Assembly: GCA_036677365.1 (NCBI GenBank)
Contig: JAVBWN010000014.1
Coordinates: forward strand, 1 to 64,000
DNA: 64,000 nt
Origin: Acholeplasma sp.
GTDB lineage: Bacteria > Bacillota_I > Bacilli_A > Acholeplasmatales > UBA5453
Direction of reading: 5' to 3'
The number at the start of each line of letters is the position of its first letter. Positions within the stretch are counted from its first letter, which is position 1. Shown in pieces: positions 1 through 64,000 of the stretch. The notes under the pieces were generated by a model. That model saw only the letters and a program-made list of their open reading frames with translations. It searched no databases and had not been told where the DNA came from. Position numbers and translations under genes: made by a program.

Positions 1-88
1 TTCATAGTGTTTATGTATAGAGATTATTCAACTATATTATAACATTATTTATGGGTTTTGTGAAATAAATATGAAAGAATTTTACGAA

Positions 89-143
89 TCAATTCATCCC
101 GCTACCTAAAGAGGAAGGGGACTTCTTGATTGTGTTGTTAAAT
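89..143 (-). mobile_element. Probable left end of an IS200/IS605-family element (body of element lies left of the window)
   Basis: Minus strand reads TTTAACAACACAATCAAGAAGTCCCCTTCCTCTTTAGGTAGCGGGATGAATTG, a subterminal imperfect hairpin resembling IS200/IS605 ends as I recall them. It is followed by TGtTATAAT (36-44) and an ATG at 5-3 running off the window. Confidence 0.5.
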
Positions 144-880
144 CCGACTTTTTTGTACAGGTACAAAGCATTTTCATTCAAATCATCGGCCATCAAAAAG
201 GCTCTTTTTGCGTGATGTTTTTGACCATAATCCAAGGCTTGATTCAATAGTTTCTGGCCAATCCCTTGGTTTTGTTTCGATGCTTTAACAACGATCATAC
301 GGACCCATAAAGTTCTTTTTTCTGCTTCGCCATATAGACCTATCATCACGGCCCCATCGATCTCATCTTGTTTATGAATCAAAACACAAGCATCATCAAC
401 ACCTTCTACTTGATTTTGGACCCAATCACGAATCACGGCTGTTTTTTCTCCAGAAAATGCTCGACTACTACCGGTTCGAGATTGAGAAAGTAGGATGATC
501 GTATCGATGTCGTTTGAATTAGCTAAAGTGTATGGCTCGATAGACATCAGTGTATCTGGGTATGTATACCAATAATCTCGAATTACTGCGTAAGGGATAT
601 AACCCAGTGCTTCTAAGGTGGTCATCCAAACTTTTGGAACAAACTCAATTAAGTGGTTTGGGTACGGTTTTAAAACTTCAATCAGACTTTCTAAGTGGTT
701 TACGAAAAAATGGATGTGTGGTTTTTGTTGACTTGGGTGTATGCCTTGAATCAACAAAGCATCCTTTGAATGGTGTATGACACGATAGTTCAAGAGATCC
801 TGTTCATCGACATAATGGATTGAATAATATTTAAACGATTCTTTGGCTTGTTGAACTTGTAATAATACATCGGGTTCCAT
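89..880 (-). CDS. GNAT-family N-acetyltransferase
   Basis: C-terminal acetyl-CoA motif QNQGIGQKLL and N..ALYLYKKVGF. The last ~17 codons come from the putative IS end. Confidence 0.8.
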   Translation of the reverse strand: MEPDVLLQVQQAKESFKYYSIHYVDEQDLLNYRVIHHSKDALLIQGIHPSQQKPHIHFFVNHLESLIEVLKPYPNHLIEFVPKVWMTTLEALGYIPYAVIRDYWYTYPDTLMSIEPYTLANSNDIDTIILLSQSRTGSSRAFSGEKTAVIRDWVQNQVEGVDDACVLIHKQDEIDGAVMIGLYGEAEKRTLWVRMIVVKASKQNQGIGQKLLNQALDYGQKHHAKRAFLMADDLNENALYLYKKVGFNNTIKKSPSSLGSGMN

Positions 881-916
881 GGCAATTCTCCTATGTGATT
901 TTGGATAAATGATCGG

Positions 917-2164
917 TTAAGGGTGGTTATAATATTCAAAGATGCGTTTGGCTAACCCTTCAAATGAATCGATGGGCATCCCTTCAAAATAGGGGATCAA
1001 TACTTGTTCAATATCACCTACATCTAAGGGTCTTTCTTTATATAGGTATCTCGCAATAATTCGCGCATCGTACTCAAAAACCGATTCCGATGCGCCACCG
1101 GTCACTAAACCCATCAAATCCACGCTTTTAAGTACTTCTAAAATGTATTTTTCAAGAGAAATGTAAGCTGCTTCGTTATAACCAAGAACCTCATCCAATC
1201 GTTCAATAAGTATGGATAAACCCGCACTGTTTCGAATGATGAGTTTGGTTTTATTGTTCAGCCAAACCACCACTTCTTTATCATCTAGATGGCTCATATA
1301 GAGATGGATGTTGGCGTAAGGTAAAGTCATTTCATAAAGTCTAGCGCGTCTTAAATAAGCAAATACTGCTTTGTGGTCAAAGAAATAAATGGTGGTTTTA
1401 AAGAACTGTAAACCCGTTTTGGTTTGAAAAGCACACAAGCAGGGTTGTTCGTTTTCAACCTCTGTTTGACCAAAGCGATAGGTTTCAAACCAAGCGCGAT
1501 CCCGTTTGGTTAATGTTAACTTATAAAGGTCTATTGGATGCTTCTTAAAACTTAAGTTCATGAAAAAGCCAAATAAAAGGCCCCATACCAAGCCTCCCAT
1601 CATGTTGATGAAGAAACTGAACAAGGTATACCCATAGCTAAGCCCCATAAAACCAAACATGGCAAGTCCAAAGCACAACCCACCCAACATTGAAGTATAC
1701 CAAACAATTCGATCTGGTTTCGATTTAGGTTGATTTTTGTGCGTAATATAGATATAAATGCGTTTCAATTTTTTGGTTTGATTGAGTTGAATGTAGGTGT
1801 CTTTCTCCCAAGTCACGAATACACTTTTTGATGCGTGCTTATCATTGTCACTGGTCGGTACACCTAAGCACTCAATAAGTCCAGTGCGCAGTTTTTGAAC
1901 CATTATTTTGGCTTGTTCTTCATCTTCATACGATTGATGAATGATGATCGCACGACAGTGTGACCCGGTAAATTGAAATGAGATTGTGAGCGCGGAAACG
2001 TCAAAAAAGGTTTCATGATAGACATTGTAGATGTGTTTAGATTTCACATAAACTAGCCCTTGTTCACGAAGGTATTTTTTCATGGTGGATTTTGTTTTTC
2101 CTGTTACAGCCACTAAACTTAGAAAATCCATAGACATCACCATTTTTATGATATCACAATCCAT
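917..2164 (-). CDS. Hypothetical membrane protein
   Basis: 415-aa ORF with two central Gly-rich hydrophobic helices; no recognised motif. Confidence 0.6.
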   Translation of the reverse strand: MDCDIIKMVMSMDFLSLVAVTGKTKSTMKKYLREQGLVYVKSKHIYNVYHETFFDVSALTISFQFTGSHCRAIIIHQSYEDEEQAKIMVQKLRTGLIECLGVPTSDNDKHASKSVFVTWEKDTYIQLNQTKKLKRIYIYITHKNQPKSKPDRIVWYTSMLGGLCFGLAMFGFMGLSYGYTLFSFFINMMGGLVWGLLFGFFMNLSFKKHPIDLYKLTLTKRDRAWFETYRFGQTEVENEQPCLCAFQTKTGLQFFKTTIYFFDHKAVFAYLRRARLYEMTLPYANIHLYMSHLDDKEVVVWLNNKTKLIIRNSAGLSILIERLDEVLGYNEAAYISLEKYILEVLKSVDLMGLVTGGASESVFEYDARIIARYLYKERPLDVGDIEQVLIPYFEGMPIDSFEGLAKRIFEYYNHP

Positions 2165-2252
2165 CCCAAGATAAAACCCAAACTAAACCATTGAGTTTTA
2201 CAAATATAAAAACAAAAAGAAAAAGCCTTTATTCAAGACTTTGTTTTTTTAA

Positions 2253-2327
2253 TGGCAGGGCTAGAAAGATTCGAACTTCCGAATGTCTGGGTCAGAGCCA
2301 GATGCCTTACCGCTTGGCGATAGCCCT
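2253..2327 (-). tRNA. tRNA-Gln(CTG)
   Basis: Reverse complement AGGGCTATCGCCAAGCGGTAAGGCATCTGGCTCTGACCCAGACATTCGGAAGTTCGAATCTTTCTAGCCCTGCCA folds as a cloverleaf with anticodon CTG, a TTCGAAT T-loop and encoded CCA. Confidence 0.95.
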
Positions 2328-2405
2328 CTCTACCAAGGATTATACGCTCTTTTTACCCTAAAAAAAAGAGAGAGGCGATGGTTATTTCATCGCCTCACCA
2401 TTGTT

Positions 2406-4235
2406 TTAAAATTGGATGACACCGACTTGATTGAAGCCGTTTTGAATGTCGTGTTTGGTGATGGCACCCGCAGAAATCACATAGAGGTAATCCCCCACAT
2501 AAACCGCGCGGTCAATGGAATATGGCGTATAGTACCAATAATCATTTTCAATCGCGGTGTAATAGTCTTTATGCGAAATGACCTTATCGATGGTAATCGA
2601 TTGTTCCGCTTCTAAATCCACTTTGAATATCATGTATTCATTGAGGTTATAATACTTGTATTGGTCAAAATAGCTCTTATAGACAGAGAATCCAAAGTAG
2701 CTGTTATCCATATCGAATAGAATGGCTTTGTGGTTATATAAGGCTTCACCGTATTGCCAGCTGTTTTCTTGATTGGTAAGTACGAGTGGCGTACCGATTT
2801 CAGCCAAGGTTTCTGGGTTGGTGACATCATATAAAGATAACTTGATTCCAATCGTACGGTTTTCACTGGTTTCATAACCAATACCTAACACTGTGGTATC
2901 GTTCCATCGGTGTTGATAGAGGGAGAATCCAGGGATTTCTAACGCCGCAGCGATGGTTGGATTTTTAGGATTGGATAGATTGATGATGTAGAATGGGTCA
3001 ATTTGTTCAAAGGTTACCACGGTAACTTCTTCTTCATGGAATCTAACAGAGAATACACGTTCTCTCGGTTTACCAATGCCTTCATCGAGTAATCCAACTT
3101 GAACCAAACTACGGTTGTTATCTACCAAAGTTTTTTCAAAGACATACAAGCGATTTTTAACGGTATCGCCCCAACCTTCGGTCGTGACCATACGGACGTG
3201 GCCTTCGTATTCATCGATGGCGAATTGGTTGATGACGTAGCCTTTATAGGTAACAAAGCCGCCAAATACGACACCTTCATTGACAAAGTCGAAAGCAATT
3301 AACTTACCTGTTTCTTGATACCCATCGGTTTCATCGTAGAAATATTCGTAGCTTGCGAAATAAATGCTTTGGTGGGACACATAAATCGTACCCCAGTTGA
3401 AGTTGCCTAAGAAGATATCATACGATAAATCGATATTGCCTGACAGTTCAATGGTGGTAATATTGTTAAATACTTGGGCTTGTAAATCCCCATGGTAATA
3501 AATTTCATTGTAGTCTGGGACCAATTTTTGTCCATCGATTTCATAGATAGGTCTTGGGTCAATTTCTTCATTGTACATGTTGATGTAGCTTGTTGAAACG
3601 ACATACAACTTATCCTCAATCAAACGGGTGGTATTTAAATAACCTGGCACGTTGAACGTTTTTACCCTAGCCAACGTGTCTATATCGTAAACCCAAATGG
3701 CGGTAGCTGAATTGCCATAATACCCCCATAAGCCAATCGCGTCCGTGGTTACCATGTCCCCCTGAATATCAAAAGCAAAATATTGATATGAATACCCTAA
3801 AACAACCAAGTATTCTTCGGTAATGTATAATTCACTAAAATAGGTGTATCGGTCTTTTTCATCTTCGAGTGTCACGTTTAAAAGGGTGGTCATGTCGCCA
3901 TCGATGGATGTGACGACCAAACGGTTACCGAAAATTTGATAAATGCGGTTTTGATCTACTTTGACGACATCGCCTTCATCGATACCATCGACTTGGACGT
4001 TGGTTTTGGATGTCTTAGCATTGCTTCTAACCCCACCATCTGCCGCTTCCATATCGACACCAGCCACAGGACCATAATACCATTGGTTCCCCGCTGCTTT
4101 GACTATCGATTTGAGTTGATCTAAACTGCCTACGGCATTCAATCCCATCTTTTTAGGTGTGGATTGACAGCCGGATATGAGTAGGATTGAAATAAGCATC
4201 AATCCAAGTAGAGCGATTTTCTTCATAGAAGGCAC
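2406..4235 (-). CDS. Lipoprotein with beta-propeller domain (Beta_propel-like secreted protein)
   Basis: Lipobox ISGC after a signal peptide; motifs TNVQVDGIDEGDVVK, NQFAIDEY, VTFEQIDPFYII, LEIPGFSLY. Confidence 0.8.
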   Translation of the reverse strand: MPSMKKIALLGLMLISILLISGCQSTPKKMGLNAVGSLDQLKSIVKAAGNQWYYGPVAGVDMEAADGGVRSNAKTSKTNVQVDGIDEGDVVKVDQNRIYQIFGNRLVVTSIDGDMTTLLNVTLEDEKDRYTYFSELYITEEYLVVLGYSYQYFAFDIQGDMVTTDAIGLWGYYGNSATAIWVYDIDTLARVKTFNVPGYLNTTRLIEDKLYVVSTSYINMYNEEIDPRPIYEIDGQKLVPDYNEIYYHGDLQAQVFNNITTIELSGNIDLSYDIFLGNFNWGTIYVSHQSIYFASYEYFYDETDGYQETGKLIAFDFVNEGVVFGGFVTYKGYVINQFAIDEYEGHVRMVTTEGWGDTVKNRLYVFEKTLVDNNRSLVQVGLLDEGIGKPRERVFSVRFHEEEVTVVTFEQIDPFYIINLSNPKNPTIAAALEIPGFSLYQHRWNDTTVLGIGYETSENRTIGIKLSLYDVTNPETLAEIGTPLVLTNQENSWQYGEALYNHKAILFDMDNSYFGFSVYKSYFDQYKYYNLNEYMIFKVDLEAEQSITIDKVISHKDYYTAIENDYWYYTPYSIDRAVYVGDYLYVISAGAITKHDIQNGFNQVGVIQF

Positions 4236-4395
4236 CTCCTAATTTCACCTTTACTATATCATATTTTTGGAATTTGTCATCCACTGAGCCTACGAATTTG
4301 ATGATTTATCCGAAAAATAAGTGATTTTACTCGAATACTTGCATAAAAATGAAAATATCATTACAATACTATTGTAAGATTATGGGAATATAACG

Positions 4396-5475
4396 ATGAA
4401 ATTTGGGATTTGTTTGTCTGGTGCTTTGGCCAAAGGTGCGTATCAAACCGGCTTTATGGAAGCATTCATCGAGAAAATGGGCAGGGAATCCATCGCCTGT
4501 TTATCGGGGGCATCCGTGGGGGCATGTAACGCCTACGCCATCGCCGCGAATCAATTCGATCGACTTAAAACGATTTGGCATACGTTCAACTATCCAAATC
4601 TTTTTTCGATATGGAAAGGCATCGTCTTTCAAAACCACATCGATAAAACCTTCAACCAATTGTTCGATGACCAGGATGTCATCGATATCCCTATTTATGT
4701 ATCTTCTGTTTCAACTTTTCCTAAGCTTGATTTCCATTATGTAAAGATTGAGGGGCCTTATCATGAAGACATTCGTAAATTCATGAAGGGTGCGGTGGGT
4801 TTTCCAATTTTGACGGGTCCACAAACCATCTATAAAAAAAGACTCCACACCGATGGGGGTATCATCGATAACATCCCAGTATATCCTTTGACCACACACG
4901 ATGTCGATTTGATCATTGTCCTTCACTTTGACCCCAAATACACGTTAGAAAAAAGGCTTCAACTCTCCGATAAAACGATTCTTGAAATCGACTTATCGGT
5001 GTGTAATGCCTACATGAAAAAGAGTTTTGATTTCAAGCATGATACCTTAAAACAAATGTATGACAGTGGGTATGCGTATGGCTTACAGTTATCCGATATT
5101 TTACTCAAGTGTAAAAATGCTGAACAGCTTCGTAAAACGGTCAATAAAATCATGAAAGCAGAGCAGGCGGAGCGTTCTAAATATAAAGCGTTAGATACGA
5201 TTCCATCGAAATTCAATCGCATATTCACCAAATATCGACACAAATCTTCTGTAATCACCACGTTAGAAAATCAATATAAAGACAATCCAAAACCGGTATA
5301 CCAAGGGTATTGTCATGATTGTCATAAAAAAATGACCCCAAAGAAACACTTCAGGTGGATCTTCTTTGGAGCGACCTGGTGGTTCGGCTTGGGGTTGTTG
5401 TATGCTTTATATTTTTGGTTGTTTCAAAAACCGGGCTGTCCTTATTGTAAACAAAGACATTTTGATTACATTTAA
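4396..5475 (+). CDS. Patatin-like phospholipase with C-terminal Cys-motif/transmembrane extension
   Basis: SGALAKGAYQ oxyanion loop, GASVG nucleophile, DGG catalytic Asp; the C-terminus has CxxC - hydrophobic segment - CPxC. Confidence 0.85.
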   Translation: MKFGICLSGALAKGAYQTGFMEAFIEKMGRESIACLSGASVGACNAYAIAANQFDRLKTIWHTFNYPNLFSIWKGIVFQNHIDKTFNQLFDDQDVIDIPIYVSSVSTFPKLDFHYVKIEGPYHEDIRKFMKGAVGFPILTGPQTIYKKRLHTDGGIIDNIPVYPLTTHDVDLIIVLHFDPKYTLEKRLQLSDKTILEIDLSVCNAYMKKSFDFKHDTLKQMYDSGYAYGLQLSDILLKCKNAEQLRKTVNKIMKAEQAERSKYKALDTIPSKFNRIFTKYRHKSSVITTLENQYKDNPKPVYQGYCHDCHKKMTPKKHFRWIFFGATWWFGLGLLYALYFWLFQKPGCPYCKQRHFDYI

Positions 5476-5945
5476 TCTAAATCTGAGAATTGATACACGA
5501 GACATTGGATATCTTTGTCTCGGTTTTTATTTTTCCAGTTGATGATGCCTGTTTTTTGAATCTCTAGTTTTTGGGTCGAAAGTTTGATAAATTTATTAAT
5601 CGCTTGGTTTCCGCCCATCCATTTGAATGGGAAGAAATGGGTCACATAGACTGAAGCACTTTGGTGACCTTCTTTTAAAGACGATACAAAGAGTTGCATC
5701 ACCATCGATAAATCCATCCCACGGGTTGGGGCACCAAAAATCACGTGGTCAAAGCCTTGAATATTGGGATAGTTTTCCAATTCAATGCCTTTGATTTGAT
5801 TGGGATTCTCATTCTTCGCTTTGATTTGAAATAAAGATACTTCGTGTCCTTTTCTCACCAAAGCCGCACCGATTTTATCGGCGATCCCCATGGTATTGCC
5901 TGTATACGAGTGAATGATGAGCGCAATTTTCATAAATATCACCAC
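5472..5945 (-). CDS. Flavodoxin-family protein
   Basis: N-terminal FMN-binding HSYTGNT and GAPT motifs. Confidence 0.8.
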   Translation of the reverse strand: MVIFMKIALIIHSYTGNTMGIADKIGAALVRKGHEVSLFQIKAKNENPNQIKGIELENYPNIQGFDHVIFGAPTRGMDLSMVMQLFVSSLKEGHQSASVYVTHFFPFKWMGGNQAINKFIKLSTQKLEIQKTGIINWKNKNRDKDIQCLVYQFSDLD

Positions 5946-6227
5946 ATTTCACCTTAAGTATAGTGCGATTTAAAAAAGAATACAATAGCGAATCGCACAC
6001 TTGAATTATTTCTTTTTCACTATTGTATACTTTCAATCCTTAAGCATCGAATCGACTAGAATAAAAATGATATATTTCCTGTAAAATACACACAACAAGA
6101 AAAGTCGCTTAAGATAGATTTGATAAAGCTATATTTATCAAAATCGTGTTAGCCAATAGATTACCACACTCATAGCCAAATGCATAGAAAGATCATCCAC
6201 ATTTTTGGATGATTTTATTGGATATAT

Positions 6228-6710
6228 CTATTTGAGTATAAAATGACTTAGAACCGCTCTGGCATGGTCTGATAACGGGGTAGATTGATGGGTGATGTTA
6301 TCGACATGAACAATCACTGTTTCTGCACTCGCAACCACCACACCATTTTGAAACAGATGTTGGTAGAACGTAATCGATGAGTTACCCAATTTTGTAACCC
6401 CACTGCCAATCTCTACCGTGCCTGGCCAGTGGATTTCATTTAATAACGATAGGTTATTTTGAACAATAACAAAAGAGCACTGTTCTTTATGAAGCGGGTG
6501 TTCTGGTTGATATAAAATTTCGACACGCCCAGTTTCAAGAAATTCTGAGAAATGGATGTTGTTGACATGACCTTGGCGGTCTGTATCACCATAACGGATT
6601 TTATCGTAGGTTTTAATTGGAAAATCTTCTAGTTTTAATTTGGTCATAATTGAACCCCCTATACTAAAAGTAGTATACCTAATTCTACATAAAAAAGGAA
6701 ATGAAGTCAT
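6228..6710 (-). CDS. Acyl-CoA thioesterase (4HBT/hotdog fold); likely start near 6647
   Basis: RYGDTDRQGHVNN...FLETGR motif. Confidence 0.85.
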   Translation of the reverse strand: MTSFPFLCRIRYTTFSIGGSIMTKLKLEDFPIKTYDKIRYGDTDRQGHVNNIHFSEFLETGRVEILYQPEHPLHKEQCSFVIVQNNLSLLNEIHWPGTVEIGSGVTKLGNSSITFYQHLFQNGVVVASAETVIVHVDNITHQSTPLSDHARAVLSHFILK

Positions 6711-6821
6711 TTAATAGGGTAAACCCTACGTAAACTTAAGTGATTGTGATTCAAAATGATTGTTATGAAGGTTTATTTACTATAAAATGACAGTAAGATT
6801 TATCGATGTATCACAGGAGGT

Positions 6822-7799
6822 ATGGCCATGAAAACCGTAGTGAATCGATGTTATAATCAACTCAATGCGATTGTTGTTGAAGAAAGAAATTTACCGGAAT
6901 TGAAAGACAATGAAGTATGCATTCAAGTACACGCTGCAGCATTGAATAAATCCGATTTATTATTTGCTTTGGGTAAACCCTTTATGATTAAGATGATGTA
7001 TGGATTGAAACAACCCAAGAAAATATACCCAGGGTCTGATTTTGCAGGTGAAATTCTTTCTGTTGGTTCGAAAGTCACTGAGTTTAAACCTGGGGATCAC
7101 GTGTTTGGTGATTTATCTGGGGCGGGCTTTGGTGCTTTCGCCGAACAATTGATCGCACCATCATCCAAAGTATGGTTGATACCAAAAGGCTACTCTTTTT
7201 TAGAAACCGCATCCATGCCGATGGCTTTAGGTACAGCACTAACCGCGGTTCAAAAAGTATCGGATTTAAAACACAAACGTGTACTCATCTATGGCGGTAG
7301 CGGTGGTGTTGGACGATTCTTGGTTCAAGTCGTATTGCATTTGGGTGGTAGCGTCACTGTAGTATCGAGTCAAAAACACTTCCTTGATTTCAAACAATTG
7401 GGTGTGAGTGATTTACTGGATTACACCGATCCAGCCTTCACTTTACCAAGTCAAGCTTTTGATGTGATCTTCGCCGTGAATGGTTATCAACCCATCCAAT
7501 CTTACGCGAAATCATTGGTTAAAGGGGGGCAGTGTATTGTGATCGGTGGTAGTGGGAAACAGATATTTGGCGCGATGACTTTAGGTCCGTTTTATAAGTT
7601 ATTCCAGCAAAAAGCATTTAAGAGTGTCATTGCGAGTACTGGACATAAAACACTCCAATCGATAACAAATATCGCCAACCAATTCAAAATAGATGTCCAA
7701 ATGGGTCATGTATATGCTTTAATAGAAGCAAATCAAGCTTATCAAGATTTTAATAGTCACAAATATACTGGTAAATATGTATTTGATATGCAAAAATGA
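6822..7799 (+). CDS. NAD(P)-dependent oxidoreductase, MDR/quinone-reductase-like family
   Basis: VHAAALN, PGSDFAG, GDHVFG, GAFAE and Rossmann motif GGSGGVG. Confidence 0.85.
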   Translation: MAMKTVVNRCYNQLNAIVVEERNLPELKDNEVCIQVHAAALNKSDLLFALGKPFMIKMMYGLKQPKKIYPGSDFAGEILSVGSKVTEFKPGDHVFGDLSGAGFGAFAEQLIAPSSKVWLIPKGYSFLETASMPMALGTALTAVQKVSDLKHKRVLIYGGSGGVGRFLVQVVLHLGGSVTVVSSQKHFLDFKQLGVSDLLDYTDPAFTLPSQAFDVIFAVNGYQPIQSYAKSLVKGGQCIVIGGSGKQIFGAMTLGPFYKLFQQKAFKSVIASTGHKTLQSITNIANQFKIDVQMGHVYALIEANQAYQDFNSHKYTGKYVFDMQK

Positions 7800-8033
7800 T
7801 ACACAAAAAATCCACAATTAAGAGTTGAAAAACTCTTTTTTTCTTATTTTACATTACTCCCTAAAAAATAAATAGGAAATGCTTACCTACGTAAAAATGT
7901 ATAGATGTACATAATTCTTCCTTAGGTTTAAGTTTTACCTTTGAATATGTAAAAAGTTGGATTTCTTTGTTTTTGCCTTTAAAGGGTGTTTTTTGAGTTG
8001 ATAAAACGTATAAATGTACTTAATAACAAAAAA

Positions 8034-8101
8034 TGCCCAATTAGGGCATAATTTTGTGTAATTAGTCCATTTTATCGGACCAATTCAAGATTATTTTGGA
8101 G
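8034..8101. repeat. Left prophage boundary repeat (att), copy 1
   Basis: 59/68 identical to 54312-54379. Contains hairpin TGCCC-aatta-GGGCA, an exact 15-bp ACCAATTCAAGATTA and TTTGGAG, which matches the tRNA-Cys 3' end. Confidence 0.85.
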
Positions 8102-8307
8102 TCTCTGTTAACCTTAAAGGGTCGTGTTTTTAGGGGCTCTTTAACCTTAACTGGTAAGAAATTGCCAATTAGAGAAAAATAGAGAAAGTAGTGGTATCCA
8201 TGGGTAAATAATGGAAAATAGTTAACCTACTACAACTGGTAAGAAAATGACCTTAAGTGGTAAAGAGTAGAAAATAAGGGAAAAATCAATACCATATTAT
8301 TAATATA

Positions 8308-10695
8308 TCAATATGCTGGAGATGCAAGTAAAATTACATTATACGGAATCATGTTAGAATAACTACTATGTGATACTTTAACATAATATACCTGTCCTGA
8401 ATTTAAACTTACAACACATCTTGCGTTTAAGTTGTAAACACCGTTTGAATCATACCAATTATCGTTTTGTGCAATTATGTTACCATTAATATCATAAATA
8501 GTAATAATAGTGTTGACAGTCCCAAGCGTTTGAATAACATACTCTTTTGTTATGCCGACCGTAAATTGATAAACATTAAACTGATTAATTAACAAGAAAT
8601 TAACTTGAGTATTTAACTGTAGAACACCTGTCGTAGCATAACCAACCTTAAGATTAAAACTACCAGTATGAGCAGAGTATCTCATTTTAGCTTGAATATA
8701 ATATGTATTGTTCCTATTTAGGTACTGTATTATTTTTGCATTAAAACCATCTCCACTATCATCATCAGTGGCGATTACATTACCATTGATATCATATATT
8801 GTGAGATAAGTATTAGAACCACCACTAGTTTCAAATGTATATGTTCCTGATCTACTTGGTATAAATTTAAAGTATTTGGTTTCACCATTTTTTGTAATTG
8901 TATTAGCAACAATCTGATGTTCATTTAATGCCTGAGTACCTCTTTTATAATTTCCGTAATTGTAAACACTTCCTGATGAGTCTACAGTATTAACTGAACC
9001 TGATGGAAACCAATCCCAAATCAAATATGATGTCCCGTCAAATGCAACATCTAAACTAATCGATACATAGAAACGGCTTTCTTGACTAGCGCTTAAACCA
9101 CCTTCATTTGTTAACAATACAATCCCTTGAACATAATTATTTGGTATTCTAGTGCCTACAAGTAATGGGTTAGAAAAATCATCAGATTGATTTTTTGGTA
9201 ATATTCTAGCACTCTTTAGTAAATTACCATAATAAAGGATTTGATCTTCTCGATACTGATAATTTGTTGTAATATTGATTTCATTATCAAAAATTATCCC
9301 TTGTCTATTCTCTTTATAAGTTCCTTGTGAGACATTATTATACACTTCAACCCCATATTGTAATAATGACAATGCATCGCCCCAACCAGGAACAAAGCCA
9401 AATGCTGTTAAAGCTGTATCAAGAACAAAACTATTTCTGCCTGTTTTTTTACCTTCGCCTGAAAAATTATATCTTGTTTGTAGAATGAAATCACCAGTAT
9501 CGGAGTTTGGATTGTATCCAGTTTCACCATAATTCTTAGTTACAAAATTGTCGACTGTAAATCTAAATGCAACATTCTTAAGATAATAGTTTGGTGAATC
9601 ATATGATAAATGTGGATACACAACACTACTTAGTGAAGATGAGTAACTTGAATTCCAGTCAGAACTAGACATAGTACCCTTCTCTCTTGCATAATATTTA
9701 TATTGAAACAATGGTATTACCTTAGCTTTCCCTTCGGCAACAGGAACAATCATTCCAGGTTTAATCACTTCAATATCAAAAACAAATACCTCAACTACAT
9801 ACAAATAATTTTGTTGTTTTATAGTATTCACAAAAAAACCATATTCTTGACCAACATAAGTATAAATACCTGCTGTAAAAAAAAGACTTTTTGGAATAAT
9901 TTTTGTAATATCATCATCCGTTATTTTATTATCAGCGGTTCTCCAAGAATTGTTTGGAAGTGTATAGGTATCAATAAATGTATCTGTATTAGTATATGTG
10001 TCATATTGATAAAGATTAACCGTGTTTTGTGCATTTGATTTGATGTTATTGGGAATAGTTGGTGTGCTAGATCCACCGCCACCTTCACCACCATCTTCGA
10101 ACCAAAATCCCGGAGCGCTAAAGGATACAATTGATGGAGTCAAGTGCGTAGATGCATTAGAATAATTTTCTATGATATTGATACTTGAGATTAATCTTTC
10201 ACTTATCTCATCATCACCAAATAACCACTCTATTGAATTAGGTATCAAATCCTGAACAATATCATAGCCAATTTCATCAGTAACTCTAACTAATTCTTGG
10301 AACTGATGAATATAAACAACAATGTCAATACTAAGATTATCCAAATCAATAACATGGTGATCAAATGTATATAAGATTATCTTTGCGATATCTATGGTTG
10401 TATTGAATTGATTTGATTCTAATACGTCTGCAACAATGTATCTAGTATTTCCAATCTCATTATCAATTACTGAGTAATACTGAAACACGCTTGTATTGAT
10501 AGTGTATAATGTATTGGAATAGTAAAAATTAACTATTAAATCACCATCAACCTCTTCAAAAGAGTAAATATCAACTTCAGATATTGAATTGGTGTTTGAC
10601 TGTGGTATCGAAAATGCATATGTTGATTGTATTGTAGTTATCAATAGTCCAAGTGTGATTATTGATAAAACAACTAATTTTTTAATAATTTTCAT
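8308..10695 (-). CDS. Secreted/surface cargo protein with two C-terminal PPC-like (pre-peptidase C-terminal) beta domains
   Basis: N-terminal signal peptide, GGEGGGGSSTP linker, and two repeats of the type YFKF.P..SGTYTFET.G..NTYLTIYDING.VIA.DD. Confidence 0.65.
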   Translation of the reverse strand: MKIIKKLVVLSIITLGLLITTIQSTYAFSIPQSNTNSISEVDIYSFEEVDGDLIVNFYYSNTLYTINTSVFQYYSVIDNEIGNTRYIVADVLESNQFNTTIDIAKIILYTFDHHVIDLDNLSIDIVVYIHQFQELVRVTDEIGYDIVQDLIPNSIEWLFGDDEISERLISSINIIENYSNASTHLTPSIVSFSAPGFWFEDGGEGGGGSSTPTIPNNIKSNAQNTVNLYQYDTYTNTDTFIDTYTLPNNSWRTADNKITDDDITKIIPKSLFFTAGIYTYVGQEYGFFVNTIKQQNYLYVVEVFVFDIEVIKPGMIVPVAEGKAKVIPLFQYKYYAREKGTMSSSDWNSSYSSSLSSVVYPHLSYDSPNYYLKNVAFRFTVDNFVTKNYGETGYNPNSDTGDFILQTRYNFSGEGKKTGRNSFVLDTALTAFGFVPGWGDALSLLQYGVEVYNNVSQGTYKENRQGIIFDNEINITTNYQYREDQILYYGNLLKSARILPKNQSDDFSNPLLVGTRIPNNYVQGIVLLTNEGGLSASQESRFYVSISLDVAFDGTSYLIWDWFPSGSVNTVDSSGSVYNYGNYKRGTQALNEHQIVANTITKNGETKYFKFIPSRSGTYTFETSGGSNTYLTIYDINGNVIATDDDSGDGFNAKIIQYLNRNNTYYIQAKMRYSAHTGSFNLKVGYATTGVLQLNTQVNFLLINQFNVYQFTVGITKEYVIQTLGTVNTIITIYDINGNIIAQNDNWYDSNGVYNLNARCVVSLNSGQVYYVKVSHSSYSNMIPYNVILLASPAY

Positions 10696-10724
10696 TTGTG
10701 AATATCTCCTTTTTGTTAACTTTT

Positions 10725-11558
10725 TTAATCTACTAGATAAATTGTTTGGATATGCTGAGAGCCAATTTGATTATCTTGATCAATAAATACAGTTCCTATC
10801 CAAATATTGATTGTATAACTAAGTGGTTCAAATGTGATTTCTGTTATTTCTTGTTTAAAATTATTTGAATCCACACTTATAGAGTCTATTAAACTAGTAT
10901 GGGTTACAGGTTCATCGTTGATAATAAATCCGAAATTTATATCAATCCAATAGCTGTCCTCATTACTTTGATTTTGATTATATATAATTGAAAAATCAAA
11001 ATGTGATAATCTTGTTGTATATTCATTTAATTTATAATAAAAAATTGATGGATTAACAATAGAAGGAATGGTTTTAAAATGCATGGTTCCATCTTTATAT
11101 ATTCCTACATACTCGACTAAAACACCATCTCGGGGTATCAATATAATAAGAGTCAATTCTTGTATATTGCCATTTTGATCAAATTTCATATGAAGGGTCT
11201 TGTCTCGTCCGATTAGTATATCTCCATCAGCTTTTGATTTTAAGTGCAATTCTTTGTAAAAATCATCAAAATCTAAGTTGCCAATATTTTCTACTATTCT
11301 AACTTCAAATGCCTGAAATTTACTTTGTTCTAGAGCATACTTAATTATCACATAGCTAAAGATTGACAAAATCCCTAGCAATGACACAATTAGTAAACGA
11401 AACTCTAAAGAACTTTGTATTTTTTTCTTTACCTTGCCTTTTAATATCATGTTAATTCTTCTTGTATAAGTCATGTATAAAACTATACCTATAATCGAAA
11501 AGGCGAGGACAATTAATGATATTTCCAAAAATACTTTAAACATTAGTACCGCCTCCAT
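10725..11558 (-). CDS. Membrane protein (2 N-terminal TM helices), partner of LytTR regulator
   Basis: Starts immediately after the LytTR stop; two hydrophobic helices followed by a soluble domain. Confidence 0.6.
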   Translation of the reverse strand: MEAVLMFKVFLEISLIVLAFSIIGIVLYMTYTRRINMILKGKVKKKIQSSLEFRLLIVSLLGILSIFSYVIIKYALEQSKFQAFEVRIVENIGNLDFDDFYKELHLKSKADGDILIGRDKTLHMKFDQNGNIQELTLIILIPRDGVLVEYVGIYKDGTMHFKTIPSIVNPSIFYYKLNEYTTRLSHFDFSIIYNQNQSNEDSYWIDINFGFIINDEPVTHTSLIDSISVDSNNFKQEITEITFEPLSYTINIWIGTVFIDQDNQIGSQHIQTIYLVD

Positions 11559-12005
11559 CTAAAAACCTATTCTTTCTTTAAAATGATAGTAGTATGATCT
11601 AGATACACTAACTTTCTTATCTTTTTCTAATAACAAATCAAATCTCATACCTATGATTGGTCTGATAAATTTAATCATATCCTTATTTACGATTGTTGAA
11701 TTATTGACACGGATAAATTTGTCCTCTAGAAGAACGCTTTGAAGATATGTTAATGTGTCGCGCTTGCTATACTGATTTTCAACTGTGTGTATAATTATAT
11801 TATGGCTGAAACTCTCAATAAGAATAATGCTGTCAACTGGAATAATATATGTTAAATTGTCTTTTTTCGCAGAAATAGCTTTTGAATTACTATCTTCAGA
11901 AAGTGTAAGATTTGAGTCATCATCTAGAACTATCCCTAAGGTTTCTAACATGTTTTTATAATATTCATAGTTTTCTGGGTTTACTTTCAATTTCATTTTC
12001 AGCAT
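11559..12005 (-). CDS. LytTR-family DNA-binding regulator (no receiver domain)
   Basis: IILIES..H..IIHT, FIRVNNSTIVN, VSVSRSYY are LytTR signatures. Confidence 0.85.
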   Translation of the reverse strand: MLKMKLKVNPENYEYYKNMLETLGIVLDDDSNLTLSEDSNSKAISAKKDNLTYIIPVDSIILIESFSHNIIIHTVENQYSKRDTLTYLQSVLLEDKFIRVNNSTIVNKDMIKFIRPIIGMRFDLLLEKDKKVSVSRSYYYHFKERIGF

Positions 12006-12154
12006 ATTATATTACCTCCCCAACTATTATTTACATTTTACACTAAATCCAATCAATATGCACTTACTTGTCGCAACTTGCACAATAGTTATCCTAATTG
12101 ACACTTTTTGACAGATAAGTATTTTTTACTAATGTTTGACTACTTGATGTGACT

Positions 12155-12187
12155 AAAAAAGATAGCCTCTAAGGACTATCTCTTTTT
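12155..12187. terminator. Intrinsic terminator ending the late operon
   Basis: AAAAAAGATAG-cctctaagga-CTATCTCTTTTT hairpin with A/T tails on both sides. Confidence 0.65.
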
Positions 12188-12227
12188 ACTTGACTTTAAT
12201 TTACCCAATTGTGTTAATTAAAAGGCA

Positions 12228-12608
12228 TTACTGTTTTTTTAGTAAATATATGGTGGATTCAATTTGGGTAGTAATCCATCCATTAATATCTCCATAATGT
12301 TCAAGGATGTGTTCTTTAGCAAGATTTCCTAAATCATTTAGGATTTTTTCTTGTGCGTACCTTAACGCATAACTTTGTGCCTTCTCATCAAACTTATCTT
12401 TCTTCTTTAAATTTTCGACATATGTTTGAAAGACATAAGACACATTAGTAGATACAATCTGATTTATTTCTTCAACCACTTTTTTGGTTTCATCGTCTTT
12501 GATTCTTCCATTAATCCACTGAGTTAGCTTTGCACCTAATAGCGTTATTAAAGGTATTACAACGCTTGTGACAACTACAGCTATGACATTAACAACTATT
12601 TCATTCAA
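12228..12608 (-). CDS. Holin-like protein (single N-terminal TM, LL-H-like)
   Basis: N-terminal TM, a helical body with V.YV.QTYV..LK and IE..IY motifs, and last position in the late operon. Confidence 0.6.
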   Translation of the reverse strand: MNEIVVNVIAVVVTSVVIPLITLLGAKLTQWINGRIKDDETKKVVEEINQIVSTNVSYVFQTYVENLKKKDKFDEKAQSYALRYAQEKILNDLGNLAKEHILEHYGDINGWITTQIESTIYLLKKQ

Positions 12609-12918
12609 CTTTCTTTCCTCCTGGTCTTTTTATGATTTGCTCATCAATACGTTTGTGAGCTGATGATACACTTTCTTCGACTCGTGCTAACCTTGTGAAT
12701 ACACCATCAAACTTAGACTCAGAGATATCGAGTCTTTTTTCTATTCTCTCAATACTTGATTTGATATAGCCAAGATCAGATATCACTGTACCGCTTTCTC
12801 TGCCTATCTGTTTAGTTTCTGAATTTGCATTTCTTCTAAATGCAAGATACCCAAACGAAATGGAACTAATCGTTCCTAGTACAGATATGATTGTTAATGC
12901 TATTTCAGTCGGTAACAT
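12601..12918 (-). CDS. Small TM + coiled-coil lysis-module protein (XhlA/holin-associated-like)
   Basis: N-terminal TM then a coiled coil ending RLARVEESVSSAHKRID; sits directly upstream of the holin. Confidence 0.55.
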   Translation of the reverse strand: MLPTEIALTIISVLGTISSISFGYLAFRRNANSETKQIGRESGTVISDLGYIKSSIERIEKRLDISESKFDGVFTRLARVEESVSSAHKRIDEQIIKRPGGKKVE

Positions 12919-13510
12919 GTTTTCTAACCTCCTTGAGATACTTCAAAATATCTCTAAGTTCTTTCATATAATCTATTGAGTTTGATTGATAGTTTTCTTT
13001 AAATACCATCATTTTTTCTTTGACGCTCTCATCTTTAGTTATTTGAAACTGTCCAGTGTCAATGAATGTTTTAACTTGTTTTTCAATACGATACAAATGA
13101 TACATATTTTTTTTAAGAGCATTCTCAGAAAGAAAGTGTTGATAGTATTCAATGACTGTATCAATATAATCTGCTATCAAGTTGTTGAAATCCCTTGATC
13201 GATAGTTCTCATAATCCGTGACATAAGATTCATCTAAAACGATTGGTTGTTCTACTGATAATATGTCATCATTAAATAGTTTTAAATAAGCTGATACCTC
13301 ATGGCTAAATGTCATTTTTCGTGCATAATCTTCTTTACCAAAGACAAAGTACTCAATGCCTAGTTCTTCATTGGAAATATGCATTGATCCATTTAAGTCA
13401 TTCAAAACAACAACAATATCAATATCTGAAGTTTCTGTTCTTGTGTTATATGCAGACGATCCTGCATAATAAGCTAGTAGTATTTTATTATTTCGAAATT
13501 CATTTAACAT
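12905..13510 (-). CDS. Pol-beta-superfamily nucleotidyltransferase domain protein
   Basis: YYAGSSAYNTRTETSDIDIVVV matches the GS..D.D motif. Confidence 0.75.
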   Translation of the reverse strand: MLNEFRNNKILLAYYAGSSAYNTRTETSDIDIVVVLNDLNGSMHISNEELGIEYFVFGKEDYARKMTFSHEVSAYLKLFNDDILSVEQPIVLDESYVTDYENYRSRDFNNLIADYIDTVIEYYQHFLSENALKKNMYHLYRIEKQVKTFIDTGQFQITKDESVKEKMMVFKENYQSNSIDYMKELRDILKYLKEVRKHVTD

Positions 13511-14305
13511 CTACCTAAATACCTCCACTGAAGAGATTCTGTGACTTGTGTTATTCGAATAGAGATACATTTGTGAACTGGTATATTCAATAGTTAAATA
13601 GTAATCTACACCTATATATCGATAAGCCAAGCTCTGAATTGATGCATTGATAAGATGTCTTCCAGAAAAAGTGAATGTAGCAATCTTGCCTAATCTCACG
13701 TGAATCAAACAATCAGTTGCTTGTCCAGGAAAGTCAGATAAGTTATATTTCATAACCGTTGCCCATAAGTCCACTGGAGGAATAATCTTATTCGAAAACT
13801 TACCCAATGCCCAATCATAAACCTCTTGATTTTTCTCATTAACTAGATCAGATAAAGTCTTTATCATGGGTCTTGTTGCTGCAAAAGATGCATCAAGAGA
13901 TAAACTTGTTGGGGTCTTAGAGTATTTTGCAATTGCAAATTGGTATCTACCGATTGAGTTTGATAAGTTGTTTTGAATGAGTGTCGGCCAACCGCTTGAG
14001 ATTTCTATTCGTGTCAGTTCAAGTGTGTTTTGGGCTAGATTAATATCTACAGCAATGTATCCATTCCTGGTTGCATCTAGTGTAATGCTTATTTGAGTGT
14101 TAGGTTCCATGAAGATTCTTCTTCCATAAATCTGCAGATATCCTGAACCAAACGTTATGGTGTTATTGCCAGCACTCACTGGAATCTCATTACCTAATCC
14201 TTTAATGATGCCAGCTGGTATTAAATCAAATAAATGATAGTTGATATCTGCATCATCTTTACTGGATACTGTTGCACCATCAAATGTAATTTTTCTAAGT
14301 GCCAT
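13511..14305 (-). CDS. Baseplate/receptor-binding (tail tip) protein
   Basis: Position after Tal-like gene; N-terminal baseplate-like region (GSGYLQIYGRRI) and a variable beta-rich C-terminus. Confidence 0.55.
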   Translation of the reverse strand: MALRKITFDGATVSSKDDADINYHLFDLIPAGIIKGLGNEIPVSAGNNTITFGSGYLQIYGRRIFMEPNTQISITLDATRNGYIAVDINLAQNTLELTRIEISSGWPTLIQNNLSNSIGRYQFAIAKYSKTPTSLSLDASFAATRPMIKTLSDLVNEKNQEVYDWALGKFSNKIIPPVDLWATVMKYNLSDFPGQATDCLIHVRLGKIATFTFSGRHLINASIQSLAYRYIGVDYYLTIEYTSSQMYLYSNNTSHRISSVEVFR

Positions 14306-14306
14306 A

Positions 14307-15836
14307 CTATTTACCCTCCAATATTAATCTTAGTTTTTCTGTAAGTTTTATGCGTTGTTCACCAAGTGTAATCATGTAATCTTTTACTGACCCCTTCATT
14401 TCGATGCGAGATAATATCGTAATCCAACGCTTTTCACCGTGGATGAATAGCACCTTGTCACCTAAATGCACATTCTGGAATGGCACAAAAACAGAATTAT
14501 CCTGTGCAATACTAAATGCTATATGATGCATGTATTCTTCCTTTAGCATCTCTTGACTAGCTATATCTAACAGAGTCATCTTGTCACTATCGATTTCTTG
14601 ATAGGATATCTCTATCTTTGAAATATACATTGCTCCAGATGTCGCTCTTAAACTGATTTCGATATTTCCACTTGACTCATTGATTTTTCCAGTCGTGTAG
14701 GTGGCATTTGACAATGAAGAGATGACTTTATAGTTTGTGGAAAACTGACCCACTTGGATTTTATATTCATTTTGTATGGATGCAGTCGCTAGTGTAATTT
14801 TTACTTCTGTTACTTTAATACCTATACCCAAACTTGATAATGCAGTCTGTAGATAAAATACTTGGGTATTGGGATTTGATGATGAACCAATCTGTACACC
14901 TCTTGCACTAACCGTGCTATCAAATCCGATATGTGTTGCAGATGATTGGATCCAACTAATACCAGAAAGCGAAATTGTTCCTGAAGCAGTTTTTACTTGC
15001 CCGGAAGAGAACAAATGTAAGTACAATTCTCCACCGAGTTCATCATCTTTATATAGCCTTTTTTGTTCTATGACATCATATAGACGTCCTGGTGCGTTTC
15101 TTTCTGTTGTAATTGAACCATCATCAAGAAGATAGAACGATTGAACTGATGTATGTCTTATATTTTCTATACTTGGCACAAAAGTCATTTTATTGAGTCT
15201 TGGTGTAAGATTATCATTTATGATTAGCCCTCTAATCATAGGAAAATTTGATGACAAAACATGTTCCTTTGTAGCGTCTACTGTAACAATCTTAATATGC
15301 GTAATCATTCCGTTGACTATACCTAGTCTTACATGTAATCTAATTTTATACTGCTTGTAGATGTCTTTGTATATATCGCTAAACTTCACTAGATCATCAC
15401 TTGATGCTTGAATGTTTCCTTCAATCAACACTTGATTTTCGAACTTCAAAAACGGTTTATTTTGATAAGAATCAATATTGTCACTATATTCAGTTCTAAG
15501 ATATCTAATGAGCTCATTCCCAATGTTTCCTGTGAATTTAGATACTCTTAGATCAAAATCAATTGTGGATAGATAATCCATTGAGTTAATCTTAATTTGC
15601 CCTATATCTGTAGTTTCAATACTTGAGACTGAACCAATATAGAAAAATGATCTTTCATGGAGGATGATAATATCTCCAACGATTGCTTTCGTACGGTTAT
15701 TGTTTGTTACAAAATAACAATTTTGATTGATGACTACATCAAGAATAATTTGATAGTCGCTTGAGATACTCAGTTCTTCCTTAAATTCAAAGTGAAGTTT
15801 GTCAAATATCATTATCTTCATACTAGTTCGCCTCAT
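14307..15836 (-). CDS. Tail tip (Tal-like) protein with internal inserted domain
   Basis: Synteny TMP-Dit-Tal; C-terminal HLGDKV...ITLGEQR motif typical of siphophage tail-tip proteins. Confidence 0.6.
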   Translation of the reverse strand: MRRTSMKIMIFDKLHFEFKEELSISSDYQIILDVVINQNCYFVTNNNRTKAIVGDIIILHERSFFYIGSVSSIETTDIGQIKINSMDYLSTIDFDLRVSKFTGNIGNELIRYLRTEYSDNIDSYQNKPFLKFENQVLIEGNIQASSDDLVKFSDIYKDIYKQYKIRLHVRLGIVNGMITHIKIVTVDATKEHVLSSNFPMIRGLIINDNLTPRLNKMTFVPSIENIRHTSVQSFYLLDDGSITTERNAPGRLYDVIEQKRLYKDDELGGELYLHLFSSGQVKTASGTISLSGISWIQSSATHIGFDSTVSARGVQIGSSSNPNTQVFYLQTALSSLGIGIKVTEVKITLATASIQNEYKIQVGQFSTNYKVISSLSNATYTTGKINESSGNIEISLRATSGAMYISKIEISYQEIDSDKMTLLDIASQEMLKEEYMHHIAFSIAQDNSVFVPFQNVHLGDKVLFIHGEKRWITILSRIEMKGSVKDYMITLGEQRIKLTEKLRLILEGK

Positions 15837-16623
15837 ACTCTTCGAATATGGTTAAGTAGCATTTAGTTTCTGATGTTACTCCACTCTCAAAATAAATTTC
15901 AGATTCACCGATAGGTAGTTTTAAAAAGTTCGTACATGTGAAGTCTTGTTGATCATAAATATTAACACCATTTCTTTTGATGTATGCATCATTGGAGACG
16001 GATGATATTTCAAATGTACCATCGCTACTTAAAAGCAATCTCATCGTTTGTAGAATGACTCCGTATTGTTTGATTGTCATCACAGGATTACTTACAGCTC
16101 CAACGATTTTGATAATCATTTCTGCTGGATTGTGACCATAGTTGAAATAACGTATCTTACCATTGCTTGATGCATCATAAGTATGCATATAAGTGTATGG
16201 ATACACTTTTGCACCACTTGACTCATTGACATCAATCTCAATTTCTCGTTTCTTTAACCAACTCGAAAGTTTATCTAATCGGAGTATTGATTTTAAAACA
16301 CCAAACTCAAGTTGTCCTTTTGTAAGTTCGACAATCTCAACGTAGCAATACTTTTCATCAACAGCTCTGTAGTATAGATATAAGACTTTGCTTTTCTTAA
16401 TGTATTCAACAAAACTCAAGTATCCCTGATATCCTTCAAAGAAGATTAAACCTAATGTCACTTGACTAATCGGTGATTGAGTTGTAAACATTTCTGATTT
16501 TGATCCGTATTGAAAATACGTATTTTCTTTAATGATGCCTAATCCTTCTATGGATGAAATAATGACGTTTTTATTCAATTTGAAATCAATACCAATCTCA
16601 TTTTTGAAAAATAACTCTCTCAT
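15823..16623 (-). CDS. Distal tail protein (Dit)
   Basis: Directly follows TMP; N.G...A..IIKI.G.V.NP and FLKLPIGES motifs. Confidence 0.7.
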   Translation of the reverse strand: MRELFFKNEIGIDFKLNKNVIISSIEGLGIIKENTYFQYGSKSEMFTTQSPISQVTLGLIFFEGYQGYLSFVEYIKKSKVLYLYYRAVDEKYCYVEIVELTKGQLEFGVLKSILRLDKLSSWLKKREIEIDVNESSGAKVYPYTYMHTYDASSNGKIRYFNYGHNPAEMIIKIVGAVSNPVMTIKQYGVILQTMRLLLSSDGTFEISSVSNDAYIKRNGVNIYDQQDFTCTNFLKLPIGESEIYFESGVTSETKCYLTIFEEYEAN

Positions 16624-19025
16624 TAATAAGCACCTCCTAGTGCTTTGTTAATCGAGTTGATATCAAATGATGACGACGTTGTGTTGACAGTCACATGGTT
16701 AGTGGTTGAATTATTAGTTGTGTTGCCATTATTCTTTTGAAATAGTTTTCCTGTAAATAAATCTCCAAAGAAGCCACCAACACTTTTTAATGCACCACCG
16801 ATACCATCAAATATTTTCATCACATTGTCTGCTATCCATGTAAAGGCATCTATAATCATTTCCAAAACCCATAGGATTGGTTCTAACAATATGAAGATAA
16901 CTTCAAGGATTGGTGCTAATATATTTGACAAAATGTTACCCACTAATGTAATTAGCGGGGCGAGTGCTTCAAAAATATAAGCGATAAAATCAAGTTGGTT
17001 AATGAGTGGTGCGAGGAGTGTCTCAATCAGTGGTGCAAGTAAAACCATAATTGATGCAATAATATCAATAAAAACCATCAGAATTGAAAGTATAGGTTCA
17101 AGTACTGCAAAGATAATCTTTAAAACTGGTTCTAGAACTGCTACTAATACGTTGATTACAACTTCTAAGATGGCTACAACCGCCCCAATCACTGAAGCTA
17201 ATACATTTAAAATCGCATTGAGTGGTGTCAATATGGAATTGATTAGATTAACAATGACACCAATTATTTTTCCTATTAATTGAATAACGATATTTAATAT
17301 CTTCATGACTGGTTCTAAAACTGATTGGATGAGTTTTAACACTTGACCGATTAGCAACCCTATCAAATCTATGACAATCTGTAAAATTGGTTTTAGTGCA
17401 TCAAATATCTTAAGAATTTCTTTTACGAGACTAATTACGATTGGTAATATTTCTTCTATTAGGCTCAGCATGTTTCCAATAACCTTACCCAATATATCCA
17501 CAAGAACTTCAAATACCGCTTCTATGACTGGCATGATGCCTTCAATCAACTTTACCAAAACATCTATCACTTGATGAATCGCACCAATCAACACATCAAT
17601 AACTGGTTGCAGTTTAGTAATGAGGGTTGAAATAAGAGCTCCGATAGGCTCTAACAATTTCCCCAACGTTTCCATCAGTGATTTAAGCAACTCTCTAAAC
17701 TTTTCGTTTTGTAACAAGATTATTGCTAATGTAGCAATGAGACCAACTAGAGCAATTTTACCTATTGCAAAGCCTTGGAAGAACTTGAGTATTGCACCAC
17801 CAGACATTACACCTTGTAGTGTTTTAATCATAGGTATTAGCTTTAGCACAATCGTTATTACAGGTCCAATCGCTGCTAATACTCCTAGAAGTATTCCAAC
17901 AGTAGTTTTCATACCATTTGATAAGTTTGACCACCAGTTAACTAGGTTTATTATTGCTGGTACCACTTTGCTTTGAATCAAATCCATCATCTTCTGCAGA
18001 ACTGGAACAACTTCCATAGCGATACTAACACCAAGACTTGAAAAACTTTGTTTGAGATTATCAATTGAGTCAGTAAATTTACCAGCAACATTAGCTTGTT
18101 CTGTTGTAACGATGCCTAGTTCTCGTGCTTGATTTCTTAAAGTATTTATTTCTGAAGAAGTTGATTGTAGTATCTGAGCTAGTTCGGTTCCTAGTTTCTC
18201 ACCAAATATTTCGTTTGCAAGAGCTGTACGTTCTGCTTGATCCTCAACTTTAGATAATGAGTCTCTAATGAGTTCAAATGCTTCATCCGTTGATTTGCCA
18301 ATCAAGCTATCTGAACTTAACCCCATCTTCATCAGTGTTGATGCATATTTGTCTCCGCCATGGGATACTTCACCAAGAATAGAGTTTGTTCTCACTAATG
18401 CTTTTTGAAGATTATTCGAATCAACTGCTAATATTTTGGCTACATAACCCCACTCTTGATATGCTTCTACAGATAGATAAACTTTTGATGCATTATCTGC
18501 TATCTCATCTGCTGTTTGCATAGATTTGACGGATAAAGCAGCCAGAGCTGTCGTTGCTGCAACAATTGGCAAAGTCAAATGCTTGGTAAATGATGAACCA
18601 ACTTTCTTTAAGTTCTCAGTATTCATTCCACCGATTTTTTTGATTTGCATTTCAGTTTCTCTTAACTCTTTATTGAGTTTATTGACATCTGATTCTGCAT
18701 ACTCGACGGATCGTTTAACTTGGTTAAACTGTTCTTGTGATATAGCACCGACTTGAAGTGCTTTTTTCGCTTCTTCTAGACGTGCGTTTTGAACTTCCAA
18801 ACGCTTTTTAGTTTTTTCAAGAATACTATTAAGTTTGTCTTGTTTTTCTTTCCATTTTTCTAGATTGGTACTATCAAATTTTAAAGAGTTATTGATTGCT
18901 TTTAGATCTTTTTGTTCTTCCTTTAACTCTCCATTAATGTCCTTTAATTTTTGGTCAAGATCTGATGTATCTAGACCGAGTTTTATGTTTAATCCCTTAA
19001 TGGTTTCTGCCATCGTCTTGACCAC
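16623..19025 (-). CDS. Tail tape measure protein
   Basis: N-terminal AETIKGLNIKLGLDT and coiled coil, then a long ~11-residue amphipathic repeat region. Confidence 0.9.
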   Translation of the reverse strand: MVKTMAETIKGLNIKLGLDTSDLDQKLKDINGELKEEQKDLKAINNSLKFDSTNLEKWKEKQDKLNSILEKTKKRLEVQNARLEEAKKALQVGAISQEQFNQVKRSVEYAESDVNKLNKELRETEMQIKKIGGMNTENLKKVGSSFTKHLTLPIVAATTALAALSVKSMQTADEIADNASKVYLSVEAYQEWGYVAKILAVDSNNLQKALVRTNSILGEVSHGGDKYASTLMKMGLSSDSLIGKSTDEAFELIRDSLSKVEDQAERTALANEIFGEKLGTELAQILQSTSSEINTLRNQARELGIVTTEQANVAGKFTDSIDNLKQSFSSLGVSIAMEVVPVLQKMMDLIQSKVVPAIINLVNWWSNLSNGMKTTVGILLGVLAAIGPVITIVLKLIPMIKTLQGVMSGGAILKFFQGFAIGKIALVGLIATLAIILLQNEKFRELLKSLMETLGKLLEPIGALISTLITKLQPVIDVLIGAIHQVIDVLVKLIEGIMPVIEAVFEVLVDILGKVIGNMLSLIEEILPIVISLVKEILKIFDALKPILQIVIDLIGLLIGQVLKLIQSVLEPVMKILNIVIQLIGKIIGVIVNLINSILTPLNAILNVLASVIGAVVAILEVVINVLVAVLEPVLKIIFAVLEPILSILMVFIDIIASIMVLLAPLIETLLAPLINQLDFIAYIFEALAPLITLVGNILSNILAPILEVIFILLEPILWVLEMIIDAFTWIADNVMKIFDGIGGALKSVGGFFGDLFTGKLFQKNNGNTTNNSTTNHVTVNTTSSSFDINSINKALGGAY

Positions 19026-19031
19026 CTTTCA

Positions 19032-19253
19032 TTAAAGTAGGAACTTGTTTATGTCAGTTTGTGTTGCTCGTCTATGACCGGACTCTCCATCCATAGCCTT
19101 AATGCGTAATTCAATAACTTCAAAGTAAGTTTCAATACTAAAAAACTCACTGTCACGAATTGGAATACCCAACTCACCTAGATTTAAAATAATAGATGCA
19201 GTAATGGGAGAAGTATCTAGCGTTTCTCGATACTTCCCCCCACTACATTTTTT
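19032..19253 (-). CDS. Tail assembly chaperone C-terminal extension (gpGT-like), reached by -1 frameshift; not in the ORF track
   Basis: The -1 frame is open from the slippery site: KKCSGGKYRETLDTSPITASIILNLGELGIPIRDSEFFSIETYFEVIELRIKAMDGESGHRRATQTDINKFLL*. Confidence 0.8.
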   Translation of the reverse strand, partial: KKCSGGKYRETLDTSPITASIILNLGELGIPIRDSEFFSIETYFEVIELRIKAMDGESGHRRATQTDINKFLL

Positions 19254-19579
19254 GTTGTACTAAATACCTCAGCGATTACCTGGCTAAGTTTTGTAAGTTC
19301 TTCTTGGTTGGATAATATATCAAAGTCAAACTCATTTAAGAAGTCGTCATAACTTTTGCTCGTAAATGGTTTATGCAAGATATAGAATATTCTAAAAATG
19401 GTATCAATGACTTTCGATACATCATCATTACCATTACCTAATTTATCAATGCCTGAAATATCACTAAATAATTCAGAACCAAATGTATTCTTATATGAAA
19501 TAATCGAATATAAGGATGATTTTAAACGGTATTCTCTTCCTGAGATACTAACTTGTTTTTCCATATTATGACCCCACAA
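19217..19579 (-). CDS. Tail assembly chaperone (gpG-like); likely start 19564
   Basis: Lies between major tail and TMP genes; ends with a slippery heptamer. Confidence 0.8.
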   Translation of the reverse strand: MWGHNMEKQVSISGREYRLKSSLYSIISYKNTFGSELFSDISGIDKLGNGNDDVSKVIDTIFRIFYILHKPFTSKSYDDFLNEFDFDILSNQEELTKLSQVIAEVFSTTKNVVGGSIEKR

Positions 19580-20135
19580 TCACTGGTAATTCTGGCTTAC
19601 TCGTTAAAAAGGCTGGATAGTTCTCATCACTTTTGTGTGCAACAACATGTGTAATCAGATAATTGCCTACTTGAACTGGTTCAGCAACAATAGATAATGA
19701 AATACTATTTGCTTCTGCAGATTCACCTTTAGTTTTGGTTGCCTCGTTAATTGGTGTCACTGAACACTTAAAAAACCAAACACGACGTGCTTCTTGGTCT
19801 CCTTGAAACTCAAAACCAAGTGCGAATTTTTCCGTCTTTGCATTGTTGATTTCTACAAGATTACCGTTTGCTAACTTGATATATCCTAAGATATTGGTTT
19901 TAAAATCGTTATCTAGTTCTGTCAACTTTAAAGTAATATTTCTACCTGCATTTTGAGTTAGCGTTGCAATTACAGAATCATCTGCATAAATACGTTCACT
20001 TCCACCAATGACCTCAGACGAAAACTCTTGAGCCCCGTATAATCTCACAGGATTTCCATATGTTTCTACATCGTTAGCGGATGAAATCTTAGAATAATAG
20101 ACATTTGTAAGTCCAAAAGATACTTTGTTTCCCAT
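19566..20135 (-). CDS. Major tail protein (phi13-like family)
   Basis: NKVSFGLTNVYY, IYADD, FALGFEFQGD..RRVWF motifs. Confidence 0.88.
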   Translation of the reverse strand: MGNKVSFGLTNVYYSKISSANDVETYGNPVRLYGAQEFSSEVIGGSERIYADDSVIATLTQNAGRNITLKLTELDNDFKTNILGYIKLANGNLVEINNAKTEKFALGFEFQGDQEARRVWFFKCSVTPINEATKTKGESAEANSISLSIVAEPVQVGNYLITHVVAHKSDENYPAFLTSKPELPVIVGS

Positions 20136-20137
20136 AT

Positions 20138-20488
20138 TTAATAACCTCCCTTTGTTATAATTTGTACTTCATATACTCTATTTAAAGAGTAGTCATCGTT
20201 TTGATAACTGCTGATCATGCGATGTGGCAATTCTTTTTCATTTAATCTTGATTCGAGTCGGTGCATTAAGGCTTCACTTCTTTTCTTGGTGACCAAAGTA
20301 ATGTGATATGTCACTTGATAGATAAGCACCTTATTATCAGCATTTACTGGTTTCTTACTAACAATATGCCAGATAATAAATGGTATTTTTTGATTTAAGT
20401 CATCGTTATCATGTAAATTTTCTAAGTAAAAGACATTTTGAGTCACTGGTTTTAAAGCTCGATAAATCGGATCATTTCGCAGCGCCAT
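20138..20488 (-). CDS. Tail completion/terminator protein
   Basis: Synteny and size; PFIIW...ADNKV motif. Confidence 0.65.
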   Translation of the reverse strand: MALRNDPIYRALKPVTQNVFYLENLHDNDDLNQKIPFIIWHIVSKKPVNADNKVLIYQVTYHITLVTKKRSEALMHRLESRLNEKELPHRMISSYQNDDYSLNRVYEVQIITKGGY

Positions 20489-20840
20489 TTTGGATTATCT
20501 CCTTTAAGTCTTCTAGCATCTTTGGAGTGAATTTATCATATCCTGGTATGAGAAAAGGTCTTGCTTTAACAAATTTGCCACTTGTATGCTTAAATCCAAG
20601 TTCAATTAAATGAACCAGTTTCCCTTTTGTCTTTGAAGATATATAGGTTGTATCTCCAATCTTGGTTTTGATAAATGAATCAGCAAGATGATTTGAACCT
20701 GAATCACTCCTTGGGCAATTAGTTTTTATGTACTCAAGTATTTGATCTGCCGTTTTATCTATGCGTGTATCCATCTCTCTCAAAACGTCTTCACCATATT
20801 GCTGAATAAGTTTATTCACACTATCAAGCATTTTATCCAC
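20472..20840 (-). CDS. HK97 gp10-family neck protein
   Basis: HLADS, LVHLIELG, VKARPFLIP motifs. Confidence 0.8.
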   Translation of the reverse strand: MDKMLDSVNKLIQQYGEDVLREMDTRIDKTADQILEYIKTNCPRSDSGSNHLADSFIKTKIGDTTYISSKTKGKLVHLIELGFKHTSGKFVKARPFLIPGYDKFTPKMLEDLKEIIQNGAAK

Positions 20841-21147
20841 TAATGAAATCCTCAGCTGTTAACGTAGTATTTGATAAATAAAGTTCTATATATTGACCTA
20901 AATCATACGTTCTTTCAACTTTATAGAATGTAGCTCCTACTTTTACAAACTTTTCTCCTCCATAGAGGAATGACACAACAAGAACTTTTCTGATAATGTT
21001 AAGTTTTGTCTGGACACTTGTTTCAAACTCGTTTGTTGTTAAACTGCGTTCAACTCCAATGACTTCTTTAGATGACAAGACTATGTACTTCTCTCTTTTC
21101 TTATCAACTTTGATTAGACTAATACGTATGTTAGACATTTCATTCAC
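20833..21147 (-). CDS. Head closure / head-tail adaptor protein
   Basis: Synteny; YGGEKFV...YKVERTY...IELY motif. Confidence 0.7.
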   Translation of the reverse strand: MNEMSNIRISLIKVDKKREKYIVLSSKEVIGVERSLTTNEFETSVQTKLNIIRKVLVVSFLYGGEKFVKVGATFYKVERTYDLGQYIELYLSNTTLTAEDFISG

Positions 21148-21421
21148 CCTTTGATATAGCCAACTGATTCAAAATCGTATAAAAACTAGAGGGTAGTTCA
21201 CGCACACTACCATCAGTTTTAAACCCAAAGAATGTTTTGCAGTAAATTAAAATCAACGTTACTACTATCTCCGAGTTGTTTATGGTATCTTGACTAACTC
21301 CTGTTGAGGAGATGAGTTCTTTACATGAAAGTATATGAACTTCAATCTCCCCATCAGCGAATGTTTCTGATTCAGGAATTAGAAGACTCCTTTTCACTTT
21401 GTTCAGTAGAAAGTTGTCCAT
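21140..21421 (-). CDS. Head-tail connector (gp6-like)
   Basis: Follows the capsid gene; LLNKVKRSL...D.EI...I...LIYCKTFFG. Confidence 0.75.
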   Translation of the reverse strand: MDNFLLNKVKRSLLIPESETFADGEIEVHILSCKELISSTGVSQDTINNSEIVVTLILIYCKTFFGFKTDGSVRELPSSFYTILNQLAISKGE

Positions 21422-21426
21422 AAAAA

Positions 21427-22572
21427 TTATTCTTCAGGGGTTGCTGTACTTGACCCTTTGACAACACGAACAAAACCTTGATACCCAACGACGTTACCAC
21501 CAACGAACACAGATGCTTTGTAGCAAATAATCCCTTGCTTAAACTTATAATCGTTTGATTTGGAAATTTCGATTGGTGAGAAGACAGCGACTTCGTAGTT
21601 TTTTAGCGATCCGTATGCCATTGCATATGCACCTTCTGGTGTTTGACTCTTAGAAAGTGAACTACAGTTTGAATTGATGATATAAGGAATTCCATCAATC
21701 GTGTGATTCACATAATCAATCGAATGCACTTTTCTACCTTCTTTTGTTCTCAATCCAGCAAATGCACGTAAATCATGCTTGTTGAGAATCAGTACTGCAC
21801 CACCCTCAACATCTTCATTTCCACCATAGGCAAAAACAATATCATCAAGGGTATTTTCATTGATTTCTCCAATTGATAGATCTTCTGTATCACTAAGAGC
21901 AATGGCTTTATCGGAGAATAATCCAGTAAAGTTATTTGCTGTACCAGCACCTCTTAAAATTTCCAATGAGAGTTTCTTCTTTAAACTGGTTTTAATATTT
22001 TTGATAACTTCTGCTTGGTAGTTAACGCTTGGAAGTTTTTCTAGTTCTTCAGTAATTTCTGTATATGCTGTTAGCTTACACTTTGTAATAGTCACATAAC
22101 CGAAATCAGGTTCAGTTTCATGATAATCTTCGCTTTCATTTGTATATCCAGCTGTACCGGATTCTTTCACGAATGTTTTCTTGTAAGTCTCGCCACCATT
22201 TAAGTTGATAAGATTGATGTTATCTACTAGTGAACTAACCTCACTAAATGGATAAGCTGTTAATTTATTATCAACATGCTGTGGTAAGAGAATTTCATCT
22301 TGTGACACTTGGACGATACGTTTTTCTCTTAAATCAACACCACGTTTTTCAAGTACCTCAACATTTAATTCATTTTTCTTTTCAACAAGAACATTTGTTG
22401 GAACAAACTTTGCTGCTAAAAGTAATTTTTTGTCAATGACATTTCTTTCTGATACAAGTTTATCGAGTTCTTGTTCAAGTGTTTCTAATACTGGAAGTTC
22501 AGCCGTTTCAGACTCTGCTTTAATCGCTGCAATACGAACTTCGATTTCTTTTTTTCTAGCGTTTAAACTCAT
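21427..22572 (-). CDS. HK97-fold major capsid protein
   Basis: N-terminal coiled-coil delta domain, then TEITEEL, ILRGAG, IDGIPYII, YGSLKNY. Confidence 0.92.
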   Translation of the reverse strand: MSLNARKKEIEVRIAAIKAESETAELPVLETLEQELDKLVSERNVIDKKLLLAAKFVPTNVLVEKKNELNVEVLEKRGVDLREKRIVQVSQDEILLPQHVDNKLTAYPFSEVSSLVDNINLINLNGGETYKKTFVKESGTAGYTNESEDYHETEPDFGYVTITKCKLTAYTEITEELEKLPSVNYQAEVIKNIKTSLKKKLSLEILRGAGTANNFTGLFSDKAIALSDTEDLSIGEINENTLDDIVFAYGGNEDVEGGAVLILNKHDLRAFAGLRTKEGRKVHSIDYVNHTIDGIPYIINSNCSSLSKSQTPEGAYAMAYGSLKNYEVAVFSPIEISKSNDYKFKQGIICYKASVFVGGNVVGYQGFVRVVKGSSTATPEE

Positions 22573-22573
22573 A

Positions 22574-23212
22574 TTATTGAATATCTCCTTTGATTTTGAT
22601 TTTTTTTCTTATGATCTCTTTTTGGTGTTCATGCTTTAAGTTTTCCAACTCCCTAGTATCGTTATCCAACAACTCTAAGCTTCTCGCATAAACGCTCGTT
22701 CCCTCATAAGCAGGAACGTCTACAATAGACACATCATACAATCGATCAATCCTTTGAATGGTTCTTATCGGAATCGTACCAGTTCTATCCCAGGACTGGT
22801 TCTTTACCGTAAATGCAAAGCTCATCTTATCCAAAAGTCCGCTTTTAACCATTTTATAGATATCTTGATTGGATTGTGTATCTAGTAGTTCAGCTCTAAT
22901 TTTTAACCCCACTTCATCAACTTCAAGTTCAAGTGATTTGTTTCTAGTTCTTGCAATTACTAAGAAGTTGTCTTGGTGATTGTACTTTAAGGGTACATCT
23001 TTCATATTTGTTTCAGTAAGTGCATCTATTGCTATGATTTCTTTAAATCCATGTGCTTCAGTTCCAATAAGTGTTTGCTCATTAAACTTGATAGCGTAAC
23101 CTTCAATAATCATTTTTTCTTCACTTACTGCTTGGATTTCTGATATACGAGTTTCTTTATTTATCATCTTTGTCATCCTTTCCGACTTGGTATTGATCCG
23201 CATATTTTGCAT
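22574..23212 (-). CDS. HK97-family prohead protease; likely start 23167
   Basis: IEGYAIKFN, YNH, MSFAF, DVSIVDVPAY catalytic motifs. Confidence 0.92.
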   Translation of the reverse strand: MQNMRINTKSERMTKMINKETRISEIQAVSEEKMIIEGYAIKFNEQTLIGTEAHGFKEIIAIDALTETNMKDVPLKYNHQDNFLVIARTRNKSLELEVDEVGLKIRAELLDTQSNQDIYKMVKSGLLDKMSFAFTVKNQSWDRTGTIPIRTIQRIDRLYDVSIVDVPAYEGTSVYARSLELLDNDTRELENLKHEHQKEIIRKKIKIKGDIQ

Positions 23213-24371
23213 TTACAAAATTAAGACTTTGAATCCGTTTGTTACCTGCTTCAATAGGTGGATATCCTAACACTCCACGAGATTCATTAATTGAAAAAAT
23301 GCCTAATCCCATTAGTTTTTCAATTGCAGTAATCTTACTTGACCATGAAGCATAGTTTAACCGTTCACCATAAAACATGACTTGCTCGCCCTCTGTAAGA
23401 CTTTTATCTGTTAGTAAAGCCTTGCTGAATGCATTAGACAAAAATATGGAAATAGGTTCGAGTGTGTTTTCATAGAATGCATTGTATTCATTCTCATCAT
23501 ATTTTGAGTTTAAAATTGACTCACTTACTCCAAAGTAGTTAAGTATCTTATTTTGTACAAACGTGAGTGTTTCTTTGTCAATAATCTTTGGATCAATCGA
23601 AAGCGGGATATAATCTGCTTTCATATCAACTGGGATTATACTTGAACCATTCTTATCTCGATTCGTCTTAAGTGCTTCATCAAAGATATCTTTCTGTTTC
23701 TGCTTATCCTTTTCTGATAACATTGCATTCATCTTAAGCAACCCTTTTACTTGAAAACTTGATCGTAATGCATTCTCTAATCCGGTTAACAAGTTCTCAT
23801 TCATATTGATACTCTTTAGTAGTTGCTTATGATTTGATATCGCACCATCACCACCAAATAGTTCATGATTTTTATAAAGCCTTTTTAAATGAATGAGTGA
23901 CTCATAAGGCAGCGTATATGTTTTTCCATCACCAAAGTCCATATCAAGAAATAGTGTGTCTCCTAAATCTTGCTTTATTTCTACTTTGACTGGGTTTAGT
24001 GGATATAGACCTGTTAACTGGTTTTTCTGATTAAATGAAAGATATATGAAGCAATTGTTATTGGTTAACAAGAGGCTAACTACTTTATAAATAAATTCTG
24101 ATGTTGTCATGAGTTCATTTGGATAGTGAGAAAGTCGAAAATTGATTTCATCCTCTACGACTTCAACAGAGCCTTCTTTACCGTGTTTAATATGTTTAGG
24201 TTTTAATTTACTAATATGGGAAGCGATTCTATCGATACATATCTCTGCAATGTCACTATCTTCGATACGTTTTGAATTTGACATCATATAGCTGATGTTG
24301 GCCGAGAAAATATTGAACTCGTTTGATGAATCTATCGTTTTTTTCTTCTTAAATACATCAAAAATACTCAT
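23157..24371 (-). CDS. HK97-family portal protein
   Basis: CIDRIA, PNELMT..EF, LYPLNP, I..YFGV, SINESR..LGYPP. Confidence 0.92.
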   Translation of the reverse strand: MSIFDVFKKKKTIDSSNEFNIFSANISYMMSNSKRIEDSDIAEICIDRIASHISKLKPKHIKHGKEGSVEVVEDEINFRLSHYPNELMTTSEFIYKVVSLLLTNNNCFIYLSFNQKNQLTGLYPLNPVKVEIKQDLGDTLFLDMDFGDGKTYTLPYESLIHLKRLYKNHELFGGDGAISNHKQLLKSINMNENLLTGLENALRSSFQVKGLLKMNAMLSEKDKQKQKDIFDEALKTNRDKNGSSIIPVDMKADYIPLSIDPKIIDKETLTFVQNKILNYFGVSESILNSKYDENEYNAFYENTLEPISIFLSNAFSKALLTDKSLTEGEQVMFYGERLNYASWSSKITAIEKLMGLGIFSINESRGVLGYPPIEAGNKRIQSLNFVNAKYADQYQVGKDDKDDK

Positions 24372-26017
24372 CTTATCATTCCCTCATATTCTGATTTGTA
24401 TCGATTAAGAACCGCATATGCAATAATCAACGCAACCGCACCATCAATTCGTTTAAACTTAGATCCTAGTTTGGATGGTTGAATGTTTCCGTTAATGTCT
24501 ACCTTAGCCTGTGTATTCGCTAGGTTCCATTTCATCATAGGATTGTTATTGTAGTTAACCACTTTATTTTTAAGGTCAGCTTCTAATTGTTTCATCGGCT
24601 CTGATAATGAATATATGCCTTGTCTAACTTTTTCTAAAATAAAACCAGCTTCTTCCATTTCCTTTACCCAATAAAGTGAGTTCCACGGATCATAACCAAT
24701 CCATAGTGGTCTAATACCGTTCTCTCTTATCATCTTAATAAACCAGTTTGTAACTAGGGAGAAATCATTTTGACTTCCTGGACTTAAGGTAATTAATCCT
24801 TGGGAAAGCCATATATCATATGGTGCATTATCTTCTTCTTTACGTTTTTCTAAAACTTCTGATGGCATAAAGTATTGTGCATGAACATACTTTTTTCCAC
24901 CTTTGACTATCAACAATAACGCCACAGTCAAATCAGTTGTATTTGATAAATCAACACCGCCTATTGCATAACTATCACTGATTGATTTCATCGTATAGGT
25001 TTCAGTGTTATTTACATCTTTAAATTCTAACCATGCGCCTTGATCTGTTTGCTTGATATTGAAATCTTTACAAAGCATCGTAACTTTCATGGAATGGTCA
25101 TTTCTTGATTTATTCATGATGTCTTCAAGGTAACTTGGTAGTTTTACCGTTCCTAGACTTGGATTAGATTTTTGCCATGTTTTTTTATCGTGATAGATTT
25201 CATCTACACTGTCTTGTGTATATAGCCATGGCAGAATATGTTCATCTTCAATTTCCTTTTTAATAAGCTTTCTACAATAGGTTAGTTTTGAATCCAGAAA
25301 CCCTTGGGGGACTACGCCTTCAGTGGTAATGATAAAGATAAGTGGTTCAATCTTTGTTGACTGAGATTGCTTAATTGCATCATAAACTTTAGAATCAGTC
25401 ATCTCATGAACTTCATCAATACATCCTACTTCAATATTGAAACCGTCTTTATTTCTACTTTGGGCAGATAGTTTCTTTATCTTGTTTTTACTCTTAGGTG
25501 AGTATATATAAAAAATATTTTTCTTAGAATACTTCTCATTTCTTAAAGTCTTTGAACCCTCTCGCATGTTATTTATTTCTTCAAACAAAATAGATGCTTG
25601 ATCATTAGTATTAGATGCACATACGATATCTGTTCCACCGTTTGAAAGAAAGAATTCTGCCAAGTCAATTCCAGCAATAAATGTTGTCTTTCCATTTTTT
25701 CTTGCCACCAGGAGTACGACTTCGTTAAATCTCCTAAGGCCTGTTTCTTTATACTTGAATCCATAAGCTGTTTGAAGCAATGCTTTTTCCCATAACTCAA
25801 GTAAGAAAGGATGTCCATTGAATGGCGATTTGGTGTGTTTACAAAAGGTTTCAATAAATCTAATTCTTGCTAAACCAGGTAAGGGATCAAAAACAAATTT
25901 CGGATTGCTTAATTCTGATATCAAGAAGTCAAGTTGGTCTTTTAGTTCTTTCCCAACAATGATATTTCCTTTTTCAATTTCTTGATAATACTGGATTAAG
26001 TAATTTTCTTGTATCAT
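24368..26017 (-). CDS. terL: Terminase large subunit
   Basis: Walker A VARKNGKT, Walker B IDEVHE, nuclease GVDLS, YDPWN, RIDGAVA. Confidence 0.95.
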   Translation of the reverse strand: MIQENYLIQYYQEIEKGNIIVGKELKDQLDFLISELSNPKFVFDPLPGLARIRFIETFCKHTKSPFNGHPFLLELWEKALLQTAYGFKYKETGLRRFNEVVLLVARKNGKTTFIAGIDLAEFFLSNGGTDIVCASNTNDQASILFEEINNMREGSKTLRNEKYSKKNIFYIYSPKSKNKIKKLSAQSRNKDGFNIEVGCIDEVHEMTDSKVYDAIKQSQSTKIEPLIFIITTEGVVPQGFLDSKLTYCRKLIKKEIEDEHILPWLYTQDSVDEIYHDKKTWQKSNPSLGTVKLPSYLEDIMNKSRNDHSMKVTMLCKDFNIKQTDQGAWLEFKDVNNTETYTMKSISDSYAIGGVDLSNTTDLTVALLLIVKGGKKYVHAQYFMPSEVLEKRKEEDNAPYDIWLSQGLITLSPGSQNDFSLVTNWFIKMIRENGIRPLWIGYDPWNSLYWVKEMEEAGFILEKVRQGIYSLSEPMKQLEADLKNKVVNYNNNPMMKWNLANTQAKVDINGNIQPSKLGSKFKRIDGAVALIIAYAVLNRYKSEYEGMIR

Positions 26018-26376
26018 GACAATCCCTTTAAGAATTTTTCCAACTCATCATCTCCATCATCACTAGACTTTCCAATGATTGTATGTATGTTTTTCATGAG
26101 TGATGAAAAAGTTGATAATGTACGGTTGTAGTGTTTACTTGCTTCTGTTTGCTTTTGTCTACCATTTTTGTTGATTTGAATTGCACCATAGGTACTAATC
26201 TGTTCTTTCAAAATGTCCAATTCAACTAACAAAAAAGAAGCTTGTTTAACAAGTTCTTCAACTAAACACTTTTTACTTGGTTCTAGTTTATCAATACCTA
26301 GTGATTGAGCTAATCTATTGTATTCATCAAACACGCATTTGTAATTACTCATCATAACGCTCCTGGGGTTCCTCAA
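26014..26376 (-). CDS. terS: Terminase small subunit (P27-like); likely start ~26355
   Basis: Overlaps the terL start; L...I...G......G.QK...A...Y and acidic C-terminal DDELEKFL. Confidence 0.75.
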   Translation of the reverse strand: MRNPRSVMMSNYKCVFDEYNRLAQSLGIDKLEPSKKCLVEELVKQASFLLVELDILKEQISTYGAIQINKNGRQKQTEASKHYNRTLSTFSSLMKNIHTIIGKSSDDGDDELEKFLKGLS

Positions 26377-26776
26377 ATATTGCTTCTGGACATAACAGAA
26401 TGTCTCCGACTAGTGTGATTCCAGTATATTGTTTGAATAGATTGTTAATAGGTAATCCTAGGATTAATCCTTCTTCATTGCAAACGATTAAATGATTATT
26501 GTATCTATTTGGATAAAGTTCAATTAATCCCTCTACAAGGCTTTGAAGTTCCTTGAGTGTGAAGTACTCGTCCTTGGGGTTAATGTGTCTTAAAGTGCCA
26601 TCTGCTTTGAATAGCATTGCATATTTGGTTTCATCCTGGTTCTCAAATATTCTCATTGGCAAAACCACTTGATTGTTACATTGATCACAGCAACTATTCC
26701 TCTTAAAAGGCTTTGGATTATTCCCGTATTCAGTGAATCGCTTTTTGCATATAGAACATGTTTTTATGTCACTCAT
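26345..26776 (-). CDS. Zn-finger + DUF3846-like protein
   Basis: CSIC...GNNP.P...CCDQCN, then TLKELQSLVEG.IE...CNEEG...LPIN...LVGD. Confidence 0.6.
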   Translation of the reverse strand: MSDIKTCSICKKRFTEYGNNPKPFKRNSCCDQCNNQVVLPMRIFENQDETKYAMLFKADGTLRHINPKDEYFTLKELQSLVEGLIELYPNRYNNHLIVCNEEGLILGLPINNLFKQYTGITLVGDILLCPEAIFEEPQERYDE

Positions 26777-27027
26777 TAGATTTCACCATCCCTTTTCATC
26801 TTTTCAAATTCTTCTTTTACAATTTTCTTAGTTCTCAATCTTTCAGCTTCTTTATCTTCTTCAGTCTCTTCGACATATGATACAGTTACATCTGCTCTTG
26901 TGCCTTTTGTTAGACCATCATATGCTTGATTCAGGACTCGTTGTAGTTGATCATGAGACTGTACTTCTCCGCTTAAATATTTGGTATCACCATTTTGCAT
27001 TACTGTTATTTGATATTTGATTGCCAT
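26776..27027 (-). CDS. Hypothetical phage protein
   Basis: ORF with AGGAG RBS; first gene of the packaging operon. Confidence 0.6.
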   Translation of the reverse strand: MAIKYQITVMQNGDTKYLSGEVQSHDQLQRVLNQAYDGLTKGTRADVTVSYVEETEEDKEAERLRTKKIVKEEFEKMKRDGEI

Positions 27028-27258
27028 TGTTAATATCTCCTTGTCGATATATAGGGTTTATCCCTTAAACAAACAATACCGCATAAAGAAATAAAGTCTA
27101 TTAGATAACAGTATTTCATTTATGAAAACCAATTCTGCGAGGGAACCTACATGAAAAGCATTTGGAGTGCGAGTCAGAGGTAGGAATGAGCCTATTTAGA
27201 TGTCTGTTTACCACTTGGGTTTCTGTTTCTTTGACTTCAATTATCCATCGTTATGGTG

Positions 27259-27303
27259 ATTATACCGCTTGCTTATATTTGTCATAGGTTGGCTCAGAGC
27301 ATA
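27259..27303 (-). promoter_or_regulatory. Putative activator-dependent late promoter 1
   Basis: TATGCTCTGAGCCAACCTA (27303-27285), N16, GCGG, TATAAT (27264-27259). Confidence 0.65.
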
Positions 27304-27414
27304 CAAAGTTTAGTCAAGTTTTGATTGTTGCGGTATAGGGGGTGCAGTTATGATTTTTAGCATGAAAAAAGACCAGCATATATCGCTAGTCTAAAAGTTT
27401 TGATTGAAACTGAA

Positions 27415-27505
27415 ATTCGATTTTCCAAAAAAATAGCCCCACGTATTTTGGAGGTGGGGCGTTCGGTGTGGATTATTAATCGATTCTTTTTGGAATGGGG
27501 GGAGT
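27415..27505 (-). other. Putative cos/packaging-site region
   Basis: Minus strand CCCCCC...ACACCGAACGCCCCACCTCC...TTTTTTTGGAAAATCG, a GC-rich island between HNH and terS, as in HK97-type cos phages. Also forms a GCCCCAC/GTGGGGC hairpin with a T-tail. Confidence 0.5.
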
Positions 27506-28576
27506 CAATTCATCTTTCAATGTGTTTAGAATCTCATTTAACTCGGTATGGTATTTTTTTAGAGATCCTTGTTGATTTATATCAATAATTAAGGTGTCAA
27601 TTTTTTGTCTTATACCTAGTTTTTCAATTGTATCACTGAATAAGAATAAATCAAAATTCATGAAATCATCATTTTCAAAAAAATATGAGACCAAATGATA
27701 CTTAGTAATTTTGTTTTCCAAATCTGAAAATTCTTTGTCTGTTTTAGAAAAGTTGCCAATTATTGACATTATTGTGTAATACGAAGGATCATATCTTATA
27801 TACGGTATTAGTCTTGAAGCAACCGATGTGTAGATTATGTCAATCGCTTGTCCTATTAAGCCCCCTAGTGTGATAAAAAACATAACAGCATCATTAGGAG
27901 CACCAAGTTTTTGTACACTTTTTTCTTGCTTTACTAGATTAATTTTTTCACTTAATGTCATGCTATTATTTTCCCTAGAAGTTAGGTGAATAGCATTAAC
28001 GAAACTAGTTTTGAAGTATTTCTCAATATCTTCAATAGATTCACATTTTGAAAAATATTCGCTAATATCGCCTATTCCATCGAACATTGAAACAAATATG
28101 TTTTCCATATTTTCTTTCAACTGTTGTTGATTAATTTGAGAGTAGAGCAATCTTATTGGTATGACCCACAATATTGCAGAATACTTTTCAATTATTTCAA
28201 TGTTATCGTTAATTGACAATATTGCCTTTTCATATATGAAATCACTGTATTTATCAAGTTTTTGATTTGCTGTTTCTAGATGAGAAAATAGTGGATCATC
28301 AAAAATGTGATACTCTCCGCATAATAGAAATGGGTATTGGTCCCCATCTGATAAGTCTAAAACAGTTGCGGTAGTCAAGTAAGTTATGTTACTTTTATCC
28401 AGTATGCTCTCAATTATGAACTCAATTTTATTTTCTCTTTTTATCCAGAAGTGTTTTAACTCATCCATCAATAAATAAATGTTGTCTTTCGTTATAATCT
28501 CACGGATATTCTTTAATACTGTTAAATATTCTAATTGAACTTCAACGATTAAACTTACTATATATTTGTTTTTCAT
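27476..28576 (-). CDS. Hypothetical protein, second gene of a two-gene moron
   Basis: AT-rich 366-aa ORF overlapping the upstream gene by 4 nt. Confidence 0.65.
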   Translation of the reverse strand: MKNKYIVSLIVEVQLEYLTVLKNIREIITKDNIYLLMDELKHFWIKRENKIEFIIESILDKSNITYLTTATVLDLSDGDQYPFLLCGEYHIFDDPLFSHLETANQKLDKYSDFIYEKAILSINDNIEIIEKYSAILWVIPIRLLYSQINQQQLKENMENIFVSMFDGIGDISEYFSKCESIEDIEKYFKTSFVNAIHLTSRENNSMTLSEKINLVKQEKSVQKLGAPNDAVMFFITLGGLIGQAIDIIYTSVASRLIPYIRYDPSYYTIMSIIGNFSKTDKEFSDLENKITKYHLVSYFFENDDFMNFDLFLFSDTIEKLGIRQKIDTLIIDINQQGSLKKYHTELNEILNTLKDELTPPIPKRID

Positions 28577-30009
28577 ATAAATTTTTCTGGTAATGGGTAA
28601 ATAGAATTCAGGTAGATAATAGTTTTATCCATTACTTTTTTGCAATCATTCCAAACTGATGACAAATTTTGCTTGTTTTCATAATCAATTGTGTGATGAT
28701 ATTGATGAGTTGCTGTGTTACATGAAACAGATATGCTTTCTCTAATTGCGCCCCAAAGCCCATGTTCATATTGAGAGTCATAATCATAATAGAAATCAAA
28801 TAAATCTTTTTCATCAACACTAATTGCTTTCTCTCTAATGTTCTTTTTGTCAAAATATCTAGTATCAAGATTTAAAAATTTTTCATCTGTTTCTGAGTCT
28901 AAAATTGATTCTATATAGTCAACATTAAAATGAGAGTCTACAGGAATGTTTCTACTTTTATCTTTATATTTTAAAAGTATAAGTTTTAGTTGTCCTAGAC
29001 CATATGAGACAAATTCTTTCCATATATTTGGGTGATTAGTTTCCTCAAGCACAAGATATTTAATCATAATATAGTTTTCGATAATATTTCTCACTATGCT
29101 TCTTCCAGAGATTTGATTGAATAAATTATGCTCTACAAGTTCTAACATTCTTTTATAGGAATACCCATATATTGATATTAATACTTCCATTTTCGAATCT
29201 AACGGATGAAAATTTTGAAACAAACCATTATAATATTCAGCTATTTTTTTGCATTTATCGACATATAATTTTTCTTCGTCAAAATTTTCTTTTTCCTCAT
29301 AATGAAATACAAATAGTTCACATTGAGTCATTTCGCTCATCTCCTTCCAAAAAAACATGTTAAAGTCACTGTCATATCTTATAATGTCCTGCAAACCAAG
29401 TTCAGTTGCTCTTACGGATGGTCTCCATAATCTCATGTTATCATCTGAATGTGGTGTGTAAGGATAATTCGTTAACGCTTCAGTTATAGATAAACCTCTC
29501 ATAAACTTGACTTTATTTGCAACTACTGCACTCCAAATAATCAAGAATCTTAAATCGGAAGATAGTTCACTTTGATTGTCATACGTATCTTTTATAAGTT
29601 CCATTAAAACCTTTTTCCTATCAATGTTTAAATCATCATCATAGAAATGTTTCGCAAAAAAAGGATATTTTGAATATGAAAATATCAATGTGAGTGGATA
29701 AAGGACTTTAGGTTCTACTAGCGTAGTTACATACACAAAAATATCTACTTGTTGAGTTTCATCTAGTTTTAATATTTCTGAAAATAGTGGAAACTCTAAT
29801 TTGTGAGTATCATGAATGTATTTAATTATCTTTCCACATATTTCCAATCCATCAGAATGGTCATACTCTTTTAAAATTAGTGCAAACCAAAAAAAAGATG
29901 GTAGTCTTTGATATGTCCAGTTTCCAAGGCGTAGTCCTGGTAGTTCACTAAATGGAGCAACTAATACTCCTTTTTTCATTTTATAATTTTCAAGTTTTAA
30001 TTTTTCCAT
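28573..30009 (-). CDS. DUF5677/HEPN-like domain protein (moron)
   Basis: C-terminal SIVRNIIENYIMIKYL ... YDYDSQYEHG pattern; own TATAAT and RBS upstream. Confidence 0.55.
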   Translation of the reverse strand: MEKLKLENYKMKKGVLVAPFSELPGLRLGNWTYQRLPSFFWFALILKEYDHSDGLEICGKIIKYIHDTHKLEFPLFSEILKLDETQQVDIFVYVTTLVEPKVLYPLTLIFSYSKYPFFAKHFYDDDLNIDRKKVLMELIKDTYDNQSELSSDLRFLIIWSAVVANKVKFMRGLSITEALTNYPYTPHSDDNMRLWRPSVRATELGLQDIIRYDSDFNMFFWKEMSEMTQCELFVFHYEEKENFDEEKLYVDKCKKIAEYYNGLFQNFHPLDSKMEVLISIYGYSYKRMLELVEHNLFNQISGRSIVRNIIENYIMIKYLVLEETNHPNIWKEFVSYGLGQLKLILLKYKDKSRNIPVDSHFNVDYIESILDSETDEKFLNLDTRYFDKKNIREKAISVDEKDLFDFYYDYDSQYEHGLWGAIRESISVSCNTATHQYHHTIDYENKQNLSSVWNDCKKVMDKTIIYLNSIYPLPEKFI

Positions 30010-30052
30010 TATTACCCACCCACTTATAATATAATTATAACAAAAAAAGACC

Positions 30053-30325
30053 CTATTTTTCTATAAGATCTCCCTTTTCGTTAAACATATAATCATCTTT
30101 AGTTTTGTGTGTTTCCTGGTTGTGACACTTTCTACATAGACATTCGAGATTATCAAGTCTCATTGATACTTCATAATCATGAACATTTGCTTCTGTAAGT
30201 GTTGTCTTGTGATGAACATCAATTGCAACTCCACCACACCTTTTACATTTATAATTTTCTACCCTCATCTTATACTTTCGTTGTTTCTGCCAAGCCGATG
30301 ATGAATAGAACTCCTTAATAGTCAT
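30053..30325 (-). CDS. Packaging-associated HNH endonuclease
   Basis: FYSSSAW, CKRC, VHHK, NLECLCRKCHN. Confidence 0.9.
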   Translation of the reverse strand: MTIKEFYSSSAWQKQRKYKMRVENYKCKRCGGVAIDVHHKTTLTEANVHDYEVSMRLDNLECLCRKCHNQETHKTKDDYMFNEKGDLIEK

Positions 30326-31430
30326 TTGCTAATTCTTTAAGGATATCGACTTTATCGATACTTTCCCAAGGCAGAGTTTCTATTAAAACGCCAACTTGTC
30401 CATATGAAGCAAGCTCAAAGAAATCATATATTCCAATTTCTTTTGTGATTGATGATGGTCTAAAATCAAACACATTATGAATCAGTCTTAATAACGTTTC
30501 TTCATTATAAACTGATGTGCCAAATGTATTTATTGAAACACTCACAGGTTTATCTATACCAATAGCATATGCAATTCCTATTTCACATTTGTCTGCTAGA
30601 TTTGCTGCAACAATGTTTTTTGCGATATACCTTGCATAGTAACTTGCACTTCTATCTACTTTCGAGAAATCTTTCCCACTCCAAGCACCACCACCGTGTA
30701 ATGCCAAACCGCCATAACTATCACATTGCAGTTTACGACCAGTAAGTCCTGAATCTGCATATGAACCACCTTTTACAAACTCTCCAGTTGGATTGATAAG
30801 GACTCTAGTGTCATTTGTGATTAATCTTTTTGGAATGACTTCATGTACACAAGATAAAACTAAAGGTTCATATACTCTTCTTGGGATTCCAGGTTTTGTT
30901 TGGATTGAAACAACAACTGTGGTTATTTTTTTTGGAATATCTTTATCATATTCTACAGAGACTTGACATTTACCATCAATTCCAAAGAATGTGGATAAAA
31001 TTGTGGAAAACTCTTTTGTAAGATTATCTAGTTTTCTAGCTAGTTTTCTTGATAATACAATCGGTAAAGGCATTAGTTCTTCAGTTCCTTTTTCTGCATA
31101 GCCATACATAATCCCTTGGTCTCCAGCACCACCCTTATCTACACCAAGAGCAATATCACTTGATTGAACACTAATCTTCTCCAGGATGTGAAACTCATTA
31201 CTATTTAGTCCGATGAGGTCTAGACAGTCCTTGGCAATCTTCGTATAATCAATGATTGCTTGAGTACTTACCTCTCCTGCAATTACAAGTAGGTCATCCT
31301 TAATCAAGCATTCAATACCAGCTCGAGTGTGTTTGTCTTGGTTCAATAACTTCGTTAGAATATAATCTGCTACTTGATCACAGATTTTGTCTGGATGTCC
31401 TTTAAATACGGACTCGCTTGTTTTTATCAT
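30315..31430 (-). CDS. metK: S-adenosylmethionine synthetase (phage-encoded)
   Basis: SESVFKGHPDKICDQ, GAGDQG, DSGLTGRK, HGGGAWSGKD. Confidence 0.92.
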   Translation of the reverse strand: MIKTSESVFKGHPDKICDQVADYILTKLLNQDKHTRAGIECLIKDDLLVIAGEVSTQAIIDYTKIAKDCLDLIGLNSNEFHILEKISVQSSDIALGVDKGGAGDQGIMYGYAEKGTEELMPLPIVLSRKLARKLDNLTKEFSTILSTFFGIDGKCQVSVEYDKDIPKKITTVVVSIQTKPGIPRRVYEPLVLSCVHEVIPKRLITNDTRVLINPTGEFVKGGSYADSGLTGRKLQCDSYGGLALHGGGAWSGKDFSKVDRSASYYARYIAKNIVAANLADKCEIGIAYAIGIDKPVSVSINTFGTSVYNEETLLRLIHNVFDFRPSSITKEIGIYDFFELASYGQVGVLIETLPWESIDKVDILKELANDY

Positions 31431-31433
31431 AGA

Positions 31434-32762
31434 CTAATCATTCTCCTTTGTATGTTTAAATACATTAATATCCGACAGTGGCTCTTTGATGCCATTTCTT
31501 ATGAGATAACAGTCTTCAGTACTACCTTTCAAATTGATATATCTTTTTACGATTACATCTATATAATTTTCATCTAGTTCATTGAGAAATGCATTTCGCT
31601 TTAACTCTTCACATGCAATTAAAGTCGAACCGCTACCACCAAATGGATCCATGACATTCTCGCCAACTTTTGAGCTGTACTTTAACAAATCAGCAAGTAA
31701 TGAGATAGGTTTCATTGTTGGGTGTAAATCATTTTTTGTCGGTTTGTTGTGGTTCAAAACACTGTTCTTAAGTGAGTAGATATCTTCTAATCGTTGTATG
31801 AGTTCTTCTTTTTTCATGGATTTGAAATCTAAACTTGGTGCATCAATAACAGTTGTAATAGTACGATCATCAATAAAGTAGTGTGCTTTACCTTCTTTCC
31901 ATCCATAATAAATACACTCATGTCTCCATTGGAAGTCTTGTCTTCCTAGAACAAGTGAATTCTTATTCCAAATTAGTTGCTGTCTTGGTTTTAAGTTGTT
32001 GAGTTGAAGTGCTCTATCAAACTCTACCAGTGTACTTGAACCATGGCAAACATAATATGAACCGCCTTCTTTTAGGACTTCTCTCATGTTCCTAAAAACT
32101 TTTACTAAGAATGCTAAGAAATCATCCGATGGCATATTATCATTTTTAATTCTTCTATTATCGAATTGTTCATTACCATCTCCTTTAGCCCCAACATCAA
32201 CATTGTAAGGAGGATCTGTTAGTACCAAATCAATTTGCTTTCCATCAACAAGACGTTTGATATCTTCTTCCTTCGCTGAGTCTCCACAGGTTAATCGATG
32301 ATTACCTAAAATATAGATATCTCCAATTTGTGAGTAAGGTGTCTCCGGTATATGTTCATTTGGGTCAAAATCATCTTCAAAAACCTCATTAGGTTCAACA
32401 TCGGATTCAAATCCAAAAAGTGACATATCTAGTCCATCGATGTTTTCTAATTCTAGTTTCAATTTTTCTAAATCCCATGATGCAATTTCTCCAACTTTAT
32501 TGTCGGCCAAACGAAATGCTTTAACCTGTTGTGGTGTTAAGTCATTGGCAACAATACAAGGAACTTCTTCCAGTCCTAATGAGATTGCTGCTTTAAACCT
32601 AGTATGCCCAGCGATAATAATATTGTTTCCATCGACAATGATAGGAACTTTGAATCCAAACTCTTTGATGGAGTTTGCTACTGCATCAACAGCTGCAGTA
32701 TTATCCCTGGGATTATTCTCGTATTCCTTTAAATCACTTATCTTCTTGTTTATTAGTTGCAT
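31434..32762 (-). CDS. ParB-like domain + N4/N6 DNA methyltransferase (beta class)
   Basis: NNPR..IIAGHTR ParB/Srx domain; DPPY before DPFGGSGST; HPTMKP. Confidence 0.9.
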   Translation of the reverse strand: MQLINKKISDLKEYENNPRDNTAAVDAVANSIKEFGFKVPIIVDGNNIIIAGHTRFKAAISLGLEEVPCIVANDLTPQQVKAFRLADNKVGEIASWDLEKLKLELENIDGLDMSLFGFESDVEPNEVFEDDFDPNEHIPETPYSQIGDIYILGNHRLTCGDSAKEEDIKRLVDGKQIDLVLTDPPYNVDVGAKGDGNEQFDNRRIKNDNMPSDDFLAFLVKVFRNMREVLKEGGSYYVCHGSSTLVEFDRALQLNNLKPRQQLIWNKNSLVLGRQDFQWRHECIYYGWKEGKAHYFIDDRTITTVIDAPSLDFKSMKKEELIQRLEDIYSLKNSVLNHNKPTKNDLHPTMKPISLLADLLKYSSKVGENVMDPFGGSGSTLIACEELKRNAFLNELDENYIDVIVKRYINLKGSTEDCYLIRNGIKEPLSDINVFKHTKEND

Positions 32763-33243
32763 TGATATCTCCTATTTCCATTGGTTTCCAATCATTTTCT
32801 TTTTGTCGTTCTAGAACCTTTTGTTCTGACAGCTCTAGTTCATACTTCTTTTCACTATATTCCTTACCAAAATTGATGATCAGTAAATATCGTGCAACTC
32901 CCATATCACCAAGAATCGTTCTTGTTTGTTTAATCACTTTCTTTTTTGTCCCAGTTGGTGTTTGTTCAATGATTTGGTCTTCATTCACAATAGTGAATCC
33001 CATCGCACGTTCAAACATCTTCTCAAGAAGTGATTTTTTTAACATGTTTCTTCCGTCTTCGTAAGATTTCTCAACATCCTTATATTTCTTTCTAAGAGAA
33101 TACAATGTGTTTTCTGAAACTCCTAATTCAGTTGCAATGACACCCATACCACATGATCTACTCGCTAGTTCTTTGATGAGTTTTAGTTTTGATTGTAAGA
33201 CACCATCATTTTTCCATGTTTGATAATTATCCTTTCTCATCAT
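32734..33243 (-). CDS. HTH-containing phage protein (TerS-like/late-operon leader)
   Basis: IATELGVSENTLY HTH and L.ERAMG motif; precedes the ParB-MTase. Confidence 0.6.
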   Translation of the reverse strand: MMRKDNYQTWKNDGVLQSKLKLIKELASRSCGMGVIATELGVSENTLYSLRKKYKDVEKSYEDGRNMLKKSLLEKMFERAMGFTIVNEDQIIEQTPTGTKKKVIKQTRTILGDMGVARYLLIINFGKEYSEKKYELELSEQKVLERQKENDWKPMEIGDINATNKQEDK

Positions 33244-33330
33244 CAGTCCTCACTTCTTCATCTGATTCTTGAGGAACTACGACTATTTCTCGCACTGCTT
33301 GTGCAGTAGGTGTATAACCAGCTCACGTGC

Positions 33331-33375
33331 ATTTTACCGCATCAATGATAATCTGCTAGGTTGGCTCAGAGCATA
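33331..33375 (-). promoter_or_regulatory. Putative activator-dependent late promoter 2
   Basis: Identical 19-mer TATGCTCTGAGCCAACCTA (33375-33357), N16, GCGG, TAAAAT (33336-33331). Confidence 0.65.
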
Positions 33376-33472
33376 AAAAAACCAATCATCTCTGATCAGT
33401 TTTGTGCTTACTATTTGAATTGTCACTAATTATATGACTTACAAATGTGCAAGATTCTATATAACTACTATT

Positions 33473-33961
33473 TTATCTAAGTTTGTCGTAAGCTTCTGTT
33501 TTCATCCATTTGGAGTACTCATATGCTTCTAAAACGGCAATTGTCGTAAATAGCAATAGCGATAAAATGATAAAAAAAGTATATGTTTGCCTAAGTGAAC
33601 TTGTAGAATCTGCTAATCTCAAGTATGTTTGAGTCGCATCTTTAACTTCTAAAAGTGTTCTTGTTCCAACATAAGAGATAGATAACTCTTGGCCGTTTTC
33701 AACATTTTCTAAAAAATCATCATAATCAAATGCATGCTGGTAATGGGTCTCAATCTCATACGTTTTGCCATCAGAATCCTTCAGAAGGTAGTATGATGAA
33801 TCATCATTAATAAACCTAATGGAGTCAAATATGATCGAAATAGACTTTGAATTATTCAGTTGATGAATGCCATTTAGTGAACCAATGAGCATACCAATCG
33901 GTAATAACAAAATAGCGATATAGATTACGATTCGTATTGCGATAGCTTTGTTCCTTGTCAT
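33473..33961 (-). CDS. Hypothetical membrane protein (N- and C-terminal TM helices)
   Basis: Two hydrophobic helices; GGTGAGG RBS. Confidence 0.65.
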   Translation of the reverse strand: MTRNKAIAIRIVIYIAILLLPIGMLIGSLNGIHQLNNSKSISIIFDSIRFINDDSSYYLLKDSDGKTYEIETHYQHAFDYDDFLENVENGQELSISYVGTRTLLEVKDATQTYLRLADSTSSLRQTYTFFIILSLLLFTTIAVLEAYEYSKWMKTEAYDKLR

Positions 33962-34076
33962 ATTTAAACCTCACCTTAAACACTTTAATAAGTCCAATTT
34001 GTTATGGTTTTTGCTTTTTTGTGAATTACTTGATTTTACCACTAAATGGCTATTCAGTAACCACAGTGTTATATGT

Positions 34077-34115
34077 TTTTCCTATTTGAGACTTCATAAA
34101 CTGGTGTTATTGAAT
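34077..34115. repeat. Intergenic 39-bp cassette-boundary repeat, copy B
   Basis: TTTTCCTATTTGAGACTTCATAAACTGGTGTTATTGAAT. Confidence 0.85.
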
Positions 34116-34186
34116 GGATGATAAAACCAAAATAGTTATATTAGATAACTTGTACGTTGACTTAATTATCTGTATGATCTCAATCA

Positions 34187-34528
34187 TTATTCATTCTTAG
34201 ATTTTAACGTTTTTAGTTCAAGTTCAACATCTCTTAAGTATTCGTCACGATGGTAGTCTCTTAAACTATTAAACTTTTTATTAATCTCACTAAATTTATG
34301 AGTTGTGTCACGATCAAAAACTTTATGATAACTTTTATCTAGGATAAGTTCTAAAAATCTACTGTCATAACTTGGTTTGCCATCATTCTCATTGAAACGA
34401 CCTTTGATATAACCTATTGGTTGTATAAATGCTTCTTCCGGACTGAATGAGTTACATTCATAATCAAACTTGTTATTAATCCTTCTTTCTAGTGTTTTTA
34501 CCATCTGCTTTGTAATAATATATTTCAT
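34187..34528 (-). CDS. Hypothetical protein
   Basis: 113-aa ORF with AGGAGG RBS. Confidence 0.65.
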   Translation of the reverse strand: MKYIITKQMVKTLERRINNKFDYECNSFSPEEAFIQPIGYIKGRFNENDGKPSYDSRFLELILDKSYHKVFDRDTTHKFSEINKKFNSLRDYHRDEYLRDVELELKTLKSKNE

Positions 34529-34677
34529 CTTAATTCCTCCTTATTTGATTTTTTTTAATACCCTTTGAGATTCTATTTAATGTTAAGGTATGCTTGGATT
34601 TTAATTGAGGAAATACCATGTTGACAAAGAAGTTCTCTAATTGCTCCATTCCAACCCTTAAAGTGGAAAATCAATAC

Positions 34678-35868
34678 CTAAAAAGTATATCTATGATGAA
34701 TGGGAAGGTTCTTTATGTATTTAAAATATATGTTTTTCAATATTTTACTTGCCTCAATATTGCTCTTGCTTAGTAATCTAGTAAAATCAGTAATTGTTTT
34801 TTTTGCAATGGGAACATCTTGGTAAATCGGGCGATAATAATCTCCACCTTCATATTCTCCTGTTGATTCCCTTCTACCATTAATCACTACGTCGGCGGTC
34901 ACAAAAAAACATTCAGCAAATTCTTTATAATTAGTAATTACATCATAATAGTCTGTATTATGAATTAAACTTTTCAGTTTTCGAATTACTGATTTTGGGT
35001 TAAAATCGAATACTCCAGATTTATTATAAAAACCTAATATTGTGTAAGAAAGTTCACTCGCCATTTCTCTAAAGATAGTTTTATTTTCATCTGTAATAGT
35101 AGTTTCAAAAACGTTATAAACATCTTCCAAAATGTCGTTAAAATTTTGATACCTCGAATCTACCTTATACTCACACATTTTAGAAACAATAGTGTCTAGA
35201 AATTCTGTATGTTCATCAAGGTGTAATTTGCTAATTATGTTTTGAAATATGTGTCCCAAATAGTAAATATCTGTTCTCATACTATAGTTGTTTTCCTTAT
35301 TAATCACTTCCTCTGGTTCAGATGCTGGCCAATTTAAAATAAGTGAACTGTTAGTTCCGCCAAAATCAATGTTAGTTTTACTATAACCAAAGTCAATTAA
35401 CTTAACTTGCCCATTTTCACTTACGAGAATATTCTTGTTCCTTAAATCTCTATGAATTATTCTATTTTTTTCTAAATGTTTAAAGCCTTCAATACACTGC
35501 ACAAAAATGCTCATTACCTGAGATGGATTAGTATTTAAATAACTGAAAATATCGTTTCCATCTATGTGTTCCATTAATATAAATCCAGTGGTATCACTTG
35601 TATCCGAAAATACAAAATGAGAAAAAATCCTAACAACATTCTCATGATAAGATGTGTACATTGATTTCAACTCTTCATTGAATCTCCCCTTTGATTCATC
35701 ATCATTAATCGGAACTGCTTTGCAAACAAAATTCATTTTTAAAGTATAATCATATAAAAGAGCAACCTCTCCCTGACCGCCACTTCCGATATAACCTATA
35801 AAAGTAAATCTATTTTTCCATTTTGAATTGACTAAAGACTCAATTGTCATAGAATATATCATCTCCAT
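34678..35868 (-). CDS. Hanks-type Ser/Thr protein kinase with C-terminal extension
   Basis: GSGGQGEV, VCK, HENVV, HRDLRNKNIL, DFG, DIYYLG. Confidence 0.9.
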   Translation of the reverse strand: MEMIYSMTIESLVNSKWKNRFTFIGYIGSGGQGEVALLYDYTLKMNFVCKAVPINDDESKGRFNEELKSMYTSYHENVVRIFSHFVFSDTSDTTGFILMEHIDGNDIFSYLNTNPSQVMSIFVQCIEGFKHLEKNRIIHRDLRNKNILVSENGQVKLIDFGYSKTNIDFGGTNSSLILNWPASEPEEVINKENNYSMRTDIYYLGHIFQNIISKLHLDEHTEFLDTIVSKMCEYKVDSRYQNFNDILEDVYNVFETTITDENKTIFREMASELSYTILGFYNKSGVFDFNPKSVIRKLKSLIHNTDYYDVITNYKEFAECFFVTADVVINGRRESTGEYEGGDYYRPIYQDVPIAKKTITDFTRLLSKSNIEASKILKNIYFKYIKNLPIHHRYTF

Positions 35869-36055
35869 TTTCTTTAAATAATAAATTACTCGATTTATGC
35901 GCTATTTGAATGTCTTGTATCTAAAAATCAATATCTCAATCTTCCATTCTTGACGAGGAAACTTGTTTCATCGATTCAATTGATATCAAATCGTCATTTT
36001 TTACTATTTAACTTAATCTCTGTAAAATTACCAAATCTATTTCAAAATCATCACA

Positions 36056-38086
36056 TTAGAGAGGTCTTAAATCCTTATCTATTACACCTAGTTCTATGAA
36101 TACCTCATCAAGTTTTTTCAACGTTTCAAATGTAAAATCCGTTGATTTAATCGCCTTACCAACCAGGTTTTCATTAACCTTCTTATTCCTAATATATTTT
36201 ACTCTATCCTCACCATGCAATAATCCTTCTAATGATTTTTCTTCAGAATCACCACCGACCAATACCTTTTGCTTAGAATCGATTTCATTCAAAATACTAA
36301 ATTTTGTCTTCGTGTCTGCATCTAAAATAATTTTGAACATTGTTTTTGAATCTTTAAGAAATTTATATAAAATTTTTGCGTTACCAGCACCTTCTAGACT
36401 GTAAATGAAGTATTTTGATAAATCAACTTTCCTTATTTTCATGTATGTTTCAAATAGAGTCTTATCACTTTTTCCTTCTACGAGTAGGTAAGTAATATTC
36501 TTATTTAGAATTAATTCTTTATAGCTATTTATTCCTATCTCGTTGATTACAGATATCGAATCGCTTATTGTTATTTGCTTAACAACTGATCCACTATCAT
36601 CAATATCAACAAAATAATAATTTTCTAGATTGTTAGGAATCATATCAATACTATTGGTGCAATAGATTACTTTATTTGTTTTTGAAAGTTCAATTAAGTC
36701 CATCAAAATTTGTTTTTGTGCATCAGGATGTAAAAATGACGCTGGTTCATCAATGATTATAATGTCATCTTTATCCATAGAATTCTTGAGAAAAATGTAT
36801 GACAGATACCATCTTCTACCTAAGCTAGTTGACTCCAATGGGATGTCAACACCATTTTTTTCTTTAATTTTATAAACAAAAGATCTGTTGTCTTCAGATA
36901 TAATTGCTGTTAATGAAAGAATTCTGTCTTTATCAAAAAGTGGAACGATTGTTGCAAGATATTTATCAATTTGATTCTTCAATTGCTTCTTTCGGCTATC
37001 AGTAATATTACTCAAATCTTTAATATCTTCGTTTTGTTGTAAAATGCCATTTTTCTTTAAATAGTTCGATACACACTTATAGATTACATTATTGCCATCA
37101 GTTCTTCTATTATAATAATCATTCGTTGTTTGAAACAACAAAGTACTTTCATTATCTAAATATAGTGCATCATAATCAATACTAGATTTTATTAAATTTA
37201 AAAAAGTGTTGTATTTTTTATCTTTCTTATCATTCTCATCATAATAATTGTTTAATCGATTATTAAACAAACGATGGATTTTTTGAACAATCCTATTAAA
37301 CTCATCAAGTGCTTTAGTAGCATTATCATAGTAATCCTTTAATTCACTATTTATTCTATCAATAGTCTTATCATACTCATCATAATTTATATCTGTAAAA
37401 GTCGCTAAAAGCGGATCAATATAAAGTGATTCTTTGCTTAAAAACCTAAGGTTGGGTACATTTATATATGGCAGTGATTGTACTTCATCATAATCAATAT
37501 TGATCTTACCCTTCTTAAAGTTATCTGACATAAACCTCTCAAGCGTATTAACAATTGTTTCCATTTTTGTTTTCGAGTCATCACTGCTACGTTCAAATCC
37601 ATAGAAATTTGTAGCGCTAACAATGTCTATACGACTGCTAGTTTTATTTTTCTTTGAAAGTTCTTCTATGGTAATTTCACTTAATTTCTTATAATAACAT
37701 TCAAAGTTTTCTACTATTTTATTTTTAAGACCTCTTAACTGATTTTCCCATTTTGAGATAGATAACTCATGTATTTTGGCTTTTACTCTAGTGGCTCTGA
37801 AATCACGATAACTTGATTCCACCTCGACAATTCTCATATCTTTATCAAACTCAACTTCATCTGAGAAGTTCTTGATTTCATCATCATTCAATTCATAAAT
37901 CAATTTGTAATTTGCTCTTTCATTGTGATGTTGATCAACTGAAAAAAACTGTTTAATCGCTCGTAGAATATTAGTTTTCCCACTACCATTCTTTCCAACG
38001 AAACAAAGAAGATTTTGCGAAAAATCTATCTCAATCGGTTTTCTAATGGATTTGTATTGACTGATTATCATCTTCTTTAATTTCAT
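36056..38086 (-). CDS. OLD-family ATP-dependent nuclease (ABC ATPase + TOPRIM)
   Basis: Walker A GKNGSGKT, signature SLGRR, Walker B IIDEP..FLHP, TOPRIM LVEGKSD and DAD. Confidence 0.85.
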   Translation of the reverse strand: MKLKKMIISQYKSIRKPIEIDFSQNLLCFVGKNGSGKTNILRAIKQFFSVDQHHNERANYKLIYELNDDEIKNFSDEVEFDKDMRIVEVESSYRDFRATRVKAKIHELSISKWENQLRGLKNKIVENFECYYKKLSEITIEELSKKNKTSSRIDIVSATNFYGFERSSDDSKTKMETIVNTLERFMSDNFKKGKINIDYDEVQSLPYINVPNLRFLSKESLYIDPLLATFTDINYDEYDKTIDRINSELKDYYDNATKALDEFNRIVQKIHRLFNNRLNNYYDENDKKDKKYNTFLNLIKSSIDYDALYLDNESTLLFQTTNDYYNRRTDGNNVIYKCVSNYLKKNGILQQNEDIKDLSNITDSRKKQLKNQIDKYLATIVPLFDKDRILSLTAIISEDNRSFVYKIKEKNGVDIPLESTSLGRRWYLSYIFLKNSMDKDDIIIIDEPASFLHPDAQKQILMDLIELSKTNKVIYCTNSIDMIPNNLENYYFVDIDDSGSVVKQITISDSISVINEIGINSYKELILNKNITYLLVEGKSDKTLFETYMKIRKVDLSKYFIYSLEGAGNAKILYKFLKDSKTMFKIILDADTKTKFSILNEIDSKQKVLVGGDSEEKSLEGLLHGEDRVKYIRNKKVNENLVGKAIKSTDFTFETLKKLDEVFIELGVIDKDLRPL

Positions 38087-38222
38087 ATTACACCTTCTTG
38101 ATTGTTTCTTACTTGCAACTAGATGCTGATTTTCTTTTTATAATATATGTGTAAGTATAGTGCATTCTTAAATACACGGATTCATCACTAAAAGTTTATC
38201 GTACAGCCATTAAGATATATCT

Positions 38223-38261
38223 TTTTCTCATTTGAGACATCATAAACAGTGATTATTGCAT
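38223..38261. repeat. Intergenic 39-bp cassette-boundary repeat, copy E
   Basis: TTTTCTCATTTGAGACATCATAAACAGTGATTATTGCAT; 3 nt from the stop codon at 38265. Confidence 0.85.
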
Positions 38262-38264
38262 TCA

Positions 38265-39020
38265 TTATTTCTTAGAAATTATCAGGAATCTATGTTCGGT
38301 TGATTCAATATAACCAACTTCTTTAATTCTTTTATCTAAATCAATAAACTTATCAAAATGTCTTTCTACTGAAAAATCAATAAATTCCCAACTGATGATT
38401 TTAGCAAAATAAGCGATAGCTCCCAAATCAAAGAATTTTATTTTAGGGTAATACTCTTGTTGATCAATGACTTTAAATCCTTTATTTATTAAGCGTTGAA
38501 CTGATTTTTCAAGTGTCATTTCTGGAAATTGATCCGTATGGTTGTCATCAAAAAAAGTAGCAAGATCTTTGTTATTAAATGCACCAATTTGCTGCGTAAT
38601 AAAGATACCACCTTTTTTTAAAACACGATATACCTCATTTTCATCATATGATTCATGTCTATTAACGACCATATCAAAATGATTTGATGGAATGTTAGTC
38701 AATTGATTATTTTCTGTAATTGGGTAAACTTTAATCCCTTTAGGTGCTAGTATTTCTTGACATAGTTTAATATTAGGTTCATAAGCTTCTGTCACAGATG
38801 TTAATTGGTGTGGATGATTGAGTGTTAATAAGAACTCGCCACCACCTGTTCCCATATCAAGTAATGTATCTGTTGGGTTTAAATATTTTAAAAGGATTTT
38901 CTTGTAATCCCAAGGTAGTATTTCGTTTTCCCATCTATTATTCAAATAAGAAAAATCCCATCCCTTAAATGTATGTTCTTCTTCTTTAATTAAATACTTT
39001 TTTAGTTCGTTGTTGTACAT
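38265..39020 (-). CDS. Class I SAM-dependent methyltransferase
   Basis: LLDMGTGGGE SAM-binding motif; FDMVVNRH; RVLKKGGIFITQQ. Confidence 0.88.
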   Translation of the reverse strand: MYNNELKKYLIKEEEHTFKGWDFSYLNNRWENEILPWDYKKILLKYLNPTDTLLDMGTGGGEFLLTLNHPHQLTSVTEAYEPNIKLCQEILAPKGIKVYPITENNQLTNIPSNHFDMVVNRHESYDENEVYRVLKKGGIFITQQIGAFNNKDLATFFDDNHTDQFPEMTLEKSVQRLINKGFKVIDQQEYYPKIKFFDLGAIAYFAKIISWEFIDFSVERHFDKFIDLDKRIKEVGYIESTEHRFLIISKK

Positions 39021-39091
39021 ATGTTTGCTTCCTTATCAATTTGCTCATATTTACTCGATTCTACCTATCTATTACCTATACAAGTATATCA

Positions 39092-39130
39092 TTTTCCACT
39101 TTAAGACCTCATAAACCACTATTATTGAAT
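39092..39130. repeat. Intergenic 39-bp cassette-boundary repeat, copy F
   Basis: TTTTCCACTTTAAGACCTCATAAACCACTATTATTGAAT; 3 nt from the stop codon at 39134. Confidence 0.85.
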
Positions 39131-39133
39131 TGA

Positions 39134-40288
39134 TTATCTGTAGGTATATTTGAGATATAAATCACCTAATTTTGCTTTTTTAATCATTACTCTTTTTGGT
39201 AATTCTGGTCTTGATAATGCTAATGTACCAATTATAATCTGACGATAGTTTTCGTAAATATCAACAAACGCATCCAGAATTTCATAAACCTTAGGGATAT
39301 TTACAGTTATTTCTGATTGTATAGTATTGTCTTTAAACACGATGGTTGGTGAATATGTAGTTATATGGAAATTCTCTTTATTTCTCTTGATTGAAAAGAT
39401 TTTTAATTCATCTTTATAGCAATTCGAAATTGCATCTAACTTATCCGAAAATTGTTTCTTTTTTAACCTAACATTAACAAGTGCTGTAATCTTGATAATA
39501 TATGAAAATGCTGATGAATGTCTCTCATCTGATTTAGTCATAAATAATTCACGGATTCTTGATATAAGCATTGTCAATATTTCATCTTGCATTATAATAA
39601 TATCAGCAGCTTCAATATGTGACTTTTCAGATGTTTTTTGTCTAAATTGATATTTTTTATTATTTTTAGAATATCTCAACAACTCTCTAGATAGTCTTAT
39701 TGTTGCACCTACATACCAATCTATAGAATTAAAGTGTTCTAAAAAAAACTCTAGTAACCTTTCTTTTTTGTAAAATGTAACCAATGGTTTCACATCATCG
39801 GCGATGGTATTTAGGTTTTCATTTCTATTTCTTAATCTCTTGTTTAATTCAGAAGTAAAAACAATTACATGTGAATAATGACTGCTTATATCTATCTCTG
39901 AATATTGCCACATCCCATTAATAATAAACTCAGATAAATCTACAGATAATAAAAGTAAGTAGACTTCATTTTCTCTTATAATAGTCGATTTTCGAAGAAT
40001 CTCTAGTACTTCTGAACGTTCTAAATTGTGCCATTCAATCCTAAGAACTTCAGAAATTCTTTCTTTAACCTGAGAATAATTATCAGAAAAGTCAAACAAG
40101 AAATATCCATCATTAATCATATGATTTATTGAATTGAAAAATGCTAACTCATCAAGTGAAGAACATAATTCCGTAATTTTGCCAAATAAGAGTGAACGGA
40201 AATTTGGATCCATATTTATTCTTGGATTTATCAATTTTTCTAATCCTTGTCCATTTATAGTTCTATTCATCCTAATCACCTTTTCCAT
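39134..40288 (-). CDS. Hypothetical protein
   Basis: 384-aa AT-rich ORF; no recognised motif. Confidence 0.6.
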   Translation of the reverse strand: MEKVIRMNRTINGQGLEKLINPRINMDPNFRSLLFGKITELCSSLDELAFFNSINHMINDGYFLFDFSDNYSQVKERISEVLRIEWHNLERSEVLEILRKSTIIRENEVYLLLLSVDLSEFIINGMWQYSEIDISSHYSHVIVFTSELNKRLRNRNENLNTIADDVKPLVTFYKKERLLEFFLEHFNSIDWYVGATIRLSRELLRYSKNNKKYQFRQKTSEKSHIEAADIIIMQDEILTMLISRIRELFMTKSDERHSSAFSYIIKITALVNVRLKKKQFSDKLDAISNCYKDELKIFSIKRNKENFHITTYSPTIVFKDNTIQSEITVNIPKVYEILDAFVDIYENYRQIIIGTLALSRPELPKRVMIKKAKLGDLYLKYTYR

Positions 40289-40340
40289 ATTTGCTCACTT
40301 TAACTTGATTTAAACTATCTATTACCCTTGTTGGACTACC

Positions 40341-40377
40341 ATTGCTTACTCATGAGTTCATAAACCATTAATCAAGG
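40341..40377. repeat. Degenerate cassette-boundary repeat, copy G
   Basis: Keeps TCATAAACCA abutting the stop at 40378. The adjacent 40289-40327 closely matches the flank of copy F (ATTTGCTCA...ACTYGATT...CTATCTATTACC). Confidence 0.6.
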
Positions 40378-40836
40378 TTAATCAATAGATTCAAGAGTAA
40401 ACCACTCATTACCCGTTTTGAACTTGAATACAACTTCTTTTTCATCTTGGTATCTGCTTGTCAAATATGGTCCGTACTTAGCATTTATAAAGTCTACAAA
40501 CGAAAAAATATCGAAGCAATCAACTGGTTCTCTACTTATTAAGAAATATTTGTATCCTTTATCTCTTCTTTTATTAACAAAATATATAACATCTTCTTTT
40601 GAAGAACATGCACTCACGAACTTGTTTCTTAATATTTTTGGAAACACTTTATTTTTGACTGCTCTGAAGATATATGTCTTTTTCCTAAATTCGGGAAAAT
40701 CATGATACAATGATTCAAGCATTTTTCTATGCTGGTCGGTCGGATAGTTAGAACCAAGATATTCATTTAGATTTCTCGTCAAAACCAGTAGTCCAAGACC
40801 AACAAAGTAAGCATCATAATCAAAAGTATTGTCTAT
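40378..40836 (-). CDS. ADP-ribosyltransferase-like protein (R-S-E clade); ORF track start 40782, RBS suggests ATA start at 40836
   Basis: YIFRAV ... FVSACSS ... YQDEKEVV motif triad; GAGGA RBS 6 nt before an in-frame ATA. Confidence 0.55.
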   Translation of the reverse strand: MDNTFDYDAYFVGLGLLVLTRNLNEYLGSNYPTDQHRKMLESLYHDFPEFRKKTYIFRAVKNKVFPKILRNKFVSACSSKEDVIYFVNKRRDKGYKYFLISREPVDCFDIFSFVDFINAKYGPYLTSRYQDEKEVVFKFKTGNEWFTLESID

Positions 40837-40955
40837 AATAATTCCTCTTTTCTATTCAGAATACTGTATATAACCTTATTACCTAGATATTAGATTTTTC
40901 ATTTTCTGTTGTGTAAAAAAAGGGGTCATTATTAACTCTAATACCCCTAATTCAT

Positions 40956-41564
40956 TCATAATATTGATAAATAATACCACTTATCATCTAATAATTTGTC
41001 TCTAACATCCTTTGAAAGAGCAACAGATCTATCCGCGTTTGTTCTTTCATCATCTTGCTTAACAGTAATTAAATCAACAGTTTGAATATCCGAGATGAAA
41101 TCTGAGAGTAGCTCGATTTTTGCTTTTTGTGTCAAACTTACAAGACTTAATTCCTTCACCTTATTATTTATTAAACTTAATATATGTTTGTTGGAGGGAT
41201 TATGATCAAAGTGAAAAAATTTTCCAGAAAGCTCTCGCTGTATTGACCCTTTCGAGTTGCTAGAAAACATTGCCCAGTTTCTATCAAGTGTTTTTTTCAA
41301 TATACCTACCCTATCTTCTTCAATGGTAAAGGGTATATTTTTATTCCCTAATTCGATCAACGCTGAACCGCTAATCCTGCTTCGTACAAATCTAGTACTT
41401 AATTTCATCCACGAACCACATAAAGTCGAGTTACCACCTCCACCTTTAAGTAGCTCCATCAAAAATAAATCATCATATTTAGCATTAAATATCTGAAAAT
41501 AAAAAACAGCAGTATTTCTAATCCATACATCCCTAGACATATTACTTGAAATAGTTTTCCCCAT
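40956..41564 (-). CDS. Hypothetical protein, possible degenerate HNH-like subunit of the R-M-like operon
   Basis: Translationally coupled to the upstream gene; FHFDHNP motif. Confidence 0.5.
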   Translation of the reverse strand: MGKTISSNMSRDVWIRNTAVFYFQIFNAKYDDLFLMELLKGGGGNSTLCGSWMKLSTRFVRSRISGSALIELGNKNIPFTIEEDRVGILKKTLDRNWAMFSSNSKGSIQRELSGKFFHFDHNPSNKHILSLINNKVKELSLVSLTQKAKIELLSDFISDIQTVDLITVKQDDERTNADRSVALSKDVRDKLLDDKWYYLSIL

Positions 41565-42727
41565 TAATTTAACTCCTTATGTATACTTGATAATCTTGAC
41601 TTATTTAAAACAGTGTATACATGCATGGATATAGTCGGTTTCTTTTGACGAACTTTAGAAAACTCAAATGTAACATAACCTGCACTAATCTTAACATCGT
41701 TAATTTTAAGAAAGTATAAACTGTTAATGTCATACCGAGTAATTTTCGTCATTCCTCTTCCCTTTTTCTCATTGCTAGCATTATAAAGCATGGAAACCAT
41801 AACCCCATCAAATTTAGCACCTTGTGCATTTAAAACTAGTTTCAAATTATCAGGAGTGAAAACTGGATAATTATTTCTTCCAGCCATCCTAATTTCTGAA
41901 CCGGAAATATCAATGTTATCAAGCAAATGGGTAGAAGGTAAAGCGAAGATTTTACTGGAGTCTTGTAACAAATATAAATCTAGTTTCTTGGTTCTATATG
42001 TCGCAGATACCAATTCATCGGCAGTATCTTTATCAATTTCATTTCCGATTTTATAATTTGATCCGGCCATTTTATAAACATCTGTTACAGTATTGAATTT
42101 TTCTATGTACTTTAAAAATCCTGGTAACTCAGTCTTGATTTTTTCTGAAGGGATGAGCTTTCCATCTTCTTTGTAATCTAAATCATACTCTCCCATTTTG
42201 GCTTTTGAATCTTTAATCTCTAATCTAATTCTATAACCTTCATTAACGAATATTGCATCAATAGAGGATGAATCTCCATATTGAAGCAAAACTACACCAG
42301 ATTTTGAACCATGGTAAATATATCGTGGGAACTGACCTTCAAGTTCTCCACCTTTTGCTTTAATCAATGAAGTCAAAAGATGTGTAGGCACATTATCACG
42401 ATTATCGTCAGCATCAATAAAATATTCTAATTCTAACAGGTTTGCAACTGTCTGTATAACAAAGCATTCATTTAATATAGCAGGTTGTAATGCTTGCTGC
42501 TTTGAAAATTGCTTAGCAAACTCTGCTTGTGCAGCATTTGATACCTCCAGTGTTTTTTTTAATGATGATAATTCATTGATAAATGAATCGTAATCTGAAT
42601 ACAGTTGGAAATTTTCCTTATAAAAAACGTCTAATTTTCTAATGTTTGATTTAGAAGCCACTAACTTAGTTAACTTCCCATCATTATATATTTTGTTGAA
42701 TAGTAGAACTAACGCTTTATTCGTCAT
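41564..42727 (-). CDS. Putative PD-(D/E)xK restriction endonuclease
   Basis: E..V...SIDAIF....IRLEIKD motif; overlaps the MTase gene end. Confidence 0.55.
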   Translation of the reverse strand: MTNKALVLLFNKIYNDGKLTKLVASKSNIRKLDVFYKENFQLYSDYDSFINELSSLKKTLEVSNAAQAEFAKQFSKQQALQPAILNECFVIQTVANLLELEYFIDADDNRDNVPTHLLTSLIKAKGGELEGQFPRYIYHGSKSGVVLLQYGDSSSIDAIFVNEGYRIRLEIKDSKAKMGEYDLDYKEDGKLIPSEKIKTELPGFLKYIEKFNTVTDVYKMAGSNYKIGNEIDKDTADELVSATYRTKKLDLYLLQDSSKIFALPSTHLLDNIDISGSEIRMAGRNNYPVFTPDNLKLVLNAQGAKFDGVMVSMLYNASNEKKGRGMTKITRYDINSLYFLKINDVKISAGYVTFEFSKVRQKKPTISMHVYTVLNKSRLSSIHKELN

Positions 42728-44276
42728 GGCTCACCTCATAGTTTTTATGAAGTAGTTCCATGTCTTTCGCATACTTAGGAAACAATACCTCATTTATTTT
42801 GAGTCGATATTCTTCAGGGAACTTAATACTCTCTTGTTGTTCTCCTGCGTTTAATTTGTATGAAACATAGTCAGATTCCTTATCAATCATTGAAGCAATT
42901 GTATCTTCAATTTCTATTATTTTTTCAAACAATTCCTCATGATATGGTATAGAATAAAGTATTCGTTTCGAAAAGAGAATACCGCCATCTGAGAAACGCC
43001 ACCACATGTATGCGTAACTTGAGTTTAACAAAGAATATAACAAATCAAACGAAGCTTCATTCTTAGCATATATTATGAAGTATCCTTTTCTGTTTAAGGA
43101 TTTTTTACTAGCAAGTGTAAAATATCTTGCCGAAGTAGAGACGTACAACTTATAATCATTACTTTGAAGTAATGGCTCAAATTGAATAAGATCAGACAAG
43201 TATTTCACATCACCATGACTAATCTCATTTACCATTGGTTCAAGTTCTCTAAATGCTTTAATTGGTCGATCTAGCATTTGGACATTGGATCCTAATTTAC
43301 TTCTTAAAAACTCCAAATTTATAACTTCAAATCTTTGATCAGTTCTAAATCTAATAAGGTGTGTCAATTTAAACCCATTATGACCATTTCTCTTTAAGGA
43401 TGTAATTGAAGCTCTAACACCATTTGCTGAGTTTGTGTTAAATATACCATGCTTTTTTCCACTAAATAACGTTCCTGGAACATTATCAAATGAAAATATC
43501 TCACCATAGAAATTATCTGATAGTTTTGATCTAAGTTTTGAGAATTTAGCAGCAACAAGATACGACTGGGGAGATACTATAACTGCATTTTCACAATAAT
43601 TGATAATCTTGTTCATAAATGCCGCATACAAGTCCTTTGCTTGAAGTAATACATCGTCCACATTCCATGACTTATTAAATTGCTTAATCAATGCATATGG
43701 TGGATTAGTTATCACAGATACTCCTGCTGGAAGTGACACTCTTTTATCTAGGAAATCTGCATGTACAACATTTATTTTATGTGAGACTTCAACTTCGAGT
43801 AAAATATCTATCTTTTTCAAACATATATTTAACGCAATACCATCAGCGTCATATAGATATAATTTACCATCCATAATAAAATCAATCGGATCGATTCCTT
43901 TTGTATCTTTAAGCATACTTAGAACCTGTATGATTAGGTTTCCTGTACCACAACCAACATCTGCTATTGTTAGGATTTTGTTTTCTAATAATAACCTAGA
44001 CATGACAAGACTAACATCTTTTGGTGTATAGTATTTCCCCATATCCTTTTTCGAAATTTTATTTGTGTGTGCTAGTCCAATTTCATACAGTTCTCCGAGG
44101 TTATCAAAATCTAAGAGGACATTTTTGGACAACTCTACGATTCGTTTATCAGTTAGAAAACTTAGTATAACTTCCCAAGTTTTTGTCAATCCAATTTCAT
44201 CTATCATTTTCAAATAGTGGTCGATAGTAAAGGTGTTGATATTTATTTTTTGATTTGGTTTGACTGTTTTGCTCAT
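42717..44276 (-). CDS. N6-adenine DNA methyltransferase (gamma class)
   Basis: GKYYTP, DVGCGTGN, ITNPPY, DLYAAF, then a TRD-like C-terminus (SLLNSS). Confidence 0.88.
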   Translation of the reverse strand: MSKTVKPNQKININTFTIDHYLKMIDEIGLTKTWEVILSFLTDKRIVELSKNVLLDFDNLGELYEIGLAHTNKISKKDMGKYYTPKDVSLVMSRLLLENKILTIADVGCGTGNLIIQVLSMLKDTKGIDPIDFIMDGKLYLYDADGIALNICLKKIDILLEVEVSHKINVVHADFLDKRVSLPAGVSVITNPPYALIKQFNKSWNVDDVLLQAKDLYAAFMNKIINYCENAVIVSPQSYLVAAKFSKLRSKLSDNFYGEIFSFDNVPGTLFSGKKHGIFNTNSANGVRASITSLKRNGHNGFKLTHLIRFRTDQRFEVINLEFLRSKLGSNVQMLDRPIKAFRELEPMVNEISHGDVKYLSDLIQFEPLLQSNDYKLYVSTSARYFTLASKKSLNRKGYFIIYAKNEASFDLLYSLLNSSYAYMWWRFSDGGILFSKRILYSIPYHEELFEKIIEIEDTIASMIDKESDYVSYKLNAGEQQESIKFPEEYRLKINEVLFPKYAKDMELLHKNYEVSHDE

Positions 44277-44597
44277 ATTAAACCCACCTTCCCTTTATAA
44301 TCTTTACATTTAATTCATTATCATTTAGCCAACTTTTATTACAACAATATAAGTAGAATATATATAATTATATATATGCTGTCATCAATTAGATTTTATC
44401 ACAGAACCGTAGAATTTGCTATTTTTGTGTTCGAGTGTAATCGCTTAAACTATCAATGCACTATTCGAAACATAATCATGAGAATTCCGAATTCTAAAAT
44501 CTGTAAATGAACATACTCAATAATTACATTAATTTTTATATTCTACTCGATTTTTCCACTATTTACCACTCTTTCAACTAGTTGAAAAGGGTATCGA

Positions 44598-44636
44598 TTT
44601 TCCTATTTAAGACATCATAAACATGCATTATTGATT
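44598..44636. repeat. Intergenic 39-bp cassette-boundary repeat, copy I (array-proximal)
   Basis: TTTTCCTATTTAAGACATCATAAACATGCATTATTGATT. Confidence 0.85.
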
Positions 44637-44741
44637 AGATAAATTGTATCACAAAAGCCCTTGTAATTCTACCTTTAATTAAAATTAAAGCACCTTAAAG
44701 TTTATGATCACTCATCTTCATCAGAGACATCAATATTCAAC

Positions 44742-45242
44742 TTATTCAATATTCGGATACATTTCATAGTAACTATCAACGAAATCTTCAATATTTTTGA
44801 ATTCGTTAATAAACTTTTCATAGAGTTCTAAGGCGAATCCTTCTGCTTGTTGTTCTAATAGGTGTGTACCCCATTTATCACTTGAATCATCGTAGTTTTC
44901 GGCTTTAAATTCATGAATCATTTGAGTCATTTCATCCTCTGTGAATAGGTTATTTTTAACTCCCATACCATATCCAATCACAGCTGAGTATTGAACTGAA
45001 TGAAATGTTTCATGGAATGCACATTTGATGATTCTATCAGTCTGTGCAGTTCTAAGCCATTCACGATTGTACCGAATAACAAACATTTCCTTTTCGAAAA
45101 GACCTGAGTGATTGATTGACTTAAACATATCTCCATCGTTAATGAACACCCATAGTGCATCATCTACTTTCAAAAATTTTCTGGCAAAGTTGGTTGCTGC
45201 TATAACGAGTTTTTCATTTAAACTCCCATCACAATTATTCAT
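44742..45242 (-). CDS. Zincin-like metallopeptidase (ImmA/IrrE-like)
   Basis: AFHETFHSVQ (HExxH) and a distal EQQAEGFA. Confidence 0.65.
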   Translation of the reverse strand: MNNCDGSLNEKLVIAATNFARKFLKVDDALWVFINDGDMFKSINHSGLFEKEMFVIRYNREWLRTAQTDRIIKCAFHETFHSVQYSAVIGYGMGVKNNLFTEDEMTQMIHEFKAENYDDSSDKWGTHLLEQQAEGFALELYEKFINEFKNIEDFVDSYYEMYPNIE

Positions 45243-45401
45243 GTAATCACTCCTCCAATTACAGATGATTATACTACATGTTTTACTGAATTCAATTAAA
45301 ACTCATACGTTTTTATTCTCCAAAAATAATGTTTATAAAAGTCACTCTTAAAATCGGTTTTATCATAGATAAGTCATCACATTTGATAAAATATTTACTA
45401 C

Positions 45402-46487
45402 TCATCTGACAGAACACTTCTTATCAAATGTTTGTCTTAACTGCATCATTTCTTCGTTGTAACGTGCCAGGTAGTGTTCTTTACAATAGAGTTGTTGTTT
45501 CACTTCATCAATCGGAAACATCGCAATCGATTCTTTCTTTAGTTTTGCCTGGATTGTCTCATTTAATTTTAAGAGTTCTTTGAGCTCAGATGAGTTACTC
45601 CATTCAATACTTCGTTGATTCTTCTTGATTGCATTTGTTAAATACCCTAGTTTGTTATTGATCTTTGATTTATCTGTTTGGGATAGTTTTCTAAACTGGA
45701 ATAGAAAGTACTGAACGTGTTTCTTCAGTTCATCAAACTCATACGTTGTTTTTAAATAATTATCAAAGAAAGCATTCGTAGCTAATAGATTATCCATATC
45801 TCCTTCTTCAAGGTATTTAGAGTATACCAAGTATTTTGTTAATATATGAGACTTTGAAAACTCTTCATGCCACTGATTGGTTTTCAAATTTTCTAAAAAA
45901 TCATTGATTATTGATTCACTTGAAAAAGTGACTTTATCATATTTATCATATTTATCATTTCTATCATTTTGATCGATTGATTTGATATCTATTTTATTAT
46001 CTCTATACTCTATACTCTTATCTCTTAACTCTGGGGGGAAATTTCCGTGGACAATAGCGTGGACTTTTTCCACGCTATTGTCCATCAATTGTTTTTCCTT
46101 TTGCTTTCGTTTTACTTCTGCCCAACCGGTTTCTGAACCGACTAGTTTATCAAATCCTGTTATGCAAATAATGTTTGATTCATCTTCGTAAAGCAAACCT
46201 AGTTTCATCAACATATCTATCGCAACTCGAATGGTATCAATCTTAAAGAACATGAGTTCCTGGGTAATAGTTGTTAAATCATATATTAGTTCCATCTCAT
46301 TTACTTTTTGGATGAGTCTTCCATTGGAGTTGATTGATAACATGATAAGGTAAACATATATGCTAAAATACCAACCACCATCTGGTTGGCGCATTAGCAG
46401 CTTCATTTCCTTAGATTGCATCAGGTCCTGGCGGAGTTTGATCCAATAATATATTTCATTTCTTTTATCATTTCTCATAGATACCAC
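45402..46487 (-). CDS. Phage replication initiator (replisome organizer N-terminal domain)
   Basis: YYWIKLRQD...K.L..QPDG, VGSET.WA motifs; internal DNA repeats. Confidence 0.85.
   Translation of the reverse strand: MVSMRNDKRNEIYYWIKLRQDLMQSKEMKLLMRQPDGGWYFSIYVYLIMLSINSNGRLIQKVNEMELIYDLTTITQELMFFKIDTIRVAIDMLMKLGLLYEDESNIICITGFDKLVGSETGWAEVKRKQKEKQLMDNSVEKVHAIVHGNFPPELRDKSIEYRDNKIDIKSIDQNDRNDKYDKYDKVTFSSESIINDFLENLKTNQWHEEFSKSHILTKYLVYSKYLEEGDMDNLLATNAFFDNYLKTTYEFDELKKHVQYFLFQFRKLSQTDKSKINNKLGYLTNAIKKNQRSIEWSNSSELKELLKLNETIQAKLKKESIAMFPIDEVKQQLYCKEHYLARYNEEMMQLRQTFDKKCSVR
45933..46084. repeat. Putative phage replication origin inside the initiator gene
   Basis: Perfect 16-bp inverted repeat TGGACAATAGCGTGGA-N5-TCCACGCTATTGTCCA (46048-46084), next to AT-rich 9-bp tandem repeats TTTATCATA and CTCTATA repeats. 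Confidence 0.6.
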
Positions 46488-46513
46488 CTTGAACCAAATT
46501 GATTAATACACGA

Positions 46514-47668
46514 TTAAACACCATGTTTGAATAATTCCTTAAATATTTCACAAAGCACATCGATGACGATACCATTACCAGCAAATGTGTACAGTCTAGC
46601 ATCTGAGAACTTATCTATAATTAAGTCGATTCTATCATCTGTCCAACCCATCAATCTTAATGATTCTCTTGGTGTGATACGTCGTATCATTAAGGCTTTA
46701 TCTCTTTCGACAATAACTCCTAAATCACTGACTGTCCTTTTTATAGTTTGAATCTTTCCTTTTTGGACACACCCACGCTTTTGATGTGGACGGTTAATAT
46801 AGATGCCATCACCTAAATAAGCCTCCTTATAGCCCTTTAGCGTTGCTTCTGGAACGATAACGTAATTGTCTGTTGGTGTTGATCCTTTTCTTGTTGTAAT
46901 GGTAAATGCGTATCTACTCTTAGCGGTGTCATGTGGTTTAAACCTATTGCCTCTAATGAAACCATTTCTATCTGTTGGATCCGTGCAATATAGCAAGAAT
47001 GCTTCGCTTATGAAATACTTCTCATCTACTACTGGCTCAAGATAATCGATAAGATTTTTCTCAAGTGGAAATGCATTTGGAAATTCAAACTCAAAACTTG
47101 GATTCAATATAGAAACCAGGAATACTCGGTTTCTTGTTTGTGGTATACCATAATCTTTAGCATTTAGCTGTTTCCAGTAATTCTTATATCCTAATGCTTC
47201 TAAAAACCCTAACCACTCATTAAAACTATGAATGAATTTCTTAGATACAAGCATAGGTACATTTTCCATAAATAGATACTTTGGCAATTCATTTAATTCT
47301 TTTGACTTCATCAGTAATCTTTCAACTTCCCAAAGCAGCGATGATGCTGTATTTGAATTTCGATCCATTCCTTTCATTGAGCCTGCTAACGATATATCCG
47401 TACATGGAGCTGAATAGCACCATAAATCTGCTTGCGGAAGTCTTTCAACATTCGCAATATCCCCATAGTTTGGTATATTACCATGAAGGATTTTATGTGC
47501 TTCAATAGCATACTTATTTATTTCTGAAATACCCATCAGTTCGTGTTCAACGTTGTTTCTTCTCAAAGCTTCTGCATATCCACCAATGCCAGAAAAAAGT
47601 TCAACAACAGTCAAGTTTTGGATTCGCTTAAAAACAGGTGAATAATCACCATTTTTTATTGTATTCAT
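46514..47668 (-). CDS. C5-cytosine DNA methyltransferase
   Basis: ELFSGIGG, SAPCTD, ENV, PQTRNRVF, AGNGI. Confidence 0.93.
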   Translation of the reverse strand: MNTIKNGDYSPVFKRIQNLTVVELFSGIGGYAEALRRNNVEHELMGISEINKYAIEAHKILHGNIPNYGDIANVERLPQADLWCYSAPCTDISLAGSMKGMDRNSNTASSLLWEVERLLMKSKELNELPKYLFMENVPMLVSKKFIHSFNEWLGFLEALGYKNYWKQLNAKDYGIPQTRNRVFLVSILNPSFEFEFPNAFPLEKNLIDYLEPVVDEKYFISEAFLLYCTDPTDRNGFIRGNRFKPHDTAKSRYAFTITTRKGSTPTDNYVIVPEATLKGYKEAYLGDGIYINRPHQKRGCVQKGKIQTIKRTVSDLGVIVERDKALMIRRITPRESLRLMGWTDDRIDLIIDKFSDARLYTFAGNGIVIDVLCEIFKELFKHGV

Positions 47669-47682
47669 AGATGTAATTTCCC

Positions 47683-47886
47683 CTATTTATTTTTTAATGT
47701 ATCGATTGGTTTTTCTTTGACTTTAATCTCTTTTAATGTTAAAAACTTTTCTAGAGATTCTTCAGTTACCCTTAACTGATTCCCAAGTCTAATTGCTTTT
47801 AATTCTCCAGTGGCGATATACTTATTAATGGTTTTACGTGAGACGGACAACATCTCACATACTTCAAATACGCTATATATTTTCAT
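47683..47886 (-). CDS. Excisionase-like winged HTH protein
   Basis: YSVFEVCEMLSVSRKTI.KYI..GELKAIRLG.QLRV. Confidence 0.8.
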   Translation of the reverse strand: MKIYSVFEVCEMLSVSRKTINKYIATGELKAIRLGNQLRVTEESLEKFLTLKEIKVKEKPIDTLKNK

Positions 47887-48659
47887 GATCTTTTAGTTTT
47901 CCCATTTGCTTTCTCCAAAATTTCGTTGATATATCGGATACCTTTATCCGAGACAACGATTTGTGTTGTTTTCTTTTCTTTGTCTCCGATTTGGCTAATC
48001 CATGTGAAGTATCTGAAGCAACCATTCTCCACTAGACTTGCGGTTGGACGACAAAACTCATCAATGGCACCACTTTGCCTAAGATGACCTAATAATTGAG
48101 TATATGTAGTTTTGTACTTAAGTTTTTCATGCACTCTACGTAACGGAACCATCGAAGTGTTATCTGTAAACTCAAAGTAGAGCTTAGCACCTTCTTTTAA
48201 TTCTTCGAGTTGACCTTCTAAGACATTGATCTTTCTGGTTTTTTTCTCGAAACTAGATATCAATTCATCTTGTTCTTCTTGTGGTAAAATCATCCCTTTA
48301 GTATAACCACAGTAGGAAGTCTTCATATCGCTAATAATTGTTAGGATTGATTTTGCATAGTACTCTGCATCTTTTAACTTGGAGAAGTTTTTTATGACTT
48401 CAATATCCTCTTCGGCTACACCAGCTAATTTTTTAACATTTGCACCAAACTTAACATCAAAATAGTTAAGATTTCCCCTATACTTCTCAGGCAAATCTTT
48501 GATTTCCACATCAAATAATTTTTTCATATCATTGAGTTCAATAAAATAACAATGTAGTTTTTCGCTAAATATGATTCGTACGGTTTTGCCATTATAAACC
48601 GTGACCGTGAATACTTTATTTTTCATGTCTACCTTCCTTTTTGGTCTTAAGTATTGCAT
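47883..48659 (-). CDS. Antirepressor-like protein
   Basis: Bro-like N-terminal region, coiled coil and KilAC/ANT-like C-terminus (P....VENG.F...TT...V..KG..YI). Confidence 0.55.
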   Translation of the reverse strand: MQYLRPKRKVDMKNKVFTVTVYNGKTVRIIFSEKLHCYFIELNDMKKLFDVEIKDLPEKYRGNLNYFDVKFGANVKKLAGVAEEDIEVIKNFSKLKDAEYYAKSILTIISDMKTSYCGYTKGMILPQEEQDELISSFEKKTRKINVLEGQLEELKEGAKLYFEFTDNTSMVPLRRVHEKLKYKTTYTQLLGHLRQSGAIDEFCRPTASLVENGCFRYFTWISQIGDKEKKTTQIVVSDKGIRYINEILEKANGKTKRS

Positions 48660-49560
48660 TTGAGACTAGTTCATTTGTACCTGATTTCATTTTTTCTACT
48701 AAATGTGAGTAAATCTGTGTGCTTGTAATGCTGGAATGTCTTAGAGATTCTTTAACTTCCAATATGGATGCGCCTTGGATAAGGGATAGTGTGGCAAATG
48801 AATGCCTAGTTGAGTGAGCAGAGAATGCTCTACTATCTAGACCTATGGAACGAAAAGCATCTTTAACCATAGTCCTAATAACAGCTGTCTTCATACGAAT
48901 CTCTTGACCGCTACGACGGTATGTTGTAAATAGTGGATTATTGCGGTCGTCTAAATTGGTATTATCTCTAGTTTCTAGATAGGCAAGTAGTATTTCGTAA
49001 ACATCATCTGTAAGTTTAACAAAATTATCCTTGTCATCTCTACCTTTTCCTTGGATGTATAAAACATAACCATTACCTATGACATCAATATCTTCAATGT
49101 CAGCTCGTTCCACTTCAATTGCTCTCAATCCTGTTGTAAAAAGTAATGCGAGAATAGCTAGATTCCGTTTCCCTTTAACTGTGTTGACTTTTTTTCGAGC
49201 ATTATGAATCACTTTTCTTATATCTTCCTCAGTTAATGGTTGTCTTTTATAAGTTGTTGCTACTTTTACACCTTTAACTGCATAAGTGATATCATCATCA
49301 ATTCCGTTTAATTTTAGATATCTATAAAATCCACGAAGAACAACAAGTGATTTTTGGATAGATGATGAAGATAACTTCTTTTTAACTAGATAATCCTTAT
49401 ACGCTAGAATCACATTCCTATTTGGGTTAGTTATGTTATACGTTTCTAGATAATCTTGATAAGCATGAAGTGACTTTCGATATGATTCCTTAGATATCTC
49501 TTTTAAGTCTAGGAACGAGATGTACTCTGAAATTTTCTCATTTAGATCATAGTTCATCAT
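48616..49560 (-). CDS. XerC/D-like tyrosine recombinase
   Basis: SAM-like N domain plus the full catalytic set TGLR, GKG, HSTRH, LRH, TQIY; 314 aa with no arm-binding domain. Confidence 0.92.
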   Translation of the reverse strand: MMNYDLNEKISEYISFLDLKEISKESYRKSLHAYQDYLETYNITNPNRNVILAYKDYLVKKKLSSSSIQKSLVVLRGFYRYLKLNGIDDDITYAVKGVKVATTYKRQPLTEEDIRKVIHNARKKVNTVKGKRNLAILALLFTTGLRAIEVERADIEDIDVIGNGYVLYIQGKGRDDKDNFVKLTDDVYEILLAYLETRDNTNLDDRNNPLFTTYRRSGQEIRMKTAVIRTMVKDAFRSIGLDSRAFSAHSTRHSFATLSLIQGASILEVKESLRHSSITSTQIYSHLVEKMKSGTNELVSNAILKTKKEGRHEK

Positions 49561-49921
49561 CCATCACCCATCTACTTTCTCTTCTTATACCTAAATTTCT
49601 TCGCTCTTTTTGATATTCGAGTTCTCCTTTACAGAGGGTTTCAAAGTCTGTATTTAGGATGTTTGCTAAATCATTTAAGAACACAACATCCATCCGATGA
49701 CCTTTAATACCTTGTTCGATTTGGTAGTAATATGGTTTTGACAACAACATATTATTTGTAACCTCATAAATCGATAATTTTGCATTTTTTCGTAACTCAT
49801 ACAAATACATCCTTAAGTGGGGTCTTTGTTTTGCTTTATTGGTTTCATTCACAACACATCTCCTCCTGGTTGTGATAATTCTAACAAGCAAATAAAGAAT
49901 TCCTTGATGTAGGAAAAACAA
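49547..49921 (-). CDS. XRE-family HTH regulator (Cro-like); likely GTG start at 49852
   Basis: LYELRK...YYYQIEQG...LANIL; AGGAGG RBS at 49861-49867; divergent from cI. Confidence 0.75.
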   Translation of the reverse strand: MFFLHQGILYLLVRIITTRRRCVVNETNKAKQRPHLRMYLYELRKNAKLSIYEVTNNMLLSKPYYYQIEQGIKGHRMDVVFLNDLANILNTDFETLCKGELEYQKERRNLGIRRESRWVMDDEL

Positions 49922-49932
49922 GGATTTTAAAC

Positions 49933-50064
49933 TTTACTAATTGTAAATATTCTCTACTGATATTATATGTATTTTTATGCACAGTATATTTATTATATAT
50001 TTTTGTCACTGAAAATGCTTTTATAATTATCAAAATGTTTTATTTCAAGTTTACTTAATGTAAA
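49933..50064. promoter_or_regulatory. Genetic switch with two palindromic operators TTTAC-N5-GTAAA
   Basis: TTTACTAATTGTAAA (49933-49947) and TTTACTTAATGTAAA (50050-50064), one near each divergent gene. Confidence 0.65.
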
Positions 50065-50096
50065 ATTGTTGTTATGATATAATAAAGGTAGGTGAG

Positions 50097-50759
50097 GTGA
50101 ACTTAATGAATAATTCTTTGAACCAGGTTGTTGGTAAGAACATAAAGTCATTGCGTACATATGCAAATATTACTCAGTCAAAATTAGCTGATGTTTTAAA
50201 AGTATCTGTAGCTACAATTTCTCTATATGAAAAAGGAGAGCGTTCGGTTCCACTTGAACATTTAGCAACTCTTTCCAGAGTATTCAATGTGAAGATTGAT
50301 GAGTTATGTTCAATTTCTATATTTGATCAACACCATGAGAACGAAGTCTTCTTTGAACATTTCAAAATAGGCACTTCTACTATTTATACGTTTGGAGAGT
50401 CACGTATATCTAATCCACATTCAATGTATTTCACCATAGAAGATTCTAATGGTGACACATTAGTTTTTCTGAGATCTTCTGAGGTAACTGAGGGAGTCAT
50501 GTTGGTATCTGAAAGTCAAATTATGAGCACATTAGAAAGAATCGATATTGACGATCTAAAGAACAAGCGACTCTTCTTAACTACGATTTCAACGTACGAA
50601 AGACAAGATGGTAGAGAATCAGTTTACACATACACCGATCATAATGGTAAGAACATGATAATGAAGAATAGAGCTATGTTTATTTACTATGGTTATTTGA
50701 TTGCTCGGATCAAGCATCTAGCAAAAACTGAAGAGTTTTTCTTCGAAATTAAATCTTGA
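50097..50759 (+). CDS. CI-like repressor (XRE HTH + C-terminal domain)
   Basis: GKNIKSLR...TQSKLADVLKVSVATISLYEKGER. Confidence 0.85.
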   Translation: MNLMNNSLNQVVGKNIKSLRTYANITQSKLADVLKVSVATISLYEKGERSVPLEHLATLSRVFNVKIDELCSISIFDQHHENEVFFEHFKIGTSTIYTFGESRISNPHSMYFTIEDSNGDTLVFLRSSEVTEGVMLVSESQIMSTLERIDIDDLKNKRLFLTTISTYERQDGRESVYTYTDHNGKNMIMKNRAMFIYYGYLIARIKHLAKTEEFFFEIKS

Positions 50760-50763
50760 TATG

Positions 50764-50808
50764 TATGCTGTGAGCCACCCCATCGGCTCACTTTTTATTT
50801 GATAAAAT
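50764..50808 (+). promoter_or_regulatory. Third copy of the activator box promoter, overlapping the cI terminator
   Basis: TATGCTGTGAGCCACCCCA (16/19 match), N20, TAAAAT (50803-50808) with TG extension. GTGAGCC/GGCTCAC hairpin with T-tail. Confidence 0.6.
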
Positions 50809-50869
50809 ATACTTGGGTTAGTTACACGTTAGAATTGCATTCCTAAATCTAATTTAGGAGTTTTTTTAT

Positions 50870-51097
50870 ATGAACAGCTATAATATTTTGAAATCAGCAC
50901 TTTATGAATCAATCGTTTTATCTTTGTTAAAACGAAACATTTTATCGCTTGATGAAGCCATCGGTTGCTTAAATGCGATAGATAAAGACATAAAGTCAAC
51001 GAATGACTTGAATAAAGAAATGATTATGGTAAAACAAAAAAGACCTACCAATTGTAGTATTGGTAAGTCAGACTTGGAGGATTGTAATCATGAATAA
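50870..51097 (+). CDS. Small helical protein upstream of serine recombinases (possible directionality factor)
   Basis: AGGAG RBS; LLKRNILSLDE SHOCT-like motif; overlaps the recombinase start. Confidence 0.55.
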   Translation: MNSYNILKSALYESIVLSLLKRNILSLDEAIGCLNAIDKDIKSTNDLNKEMIMVKQKRPTNCSIGKSDLEDCNHE

Positions 51098-52706
51098 AGT
51101 AATTAATGTTATTCGACCAATACAAGCACACACACCAGGAGAAAATGGCGGTGTGTTTAAGCGCAAAAGAGTTGCTGCTTATGCCAGGGTATCTACAGAT
51201 TATGAAGACCAACTAAACTCATATAAAGCACAATGTGATGAGTACACGAAAATTATTACTTCAAACTCAAATTATACATTCGCAGGCTTATTTGCAGATC
51301 AAGGATTATCTGGTACTCAAGCTAAGAAAAGACCAGAGTTTATGAAGATGATTGAATGTGCAAAGAATGGTGAAATCGATTTAATCTTAACCAAATCAAT
51401 TTCACGATTTGGACGTAATACGGTTGATGTCATCACTTATATTAGAGAACTCAGAGAAATCAATGTTGAGATATATTTTGAAAAAGAAAACATTTCTTCT
51501 CTTGATCCAAAAATTGACTTTATGCTTACCATTTTATCATCAATTGCTCAAGAGGAATCAAGAGCAATTTCAACAAACGTTAAGTGGGCATACGACAAAA
51601 AATTCAAGAATGGGATTGTAGATCCAAGACGCTTTTTTGGTTATGAAGTTGTTGATGGTAAACAGGTCATCAAGGAAGACGAAGCAGTTGTAGTTAGACA
51701 AATTTTTACCTTGGCTTTAAAGAGATACAACGTCAATGATATCGTTAAAACATTAAATGTTGCGGGTATTAAAACACTAAAAGGTACCACTTGGAAGTAT
51801 GGTTCAATTCGTAGTATTTTACAAAATGAAAAGTACTGTGGTGATGCTCTTTTAAGGAAAACAGTCTGCATTGATTACTTGACAAGGAAGACCGTCCAAA
51901 ACAACAACATTGCTGATAAGTATTACGTCTCTAACAATCATGAACCAATCATTGATAAGGAAACATTTGATTCAGTTCAGTTGTTGCTTAAGGATAAATC
52001 CGATGTCGTTAGAAATTTGAACAAGACCACCAAATATCCTCTTACAGGCATTCTTTACTGCCCTAAGTGTGGTAGAACCTTAAAACGACAACAAGTCAAT
52101 CGTGGGGCAAACATGACGGTTGTATTAAACTGTAATCATTCCTATGGGAATGACCACATCTGTAAGAGTGGTTCTCCTAAATATGACCTAGTCGTCAATG
52201 CAGCAATAGATTCTATTCATGAAATCTATGCAAGTGATCAAGTCTTATCAAATCTCTTTGATGTGTTTGATAATAATGTTGCTTTAAATGATTTACGAGC
52301 AGAGTTGAATGCGTTAAAAGAATCAAACAAGCATCTTCACTCACTTCATCATGATGATCCTAGCAATAACGATATCATCAATCAAATTCTTCATAATGAC
52401 ACCAAGATTGAAACTCTTCAGAAAGAGCTCATCAGCAATTTGTCTTCTTCTGTTAGACTTGACTACATCAAATCAATTGTGAAAAATGAGCAAATGGAGA
52501 TTGACTCTATCAAGTTCAAAGATATCTATTCCCTGGTTTTAGCTGATGAACATAAAATCACATTTGTCATTTCGCCAACGAAACCCATGAACGCACTCGT
52601 TGATGATATTCCAACTCTACTTGAACTTGAATCCATTCTAAGCAAAATGTACATCTCTAAAGATGAACAAAGCGGTATTTTTTACGAGGTTAAGATATAT
52701 GAATAA
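51060..52706 (+). CDS. Large serine recombinase 1 (with Zn ribbon); likely start 51090
   Basis: AYARVST, D.GLSGT, TKSISRFGRN, ILQNEKYCG, HEPII, CPKC...C...C. Confidence 0.93.
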   Translation: MVSQTWRIVIMNKVINVIRPIQAHTPGENGGVFKRKRVAAYARVSTDYEDQLNSYKAQCDEYTKIITSNSNYTFAGLFADQGLSGTQAKKRPEFMKMIECAKNGEIDLILTKSISRFGRNTVDVITYIRELREINVEIYFEKENISSLDPKIDFMLTILSSIAQEESRAISTNVKWAYDKKFKNGIVDPRRFFGYEVVDGKQVIKEDEAVVVRQIFTLALKRYNVNDIVKTLNVAGIKTLKGTTWKYGSIRSILQNEKYCGDALLRKTVCIDYLTRKTVQNNNIADKYYVSNNHEPIIDKETFDSVQLLLKDKSDVVRNLNKTTKYPLTGILYCPKCGRTLKRQQVNRGANMTVVLNCNHSYGNDHICKSGSPKYDLVVNAAIDSIHEIYASDQVLSNLFDVFDNNVALNDLRAELNALKESNKHLHSLHHDDPSNNDIINQILHNDTKIETLQKELISNLSSSVRLDYIKSIVKNEQMEIDSIKFKDIYSLVLADEHKITFVISPTKPMNALVDDIPTLLELESILSKMYISKDEQSGIFYEVKIYE

Positions 52707-54171
52707 TGTTGATGTCATCAAAGTCATTCAAAAACCAGGTGTTAAGAAAAGAGTGGTTGGTTATGCGAGAGTATCTACTTCTGATGAACATCAAGATAGT
52801 TCATTTCGTGTTCAGTTAGACGAACTAGAAAAATACATTAGAGATAATCCATCTTATGAATTTATCGGAATGTTCAAAGATAGAAAAAGTGGAACGACCA
52901 CCAAACATCGAAACGAATTTAATGTAATGATTGATTTAGCAAGTGCTGGTGAAATTGATGTCATCATCACGAAATCAATAACCAGGTTCGCTCGTAATAT
53001 TCTAGATACTATATTACTTGTTAGAAGTTTGAAACTGAATAACGTTGAGATAATTTTTCAAAAAGAGAACATATCTTCACTAGATCCACAAATGGAATTC
53101 GTTTTATCTGTATTAGCAATGCACGCTGAAGAGGAATCGAAAAACAATTCAGAAAACACAAAATGGAGCATCAAGCGGAAAATACATAATGGTGGCAATC
53201 TTACAAGTCATATTTATGGATATAGGATAAAAGGGGAAATCTGGGAGGTTTTCGAACCAGAGGCTAGAATAGTTCGCATGTTATTTGACATGTATCTAAA
53301 TAATGTATCTTACAAAATGATGATAGAAAAACTTCATCAATTAAAGATAAAAACATTTACAGGTAAAGACAAATGGCACCAAGGAACCATTGAGCAAATG
53401 TTGCAAAACGAAAAGTATGCAGGACATATGGCATTAGGAAAAACATATATTGTCGATGGTACATCTCTTAGGACAAAACGCATAAATCAAGATGAGCATT
53501 TTGTCTTCAATCATCATACTCCAATCATCTCTCCAGAAACATTTAATGCCGCCATGAATCTTCGTTCAAAGCGAACTAGAAACGAATTACTACATTATGT
53601 ACCTGCTTTAGAAAGAGTCACTCCATTCTATCAATTTGTTTATTCTGCAGAAAATCAAAGATATCTAAAATATGTCGTAGAAAGACCTAAAGGTAAATAT
53701 GAAATTCCCACGTTGTTCTGTTATAACCAGGATAAAGCAAATAGAGTGATGATAACAGTAAATAATTTATTTCTTCTACTCAATGATTCCTTGAATAACA
53801 CTAAACATAAAATTGGAGATACTACATCAATGATTAGCGATTACATCACATCATGTATCCAAGAAATAGATACCGAGTTGACCACTTCTGCAGTTTATAG
53901 AATTGAAAATCTATCAAAACGCACTTTACTTTTACAAAGCAAAAAGAAGTTACCAAGTTACATTCGTGGCATTAAGGCTTTCAAGAAAGCTGATTCAATA
54001 GAGGATATGAAGAAATATATTAGATTGGTTAGGATCAATGATTATAATAGTTATAGCATTTACCTAAATGTATTGAGCGGTAATGAAAGTGAATATCATC
54101 TTTTCGATTCTGAAATGAGTCTAAAACTTAAATACAGCATCCAAAATGTAAAATACTCAGTTTACATTTGA
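52663..54171 (+). CDS. Large serine recombinase 2; likely start 52699
   Basis: GYARVST, TKSITRFARN, MLQNEKYAG, HTPII; Zn-ribbon cysteines not conserved. Confidence 0.92.
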   Translation: MNKAVFFTRLRYMNNVDVIKVIQKPGVKKRVVGYARVSTSDEHQDSSFRVQLDELEKYIRDNPSYEFIGMFKDRKSGTTTKHRNEFNVMIDLASAGEIDVIITKSITRFARNILDTILLVRSLKLNNVEIIFQKENISSLDPQMEFVLSVLAMHAEEESKNNSENTKWSIKRKIHNGGNLTSHIYGYRIKGEIWEVFEPEARIVRMLFDMYLNNVSYKMMIEKLHQLKIKTFTGKDKWHQGTIEQMLQNEKYAGHMALGKTYIVDGTSLRTKRINQDEHFVFNHHTPIISPETFNAAMNLRSKRTRNELLHYVPALERVTPFYQFVYSAENQRYLKYVVERPKGKYEIPTLFCYNQDKANRVMITVNNLFLLLNDSLNNTKHKIGDTTSMISDYITSCIQEIDTELTTSAVYRIENLSKRTLLLQSKKKLPSYIRGIKAFKKADSIEDMKKYIRLVRINDYNSYSIYLNVLSGNESEYHLFDSEMSLKLKYSIQNVKYSVYI

Positions 54172-54311
54172 AGTTCGGATTCGTGTTATGTCCGTCTCAA
54201 ATACTGGTTCAAACTCGTGTCACCTATTCTTTTTTAGATATAAACATTTCAATCAGCAGTCTACCAATCAATTAGCAGTTTTCTCGGTAGACTCTTTTTT
54301 ATACAAAAAAA

Positions 54312-54379
54312 TGCCCAATAAGGGCATAAATTTGTGAAATTAGCTCGTTTTTTCGAACCAATTCAAGATTAGTTTGGAG
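54312..54379. repeat. Right prophage boundary repeat (att), copy 2, overlapping the tRNA-Cys 3' end
   Basis: 59/68 identical to 8034-8101. Confidence 0.85.
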
Positions 54380-54448
54380 GCCCCGACCGGATTTGAACCG
54401 ACGATCAGGCAGTTGCAGTGCCGTGCCTTACCACTTGGCTACAGGGCC
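54375..54448 (-). tRNA. tRNA-Cys(GCA)
   Basis: Reverse complement GGCCCTGTAGCCAAGTGGTAAGGCACGGCACTGCAACTGCCTGATCGTCGGTTCAAATCCGGTCGGGGCCTCCA; anticodon GCA, encoded CCA. Confidence 0.95.
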
Positions 54449-54452
54449 ATTT

Positions 54453-54496
54453 AAACGTGCTATTACATTATAAACGGTAAATAGCACGTTTGTCAA
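54453..54496 (-). promoter_or_regulatory. tRNA-Cys promoter overlapped by a hairpin downstream of the nucleotidase gene
   Basis: TTGACA (54496-54491), 18 bp, TATAAT (54472-54467); inverted repeat AAACGTGCTATT/AATAGCACGTTT. Confidence 0.65.
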
Positions 54497-56506
54497 TTAG
54501 GTGTTTAGTGTTAAGTTTGTAAAACGATTTCTTGGTTGTGGGGTATGTGAAGATAGTATGGTATTTGTGGTATCAAAACTGCTGTAAACAGACTTTTGAA
54601 GTTGTAGTTCAGCCAGTACCATATCTCTTAATAATGTACCATCAAAGTTCGGATTAGACCCGTAGATGAATGGGTTATCGGTCTTATCAAAGATATAATC
54701 GTTGGTAGCGACTTTATACAATGTACCTGGAACAAACTCAGTTACAGTGGTACTATAGGCATCACTCGAACGATTGATAAAGTTTTGAATGACAGCGCCA
54801 TCTAAATACACGGTTTTAATGGTGTTATCGAATGGGAATATTTTATATAGTTTACCTAAAGTAATCGATTCATTGCTTGCCATCGAATCTCTGGTGCCAC
54901 CATAGTTATGGAAAGCGATGTCTGCGTTGGTCACTTGTCTCATCAAATCGGCTAACCAGTCCGATAAAGTGGATGATGGGATATAACGCGCTGCTTTGAT
55001 GATTTCTGTGTTGAATAACACATCGGTTTCTGCCTTATAACCATCGATCAATGCTTTCACTGCAGGATCTGGTGTATTTAATGCTGAATGGGTTTTGACA
55101 TTATTTGCGGTGATGGTGTTGCTATTTAAATCGATGCGGATATTACCGACATATTTACCATTCGAACTGCTTTGGATGATGGTGGTAGAACCGATGGTTT
55201 GAACATACCTCGAATGGGAGTGGGCATTGAAAATGATGTCCACTTTTTTATTGCCTGTGAATTGGGAAACTTGTGAATTGATGTTGCCGGAATCGTGCGA
55301 TAAGACAAATACATAATCGACATCTTCTTCTGTTCTTAAATATTCTGCGTAGTATTCGATGATCGAAACTGGGGATGCGAAGACGTAACCTGTGATTTTA
55401 CTTTGAGCAATCGAGGATTCTAGTCCATAACCCATCGTGCCAATGATACCAATCTTGATGTCACCTCGTTGGATGATGGTATACGGTTCTAAGTGTTCAA
55501 TCATGGTTTCGGTGGATTCATAATACACATTCGCACCTAAGAGTGGGAAAGTAGCTTCCCCATTGCTGGTATCACCATCAAAATAATTGGTGATGACATC
55601 GATGCCCCAGTCGAACTCGTGGTTACCTAAAACCATCGCGTCAAATCCCATGGCATTCATGATTTCTAAGGTTGAACGACCTAAGTAATAATTGGATAGT
55701 GCTGAGCCTTGGAACATATCCCCACCACCGAGTAAAATAACACCATCTGGGTTATTGGTACGGTGGAAATTGACGTAATTGGCGATGTAGGCTAAGCCCA
55801 AGTCATCGGTCCCTTTTTCAATCGAACCGTGCAAGTCATTTAAATAGAGAATATCGATATAATTGAGTTCAATGGGGTCTTTAGACCATTCAGCCACCAG
55901 CGTGATGTCTTGTGTGATTGGGGTGTTAAAGTTGAATACTGCGCCATTGATGGTATCGATACGCCATAAAACAAAGGTATAGCCAATACGGGTTGGGTCA
56001 TTGGGTGTCGGCACTTTTTTGCTTTCTTCCACTTGGGCTGGATTGACCAATGAACCCCCATTGGAATCAAAAGTAACCGTATAATAAACAGTCGCGTCTA
56101 ATTTCAATACTTTCACATTGAAGTTTCTTGAAAATTGATAACCTTCTAAAGATAACATCACTGTTAATGTTACAACGCGGTCACCAGCTTCAAAACTGGG
56201 TCTGGTGACAACCCCTAGATTAGAAATCACTTCAGGTGTATTGGATTGCCAGGAAAGCTCGATGGTCTTTTCCTTGTAGGTTAAAGTGGATGGAAGTGTT
56301 AAATGCGTATCGGTTACACTGGGTTGAGAAAGACTTGCGGATGCTTCTAATAAGAATGCATTGTAGTCGAATGGTTCGGTGTTATTTTCCACACAAGCCA
56401 CCAGTGAAAACCCAAGAAATGCTGTTAAAACCAGTAATAAAACTTTTTTCATATGACAAAACTCCTTATACATTAGCATTTTATTATAGCACGAAAACGC
56501 ATTCAA
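54497..56506 (-). CDS. 5'-nucleotidase/UDP-sugar hydrolase lipoprotein with Ig-like and InlB B-repeat domains; likely start 56452
   Basis: Lipobox LVAC; VTFDSNGGS repeat; NDLHG, GDMFQGS, GNHEFD, AHSH, FPFDN. Confidence 0.88.
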   Translation of the reverse strand: MNAFSCYNKMLMYKEFCHMKKVLLLVLTAFLGFSLVACVENNTEPFDYNAFLLEASASLSQPSVTDTHLTLPSTLTYKEKTIELSWQSNTPEVISNLGVVTRPSFEAGDRVVTLTVMLSLEGYQFSRNFNVKVLKLDATVYYTVTFDSNGGSLVNPAQVEESKKVPTPNDPTRIGYTFVLWRIDTINGAVFNFNTPITQDITLVAEWSKDPIELNYIDILYLNDLHGSIEKGTDDLGLAYIANYVNFHRTNNPDGVILLGGGDMFQGSALSNYYLGRSTLEIMNAMGFDAMVLGNHEFDWGIDVITNYFDGDTSNGEATFPLLGANVYYESTETMIEHLEPYTIIQRGDIKIGIIGTMGYGLESSIAQSKITGYVFASPVSIIEYYAEYLRTEEDVDYVFVLSHDSGNINSQVSQFTGNKKVDIIFNAHSHSRYVQTIGSTTIIQSSSNGKYVGNIRIDLNSNTITANNVKTHSALNTPDPAVKALIDGYKAETDVLFNTEIIKAARYIPSSTLSDWLADLMRQVTNADIAFHNYGGTRDSMASNESITLGKLYKIFPFDNTIKTVYLDGAVIQNFINRSSDAYSTTVTEFVPGTLYKVATNDYIFDKTDNPFIYGSNPNFDGTLLRDMVLAELQLQKSVYSSFDTTNTILSSHTPQPRNRFTNLTLNT

Positions 56507-56536
56507 AAAAAGTAAGAATATTTAAGGACAATCGGG

Positions 56537-56601
56537 TTGACAAAGAAAATACTTCGGATTATAATAAAGTTGAATTAGCACTCATTATTATAGAGTGCCA
56601 A
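56537..56601 (+). promoter_or_regulatory. Sigma70 promoter plus CIRCE (HrcA operator) of clpB
   Basis: TTGACA (56537-42), 17 bp, TATAAT (56560-65); TTAGCACTC-N9-GAGTGCCAA (56575-56601). Confidence 0.92.
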
Positions 56602-58730
56602 AATTAGGAGTTGATACTATGATGCCACAAATGGAAAACTACGATAAAGACCCGAATTTATTGGAAAAGTTTGGACGTAATATCGTTGAAGAAGTGAAAA
56701 AAGGTAAAATCGACCCTGTGATTGGACGTGAAGATGAAATCCGTCGAATGATCAAGATTTTATCGAGAAAAACCAAAAATAACCCTGTTTTGATTGGTGA
56801 ACCCGGGGTCGGTAAAACCGCAATCGTCGAAGGTCTCGCAAGACGCATTGTCGATAAAGATGTGCCGCTGGGTTTACAAAATAAAACGATTTATGAACTT
56901 GACTTGGCTGCGTTGGTGGCTGGGGCTAAATTTCGTGGTGAATTTGAAGAAAGACTGAAGGCGGTTTTGAATAAGATCAAAACTTCTGATGGCGACATCA
57001 TTTTATTCATCGATGAAATCCATACCATTGTCGGTGCCGGTCGTGCCGATGGGGCGATGGACGCTTCGAATATGTTAAAACCGATGCTTGCGCGCGGTGA
57101 ACTCCACTGCATAGGAGCTACCACACTCAATGAATACCGTAAATACATCGAAAAAGACACCGCCTTAGAAAGACGTTTTCAAAAGATCCAAATCGATGAA
57201 CCCACCGTACTAGATACCATTTCAATCTTAAGAGGCCTCAAAGACCGCTTTGAAGCCCACCACGGGGTTCATATTTCTGATAACGCGATTGTTTCTGCGG
57301 CTACCCTCTCTAACCGCTACATCACTGACCGCTTCTTACCCGATAAAGCAATCGATTTGATCGATGAAGCGTGTGCCTCCATCCGTATGGAAATCGACTC
57401 GATGCCGGTTGAACTCGACAGCGTGATGCGTAAAATCATGCAGCTAGAAATCGAAAAGAGCGCTTTATCGAAGGAATCCGATGCGTTATCGAAAGAACGT
57501 TTGAAAAAAATTGAGGATGAACTCATCGAACAACGCACCACGGAAAAGAAATATAAATCCCAATGGGAAAAAGAAAAATCTGAACTTCAAGCGGTGAAAC
57601 AGCTCAAACAAGATTTGGAAAACTTGAAGAATCAACTTCAGAATGCATTTAACCAATCCGATTACAGTACGGCCGCTGAACTTCAATATTCGAAAATTCC
57701 AAAACTCGAAAAACAAATTGAAGAGAAAACCAACAACACCCAAGAACGGATGATTTCAGAAGTCGTCACTGAAGATAACATCGCTGAAATCATTTCGAAA
57801 TGGACCCACATCCCTGTGGAAAAACTCGTTCAAGCCGATCGAGATAAATTACTACATTTGAAAGAACAGATGTCTTTACGCGTCATCGGTCAAGACCACG
57901 CACTCAAGCTCATCAGTGACGCGATTATCCGTCAACGTGCCGGGATTAAAGATGCGAATAAACCGATTGGTTCATTCATGTTCTTAGGACCTACCGGTGT
58001 GGGTAAAACCGAGGTAGCGCGAAGTTTGGCCGAAAATCTCTTTGACGATGAATCCCACATCGTTAGAATCGATATGTCTGAATACATGGAAAGACACAGC
58101 GTTTCTCGTTTGGTGGGTGCGCCACCAGGGTATGTGGGTTACGATGAAGGTGGCCAACTCACCGAAGCCGTTAGACGTAAACCCTATTCCATTGTTTTAT
58201 TTGATGAAATTGAAAAAGCCCACCCAGAAGTATTCAATATCCTCTTACAAATTCTTGACGATGGCCGTTTGACCGATAACCAAGGCAGAACGGTGGATTT
58301 TAAAAACACGATCATCATCATGACTTCTAACTTGGGTAGTGAATTCTTATTAAAGGATTTGGATAAAGGTAAAAACGAAGTGATGAACCTCGTGAAAGAA
58401 ACGTTTAAGCCAGAATTTTTAAACCGTATCGATGAAATCATCATTTTCAACCCACTCGGTTTCAACGTTCAAATCAAGATCGTCGATAAGATGTTATCGG
58501 ATTTACAAAAACGTTTAATGGATAAAGACATCAAAGTGTTATTCACAGAAGACTTAAAAAAATATATCTTAAAACATGGCTATTCGATGGAATATGGTGC
58601 GAGACCGATCAAACGTTTCATCTCCAAAGAACTTGAAACGTTCATCGCGATTCGTATCATTGAAGGCTTCATACAACCACACCAAGCTTATTCGGTGTCT
58701 GTGGTAGACGAACAATTAACCATAGCGTAA
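56595..58730 (+). CDS. clpB: ClpB disaggregase lacking the N-terminal domain; likely start 56619/56622
   Basis: Two AAA+ modules ([16 protein letters not shown]), M-domain coiled coil, GYVGY, GARP. Confidence 0.95.
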
Positions 58731-58731
58731 T

Positions 58732-58772
58732 AAAAAAAACTGACCTCATTTGGATATGAGCGTCAGTTTTTA
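58732..58772. terminator. Bidirectional terminator between clpB and the GH13 gene
   Basis: AAAAAAACTGAC-CTCAT...ATGAG-c-GTCAGTTTTT. Confidence 0.75.
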
Positions 58773-58778
58773 TTATGT

Positions 58779-60269
58779 TTATACGCGTTTGTATGGGGTA
58801 TAACTCTTTTCAGGTTGTGTCTTTGGTTTCAGTAACACAAACGATTTAGGTGCTAATTTGACTTGTAAGAGGCCAGCGATTAAGGATACTTGATCGATTT
58901 GACCTAAGATAACTTCAAACTTCGAATAATTCATTAATGAAGAATCTGGCACCAAGATGAATTCTTCTACTGCTACCTCAGTTGGATTGATTAAGATCAA
59001 GATTGTATCTGAAACATCATCGGTATGTCTTTCATAAGCAATCAGTTTGGATGAAATTAGTGGTAAGTAATCACCCACCATCAACGCTTTTTCTTGTTTA
59101 TGGACTTGAATCAATTGTTTGATCCAAACGAGTCTTGGGTTATCTTCTTTATATAAAGACCAATCCATTGGCGCACGGTTTTCTGGGTCATTCCCACCCG
59201 TCATACCAAGTTCTGAACCATAATATAGATTGGGTGACCCAGGGAATGTAAATTGAATCACTTCGGCGAGTCTTTGGTCTTTCTCATTCAAACGGTGGTT
59301 TAATCTCACCGTATCGTGGTTATCTAAGATGTTCCAAGATTTGAGTAACCCATCGATTCCACAATCTACAACCATCTTTTCTAACAAAGCATTGACTTCT
59401 TTCGGTGTAAATTTGTTTTCAACTGCGTGGAATGTAATTTCTCTTAAGGTGAAGTTCATCACACCATCCATGGCGTTTAACCAACGCTTTGGATAGTTCC
59501 AAGTCTCACCAACCACGAGGGCGGTTTCTTTTTCTTGGTGGGCATGGTTGGTTAAATCTTTTAGAATGTCATAGCCAATATCAAAAGCAACATCAAGCCT
59601 AAACCCATCGACCCCTTGTTTTAAGTAACTACGAATCACAGAGGACTCTTTTTTATAAATGTAGTCTTTCACCGCTTCATTTTCGAGATTGAGTTCAGGC
59701 AAGCTTTTCGCATCCGCCCAAAGTCTCACACCTTCTGGGTATTGTGCTCCAAAATAGAACCATGAACGATAGGGGGAATGTTCGTCCAACGCGCTTTGAA
59801 AATACGGTGAGTTCACACCCATGTGATTGAATACACCATCTAAAATTAAGCGCTGTCCTTGATTATGAAGCGCATCCGCTATTGCTTTTAAATCGTGGTG
59901 GTCCCCATATTCAGGTGATATCTTTAAATAATCCGAAGCGTCGTATTTGTGGTTGGATAAGGAATCAAAGATGGGATTGAGGTAAAGCATGTCGATGTCT
60001 AATGCTTTGAGGTAATCGAGCTTTTTCATTAAACTCTTGAGGTCGCCACCCCAAAACTCCAGTTCATGACTCCAGTACTTCGCATCCGGCATGAAGTGCC
60101 CACCTTTGGGTAAGGTATCCCAAGTTTTAAGGGAACGCGGGTAAGCGTATAAGTGTTTCTTCCCTTCTAAATTAGACGCAGGGACAAATCGGTCGACGAT
60201 GACTTGATAGACGATTCTCCCCATGTTTGGGTTTTTCAGTCTTTCATCGTATAGCCAAGGTTTTCTCAT
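58779..60269 (-). CDS. GH13 alpha-amylase family (neopullulanase/cyclomaltodextrinase-like)
   Basis: YQVIVDRF, GGDL, NHKYD, DGVFNH, GFRLDVA, GETW, NHD. Confidence 0.9.
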   Translation of the reverse strand: MRKPWLYDERLKNPNMGRIVYQVIVDRFVPASNLEGKKHLYAYPRSLKTWDTLPKGGHFMPDAKYWSHELEFWGGDLKSLMKKLDYLKALDIDMLYLNPIFDSLSNHKYDASDYLKISPEYGDHHDLKAIADALHNQGQRLILDGVFNHMGVNSPYFQSALDEHSPYRSWFYFGAQYPEGVRLWADAKSLPELNLENEAVKDYIYKKESSVIRSYLKQGVDGFRLDVAFDIGYDILKDLTNHAHQEKETALVVGETWNYPKRWLNAMDGVMNFTLREITFHAVENKFTPKEVNALLEKMVVDCGIDGLLKSWNILDNHDTVRLNHRLNEKDQRLAEVIQFTFPGSPNLYYGSELGMTGGNDPENRAPMDWSLYKEDNPRLVWIKQLIQVHKQEKALMVGDYLPLISSKLIAYERHTDDVSDTILILINPTEVAVEEFILVPDSSLMNYSKFEVILGQIDQVSLIAGLLQVKLAPKSFVLLKPKTQPEKSYTPYKRV

Positions 60270-60355
60270 AATACACCTTCTTTCGGTTATAGATTATACC
60301 ATCATTTGGATGGTTTTTTCCTCAGTGTTGGTTGAAACCCGATAAAAATCACAGA

Positions 60356-60967
60356 TCAAGACTTCAATTTGAGTGTATCAAAGAGGTATTGTTTGAGCTT
60401 AATAAAGCCAAGCCCAAACAACACCAATAATGGTAACATGACCACCAAATTCGTGACTAAAAATGACACAATCCCTTGGTTGGGATCCATGAACGGGTAA
60501 GGGTAATAGCTTGTAAATATACCGGTGATTTGAAACGTTATGAAGTATAAAAACGGGTGTAATAACAGCACATAAATCGATTGGACTTTAGGTCGATCTA
60601 AAACGAATATAAAATACAAAATCACGTATAAAATCGGTACGATGGTGTGGGTAACGAGCATGATGAATAGCTGTACTTCTGAAAATCCCACCACCAACTC
60701 ACGCAATAACAGATTATAAACAATACCTGTCAGTACGATGTCTAGCAGAGCGATGAGGGCGATTTTAGGAAACCATTTGGACTTGTCCCAGCCAAAGACC
60801 ATCAAAAAAGTCACGATGAAAACCAATAAGTTACTTTGATTGGTGAAATAACGGATGTTGTTTAGACCAAATTCCACGTAACTATAAAAAGTCCCGTACA
60901 TCGAAAAACCAAAAGCCAACATTAAAAGTATGAATTTAAATGAATATATGAAATAAGGTTTTAACAT
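60356..60967 (-). CDS. Pr6Pr-like membrane protein
   Basis: YFTNQSN, TGIVYNLLL, H..VP, YPYPFM. Confidence 0.75.
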   Translation of the reverse strand: MLKPYFIYSFKFILLMLAFGFSMYGTFYSYVEFGLNNIRYFTNQSNLLVFIVTFLMVFGWDKSKWFPKIALIALLDIVLTGIVYNLLLRELVVGFSEVQLFIMLVTHTIVPILYVILYFIFVLDRPKVQSIYVLLLHPFLYFITFQITGIFTSYYPYPFMDPNQGIVSFLVTNLVVMLPLLVLFGLGFIKLKQYLFDTLKLKS

Positions 60968-61033
60968 GAAAACACCCCTTTACACCATTATACTAGAAAA
61001 AAAACACCTTGAGTTATACCCAAGGTGGAAATA

Positions 61034-61585
61034 CTAAAATAAGTATAAAGTCATACCCAACACCGCACTGATGAGCACCAAATGGATCGGTGTGAGTTTT
61101 TTATAGAAGGATAACCCTAAGACAACAACAAAGATGATCAAGGCGATATAATCAAAATCCACACTAACAAAATAATCGCCTAGAATGCTATGAAGTAAGA
61201 CCGATAACCCCGCAGATAATATTAAACCCAAAATCACCGGTTTTAAGAATTTTAAGATGGTTTGAACCGGTTTGGTTTTAATGAATTTGTCCGAAAAATA
61301 CGCAATCAACAAAATGATGATAAAGCTTGGGAGTACTACCCCTAAGGTAGCGAATACCGAACCCCATACCCCATAGGTATGATACCCAGCGAAGGTTGCC
61401 ATATTGACAGCGAATGGCCCTGGGGTGGATTCTGCGATGCCGATGAACTGATTGACTTGGTCAATCGTTAAATAGCCACCATTGACCATTTCCTGGCGAA
61501 TGAGTGGAATCATCGCGTAACCCCCACCAAAGGTGAATAAACCGATTTTAAAGAAGATTAAAAAGAGTTCTAATAGTTCAATCAT
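61034..61585 (-). CDS. chrA: Short-chain chromate transporter subunit
   Basis: FFKIGLFTFGGGYAMI, ESTPGP. Confidence 0.88.
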   Translation of the reverse strand: MIELLELFLIFFKIGLFTFGGGYAMIPLIRQEMVNGGYLTIDQVNQFIGIAESTPGPFAVNMATFAGYHTYGVWGSVFATLGVVLPSFIIILLIAYFSDKFIKTKPVQTILKFLKPVILGLILSAGLSVLLHSILGDYFVSVDFDYIALIIFVVVLGLSFYKKLTPIHLVLISAVLGMTLYLF

Positions 61586-62136
61586 GCTTGCATTCTCCTT
61601 TCAATCGCGGTGTAGATCAAAGCGAATACCGCAGTCAAAATCAGCAATAAAACGACACTGAAATTGGTAAAGAAAGATACCACGAACGCAATCACCAACA
61701 ATACCCCGTTGATGAGGTTGATTTTAACTTTTTTAGAGAGTTTGAATAACGCATGAAAAATGAGTACAGGCACACCAGCCCCAATCCCAGCTAAAGCATT
61801 TTGGAGTGTGGTATTATCTGAGAATGCTTGTAAGAATAAAGATACCAATAAAATCACGATGAAGCTCGGTAACACGACACCTAGGGTTGCGAACAATGAC
61901 CCTAAAAACTTCGCTTTATGGTACCCAATATATGTCGCCCCATTGATGGCAAATGGCCCTGGGGTGGCTTCACTGATAGTGATGAGTTCTAACATGGTAT
62001 CTTCATCGATCCATTTCTTTTTTTCAACGATATCTTTTTGCATGACCCCAATCATCGCGTATCCCCCACCAAAGGTGAATAAGCCAATCTTGAAGAAGGT
62101 GCTGAAGATATCTAAATACATTTTTAGTTTAGTCAT
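61582..62136 (-). CDS. chrA: Short-chain chromate transporter subunit
   Basis: FFKIGLFTFGGGYAMI, EATPGP; tandem pair with the adjacent gene. Confidence 0.88.
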   Translation of the reverse strand: MTKLKMYLDIFSTFFKIGLFTFGGGYAMIGVMQKDIVEKKKWIDEDTMLELITISEATPGPFAINGATYIGYHKAKFLGSLFATLGVVLPSFIVILLVSLFLQAFSDNTTLQNALAGIGAGVPVLIFHALFKLSKKVKINLINGVLLVIAFVVSFFTNFSVVLLLILTAVFALIYTAIERRMQA

Positions 62137-62203
62137 AAAAAATACCTCGAAGTTTATTATACGCTTTTATGTCATTTTGTCAAAAAAAGAAGCGAATCGC
62201 TTC

Positions 62204-62617
62204 TCAATTGGCTTTGTCTTCTTTGAATAGATGATACGCATCGACAAATGGGATGAATAGGGGTGGTAACATCGCAGCTGTCGTTAAATTGGTCACCGTC
62301 GCACGTAAATAAGGATACAAGATATGAACCGCATCCTTCTTTAAGAATTCAATGATGTCTGCTTCCGATTCTTTCTCAAACTCAAAGACACCGCGTAAAG
62401 CGATGGTCATATTGAGTGGGTATTGGACATCTAAGGTGTCTTTGACCAAAAAGATCAGTTCAGTGAAAAAGACATTATCCGCCAACTTCCCTGTGTTTCT
62501 TGTGATGTGGTGGTTCAATTGATAGGTGCCACTCACATTCTTATTGACCAAATCCAATTTGGATATGACGATATTCATTCTTTTATAGGCGAGCATGGTA
62601 TCAACTCCTACTATCAT
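62204..62617 (-). CDS. SecB-like chaperone
   Basis: G.FEF...AVHILYPYLRATVTNLT....LPPL.IP. Confidence 0.75.
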   Translation of the reverse strand: MIVGVDTMLAYKRMNIVISKLDLVNKNVSGTYQLNHHITRNTGKLADNVFFTELIFLVKDTLDVQYPLNMTIALRGVFEFEKESEADIIEFLKKDAVHILYPYLRATVTNLTTAAMLPPLFIPFVDAYHLFKEDKAN

Positions 62618-62654
62618 TATATTATAAAAAAGAAAAACCCCGAAGGGTTTATCG

Positions 62655-63890
62655 TTAAATCACAAAGTTTCCGTTTTTAAAGACCACGACTTCTTGACCA
62701 TCGTGCTTAATGCCCACAATCGACATGTCGGCTGAACCAAACATGAAGTCAACATGAATTAAAGACTTGTTATAGCCTTTCTTTTCAAGTTCTTCAATTG
62801 GGGTATTTAAACCGCCTTGAATGTTCATTGGGTAGGCTCTACCTAACGCCATATGGCATGACGCATTTTCATCGTATAAGGTATTTAAGAATAATAAGTT
62901 GGTATTGGAAATTGGGGAATCATAGCTGATCAATGCAATCTCACCAATGTATCTGGAGTTTTCATCGGTATTGAGGAGTTCTTCTAAAGCCTTCTTTTCT
63001 TTTTTCGCATCAAATTCAACGACTTTACCGTCTTTGAAAATCAAATAGAAGTCTTCAATAAGTGTCCCTTGATAGTTGAGTGGTTTGGTTGCAACCACTT
63101 TACCAGAGGTTGCCCATTTGAGCGGCATCGTGAATGTTTCTTCGGTTGGGATGTTTGGATTGAAATAAACACCTGTGGTGGCGTGTTCTCCGCCACCCGA
63201 CCACACGTGGTTTTCAACCAAACCAACGACCAAGTCGGTACCTAGGCTGTTTTTAAAACGCAATTCTTTGAAGTTTAAGTCATTTAAGACTTTGTTGTGT
63301 TTGTGTAAGACATCGTTGTGTGCAGCCCAATTTTCAATTGGGTCAGAGTCTTCATAGACACGGCACGCATTGAAAATCGCGTCCCATAAAGCTTCGGTTG
63401 CTGCTTCACCTTTTAGATTTGGGAATACCGCTTCTGCCCATACTGGGTTCGATGCTGCAACAATCGTCCATTGACCTTTGTTGCCCATGGTGTATTCTCT
63501 TAAGAATGGTAAGGCTTTTTGTGTGCTGGTGAGGGCTTTGGCCATCTTCGTAGCGTCTACCCCTTCATTGACACCAATCACAGGTGAAATGACGTTTAAG
63601 AAGCACGCACCATTGTCTACATAGTATTGGTTGGTTTCAATGATGTAGTTCGGTACTTCTTCTAACGTTTCGACACTTTGGTAATCGTAAGCAAGTCTGG
63701 TGAGGTATTCATCGGACCATTGTACAATGACTTTCTTCGCGCCACATGCATAAGCTTCTTTAACAATCAAACGGGTGAGTTCTTTGGTTTCTGTGGTTGC
63801 ACGAACAACGACCAATTGGTCTTTTTGAACATTCACACCGACTTGACAAGCGAGTTTGGCGTATTTTTCTAATAATGATAGTTTTGGCAT
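62655..63890 (-). CDS. pepS: Aminopeptidase, M29 (AmpS/PepS, aminopeptidase II) family
   Basis: NIPTEETFT, GEIAL, LYDENASCHMALG.AY, SLIHVDFM. Confidence 0.9.
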   Translation of the reverse strand: MPKLSLLEKYAKLACQVGVNVQKDQLVVVRATTETKELTRLIVKEAYACGAKKVIVQWSDEYLTRLAYDYQSVETLEEVPNYIIETNQYYVDNGACFLNVISPVIGVNEGVDATKMAKALTSTQKALPFLREYTMGNKGQWTIVAASNPVWAEAVFPNLKGEAATEALWDAIFNACRVYEDSDPIENWAAHNDVLHKHNKVLNDLNFKELRFKNSLGTDLVVGLVENHVWSGGGEHATTGVYFNPNIPTEETFTMPLKWATSGKVVATKPLNYQGTLIEDFYLIFKDGKVVEFDAKKEKKALEELLNTDENSRYIGEIALISYDSPISNTNLLFLNTLYDENASCHMALGRAYPMNIQGGLNTPIEELEKKGYNKSLIHVDFMFGSADMSIVGIKHDGQEVVVFKNGNFVI

Positions 63891-64000
63891 AATTTTTTTC
63901 TCTCCTTGTTGCTAATTATAACACAAATAGACAAAAAACAAATAGTATGTTAAAATATATTTGACATTAACGTAACGTAAAGGTTTATACTGTAATTGGT

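Follow-up and report, generated by a model that had tools for sequence, protein, structure and literature searches.

A run of mutually unrelated accessory genes parted by a recurring motif, within a prophage of Acholeplasma sp., raises the question of whether these genes form a cassette array and, if so, by what means the cassettes are exchanged. A first-pass annotation of the window (the whole stretch of DNA analysed, 64,000 nucleotides) had proposed an integron-like array of dif/Xer-like sites with a dedicated tyrosine recombinase, and the observation as a whole was confirmed by pattern counts, shuffles, model matches and a genome scan.

The motif in the window and in the host genome

The pattern TTTTC-N3-TTTRAGACNTCATAAAC-N5-TTATTG matches the window exactly four times (34077, 38223, 39092 and 44598), always on the + strand, so that the four direct-orientation copies initially described are recovered at the same coordinates. 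Each of 100 dinucleotide-preserving shuffles of the window gave zero matches to the full pattern, and the 17-mer core occurs four times against 0.32 expected. The degenerate fifth copy, originally placed at 40341, is real, being retrieved by the sequence model (R1) built from the copies (Table 1). As had been noted, the motif is restricted to the accessory block: the whole host genome (1.97 Mb, 37 contigs) holds no further true copies, its near-matches (one with one mismatch, several with two) lying inside coding sequence with flanks devoid of likeness, and the 21-bp site alone, at two mismatches, gives five extra matches there, as against five for the reversed control. The observations that the variable core is different in every copy (the N5 letters differ in four of four) and that the genes between copies are co-oriented and mutually unrelated also stand. 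Since all these genes lie on the minus strand, the motif is to be read as its reverse complement.

Table 1. Features of the window, ordered along the minus strand of the array, followed by recombinase genes and the attachment end
Feature	Position	Strand	Evidence and details
First junction element	44533..44645	-	R1 match, E 7e-16; 'palindrome type', 21-bp site 44615-44635, usual -10 replaced by TTTTCAACTAGTTGAAAG (44571-44588)
Variable region	34127..44550	.	blastn, window vs L012/L013
Cassette block 1, four genes	40378..44276	-	Pfam, PADLOC
Type II-like N6 DNA methyltransferase (block 1)	42717-44276	-	Pfam; PADLOC MTase_II 3.7e-45
Three ORFs without family match (block 1)	41564-42727, 40956-41564, 40378-40782	-	
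Degenerate junction element (fifth copy)	40277..40385	-	R1 match, E 2.5e-14
Single-ORF cassette, 384 aa, no family match	39134..40288	-	
Junction element	39029..39138	-	Best R1 match, E 6e-23; 21-bp site 39109-39129, spacer TAGTG
Single-ORF cassette, class I SAM-methyltransferase-like, 251 aa	38265..39020	-	Pfam
Junction element	38164..38270	-	R1 match, E 6e-19; 21-bp site 38240-38260, spacer TCACT
Three-gene cassette block	34187..38086	-	Pfam, PADLOC
OLD-family ATPase-nuclease	36056-38086	-	Pfam; PADLOC AriA/mad3/Old
Possible partial element, leader part only	35874..35935	-	Weak R1 match, E 0.12, model positions 52-113
Ser/Thr kinase	34678-35868	-	Pfam; PADLOC PD-T4-6/mad6
113-aa ORF, third gene of block 34187..38086		-	
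Last junction element	34014..34123	-	R1 match, E 9e-21; 21-bp site 34094-34114, spacer CACCA
Xer-like tyrosine recombinase, early operon, beside cro-like gene	48616..49560	-	Pfam Phage_integrase 1.9e-21
Two large serine recombinases	51060-52706, 52663-54171	+	Pfam Resolvase/Recombinase
tRNA-Cys	54375-54448	-	ARAGORN

The last element is followed by a conserved phage gene (33473-33961) and then by packaging genes, and the interval 51060..54448, with the serine recombinases and tRNA-Cys, is the attachment end of the prophage. The degenerate element has lost its left arm and kept its leader part well. The possible partial element lies just upstream of the kinase gene.

Anatomy of the junction element

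On the coding strand the motif occupies the 5' third of a ~107-nt element (consensus from 187 distinct copies). Its extent had thus been drawn too short, conservation continuing for ~75 nt beyond, and what had been taken for a self-standing site is part of a longer promoter-and-leader-like element. The order is a 21-bp site (TTCAATAA-N5-GTTTATGA), a promoter-like -10 (TATACT), a start G, a conserved leader of ~45 nt, a ribosome site and ATG. The 21-bp site is the best-conserved part, with both arms within one mismatch in 144 of 187 copies and a spacer of 5 nt in 120 of 122; TCACT is the commonest spacer class (35 of the 187 copies), and TAGTG (24), CTACA (17) and TTAGG (12) are further ones. 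A co-oriented ORF starts between -15 and +120 nt from the element end in 124 of 164 copies (median 17.5 nt; opposite-strand control, 40/164), and another ends just upstream in 128 of 178 (median gap 6 nt). In the window, the gap from upstream stop to CAATAA is 6 nt at 38223 and 39092, not the 3 nt given at first, 74 nt at 34077 and 108 nt at 44598, and only the degenerate copy overlaps a stop codon.

According to the available text of PMC5138195, promoters of A. laidlawii have a -10 box followed after 6 nt by a G or A start. Because the element's layout (aTGAnG, 18 nt, TATACT, 6 nt, then G) fits these rules, we infer that it may be a promoter. TATACT or a hexamer with A2 and T6 is found in 104/187 copies, and the predicted start base is G or A in 173/187. 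Against this reading stand a poor -35 (aTGAnG), a scarcity of TG before the -10 (only 53/187 copies), frequent loss of T6 (absent in 83/187) and a start predicted from sequence alone. In two metatranscriptome studies, RNA contigs span the cassette block and leave out the adjoining replication genes, which are present in a DNA run; this hints weakly at separate transcription of the cassettes. Where such contigs suggest a 5' end, it falls at column 30-33 of the first element, on the upstream side of the predicted start (column 62), which also counts against the promoter. RNAalifold assigned 0 pairs to the element, and no Rfam family matched it. A candidate hairpin was rejected, its score not exceeding that of controls. 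GTAAAT-like repeats, phased at 10-11 bp, are seen in the leader and could serve wrapping by an accessory protein.

The collected set, 187 distinct copies in 84 arrays, comes only from Acholeplasmatales, and the element is restricted to this one bacterial order; no description of it in print was found. Arrays consist of element, usually one ORF, and element again, on a single strand throughout, and lie in prophages or adjoin tRNA-Cys or tmRNA genes. The integron-like architecture suggested initially therefore holds, as co-oriented, mostly single-ORF units parted by one conserved element. Repeated spacers are avoided within an array, identical ones making up five of 181 pairs against 12.7 +/- 3.4 in shuffles, only 13 of 2000 of which were as low as observed.

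Reshuffling and its breakpoints

Cassettes are reshuffled at breakpoints that lie inside the elements and are most frequent at the 21-bp site (the hot zone). Compared with its nearest relative (L012/L013), the window shows wholesale replacement between the first and last elements: homology continues through the first element to 44551 and picks up again at 34126, with flanks of 93.3% and 97.6% identity (blastn), and between these points 10.4 kb in the window face 14.1 kb of unrelated genes, the only shared sequence being a 55-nt element copy. The block 39109-44614 (5.5 kb, with an element at either end) is found as one piece in other runs, at 3-8 differences and between different flanks, and 39109 is the exact point at which contigs from three other runs depart from the window. 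The class I SAM-methyltransferase-like cassette is found again between two elements in another genome (L066 12104-12859). Among element pairs, the upstream flank is common to 92 and the downstream flank to 67, and only 20 agree on both sides; one upstream cassette is joined to at least six different downstream contexts directly after GTTTATGA, one downstream cassette to several upstream contexts, and switches inside elements amount to ~12 distinct recombinants. Gene content thus differs between relatives, and the breakpoints lie in the elements, in support of the initial proposal. The position proposed for them, inside the 7-bp core, holds in part, since ~70% of the sharp ones fit the core or its two arms and they are not confined to the core.

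More specifically, 37 of 54 sharp breakpoints (69%) fall at columns 13-24, in the 21-bp site, and 69-74% are compatible with the site; the other 17 lie outside, first elements break at column 70-74, and the left breakpoint in the nearest relative is ~50 nt downstream of the 7-bp core. Exchange partners are of the same spacer class. Tight switch intervals (e.g., [13,18], [20,22], [22,30]) do not overlap one another, which leaves no single crossover point. Because the 5' and the 3' spacer of a cassette both stay with it from one context to another, simple circle insertion at one such point is ruled out; neither excised circles nor joints were seen, in data that could hardly show circles. The longest tract of identity that two unrelated elements share reaches into columns 13-24 in 59% of 7612 pairs; among the 877 same-spacer pairs the figure is 93% (median 21 nt). 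As the longest identical tracts lie in the 21-bp site, homologous recombination fits the hot zone equally well.

Homologous or site-specific exchange

The reading that we prefer, held tentatively and at a little under even confidence, is that of a ~107-bp cassette junction element combining expression signals with homologous exchange between same-spacer elements. The element fills the gap between one cassette's stop codon and the next cassette's ribosome site and would supply every cassette with expression signals of its own; since unrelated genes are flanked by the same ~107 bp, it would also act as portable homology for cassette exchange between phages, prophages and prophage remnants. Such exchange may take the form of a double crossover between elements of the same spacer class, catalysed by general or by phage-encoded 'relaxed' homologous recombination, as proposed for the PeSL elements of T4-type phages. 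The power of tract length to predict the hot zone, the 17 sharp breakpoints and the column 70-74 breaks outside the site, and the lack of a shared recombinase among element loci all argue for this. Against it, the perfect identity of same-spacer elements (median ~21 nt) is short for RecA-type recombination; a two-arm site with a fixed-length spacer in few discrete classes is more than a neutral promoter spacer would obviously produce; the inner arms resemble host dif; and the tight framing of more than 100 unrelated genes by elements is left unexplained. We infer homologous rather than site-specific exchange only slightly ahead of the alternative, the two being near parity.

The site-specific alternative, a possibility of somewhat less than even probability, holds that the 21-bp site is a Xer/dif-type tyrosine-recombinase core with arms CAATAA/TTATGA and a 7-bp centre. 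Exchange between same-spacer sites would pass through a cointegrate that is then resolved, on the model of the Acinetobacter dif modules, and would be catalysed by the Xer-like recombinase of the phage early operon, host XerC/XerD or both. The remainder of the element would serve as promoter and leader, or as accessory sequence of the kind seen in cer and psi. The superior conservation of the site, its fixed 5-nt spacer in discrete classes, the same-spacer partners, the depletion of identical spacers within arrays and the share of sharp breakpoints that fit the site all favour it. So does the absence of other copies from the host genome, because of which the site is not that of a general regulator. 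The host dif candidate, ACCTATAA-TGTATA-TTATGTAAACC (G000:C15:3038), supports the proposed dif/Xer-like character for the inner arms, where the element's CAATAA-TNNNNGT-TTATGA agrees in five of six letters on each side, and not for the outer halves, which are unlike dif (~11/22 positions overall; centre 7 bp against 6). Also against a Xer-type core are the breakpoints outside the site, including the one that the nearest relative shows ~50 nt beyond the core, the retention of both spacers, which opposes circle insertion at one crossover point, the absence of circles or joints from data that could hardly show circles, and the equal success of tract length in predicting the hot zone.

Evidence from the recombinases is divided. 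The phage enzyme is catalytically complete, as stated from the outset, its catalytic residues being present in an alignment to 4a8e; it scores 129-134 bits against the NCBIfam XerD/XerC models, far below their cut-offs near 330, and 75.6 bits against the integron-integrase model (cut-off 265). It is kept beside cro in every relative of the phage that reaches far enough (L172, 97% identity; L110, 90%; L125, 82%; L069, 50%; G029, 80%), all of which also have two serine integrases each, and the five genomes with an orthologue of at least 50% identity all carry elements. The expected co-occurrence of motif and recombinase clade failed: of 19 genomes that carry elements, 11 lack the clade (E<=1e-40), and of 19 that have the clade, 11 lack elements. 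It is therefore neither necessary nor sufficient, and is not supported as required. No recombinase is common to the element loci, and the array genome G088 has only two tyrosine recombinases in all, neither on the array's contig. On the site-specific account, arrays without a recombinase would be remnants, and 'chromosomal' arrays may be decayed prophages, since they adjoin tRNA-Cys or tmRNA. The idea that the phage recombinase shuffles cassettes at these sites is thus partly supported, by a complete and conserved enzyme, and weakened by the distribution of its clade; as the only catalyst the phage enzyme is doubtful.

Less probable still, and unlikely, is a purely regulatory element (promoter, operator for a regulator, leader) with no role in recombination, the breakpoints then being no more than the borders of genes that were acquired independently and took on the same control region one by one. 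Promoter-like features at a fixed position before ORFs would suit such a role, as would the arms, an imperfect inverted repeat with its centre near -42 relative to the predicted start, where activators are commonly placed, and the 18-bp perfect palindrome of first elements (in the window, TTTTCAACTAGTTGAAAG), operator-like in look. The joining of one cassette to several contexts on either side, directly after GTTTATGA in the upstream case, and the ~12 recombinants with switches inside elements speak against it; no regulator gene co-occurs with elements, the host genome has no further sites, and some joining mechanism would be needed in any case for more than 100 unrelated genes to have acquired a 107-bp element independently. 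A derivation of the elements from the ends or remnants of a transposable element (MITE or one-ended, rolling-circle type) that carries adjacent genes and an outward promoter is highly improbable: insertion sequences (rve, IS1595, IS21) do occur within or beside several arrays and metagenome contigs frequently end near elements, but no transposase family co-occurs with arrays, the copies are single-ended and always on the coding strand, never in inverted pairs and with no target duplications in the alignments, and the host genome has no elements outside the array.

Relation to known systems

The arrays resemble integrons in their co-oriented, tightly packed, mostly single-ORF cassettes parted by one family of ~100-nt elements, and in a similar repertoire (GNAT acetyltransferases, NUDIX, GrpB, Cass2/GyrI-like proteins, nucleotidyltransferases, defence genes). 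Clusters of attC without an integrase exist, and arrays here likewise also occur without a nearby recombinase. Unlike integrons, they have no IntI-type integrase (by the score above) and no attC-like hairpin by RNAalifold; integron cassettes are usually promoterless, whereas the elements here are 5' of the gene and promoter-like, and cassettes keep spacers at both ends, against circle insertion at one crossover point.

In pdif modules (XerC/XerD) the sites alternate in orientation, whereas those here are all direct, with a 7-bp rather than 6-bp centre and outer arm halves unlike host dif; they form part of a 107-bp element that also has features of a promoter and a leader, and are carried by Acholeplasmatales prophages, not plasmids. 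As in Acinetobacter, short dif-like sites bound accessory-gene modules and neither system needs a dedicated recombinase encoded nearby. The available text of PMC13141974 calls dif modules unique to Acinetobacter and describes exchange as apparently between sites with identical spacers, a preference that the same-spacer partners here share. For PeSL (promoter-early stem-loop) cassettes of T4-type hypervariable regions, the portions available of PMC2839356 and PMC4122927 describe recombination between elements that yields insertions, deletions and replacements, and the systems are alike, so far as these sources go, in having short conserved regulatory elements that flank non-essential genes and recombine. 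PeSL differ in their strong promoter and terminator stem-loop (no stem-loop is found here) and in physically shown mini-circles, none of which were seen in the present data, which could hardly show circles; nor do they have a counterpart of the conserved 21-bp two-arm site, and the phages here are temperate ones of a wall-less Gram-positive lineage.

The plasmid sites cer and psi, which occur once per plasmid and resolve dimers, combine a Xer core with one-sided accessory sequence. The asymmetric layout here is similar, a short core with a longer conserved stretch on one side only; unlike cer and psi, the elements stand in arrays before genes and have no known accessory protein. In the Xer1/vpma system of Mycoplasma the site lies in the conserved 5' region of each cluster gene, the recombinase is encoded beside the cluster, and inversion takes place between oppositely oriented paralogous surface-protein genes sharing one promoter. 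This gene-cluster switch with its Xer-like recombinase, as set out in the accessible part of PMC2268961, shares with the present arrays a Mollicutes setting, a site 5' of each gene and a Xer-like recombinase beside the cluster. The genes here, in contrast, are unrelated, lie in one orientation and each have their own promoter-like region.

Architecture of the junction element

Each accessory cassette of the prophage is preceded by a junction element of about 107 nt, present in the window in five copies, all on the minus strand (44533-44645, 40277-40385, 39029-39138, 38164-38270 and 34014-34123). The first-pass annotation had noticed part of it as a plus-strand motif at 34077, 38223, 39092 and 44598, and the exact pattern is indeed found there four times and matched by no shuffle, the 17-mer core of the motif giving four matches in the window against 0.32 expected. 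The degenerate fifth copy it proposed was recovered by a model built from the copies (the 40277-40385 element, E 2.5e-14), and a weak partial match to this model lies at 35874-35935 (E 0.12). A scan of the host genome (37 contigs, 1.97 Mb) yielded no further true copy, near-matches being coding sequence with unlike flanks, and the 21-bp site alone, comprising two arms and a spacer in the 5' third of the element, shows no excess over a reversed control across the whole host genome. Other particulars of the first reading had to be revised. All genes between about 8 and 50 kb lie on the minus strand, so that the reverse complement is the proper reading; the distance to the preceding stop codon, given as 3 nt, is 6 nt at two copies, while two others have gaps of 74 and 108 nt; and conservation extends over roughly three times the length first noticed.

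On the coding strand the motif reads CAATAA-N5-GTTTATGA-N-GTCTYAAA-N3-GAAAA. Next come a TATACT box and a start region rich in G, and then ~45 conserved nt that reach up to the ribosome site and ATG of the next gene. The 107-column consensus, to which all column numbers refer, is TaATnnatTCAATAAtnannGTTTATGAngtCTTAAAtngGaAAAtnatATACtTntaTgggtAatagAtAtncnnannnnnGtAAAtangaGtAAatnaaaAAA. Relatives were sought by pattern and model searches of related genomes, IMG/VR contigs and metagenomes, and an HMM from 64 aligned copies gave 346 hits representing 187 distinct copies. Both 8-nt arms are within one mismatch of the consensus in 144 of these 187, an AATAAT box lies within the left arm in 114, and the spacer is 5 nt long in 120 of the 122 copies measurable by a simple pattern. 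Spacer classes are few (TCACT 35, TAGTG 24, CTACA 17 and TTAGG 12 of 187 copies), and the same spacer recurs within an array less often than expected (5 of 181 pairs vs 12.7 +/- 3.4, with 13 of 2000 shuffles as low). A co-oriented ORF ends just upstream of the element in 128 of 178 copies (median gap 6 nt), and another starts between -15 and +120 nt from its end in 124 of 164 copies with enough flank (median 17.5 nt; opposite-strand control 40/164), so that the conserved part stands 5' of the ORF that follows. No Rfam match was found within window positions 30000-52000, the consensus fold of 33 copies contained 0 pairs by RNAalifold, and a 5' hairpin proposed by hand, 60% paired, was no better than slid controls. 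The reading as an RNA element was accordingly abandoned; the element must act either as DNA or as a leader that lacks structure.

Prophage arrays begin with an element of a special type, in which the -10 box is replaced by a perfect 18-bp palindrome (44571-44588 in the window) that looks like an operator. On the coding strand this palindrome reads TTTTCAACTAGTTGAAAG, and at least eight related prophage contigs have this variant, or TTTTTAACTAGTTAAAG, at the head of their arrays, where the junction to variable DNA comes directly after the palindrome.

Promoter-like features and transcription

Promoters of A. laidlawii, as described in PMC5138195, combine a -10 box and a pronounced TTGACA -35 with a 6-nt gap to a G or A start. 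A typical element carries aTGAnG (columns 26-31), 18 nt, TATACT (columns 50-55), 6 nt, and a G at column 62, the predicted start, and its -35 is weak. The TATACT hexamer itself occurs in 72 of 187 copies, a hexamer with A2 and T6 in 104, and a preceding TG in 53, while the predicted start is G or A in 173. A generic promoter scan was uninformative, returning 97 promoter-like sites vs 102.6 expected and thus no enrichment. A terminator scan found no terminator-like site inside elements, and one RNA contig reads across an element; elements therefore do not terminate transcription.

In the metatranscriptomes of two studies, contigs span the methyltransferase cassette block (39109-44614) at depth 31-69, and one metatranscriptome run covers the CI-like repressor region (50102-50500) at 19x. 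The replication genes between them have little or no RNA cover, although a DNA run contains part of them. This pattern gives a weak hint of expression during lysogeny, contigs being unable to prove expression. The RNA contigs of both studies stop at 44611-44614, column 30-33 of the first element; if real, these stops hint weakly at a 5' end upstream of the predicted start and nearer the AATAAT box.

The prophage and its integration site

The window contains a prophage whose principal landmarks are listed in the table together with those flanking related arrays. Opposite the repressor strand the gene order is cro-like, Xer-like recombinase, KilAC antirepressor, HTH_17, C5 methyltransferase and replisome organiser, then a 166-aa ORF (orf166), the accessory block, and a small-terminase-like gene, after which follow a ParB-methyltransferase, SAM synthetase, HNH protein, large terminase and structural genes. 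As a candidate regulator orf166 was set aside, having no Pfam, PHROG or NCBIfam match; an atlas search offers no more than a lead, towards SprT-like or metallopeptidase-like phage proteins.

Landmarks of the window prophage and of related loci (L-numbers) that carry arrays
Feature	Sequence	Coordinates	Remark
tRNA-Cys	window	54375-54448	prophage border
Two large overlapping serine recombinase genes	window	51060-54171	beside tRNA-Cys
CI-like repressor	window	50097-50759	
Xer-like tyrosine recombinase	window	48616-49560	strand opposite CI-like repressor, adjoining cro-like gene
166-aa ORF (orf166)	window	44742-45242	always ahead of first element in this phage lineage; 17 tblastn hits
tRNA-Cys(GCA)	L033	11457-11531	near array
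tRNA-Cys(GCA)	L072	6473-6547	near array
tRNA-Cys(GCA)	L074	4273-4346	near array
tRNA-Cys(GCA)	L076	6971-7045	near array
tmRNA gene	L020	11607-11953	beside array

Four arrays (L033, L072, L074 and L076) lie 0.7-6 kb from tRNA-Cys(GCA), the same tRNA that borders the window prophage, and in one of them a serine-recombinase fragment stands between array and tRNA. Arrays placed by tRNA-Cys or by tmRNA therefore belong to integrated elements, intact or decayed. An interpretation of such loci as sedentary chromosomal arrays at a syntenic position was withdrawn, since the locus is the tRNA-Cys where this phage family integrates; the data suggest that tRNA-Cys(GCA) is a shared integration hot spot holding decayed prophages.

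Distribution and content of the arrays

Elements occur in 9 of 22 genomes of the family and 19 of 151 of the order, distributed among its families (f1-f5) as 7/21 in f1, 10/61 in f3, 1/2 in f5, 0/61 in f2 and 0/5 in f4; in the rest of the class, none of 138 sampled genomes contains one at E<=1e-6. A scan of one genome per species across 185,579 species with a 46-bit pattern returned 22 loci, 19 labelled Acholeplasma, Paracholeplasma or Acholeplasmataceae, and the remaining three from two MAGs labelled only Bacillota or Bacilli. Copies are grouped in 84 arrays, 54 of which hold 2-6 copies, and every copy of one array is on one strand. Regular arrays (L066, L068, L070, L072, L074) consist of co-oriented, tightly packed, mostly single-ORF cassettes, as in L066, where five elements and four single ORFs occupy 2.7 kb. 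Cassette genes are mutually unrelated and include many GNAT acetyltransferases, NUDIX, GrpB, Cass2/GyrI-like and AraC proteins and ANT(2'')-like nucleotidyltransferases, together with LD-carboxypeptidase, methyltransferases, OLD nucleases, AbiH, Abi_2, STAND NTPases, PD-(D/E)XK and NERD nucleases, a Schlafen-like protein, and a reverse transcriptase. When the ORFs of 15 loci were clustered all against all, no regulator or recombinase proved common to all element loci, no family being present in more than five and none near arrays, and tblastn of 29 window proteins retrieved only the near-identical relative and one short contig. Among the metagenome loci (L109-L176) many contigs end within ~80-170 nt of an element match and a dozen or so begin there, which suggests that assemblers break at element repeats and that arrays are likely under-assembled in MAGs.

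Cassette reshuffling and the position of breakpoints

Sequence comparison indicates that elements flank variable genes and that recombination between elements makes indels and replacements. The nearest relative of the window (L012/L013) shares 93.3% identity with 47404-44551 and 97.6% with 34126-26000, and between these flanks 10.4 kb in the window and 14.1 kb in the relative are unrelated, save for one 55-nt element copy; the left breakpoint is ~50 nt past the core. Conversely, window segment 39109-44614 recurs with 3-8 differences and other flanks in contigs of one DNA run and two metatranscriptome runs, which diverge from the window precisely at 39109, the nucleotide following GTTTATGA in the 39029-39138 element. 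Among the 187 copies, where the 99th percentile of 80-nt flank identity is 0.675 for unrelated pairs and sharing was called at 0.85 or more, 92 pairs have their upstream flank in common and 67 their downstream flank, with no more than 20 alike on both sides. One upstream cassette, which encodes an ANT(2'')-like protein of the Pfam aminoglycoside-2''-adenylyltransferase family (L001 1193-1732, L003 3099-3602, and related metagenome loci), occurs ahead of six or more distinct downstream contexts, making it the most widely reshuffled of the set.

A single crossover position did not emerge from change-point analysis of 88 non-redundant pairs, no column fitting more than 29 of them. Of the 54 non-palindrome pairs with 95% identity or more in the shared flank, 37 have support intervals that overlap columns 13-24, while other 9-column windows from column 20 or beyond capture at most 17; 17 sharp breakpoints fall outside columns 13-24. 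The anticipated breakpoints of relatives within the core were thus borne out in part: they lie inside elements and mostly at the site, but first elements join variable DNA at column 70-74 (16 pairs). In downstream-shared pairs sharing begins at the left arm (columns 10-17 fit 24/41), and in upstream-shared pairs it runs through the right arm (columns 21-29 fit 17/47), so that the spacer is usually the same in both partners. Triples including both parental types contain about 12 distinct recombinants, most of them switching within columns 7-32, with tight switch intervals ([13,18], [11,21], [20,22] and [22,30]) that are not mutually overlapping.

Both the 5' and the 3' spacer of a cassette are retained across contexts, which excludes simple circle insertion at one crossover point; under either mechanism of recombination considered here, retained spacers would fit a double exchange between two arrays. 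The excised circles envisaged earlier found no counterpart among 27 complete short contigs, none of which has matching ends, and joints in contigs comprised only one irrelevant 79-nt skip, contigs being unable to show rare circles. The signature of precise deletion, with parental elements side by side in one array, was seen in 0 of 54 triples, a count from which bookkeeping of overlapping loci may have dropped some.

Homologous or site-specific exchange

Between elements of unrelated contexts the longest identical tract overlaps columns 13-24 in 59% of 7612 pairs (median 10 nt), and between same-spacer pairs in 93% of 877 (median 21 nt). From the position of this tract it follows that the 69-74% hot zone, spacer sharing and the scarcity of repeated spacers are expected of either mechanism. 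The explanation that we place first, and tentatively, is that cassettes would be exchanged by homologous recombination at portable promoter-leader elements, their promoter being a predicted one.

Xer-type site-specific exchange at the 21-bp site comes only slightly behind, as a serious possibility short of being the probable one. Within the element, conservation is highest at the two-arm, fixed-spacer site; the inner arms of this site are dif-like, its spacers form discrete classes, the phage lineage carries a spare Xer-like enzyme, and the identical tracts are short for RecA-type recombination. The sharp breakpoints within columns 13-24 would likewise be compatible with XerC/XerD exchange at spacer borders, but tract length explains them equally well. 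Those lying elsewhere, the junctions of first elements, the left breakpoint of the nearest relative and the lack of overlap among tight switch intervals tell against such exchange, as do outer arms unlike dif and the many array genomes without the recombinase.

In its fullest form this alternative would amount to an undescribed site-specific cassette-exchange system in Acholeplasmatales phages, of an origin independent of integrons. A promoter and a leader would travel with every cassette, attached to a 21-bp dif-like core whose 5-nt spacer would belong to one of a few mutually incompatible classes; a Xer-type enzyme (from the phage early operon, host XerCD, or both) would exchange cassettes between sites of the same class on the encounter of a phage with a resident prophage or remnant; and arrays of defence and other accessory genes would in this way be built and renewed, each stable against internal deletion. 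Taken jointly, these steps are conceivable and somewhat doubtful. The strict version, an integron-like array of dif/Xer-like sites moved by the window recombinase itself, is unlikely. That the element is purely regulatory appears improbable, and that it is a transposon relic even more so.

Returning to the enzyme on which the strict version depends, alignment to 4a8e_A shows all catalytic residues to be present (GLRaiE, the lysine region, HstRHSFAT, RHSS and QIY), and a match to Pfam Phage_integrase (1.9e-21) makes it a member of the tyrosine recombinase superfamily. NCBIfam equivalog models score it well below their cut-offs for XerD (133.6 vs 329.6 bits) and XerC (128.6 vs 335.15), and it is thus Xer-like, and not an equivalog or orthologue of XerC, XerD or IntI. 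Its gene is 4 kb from the first element, and close relatives occupy the same place in L172 (97%), L110 (90%), L125 (82%) and L069 (50%), in the shared order cro, recombinase, KilAC, HTH_17 ... replisome organiser, orf166, first element. Genome G029 has an 80% homologue that shares the strand of the first element and lies 6.7 kb upstream of it, and all five of these phages also carry serine integrases.

Co-occurrence of motif and recombinase clade (homologues at E<=1e-40) was only partly upheld. Among 151 genomes of the order 19 have elements, 19 the clade and 8 both, kinship inflating any test of these counts; all five genomes with an orthologue of at least 50% identity have elements, and 11 clade genomes have none. 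The absence of the clade from 11 of the 19 element-bearing genomes tells against the proposal of a dedicated partnership. Of five array genomes checked, two have a tyrosine recombinase within 10 kb of the array, one of them adjoining a type I restriction gene, two others have none within at least 70 kb, and G088 has only two genome-wide, both off the array's contig.

The likeness to dif claimed for the site, CAATAA-TNNNNGT-TTATGA, holds for the inner arms, each matching at 5/6 positions; the outer halves are unlike, and the centre has 7 bp, not 6. A host dif candidate, ACCTATAA-TGTATA-TTATGTAAACC, lies outside the window on contig C15 of the host genome (G000; about 3038, minus strand), and is probably the chromosome dimer-resolution site.

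Relation to known systems and significance

Arrays of elements share with integrons their co-oriented, tightly packed, mostly single-ORF cassettes, and the layout works like that of an integron, but tests for its defining integrase and attC features were negative. IntI models (NCBIfam) give the recombinase 75.6 and 31.7 bits vs cut-offs of 265 and 435, and attC sites are palindromes that fold single-stranded 3' of the cassette ORF, whereas the element has no fold and stands 5' of the ORF. We know of no integrons reported from Mollicutes or relatives. To dif modules the element bears a resemblance in site logic, not in orientation, spacer length or carrier. Sites flanking one dif module are in inverted orientation, unlike the element copies, which are all on one strand, and the 28-bp Xer site has two 11-bp arms and a 6-bp spacer. 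One account describes dif modules as unique to Acinetobacter (PMC13141974). PeSL is similar as a regulatory element mediating modular shuffling, but the junction element lacks its stem-loop terminator; of a sigma-70-type promoter such as PeSL has, it shows the -10-like hexamer (104/187) and G/A start (173/187), with the generic scan at 97 vs 102.6. The element family appears undescribed, no description having been found in the open-access full text of main articles. The matching passages of one paper mentioning Acholeplasma concern an unrelated aroF leader. Those of the A. oculi genome paper mention phage-like regions, as well as an assembly gap adjoining a P-type ATPase; neither 'repeat' nor 'intergenic' appears in that paper.

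What emerges is a set of regular single-gene cassette arrays, framed by one ~107-bp element, in temperate phages and remnants of a whole bacterial order. Their cargo includes defence genes (OLD nucleases, kinases, methyltransferases, Abi, STAND NTPases, reverse transcriptase) and small-molecule-modifying enzymes, and whatever the enzyme, the element is a concrete marker by which the pool of accessory genes in these phages can be searched. The sites are also an instance of heterospecificity in nature, by which exchange between genomes is allowed and deletion within an array limited. Should exchange prove site-specific, an integron-like system would have evolved a second time, independently, and with a different solution to cassette expression, each cassette having a promoter of its own. 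Several array-bearing species are cultured isolates, so that the system is testable, and genetic tools exist for A. laidlawii (PMC10805103).

Gene content of the window and of a related remnant

Accessory genes of the window include a type II-like N6 methyltransferase, an OLD-family ATPase-nuclease and a Ser/Thr kinase of the PD-T4-6/mad6 kind. PADLOC matches at 34678-38086 and 42717-44276 (OLD ATPase, kinase, methyltransferases) are to mad3 (4.6e-20), mad6 (1.1e-32), mad8 and mad2, and the window cassettes may jointly make up a MADS-like methylation-associated defence system, its parts distributed among several junction elements. In the L066 prophage remnant (12973-14466 and 14561-19482) an RVT_1 reverse-transcriptase gene is the ORF just upstream of the array; its neighbours, a type I restriction R subunit and a 268-aa tyrosine recombinase encoded separately, may constitute a phase-variable hsd locus. 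Between the small-terminase-like gene and the large terminase of the window, the block encoding SAM synthetase, ParB-domain N6/N4 methyltransferase and HNH protein (30053-33243) is conserved in L066 and in two related genomes (G005 and G021).
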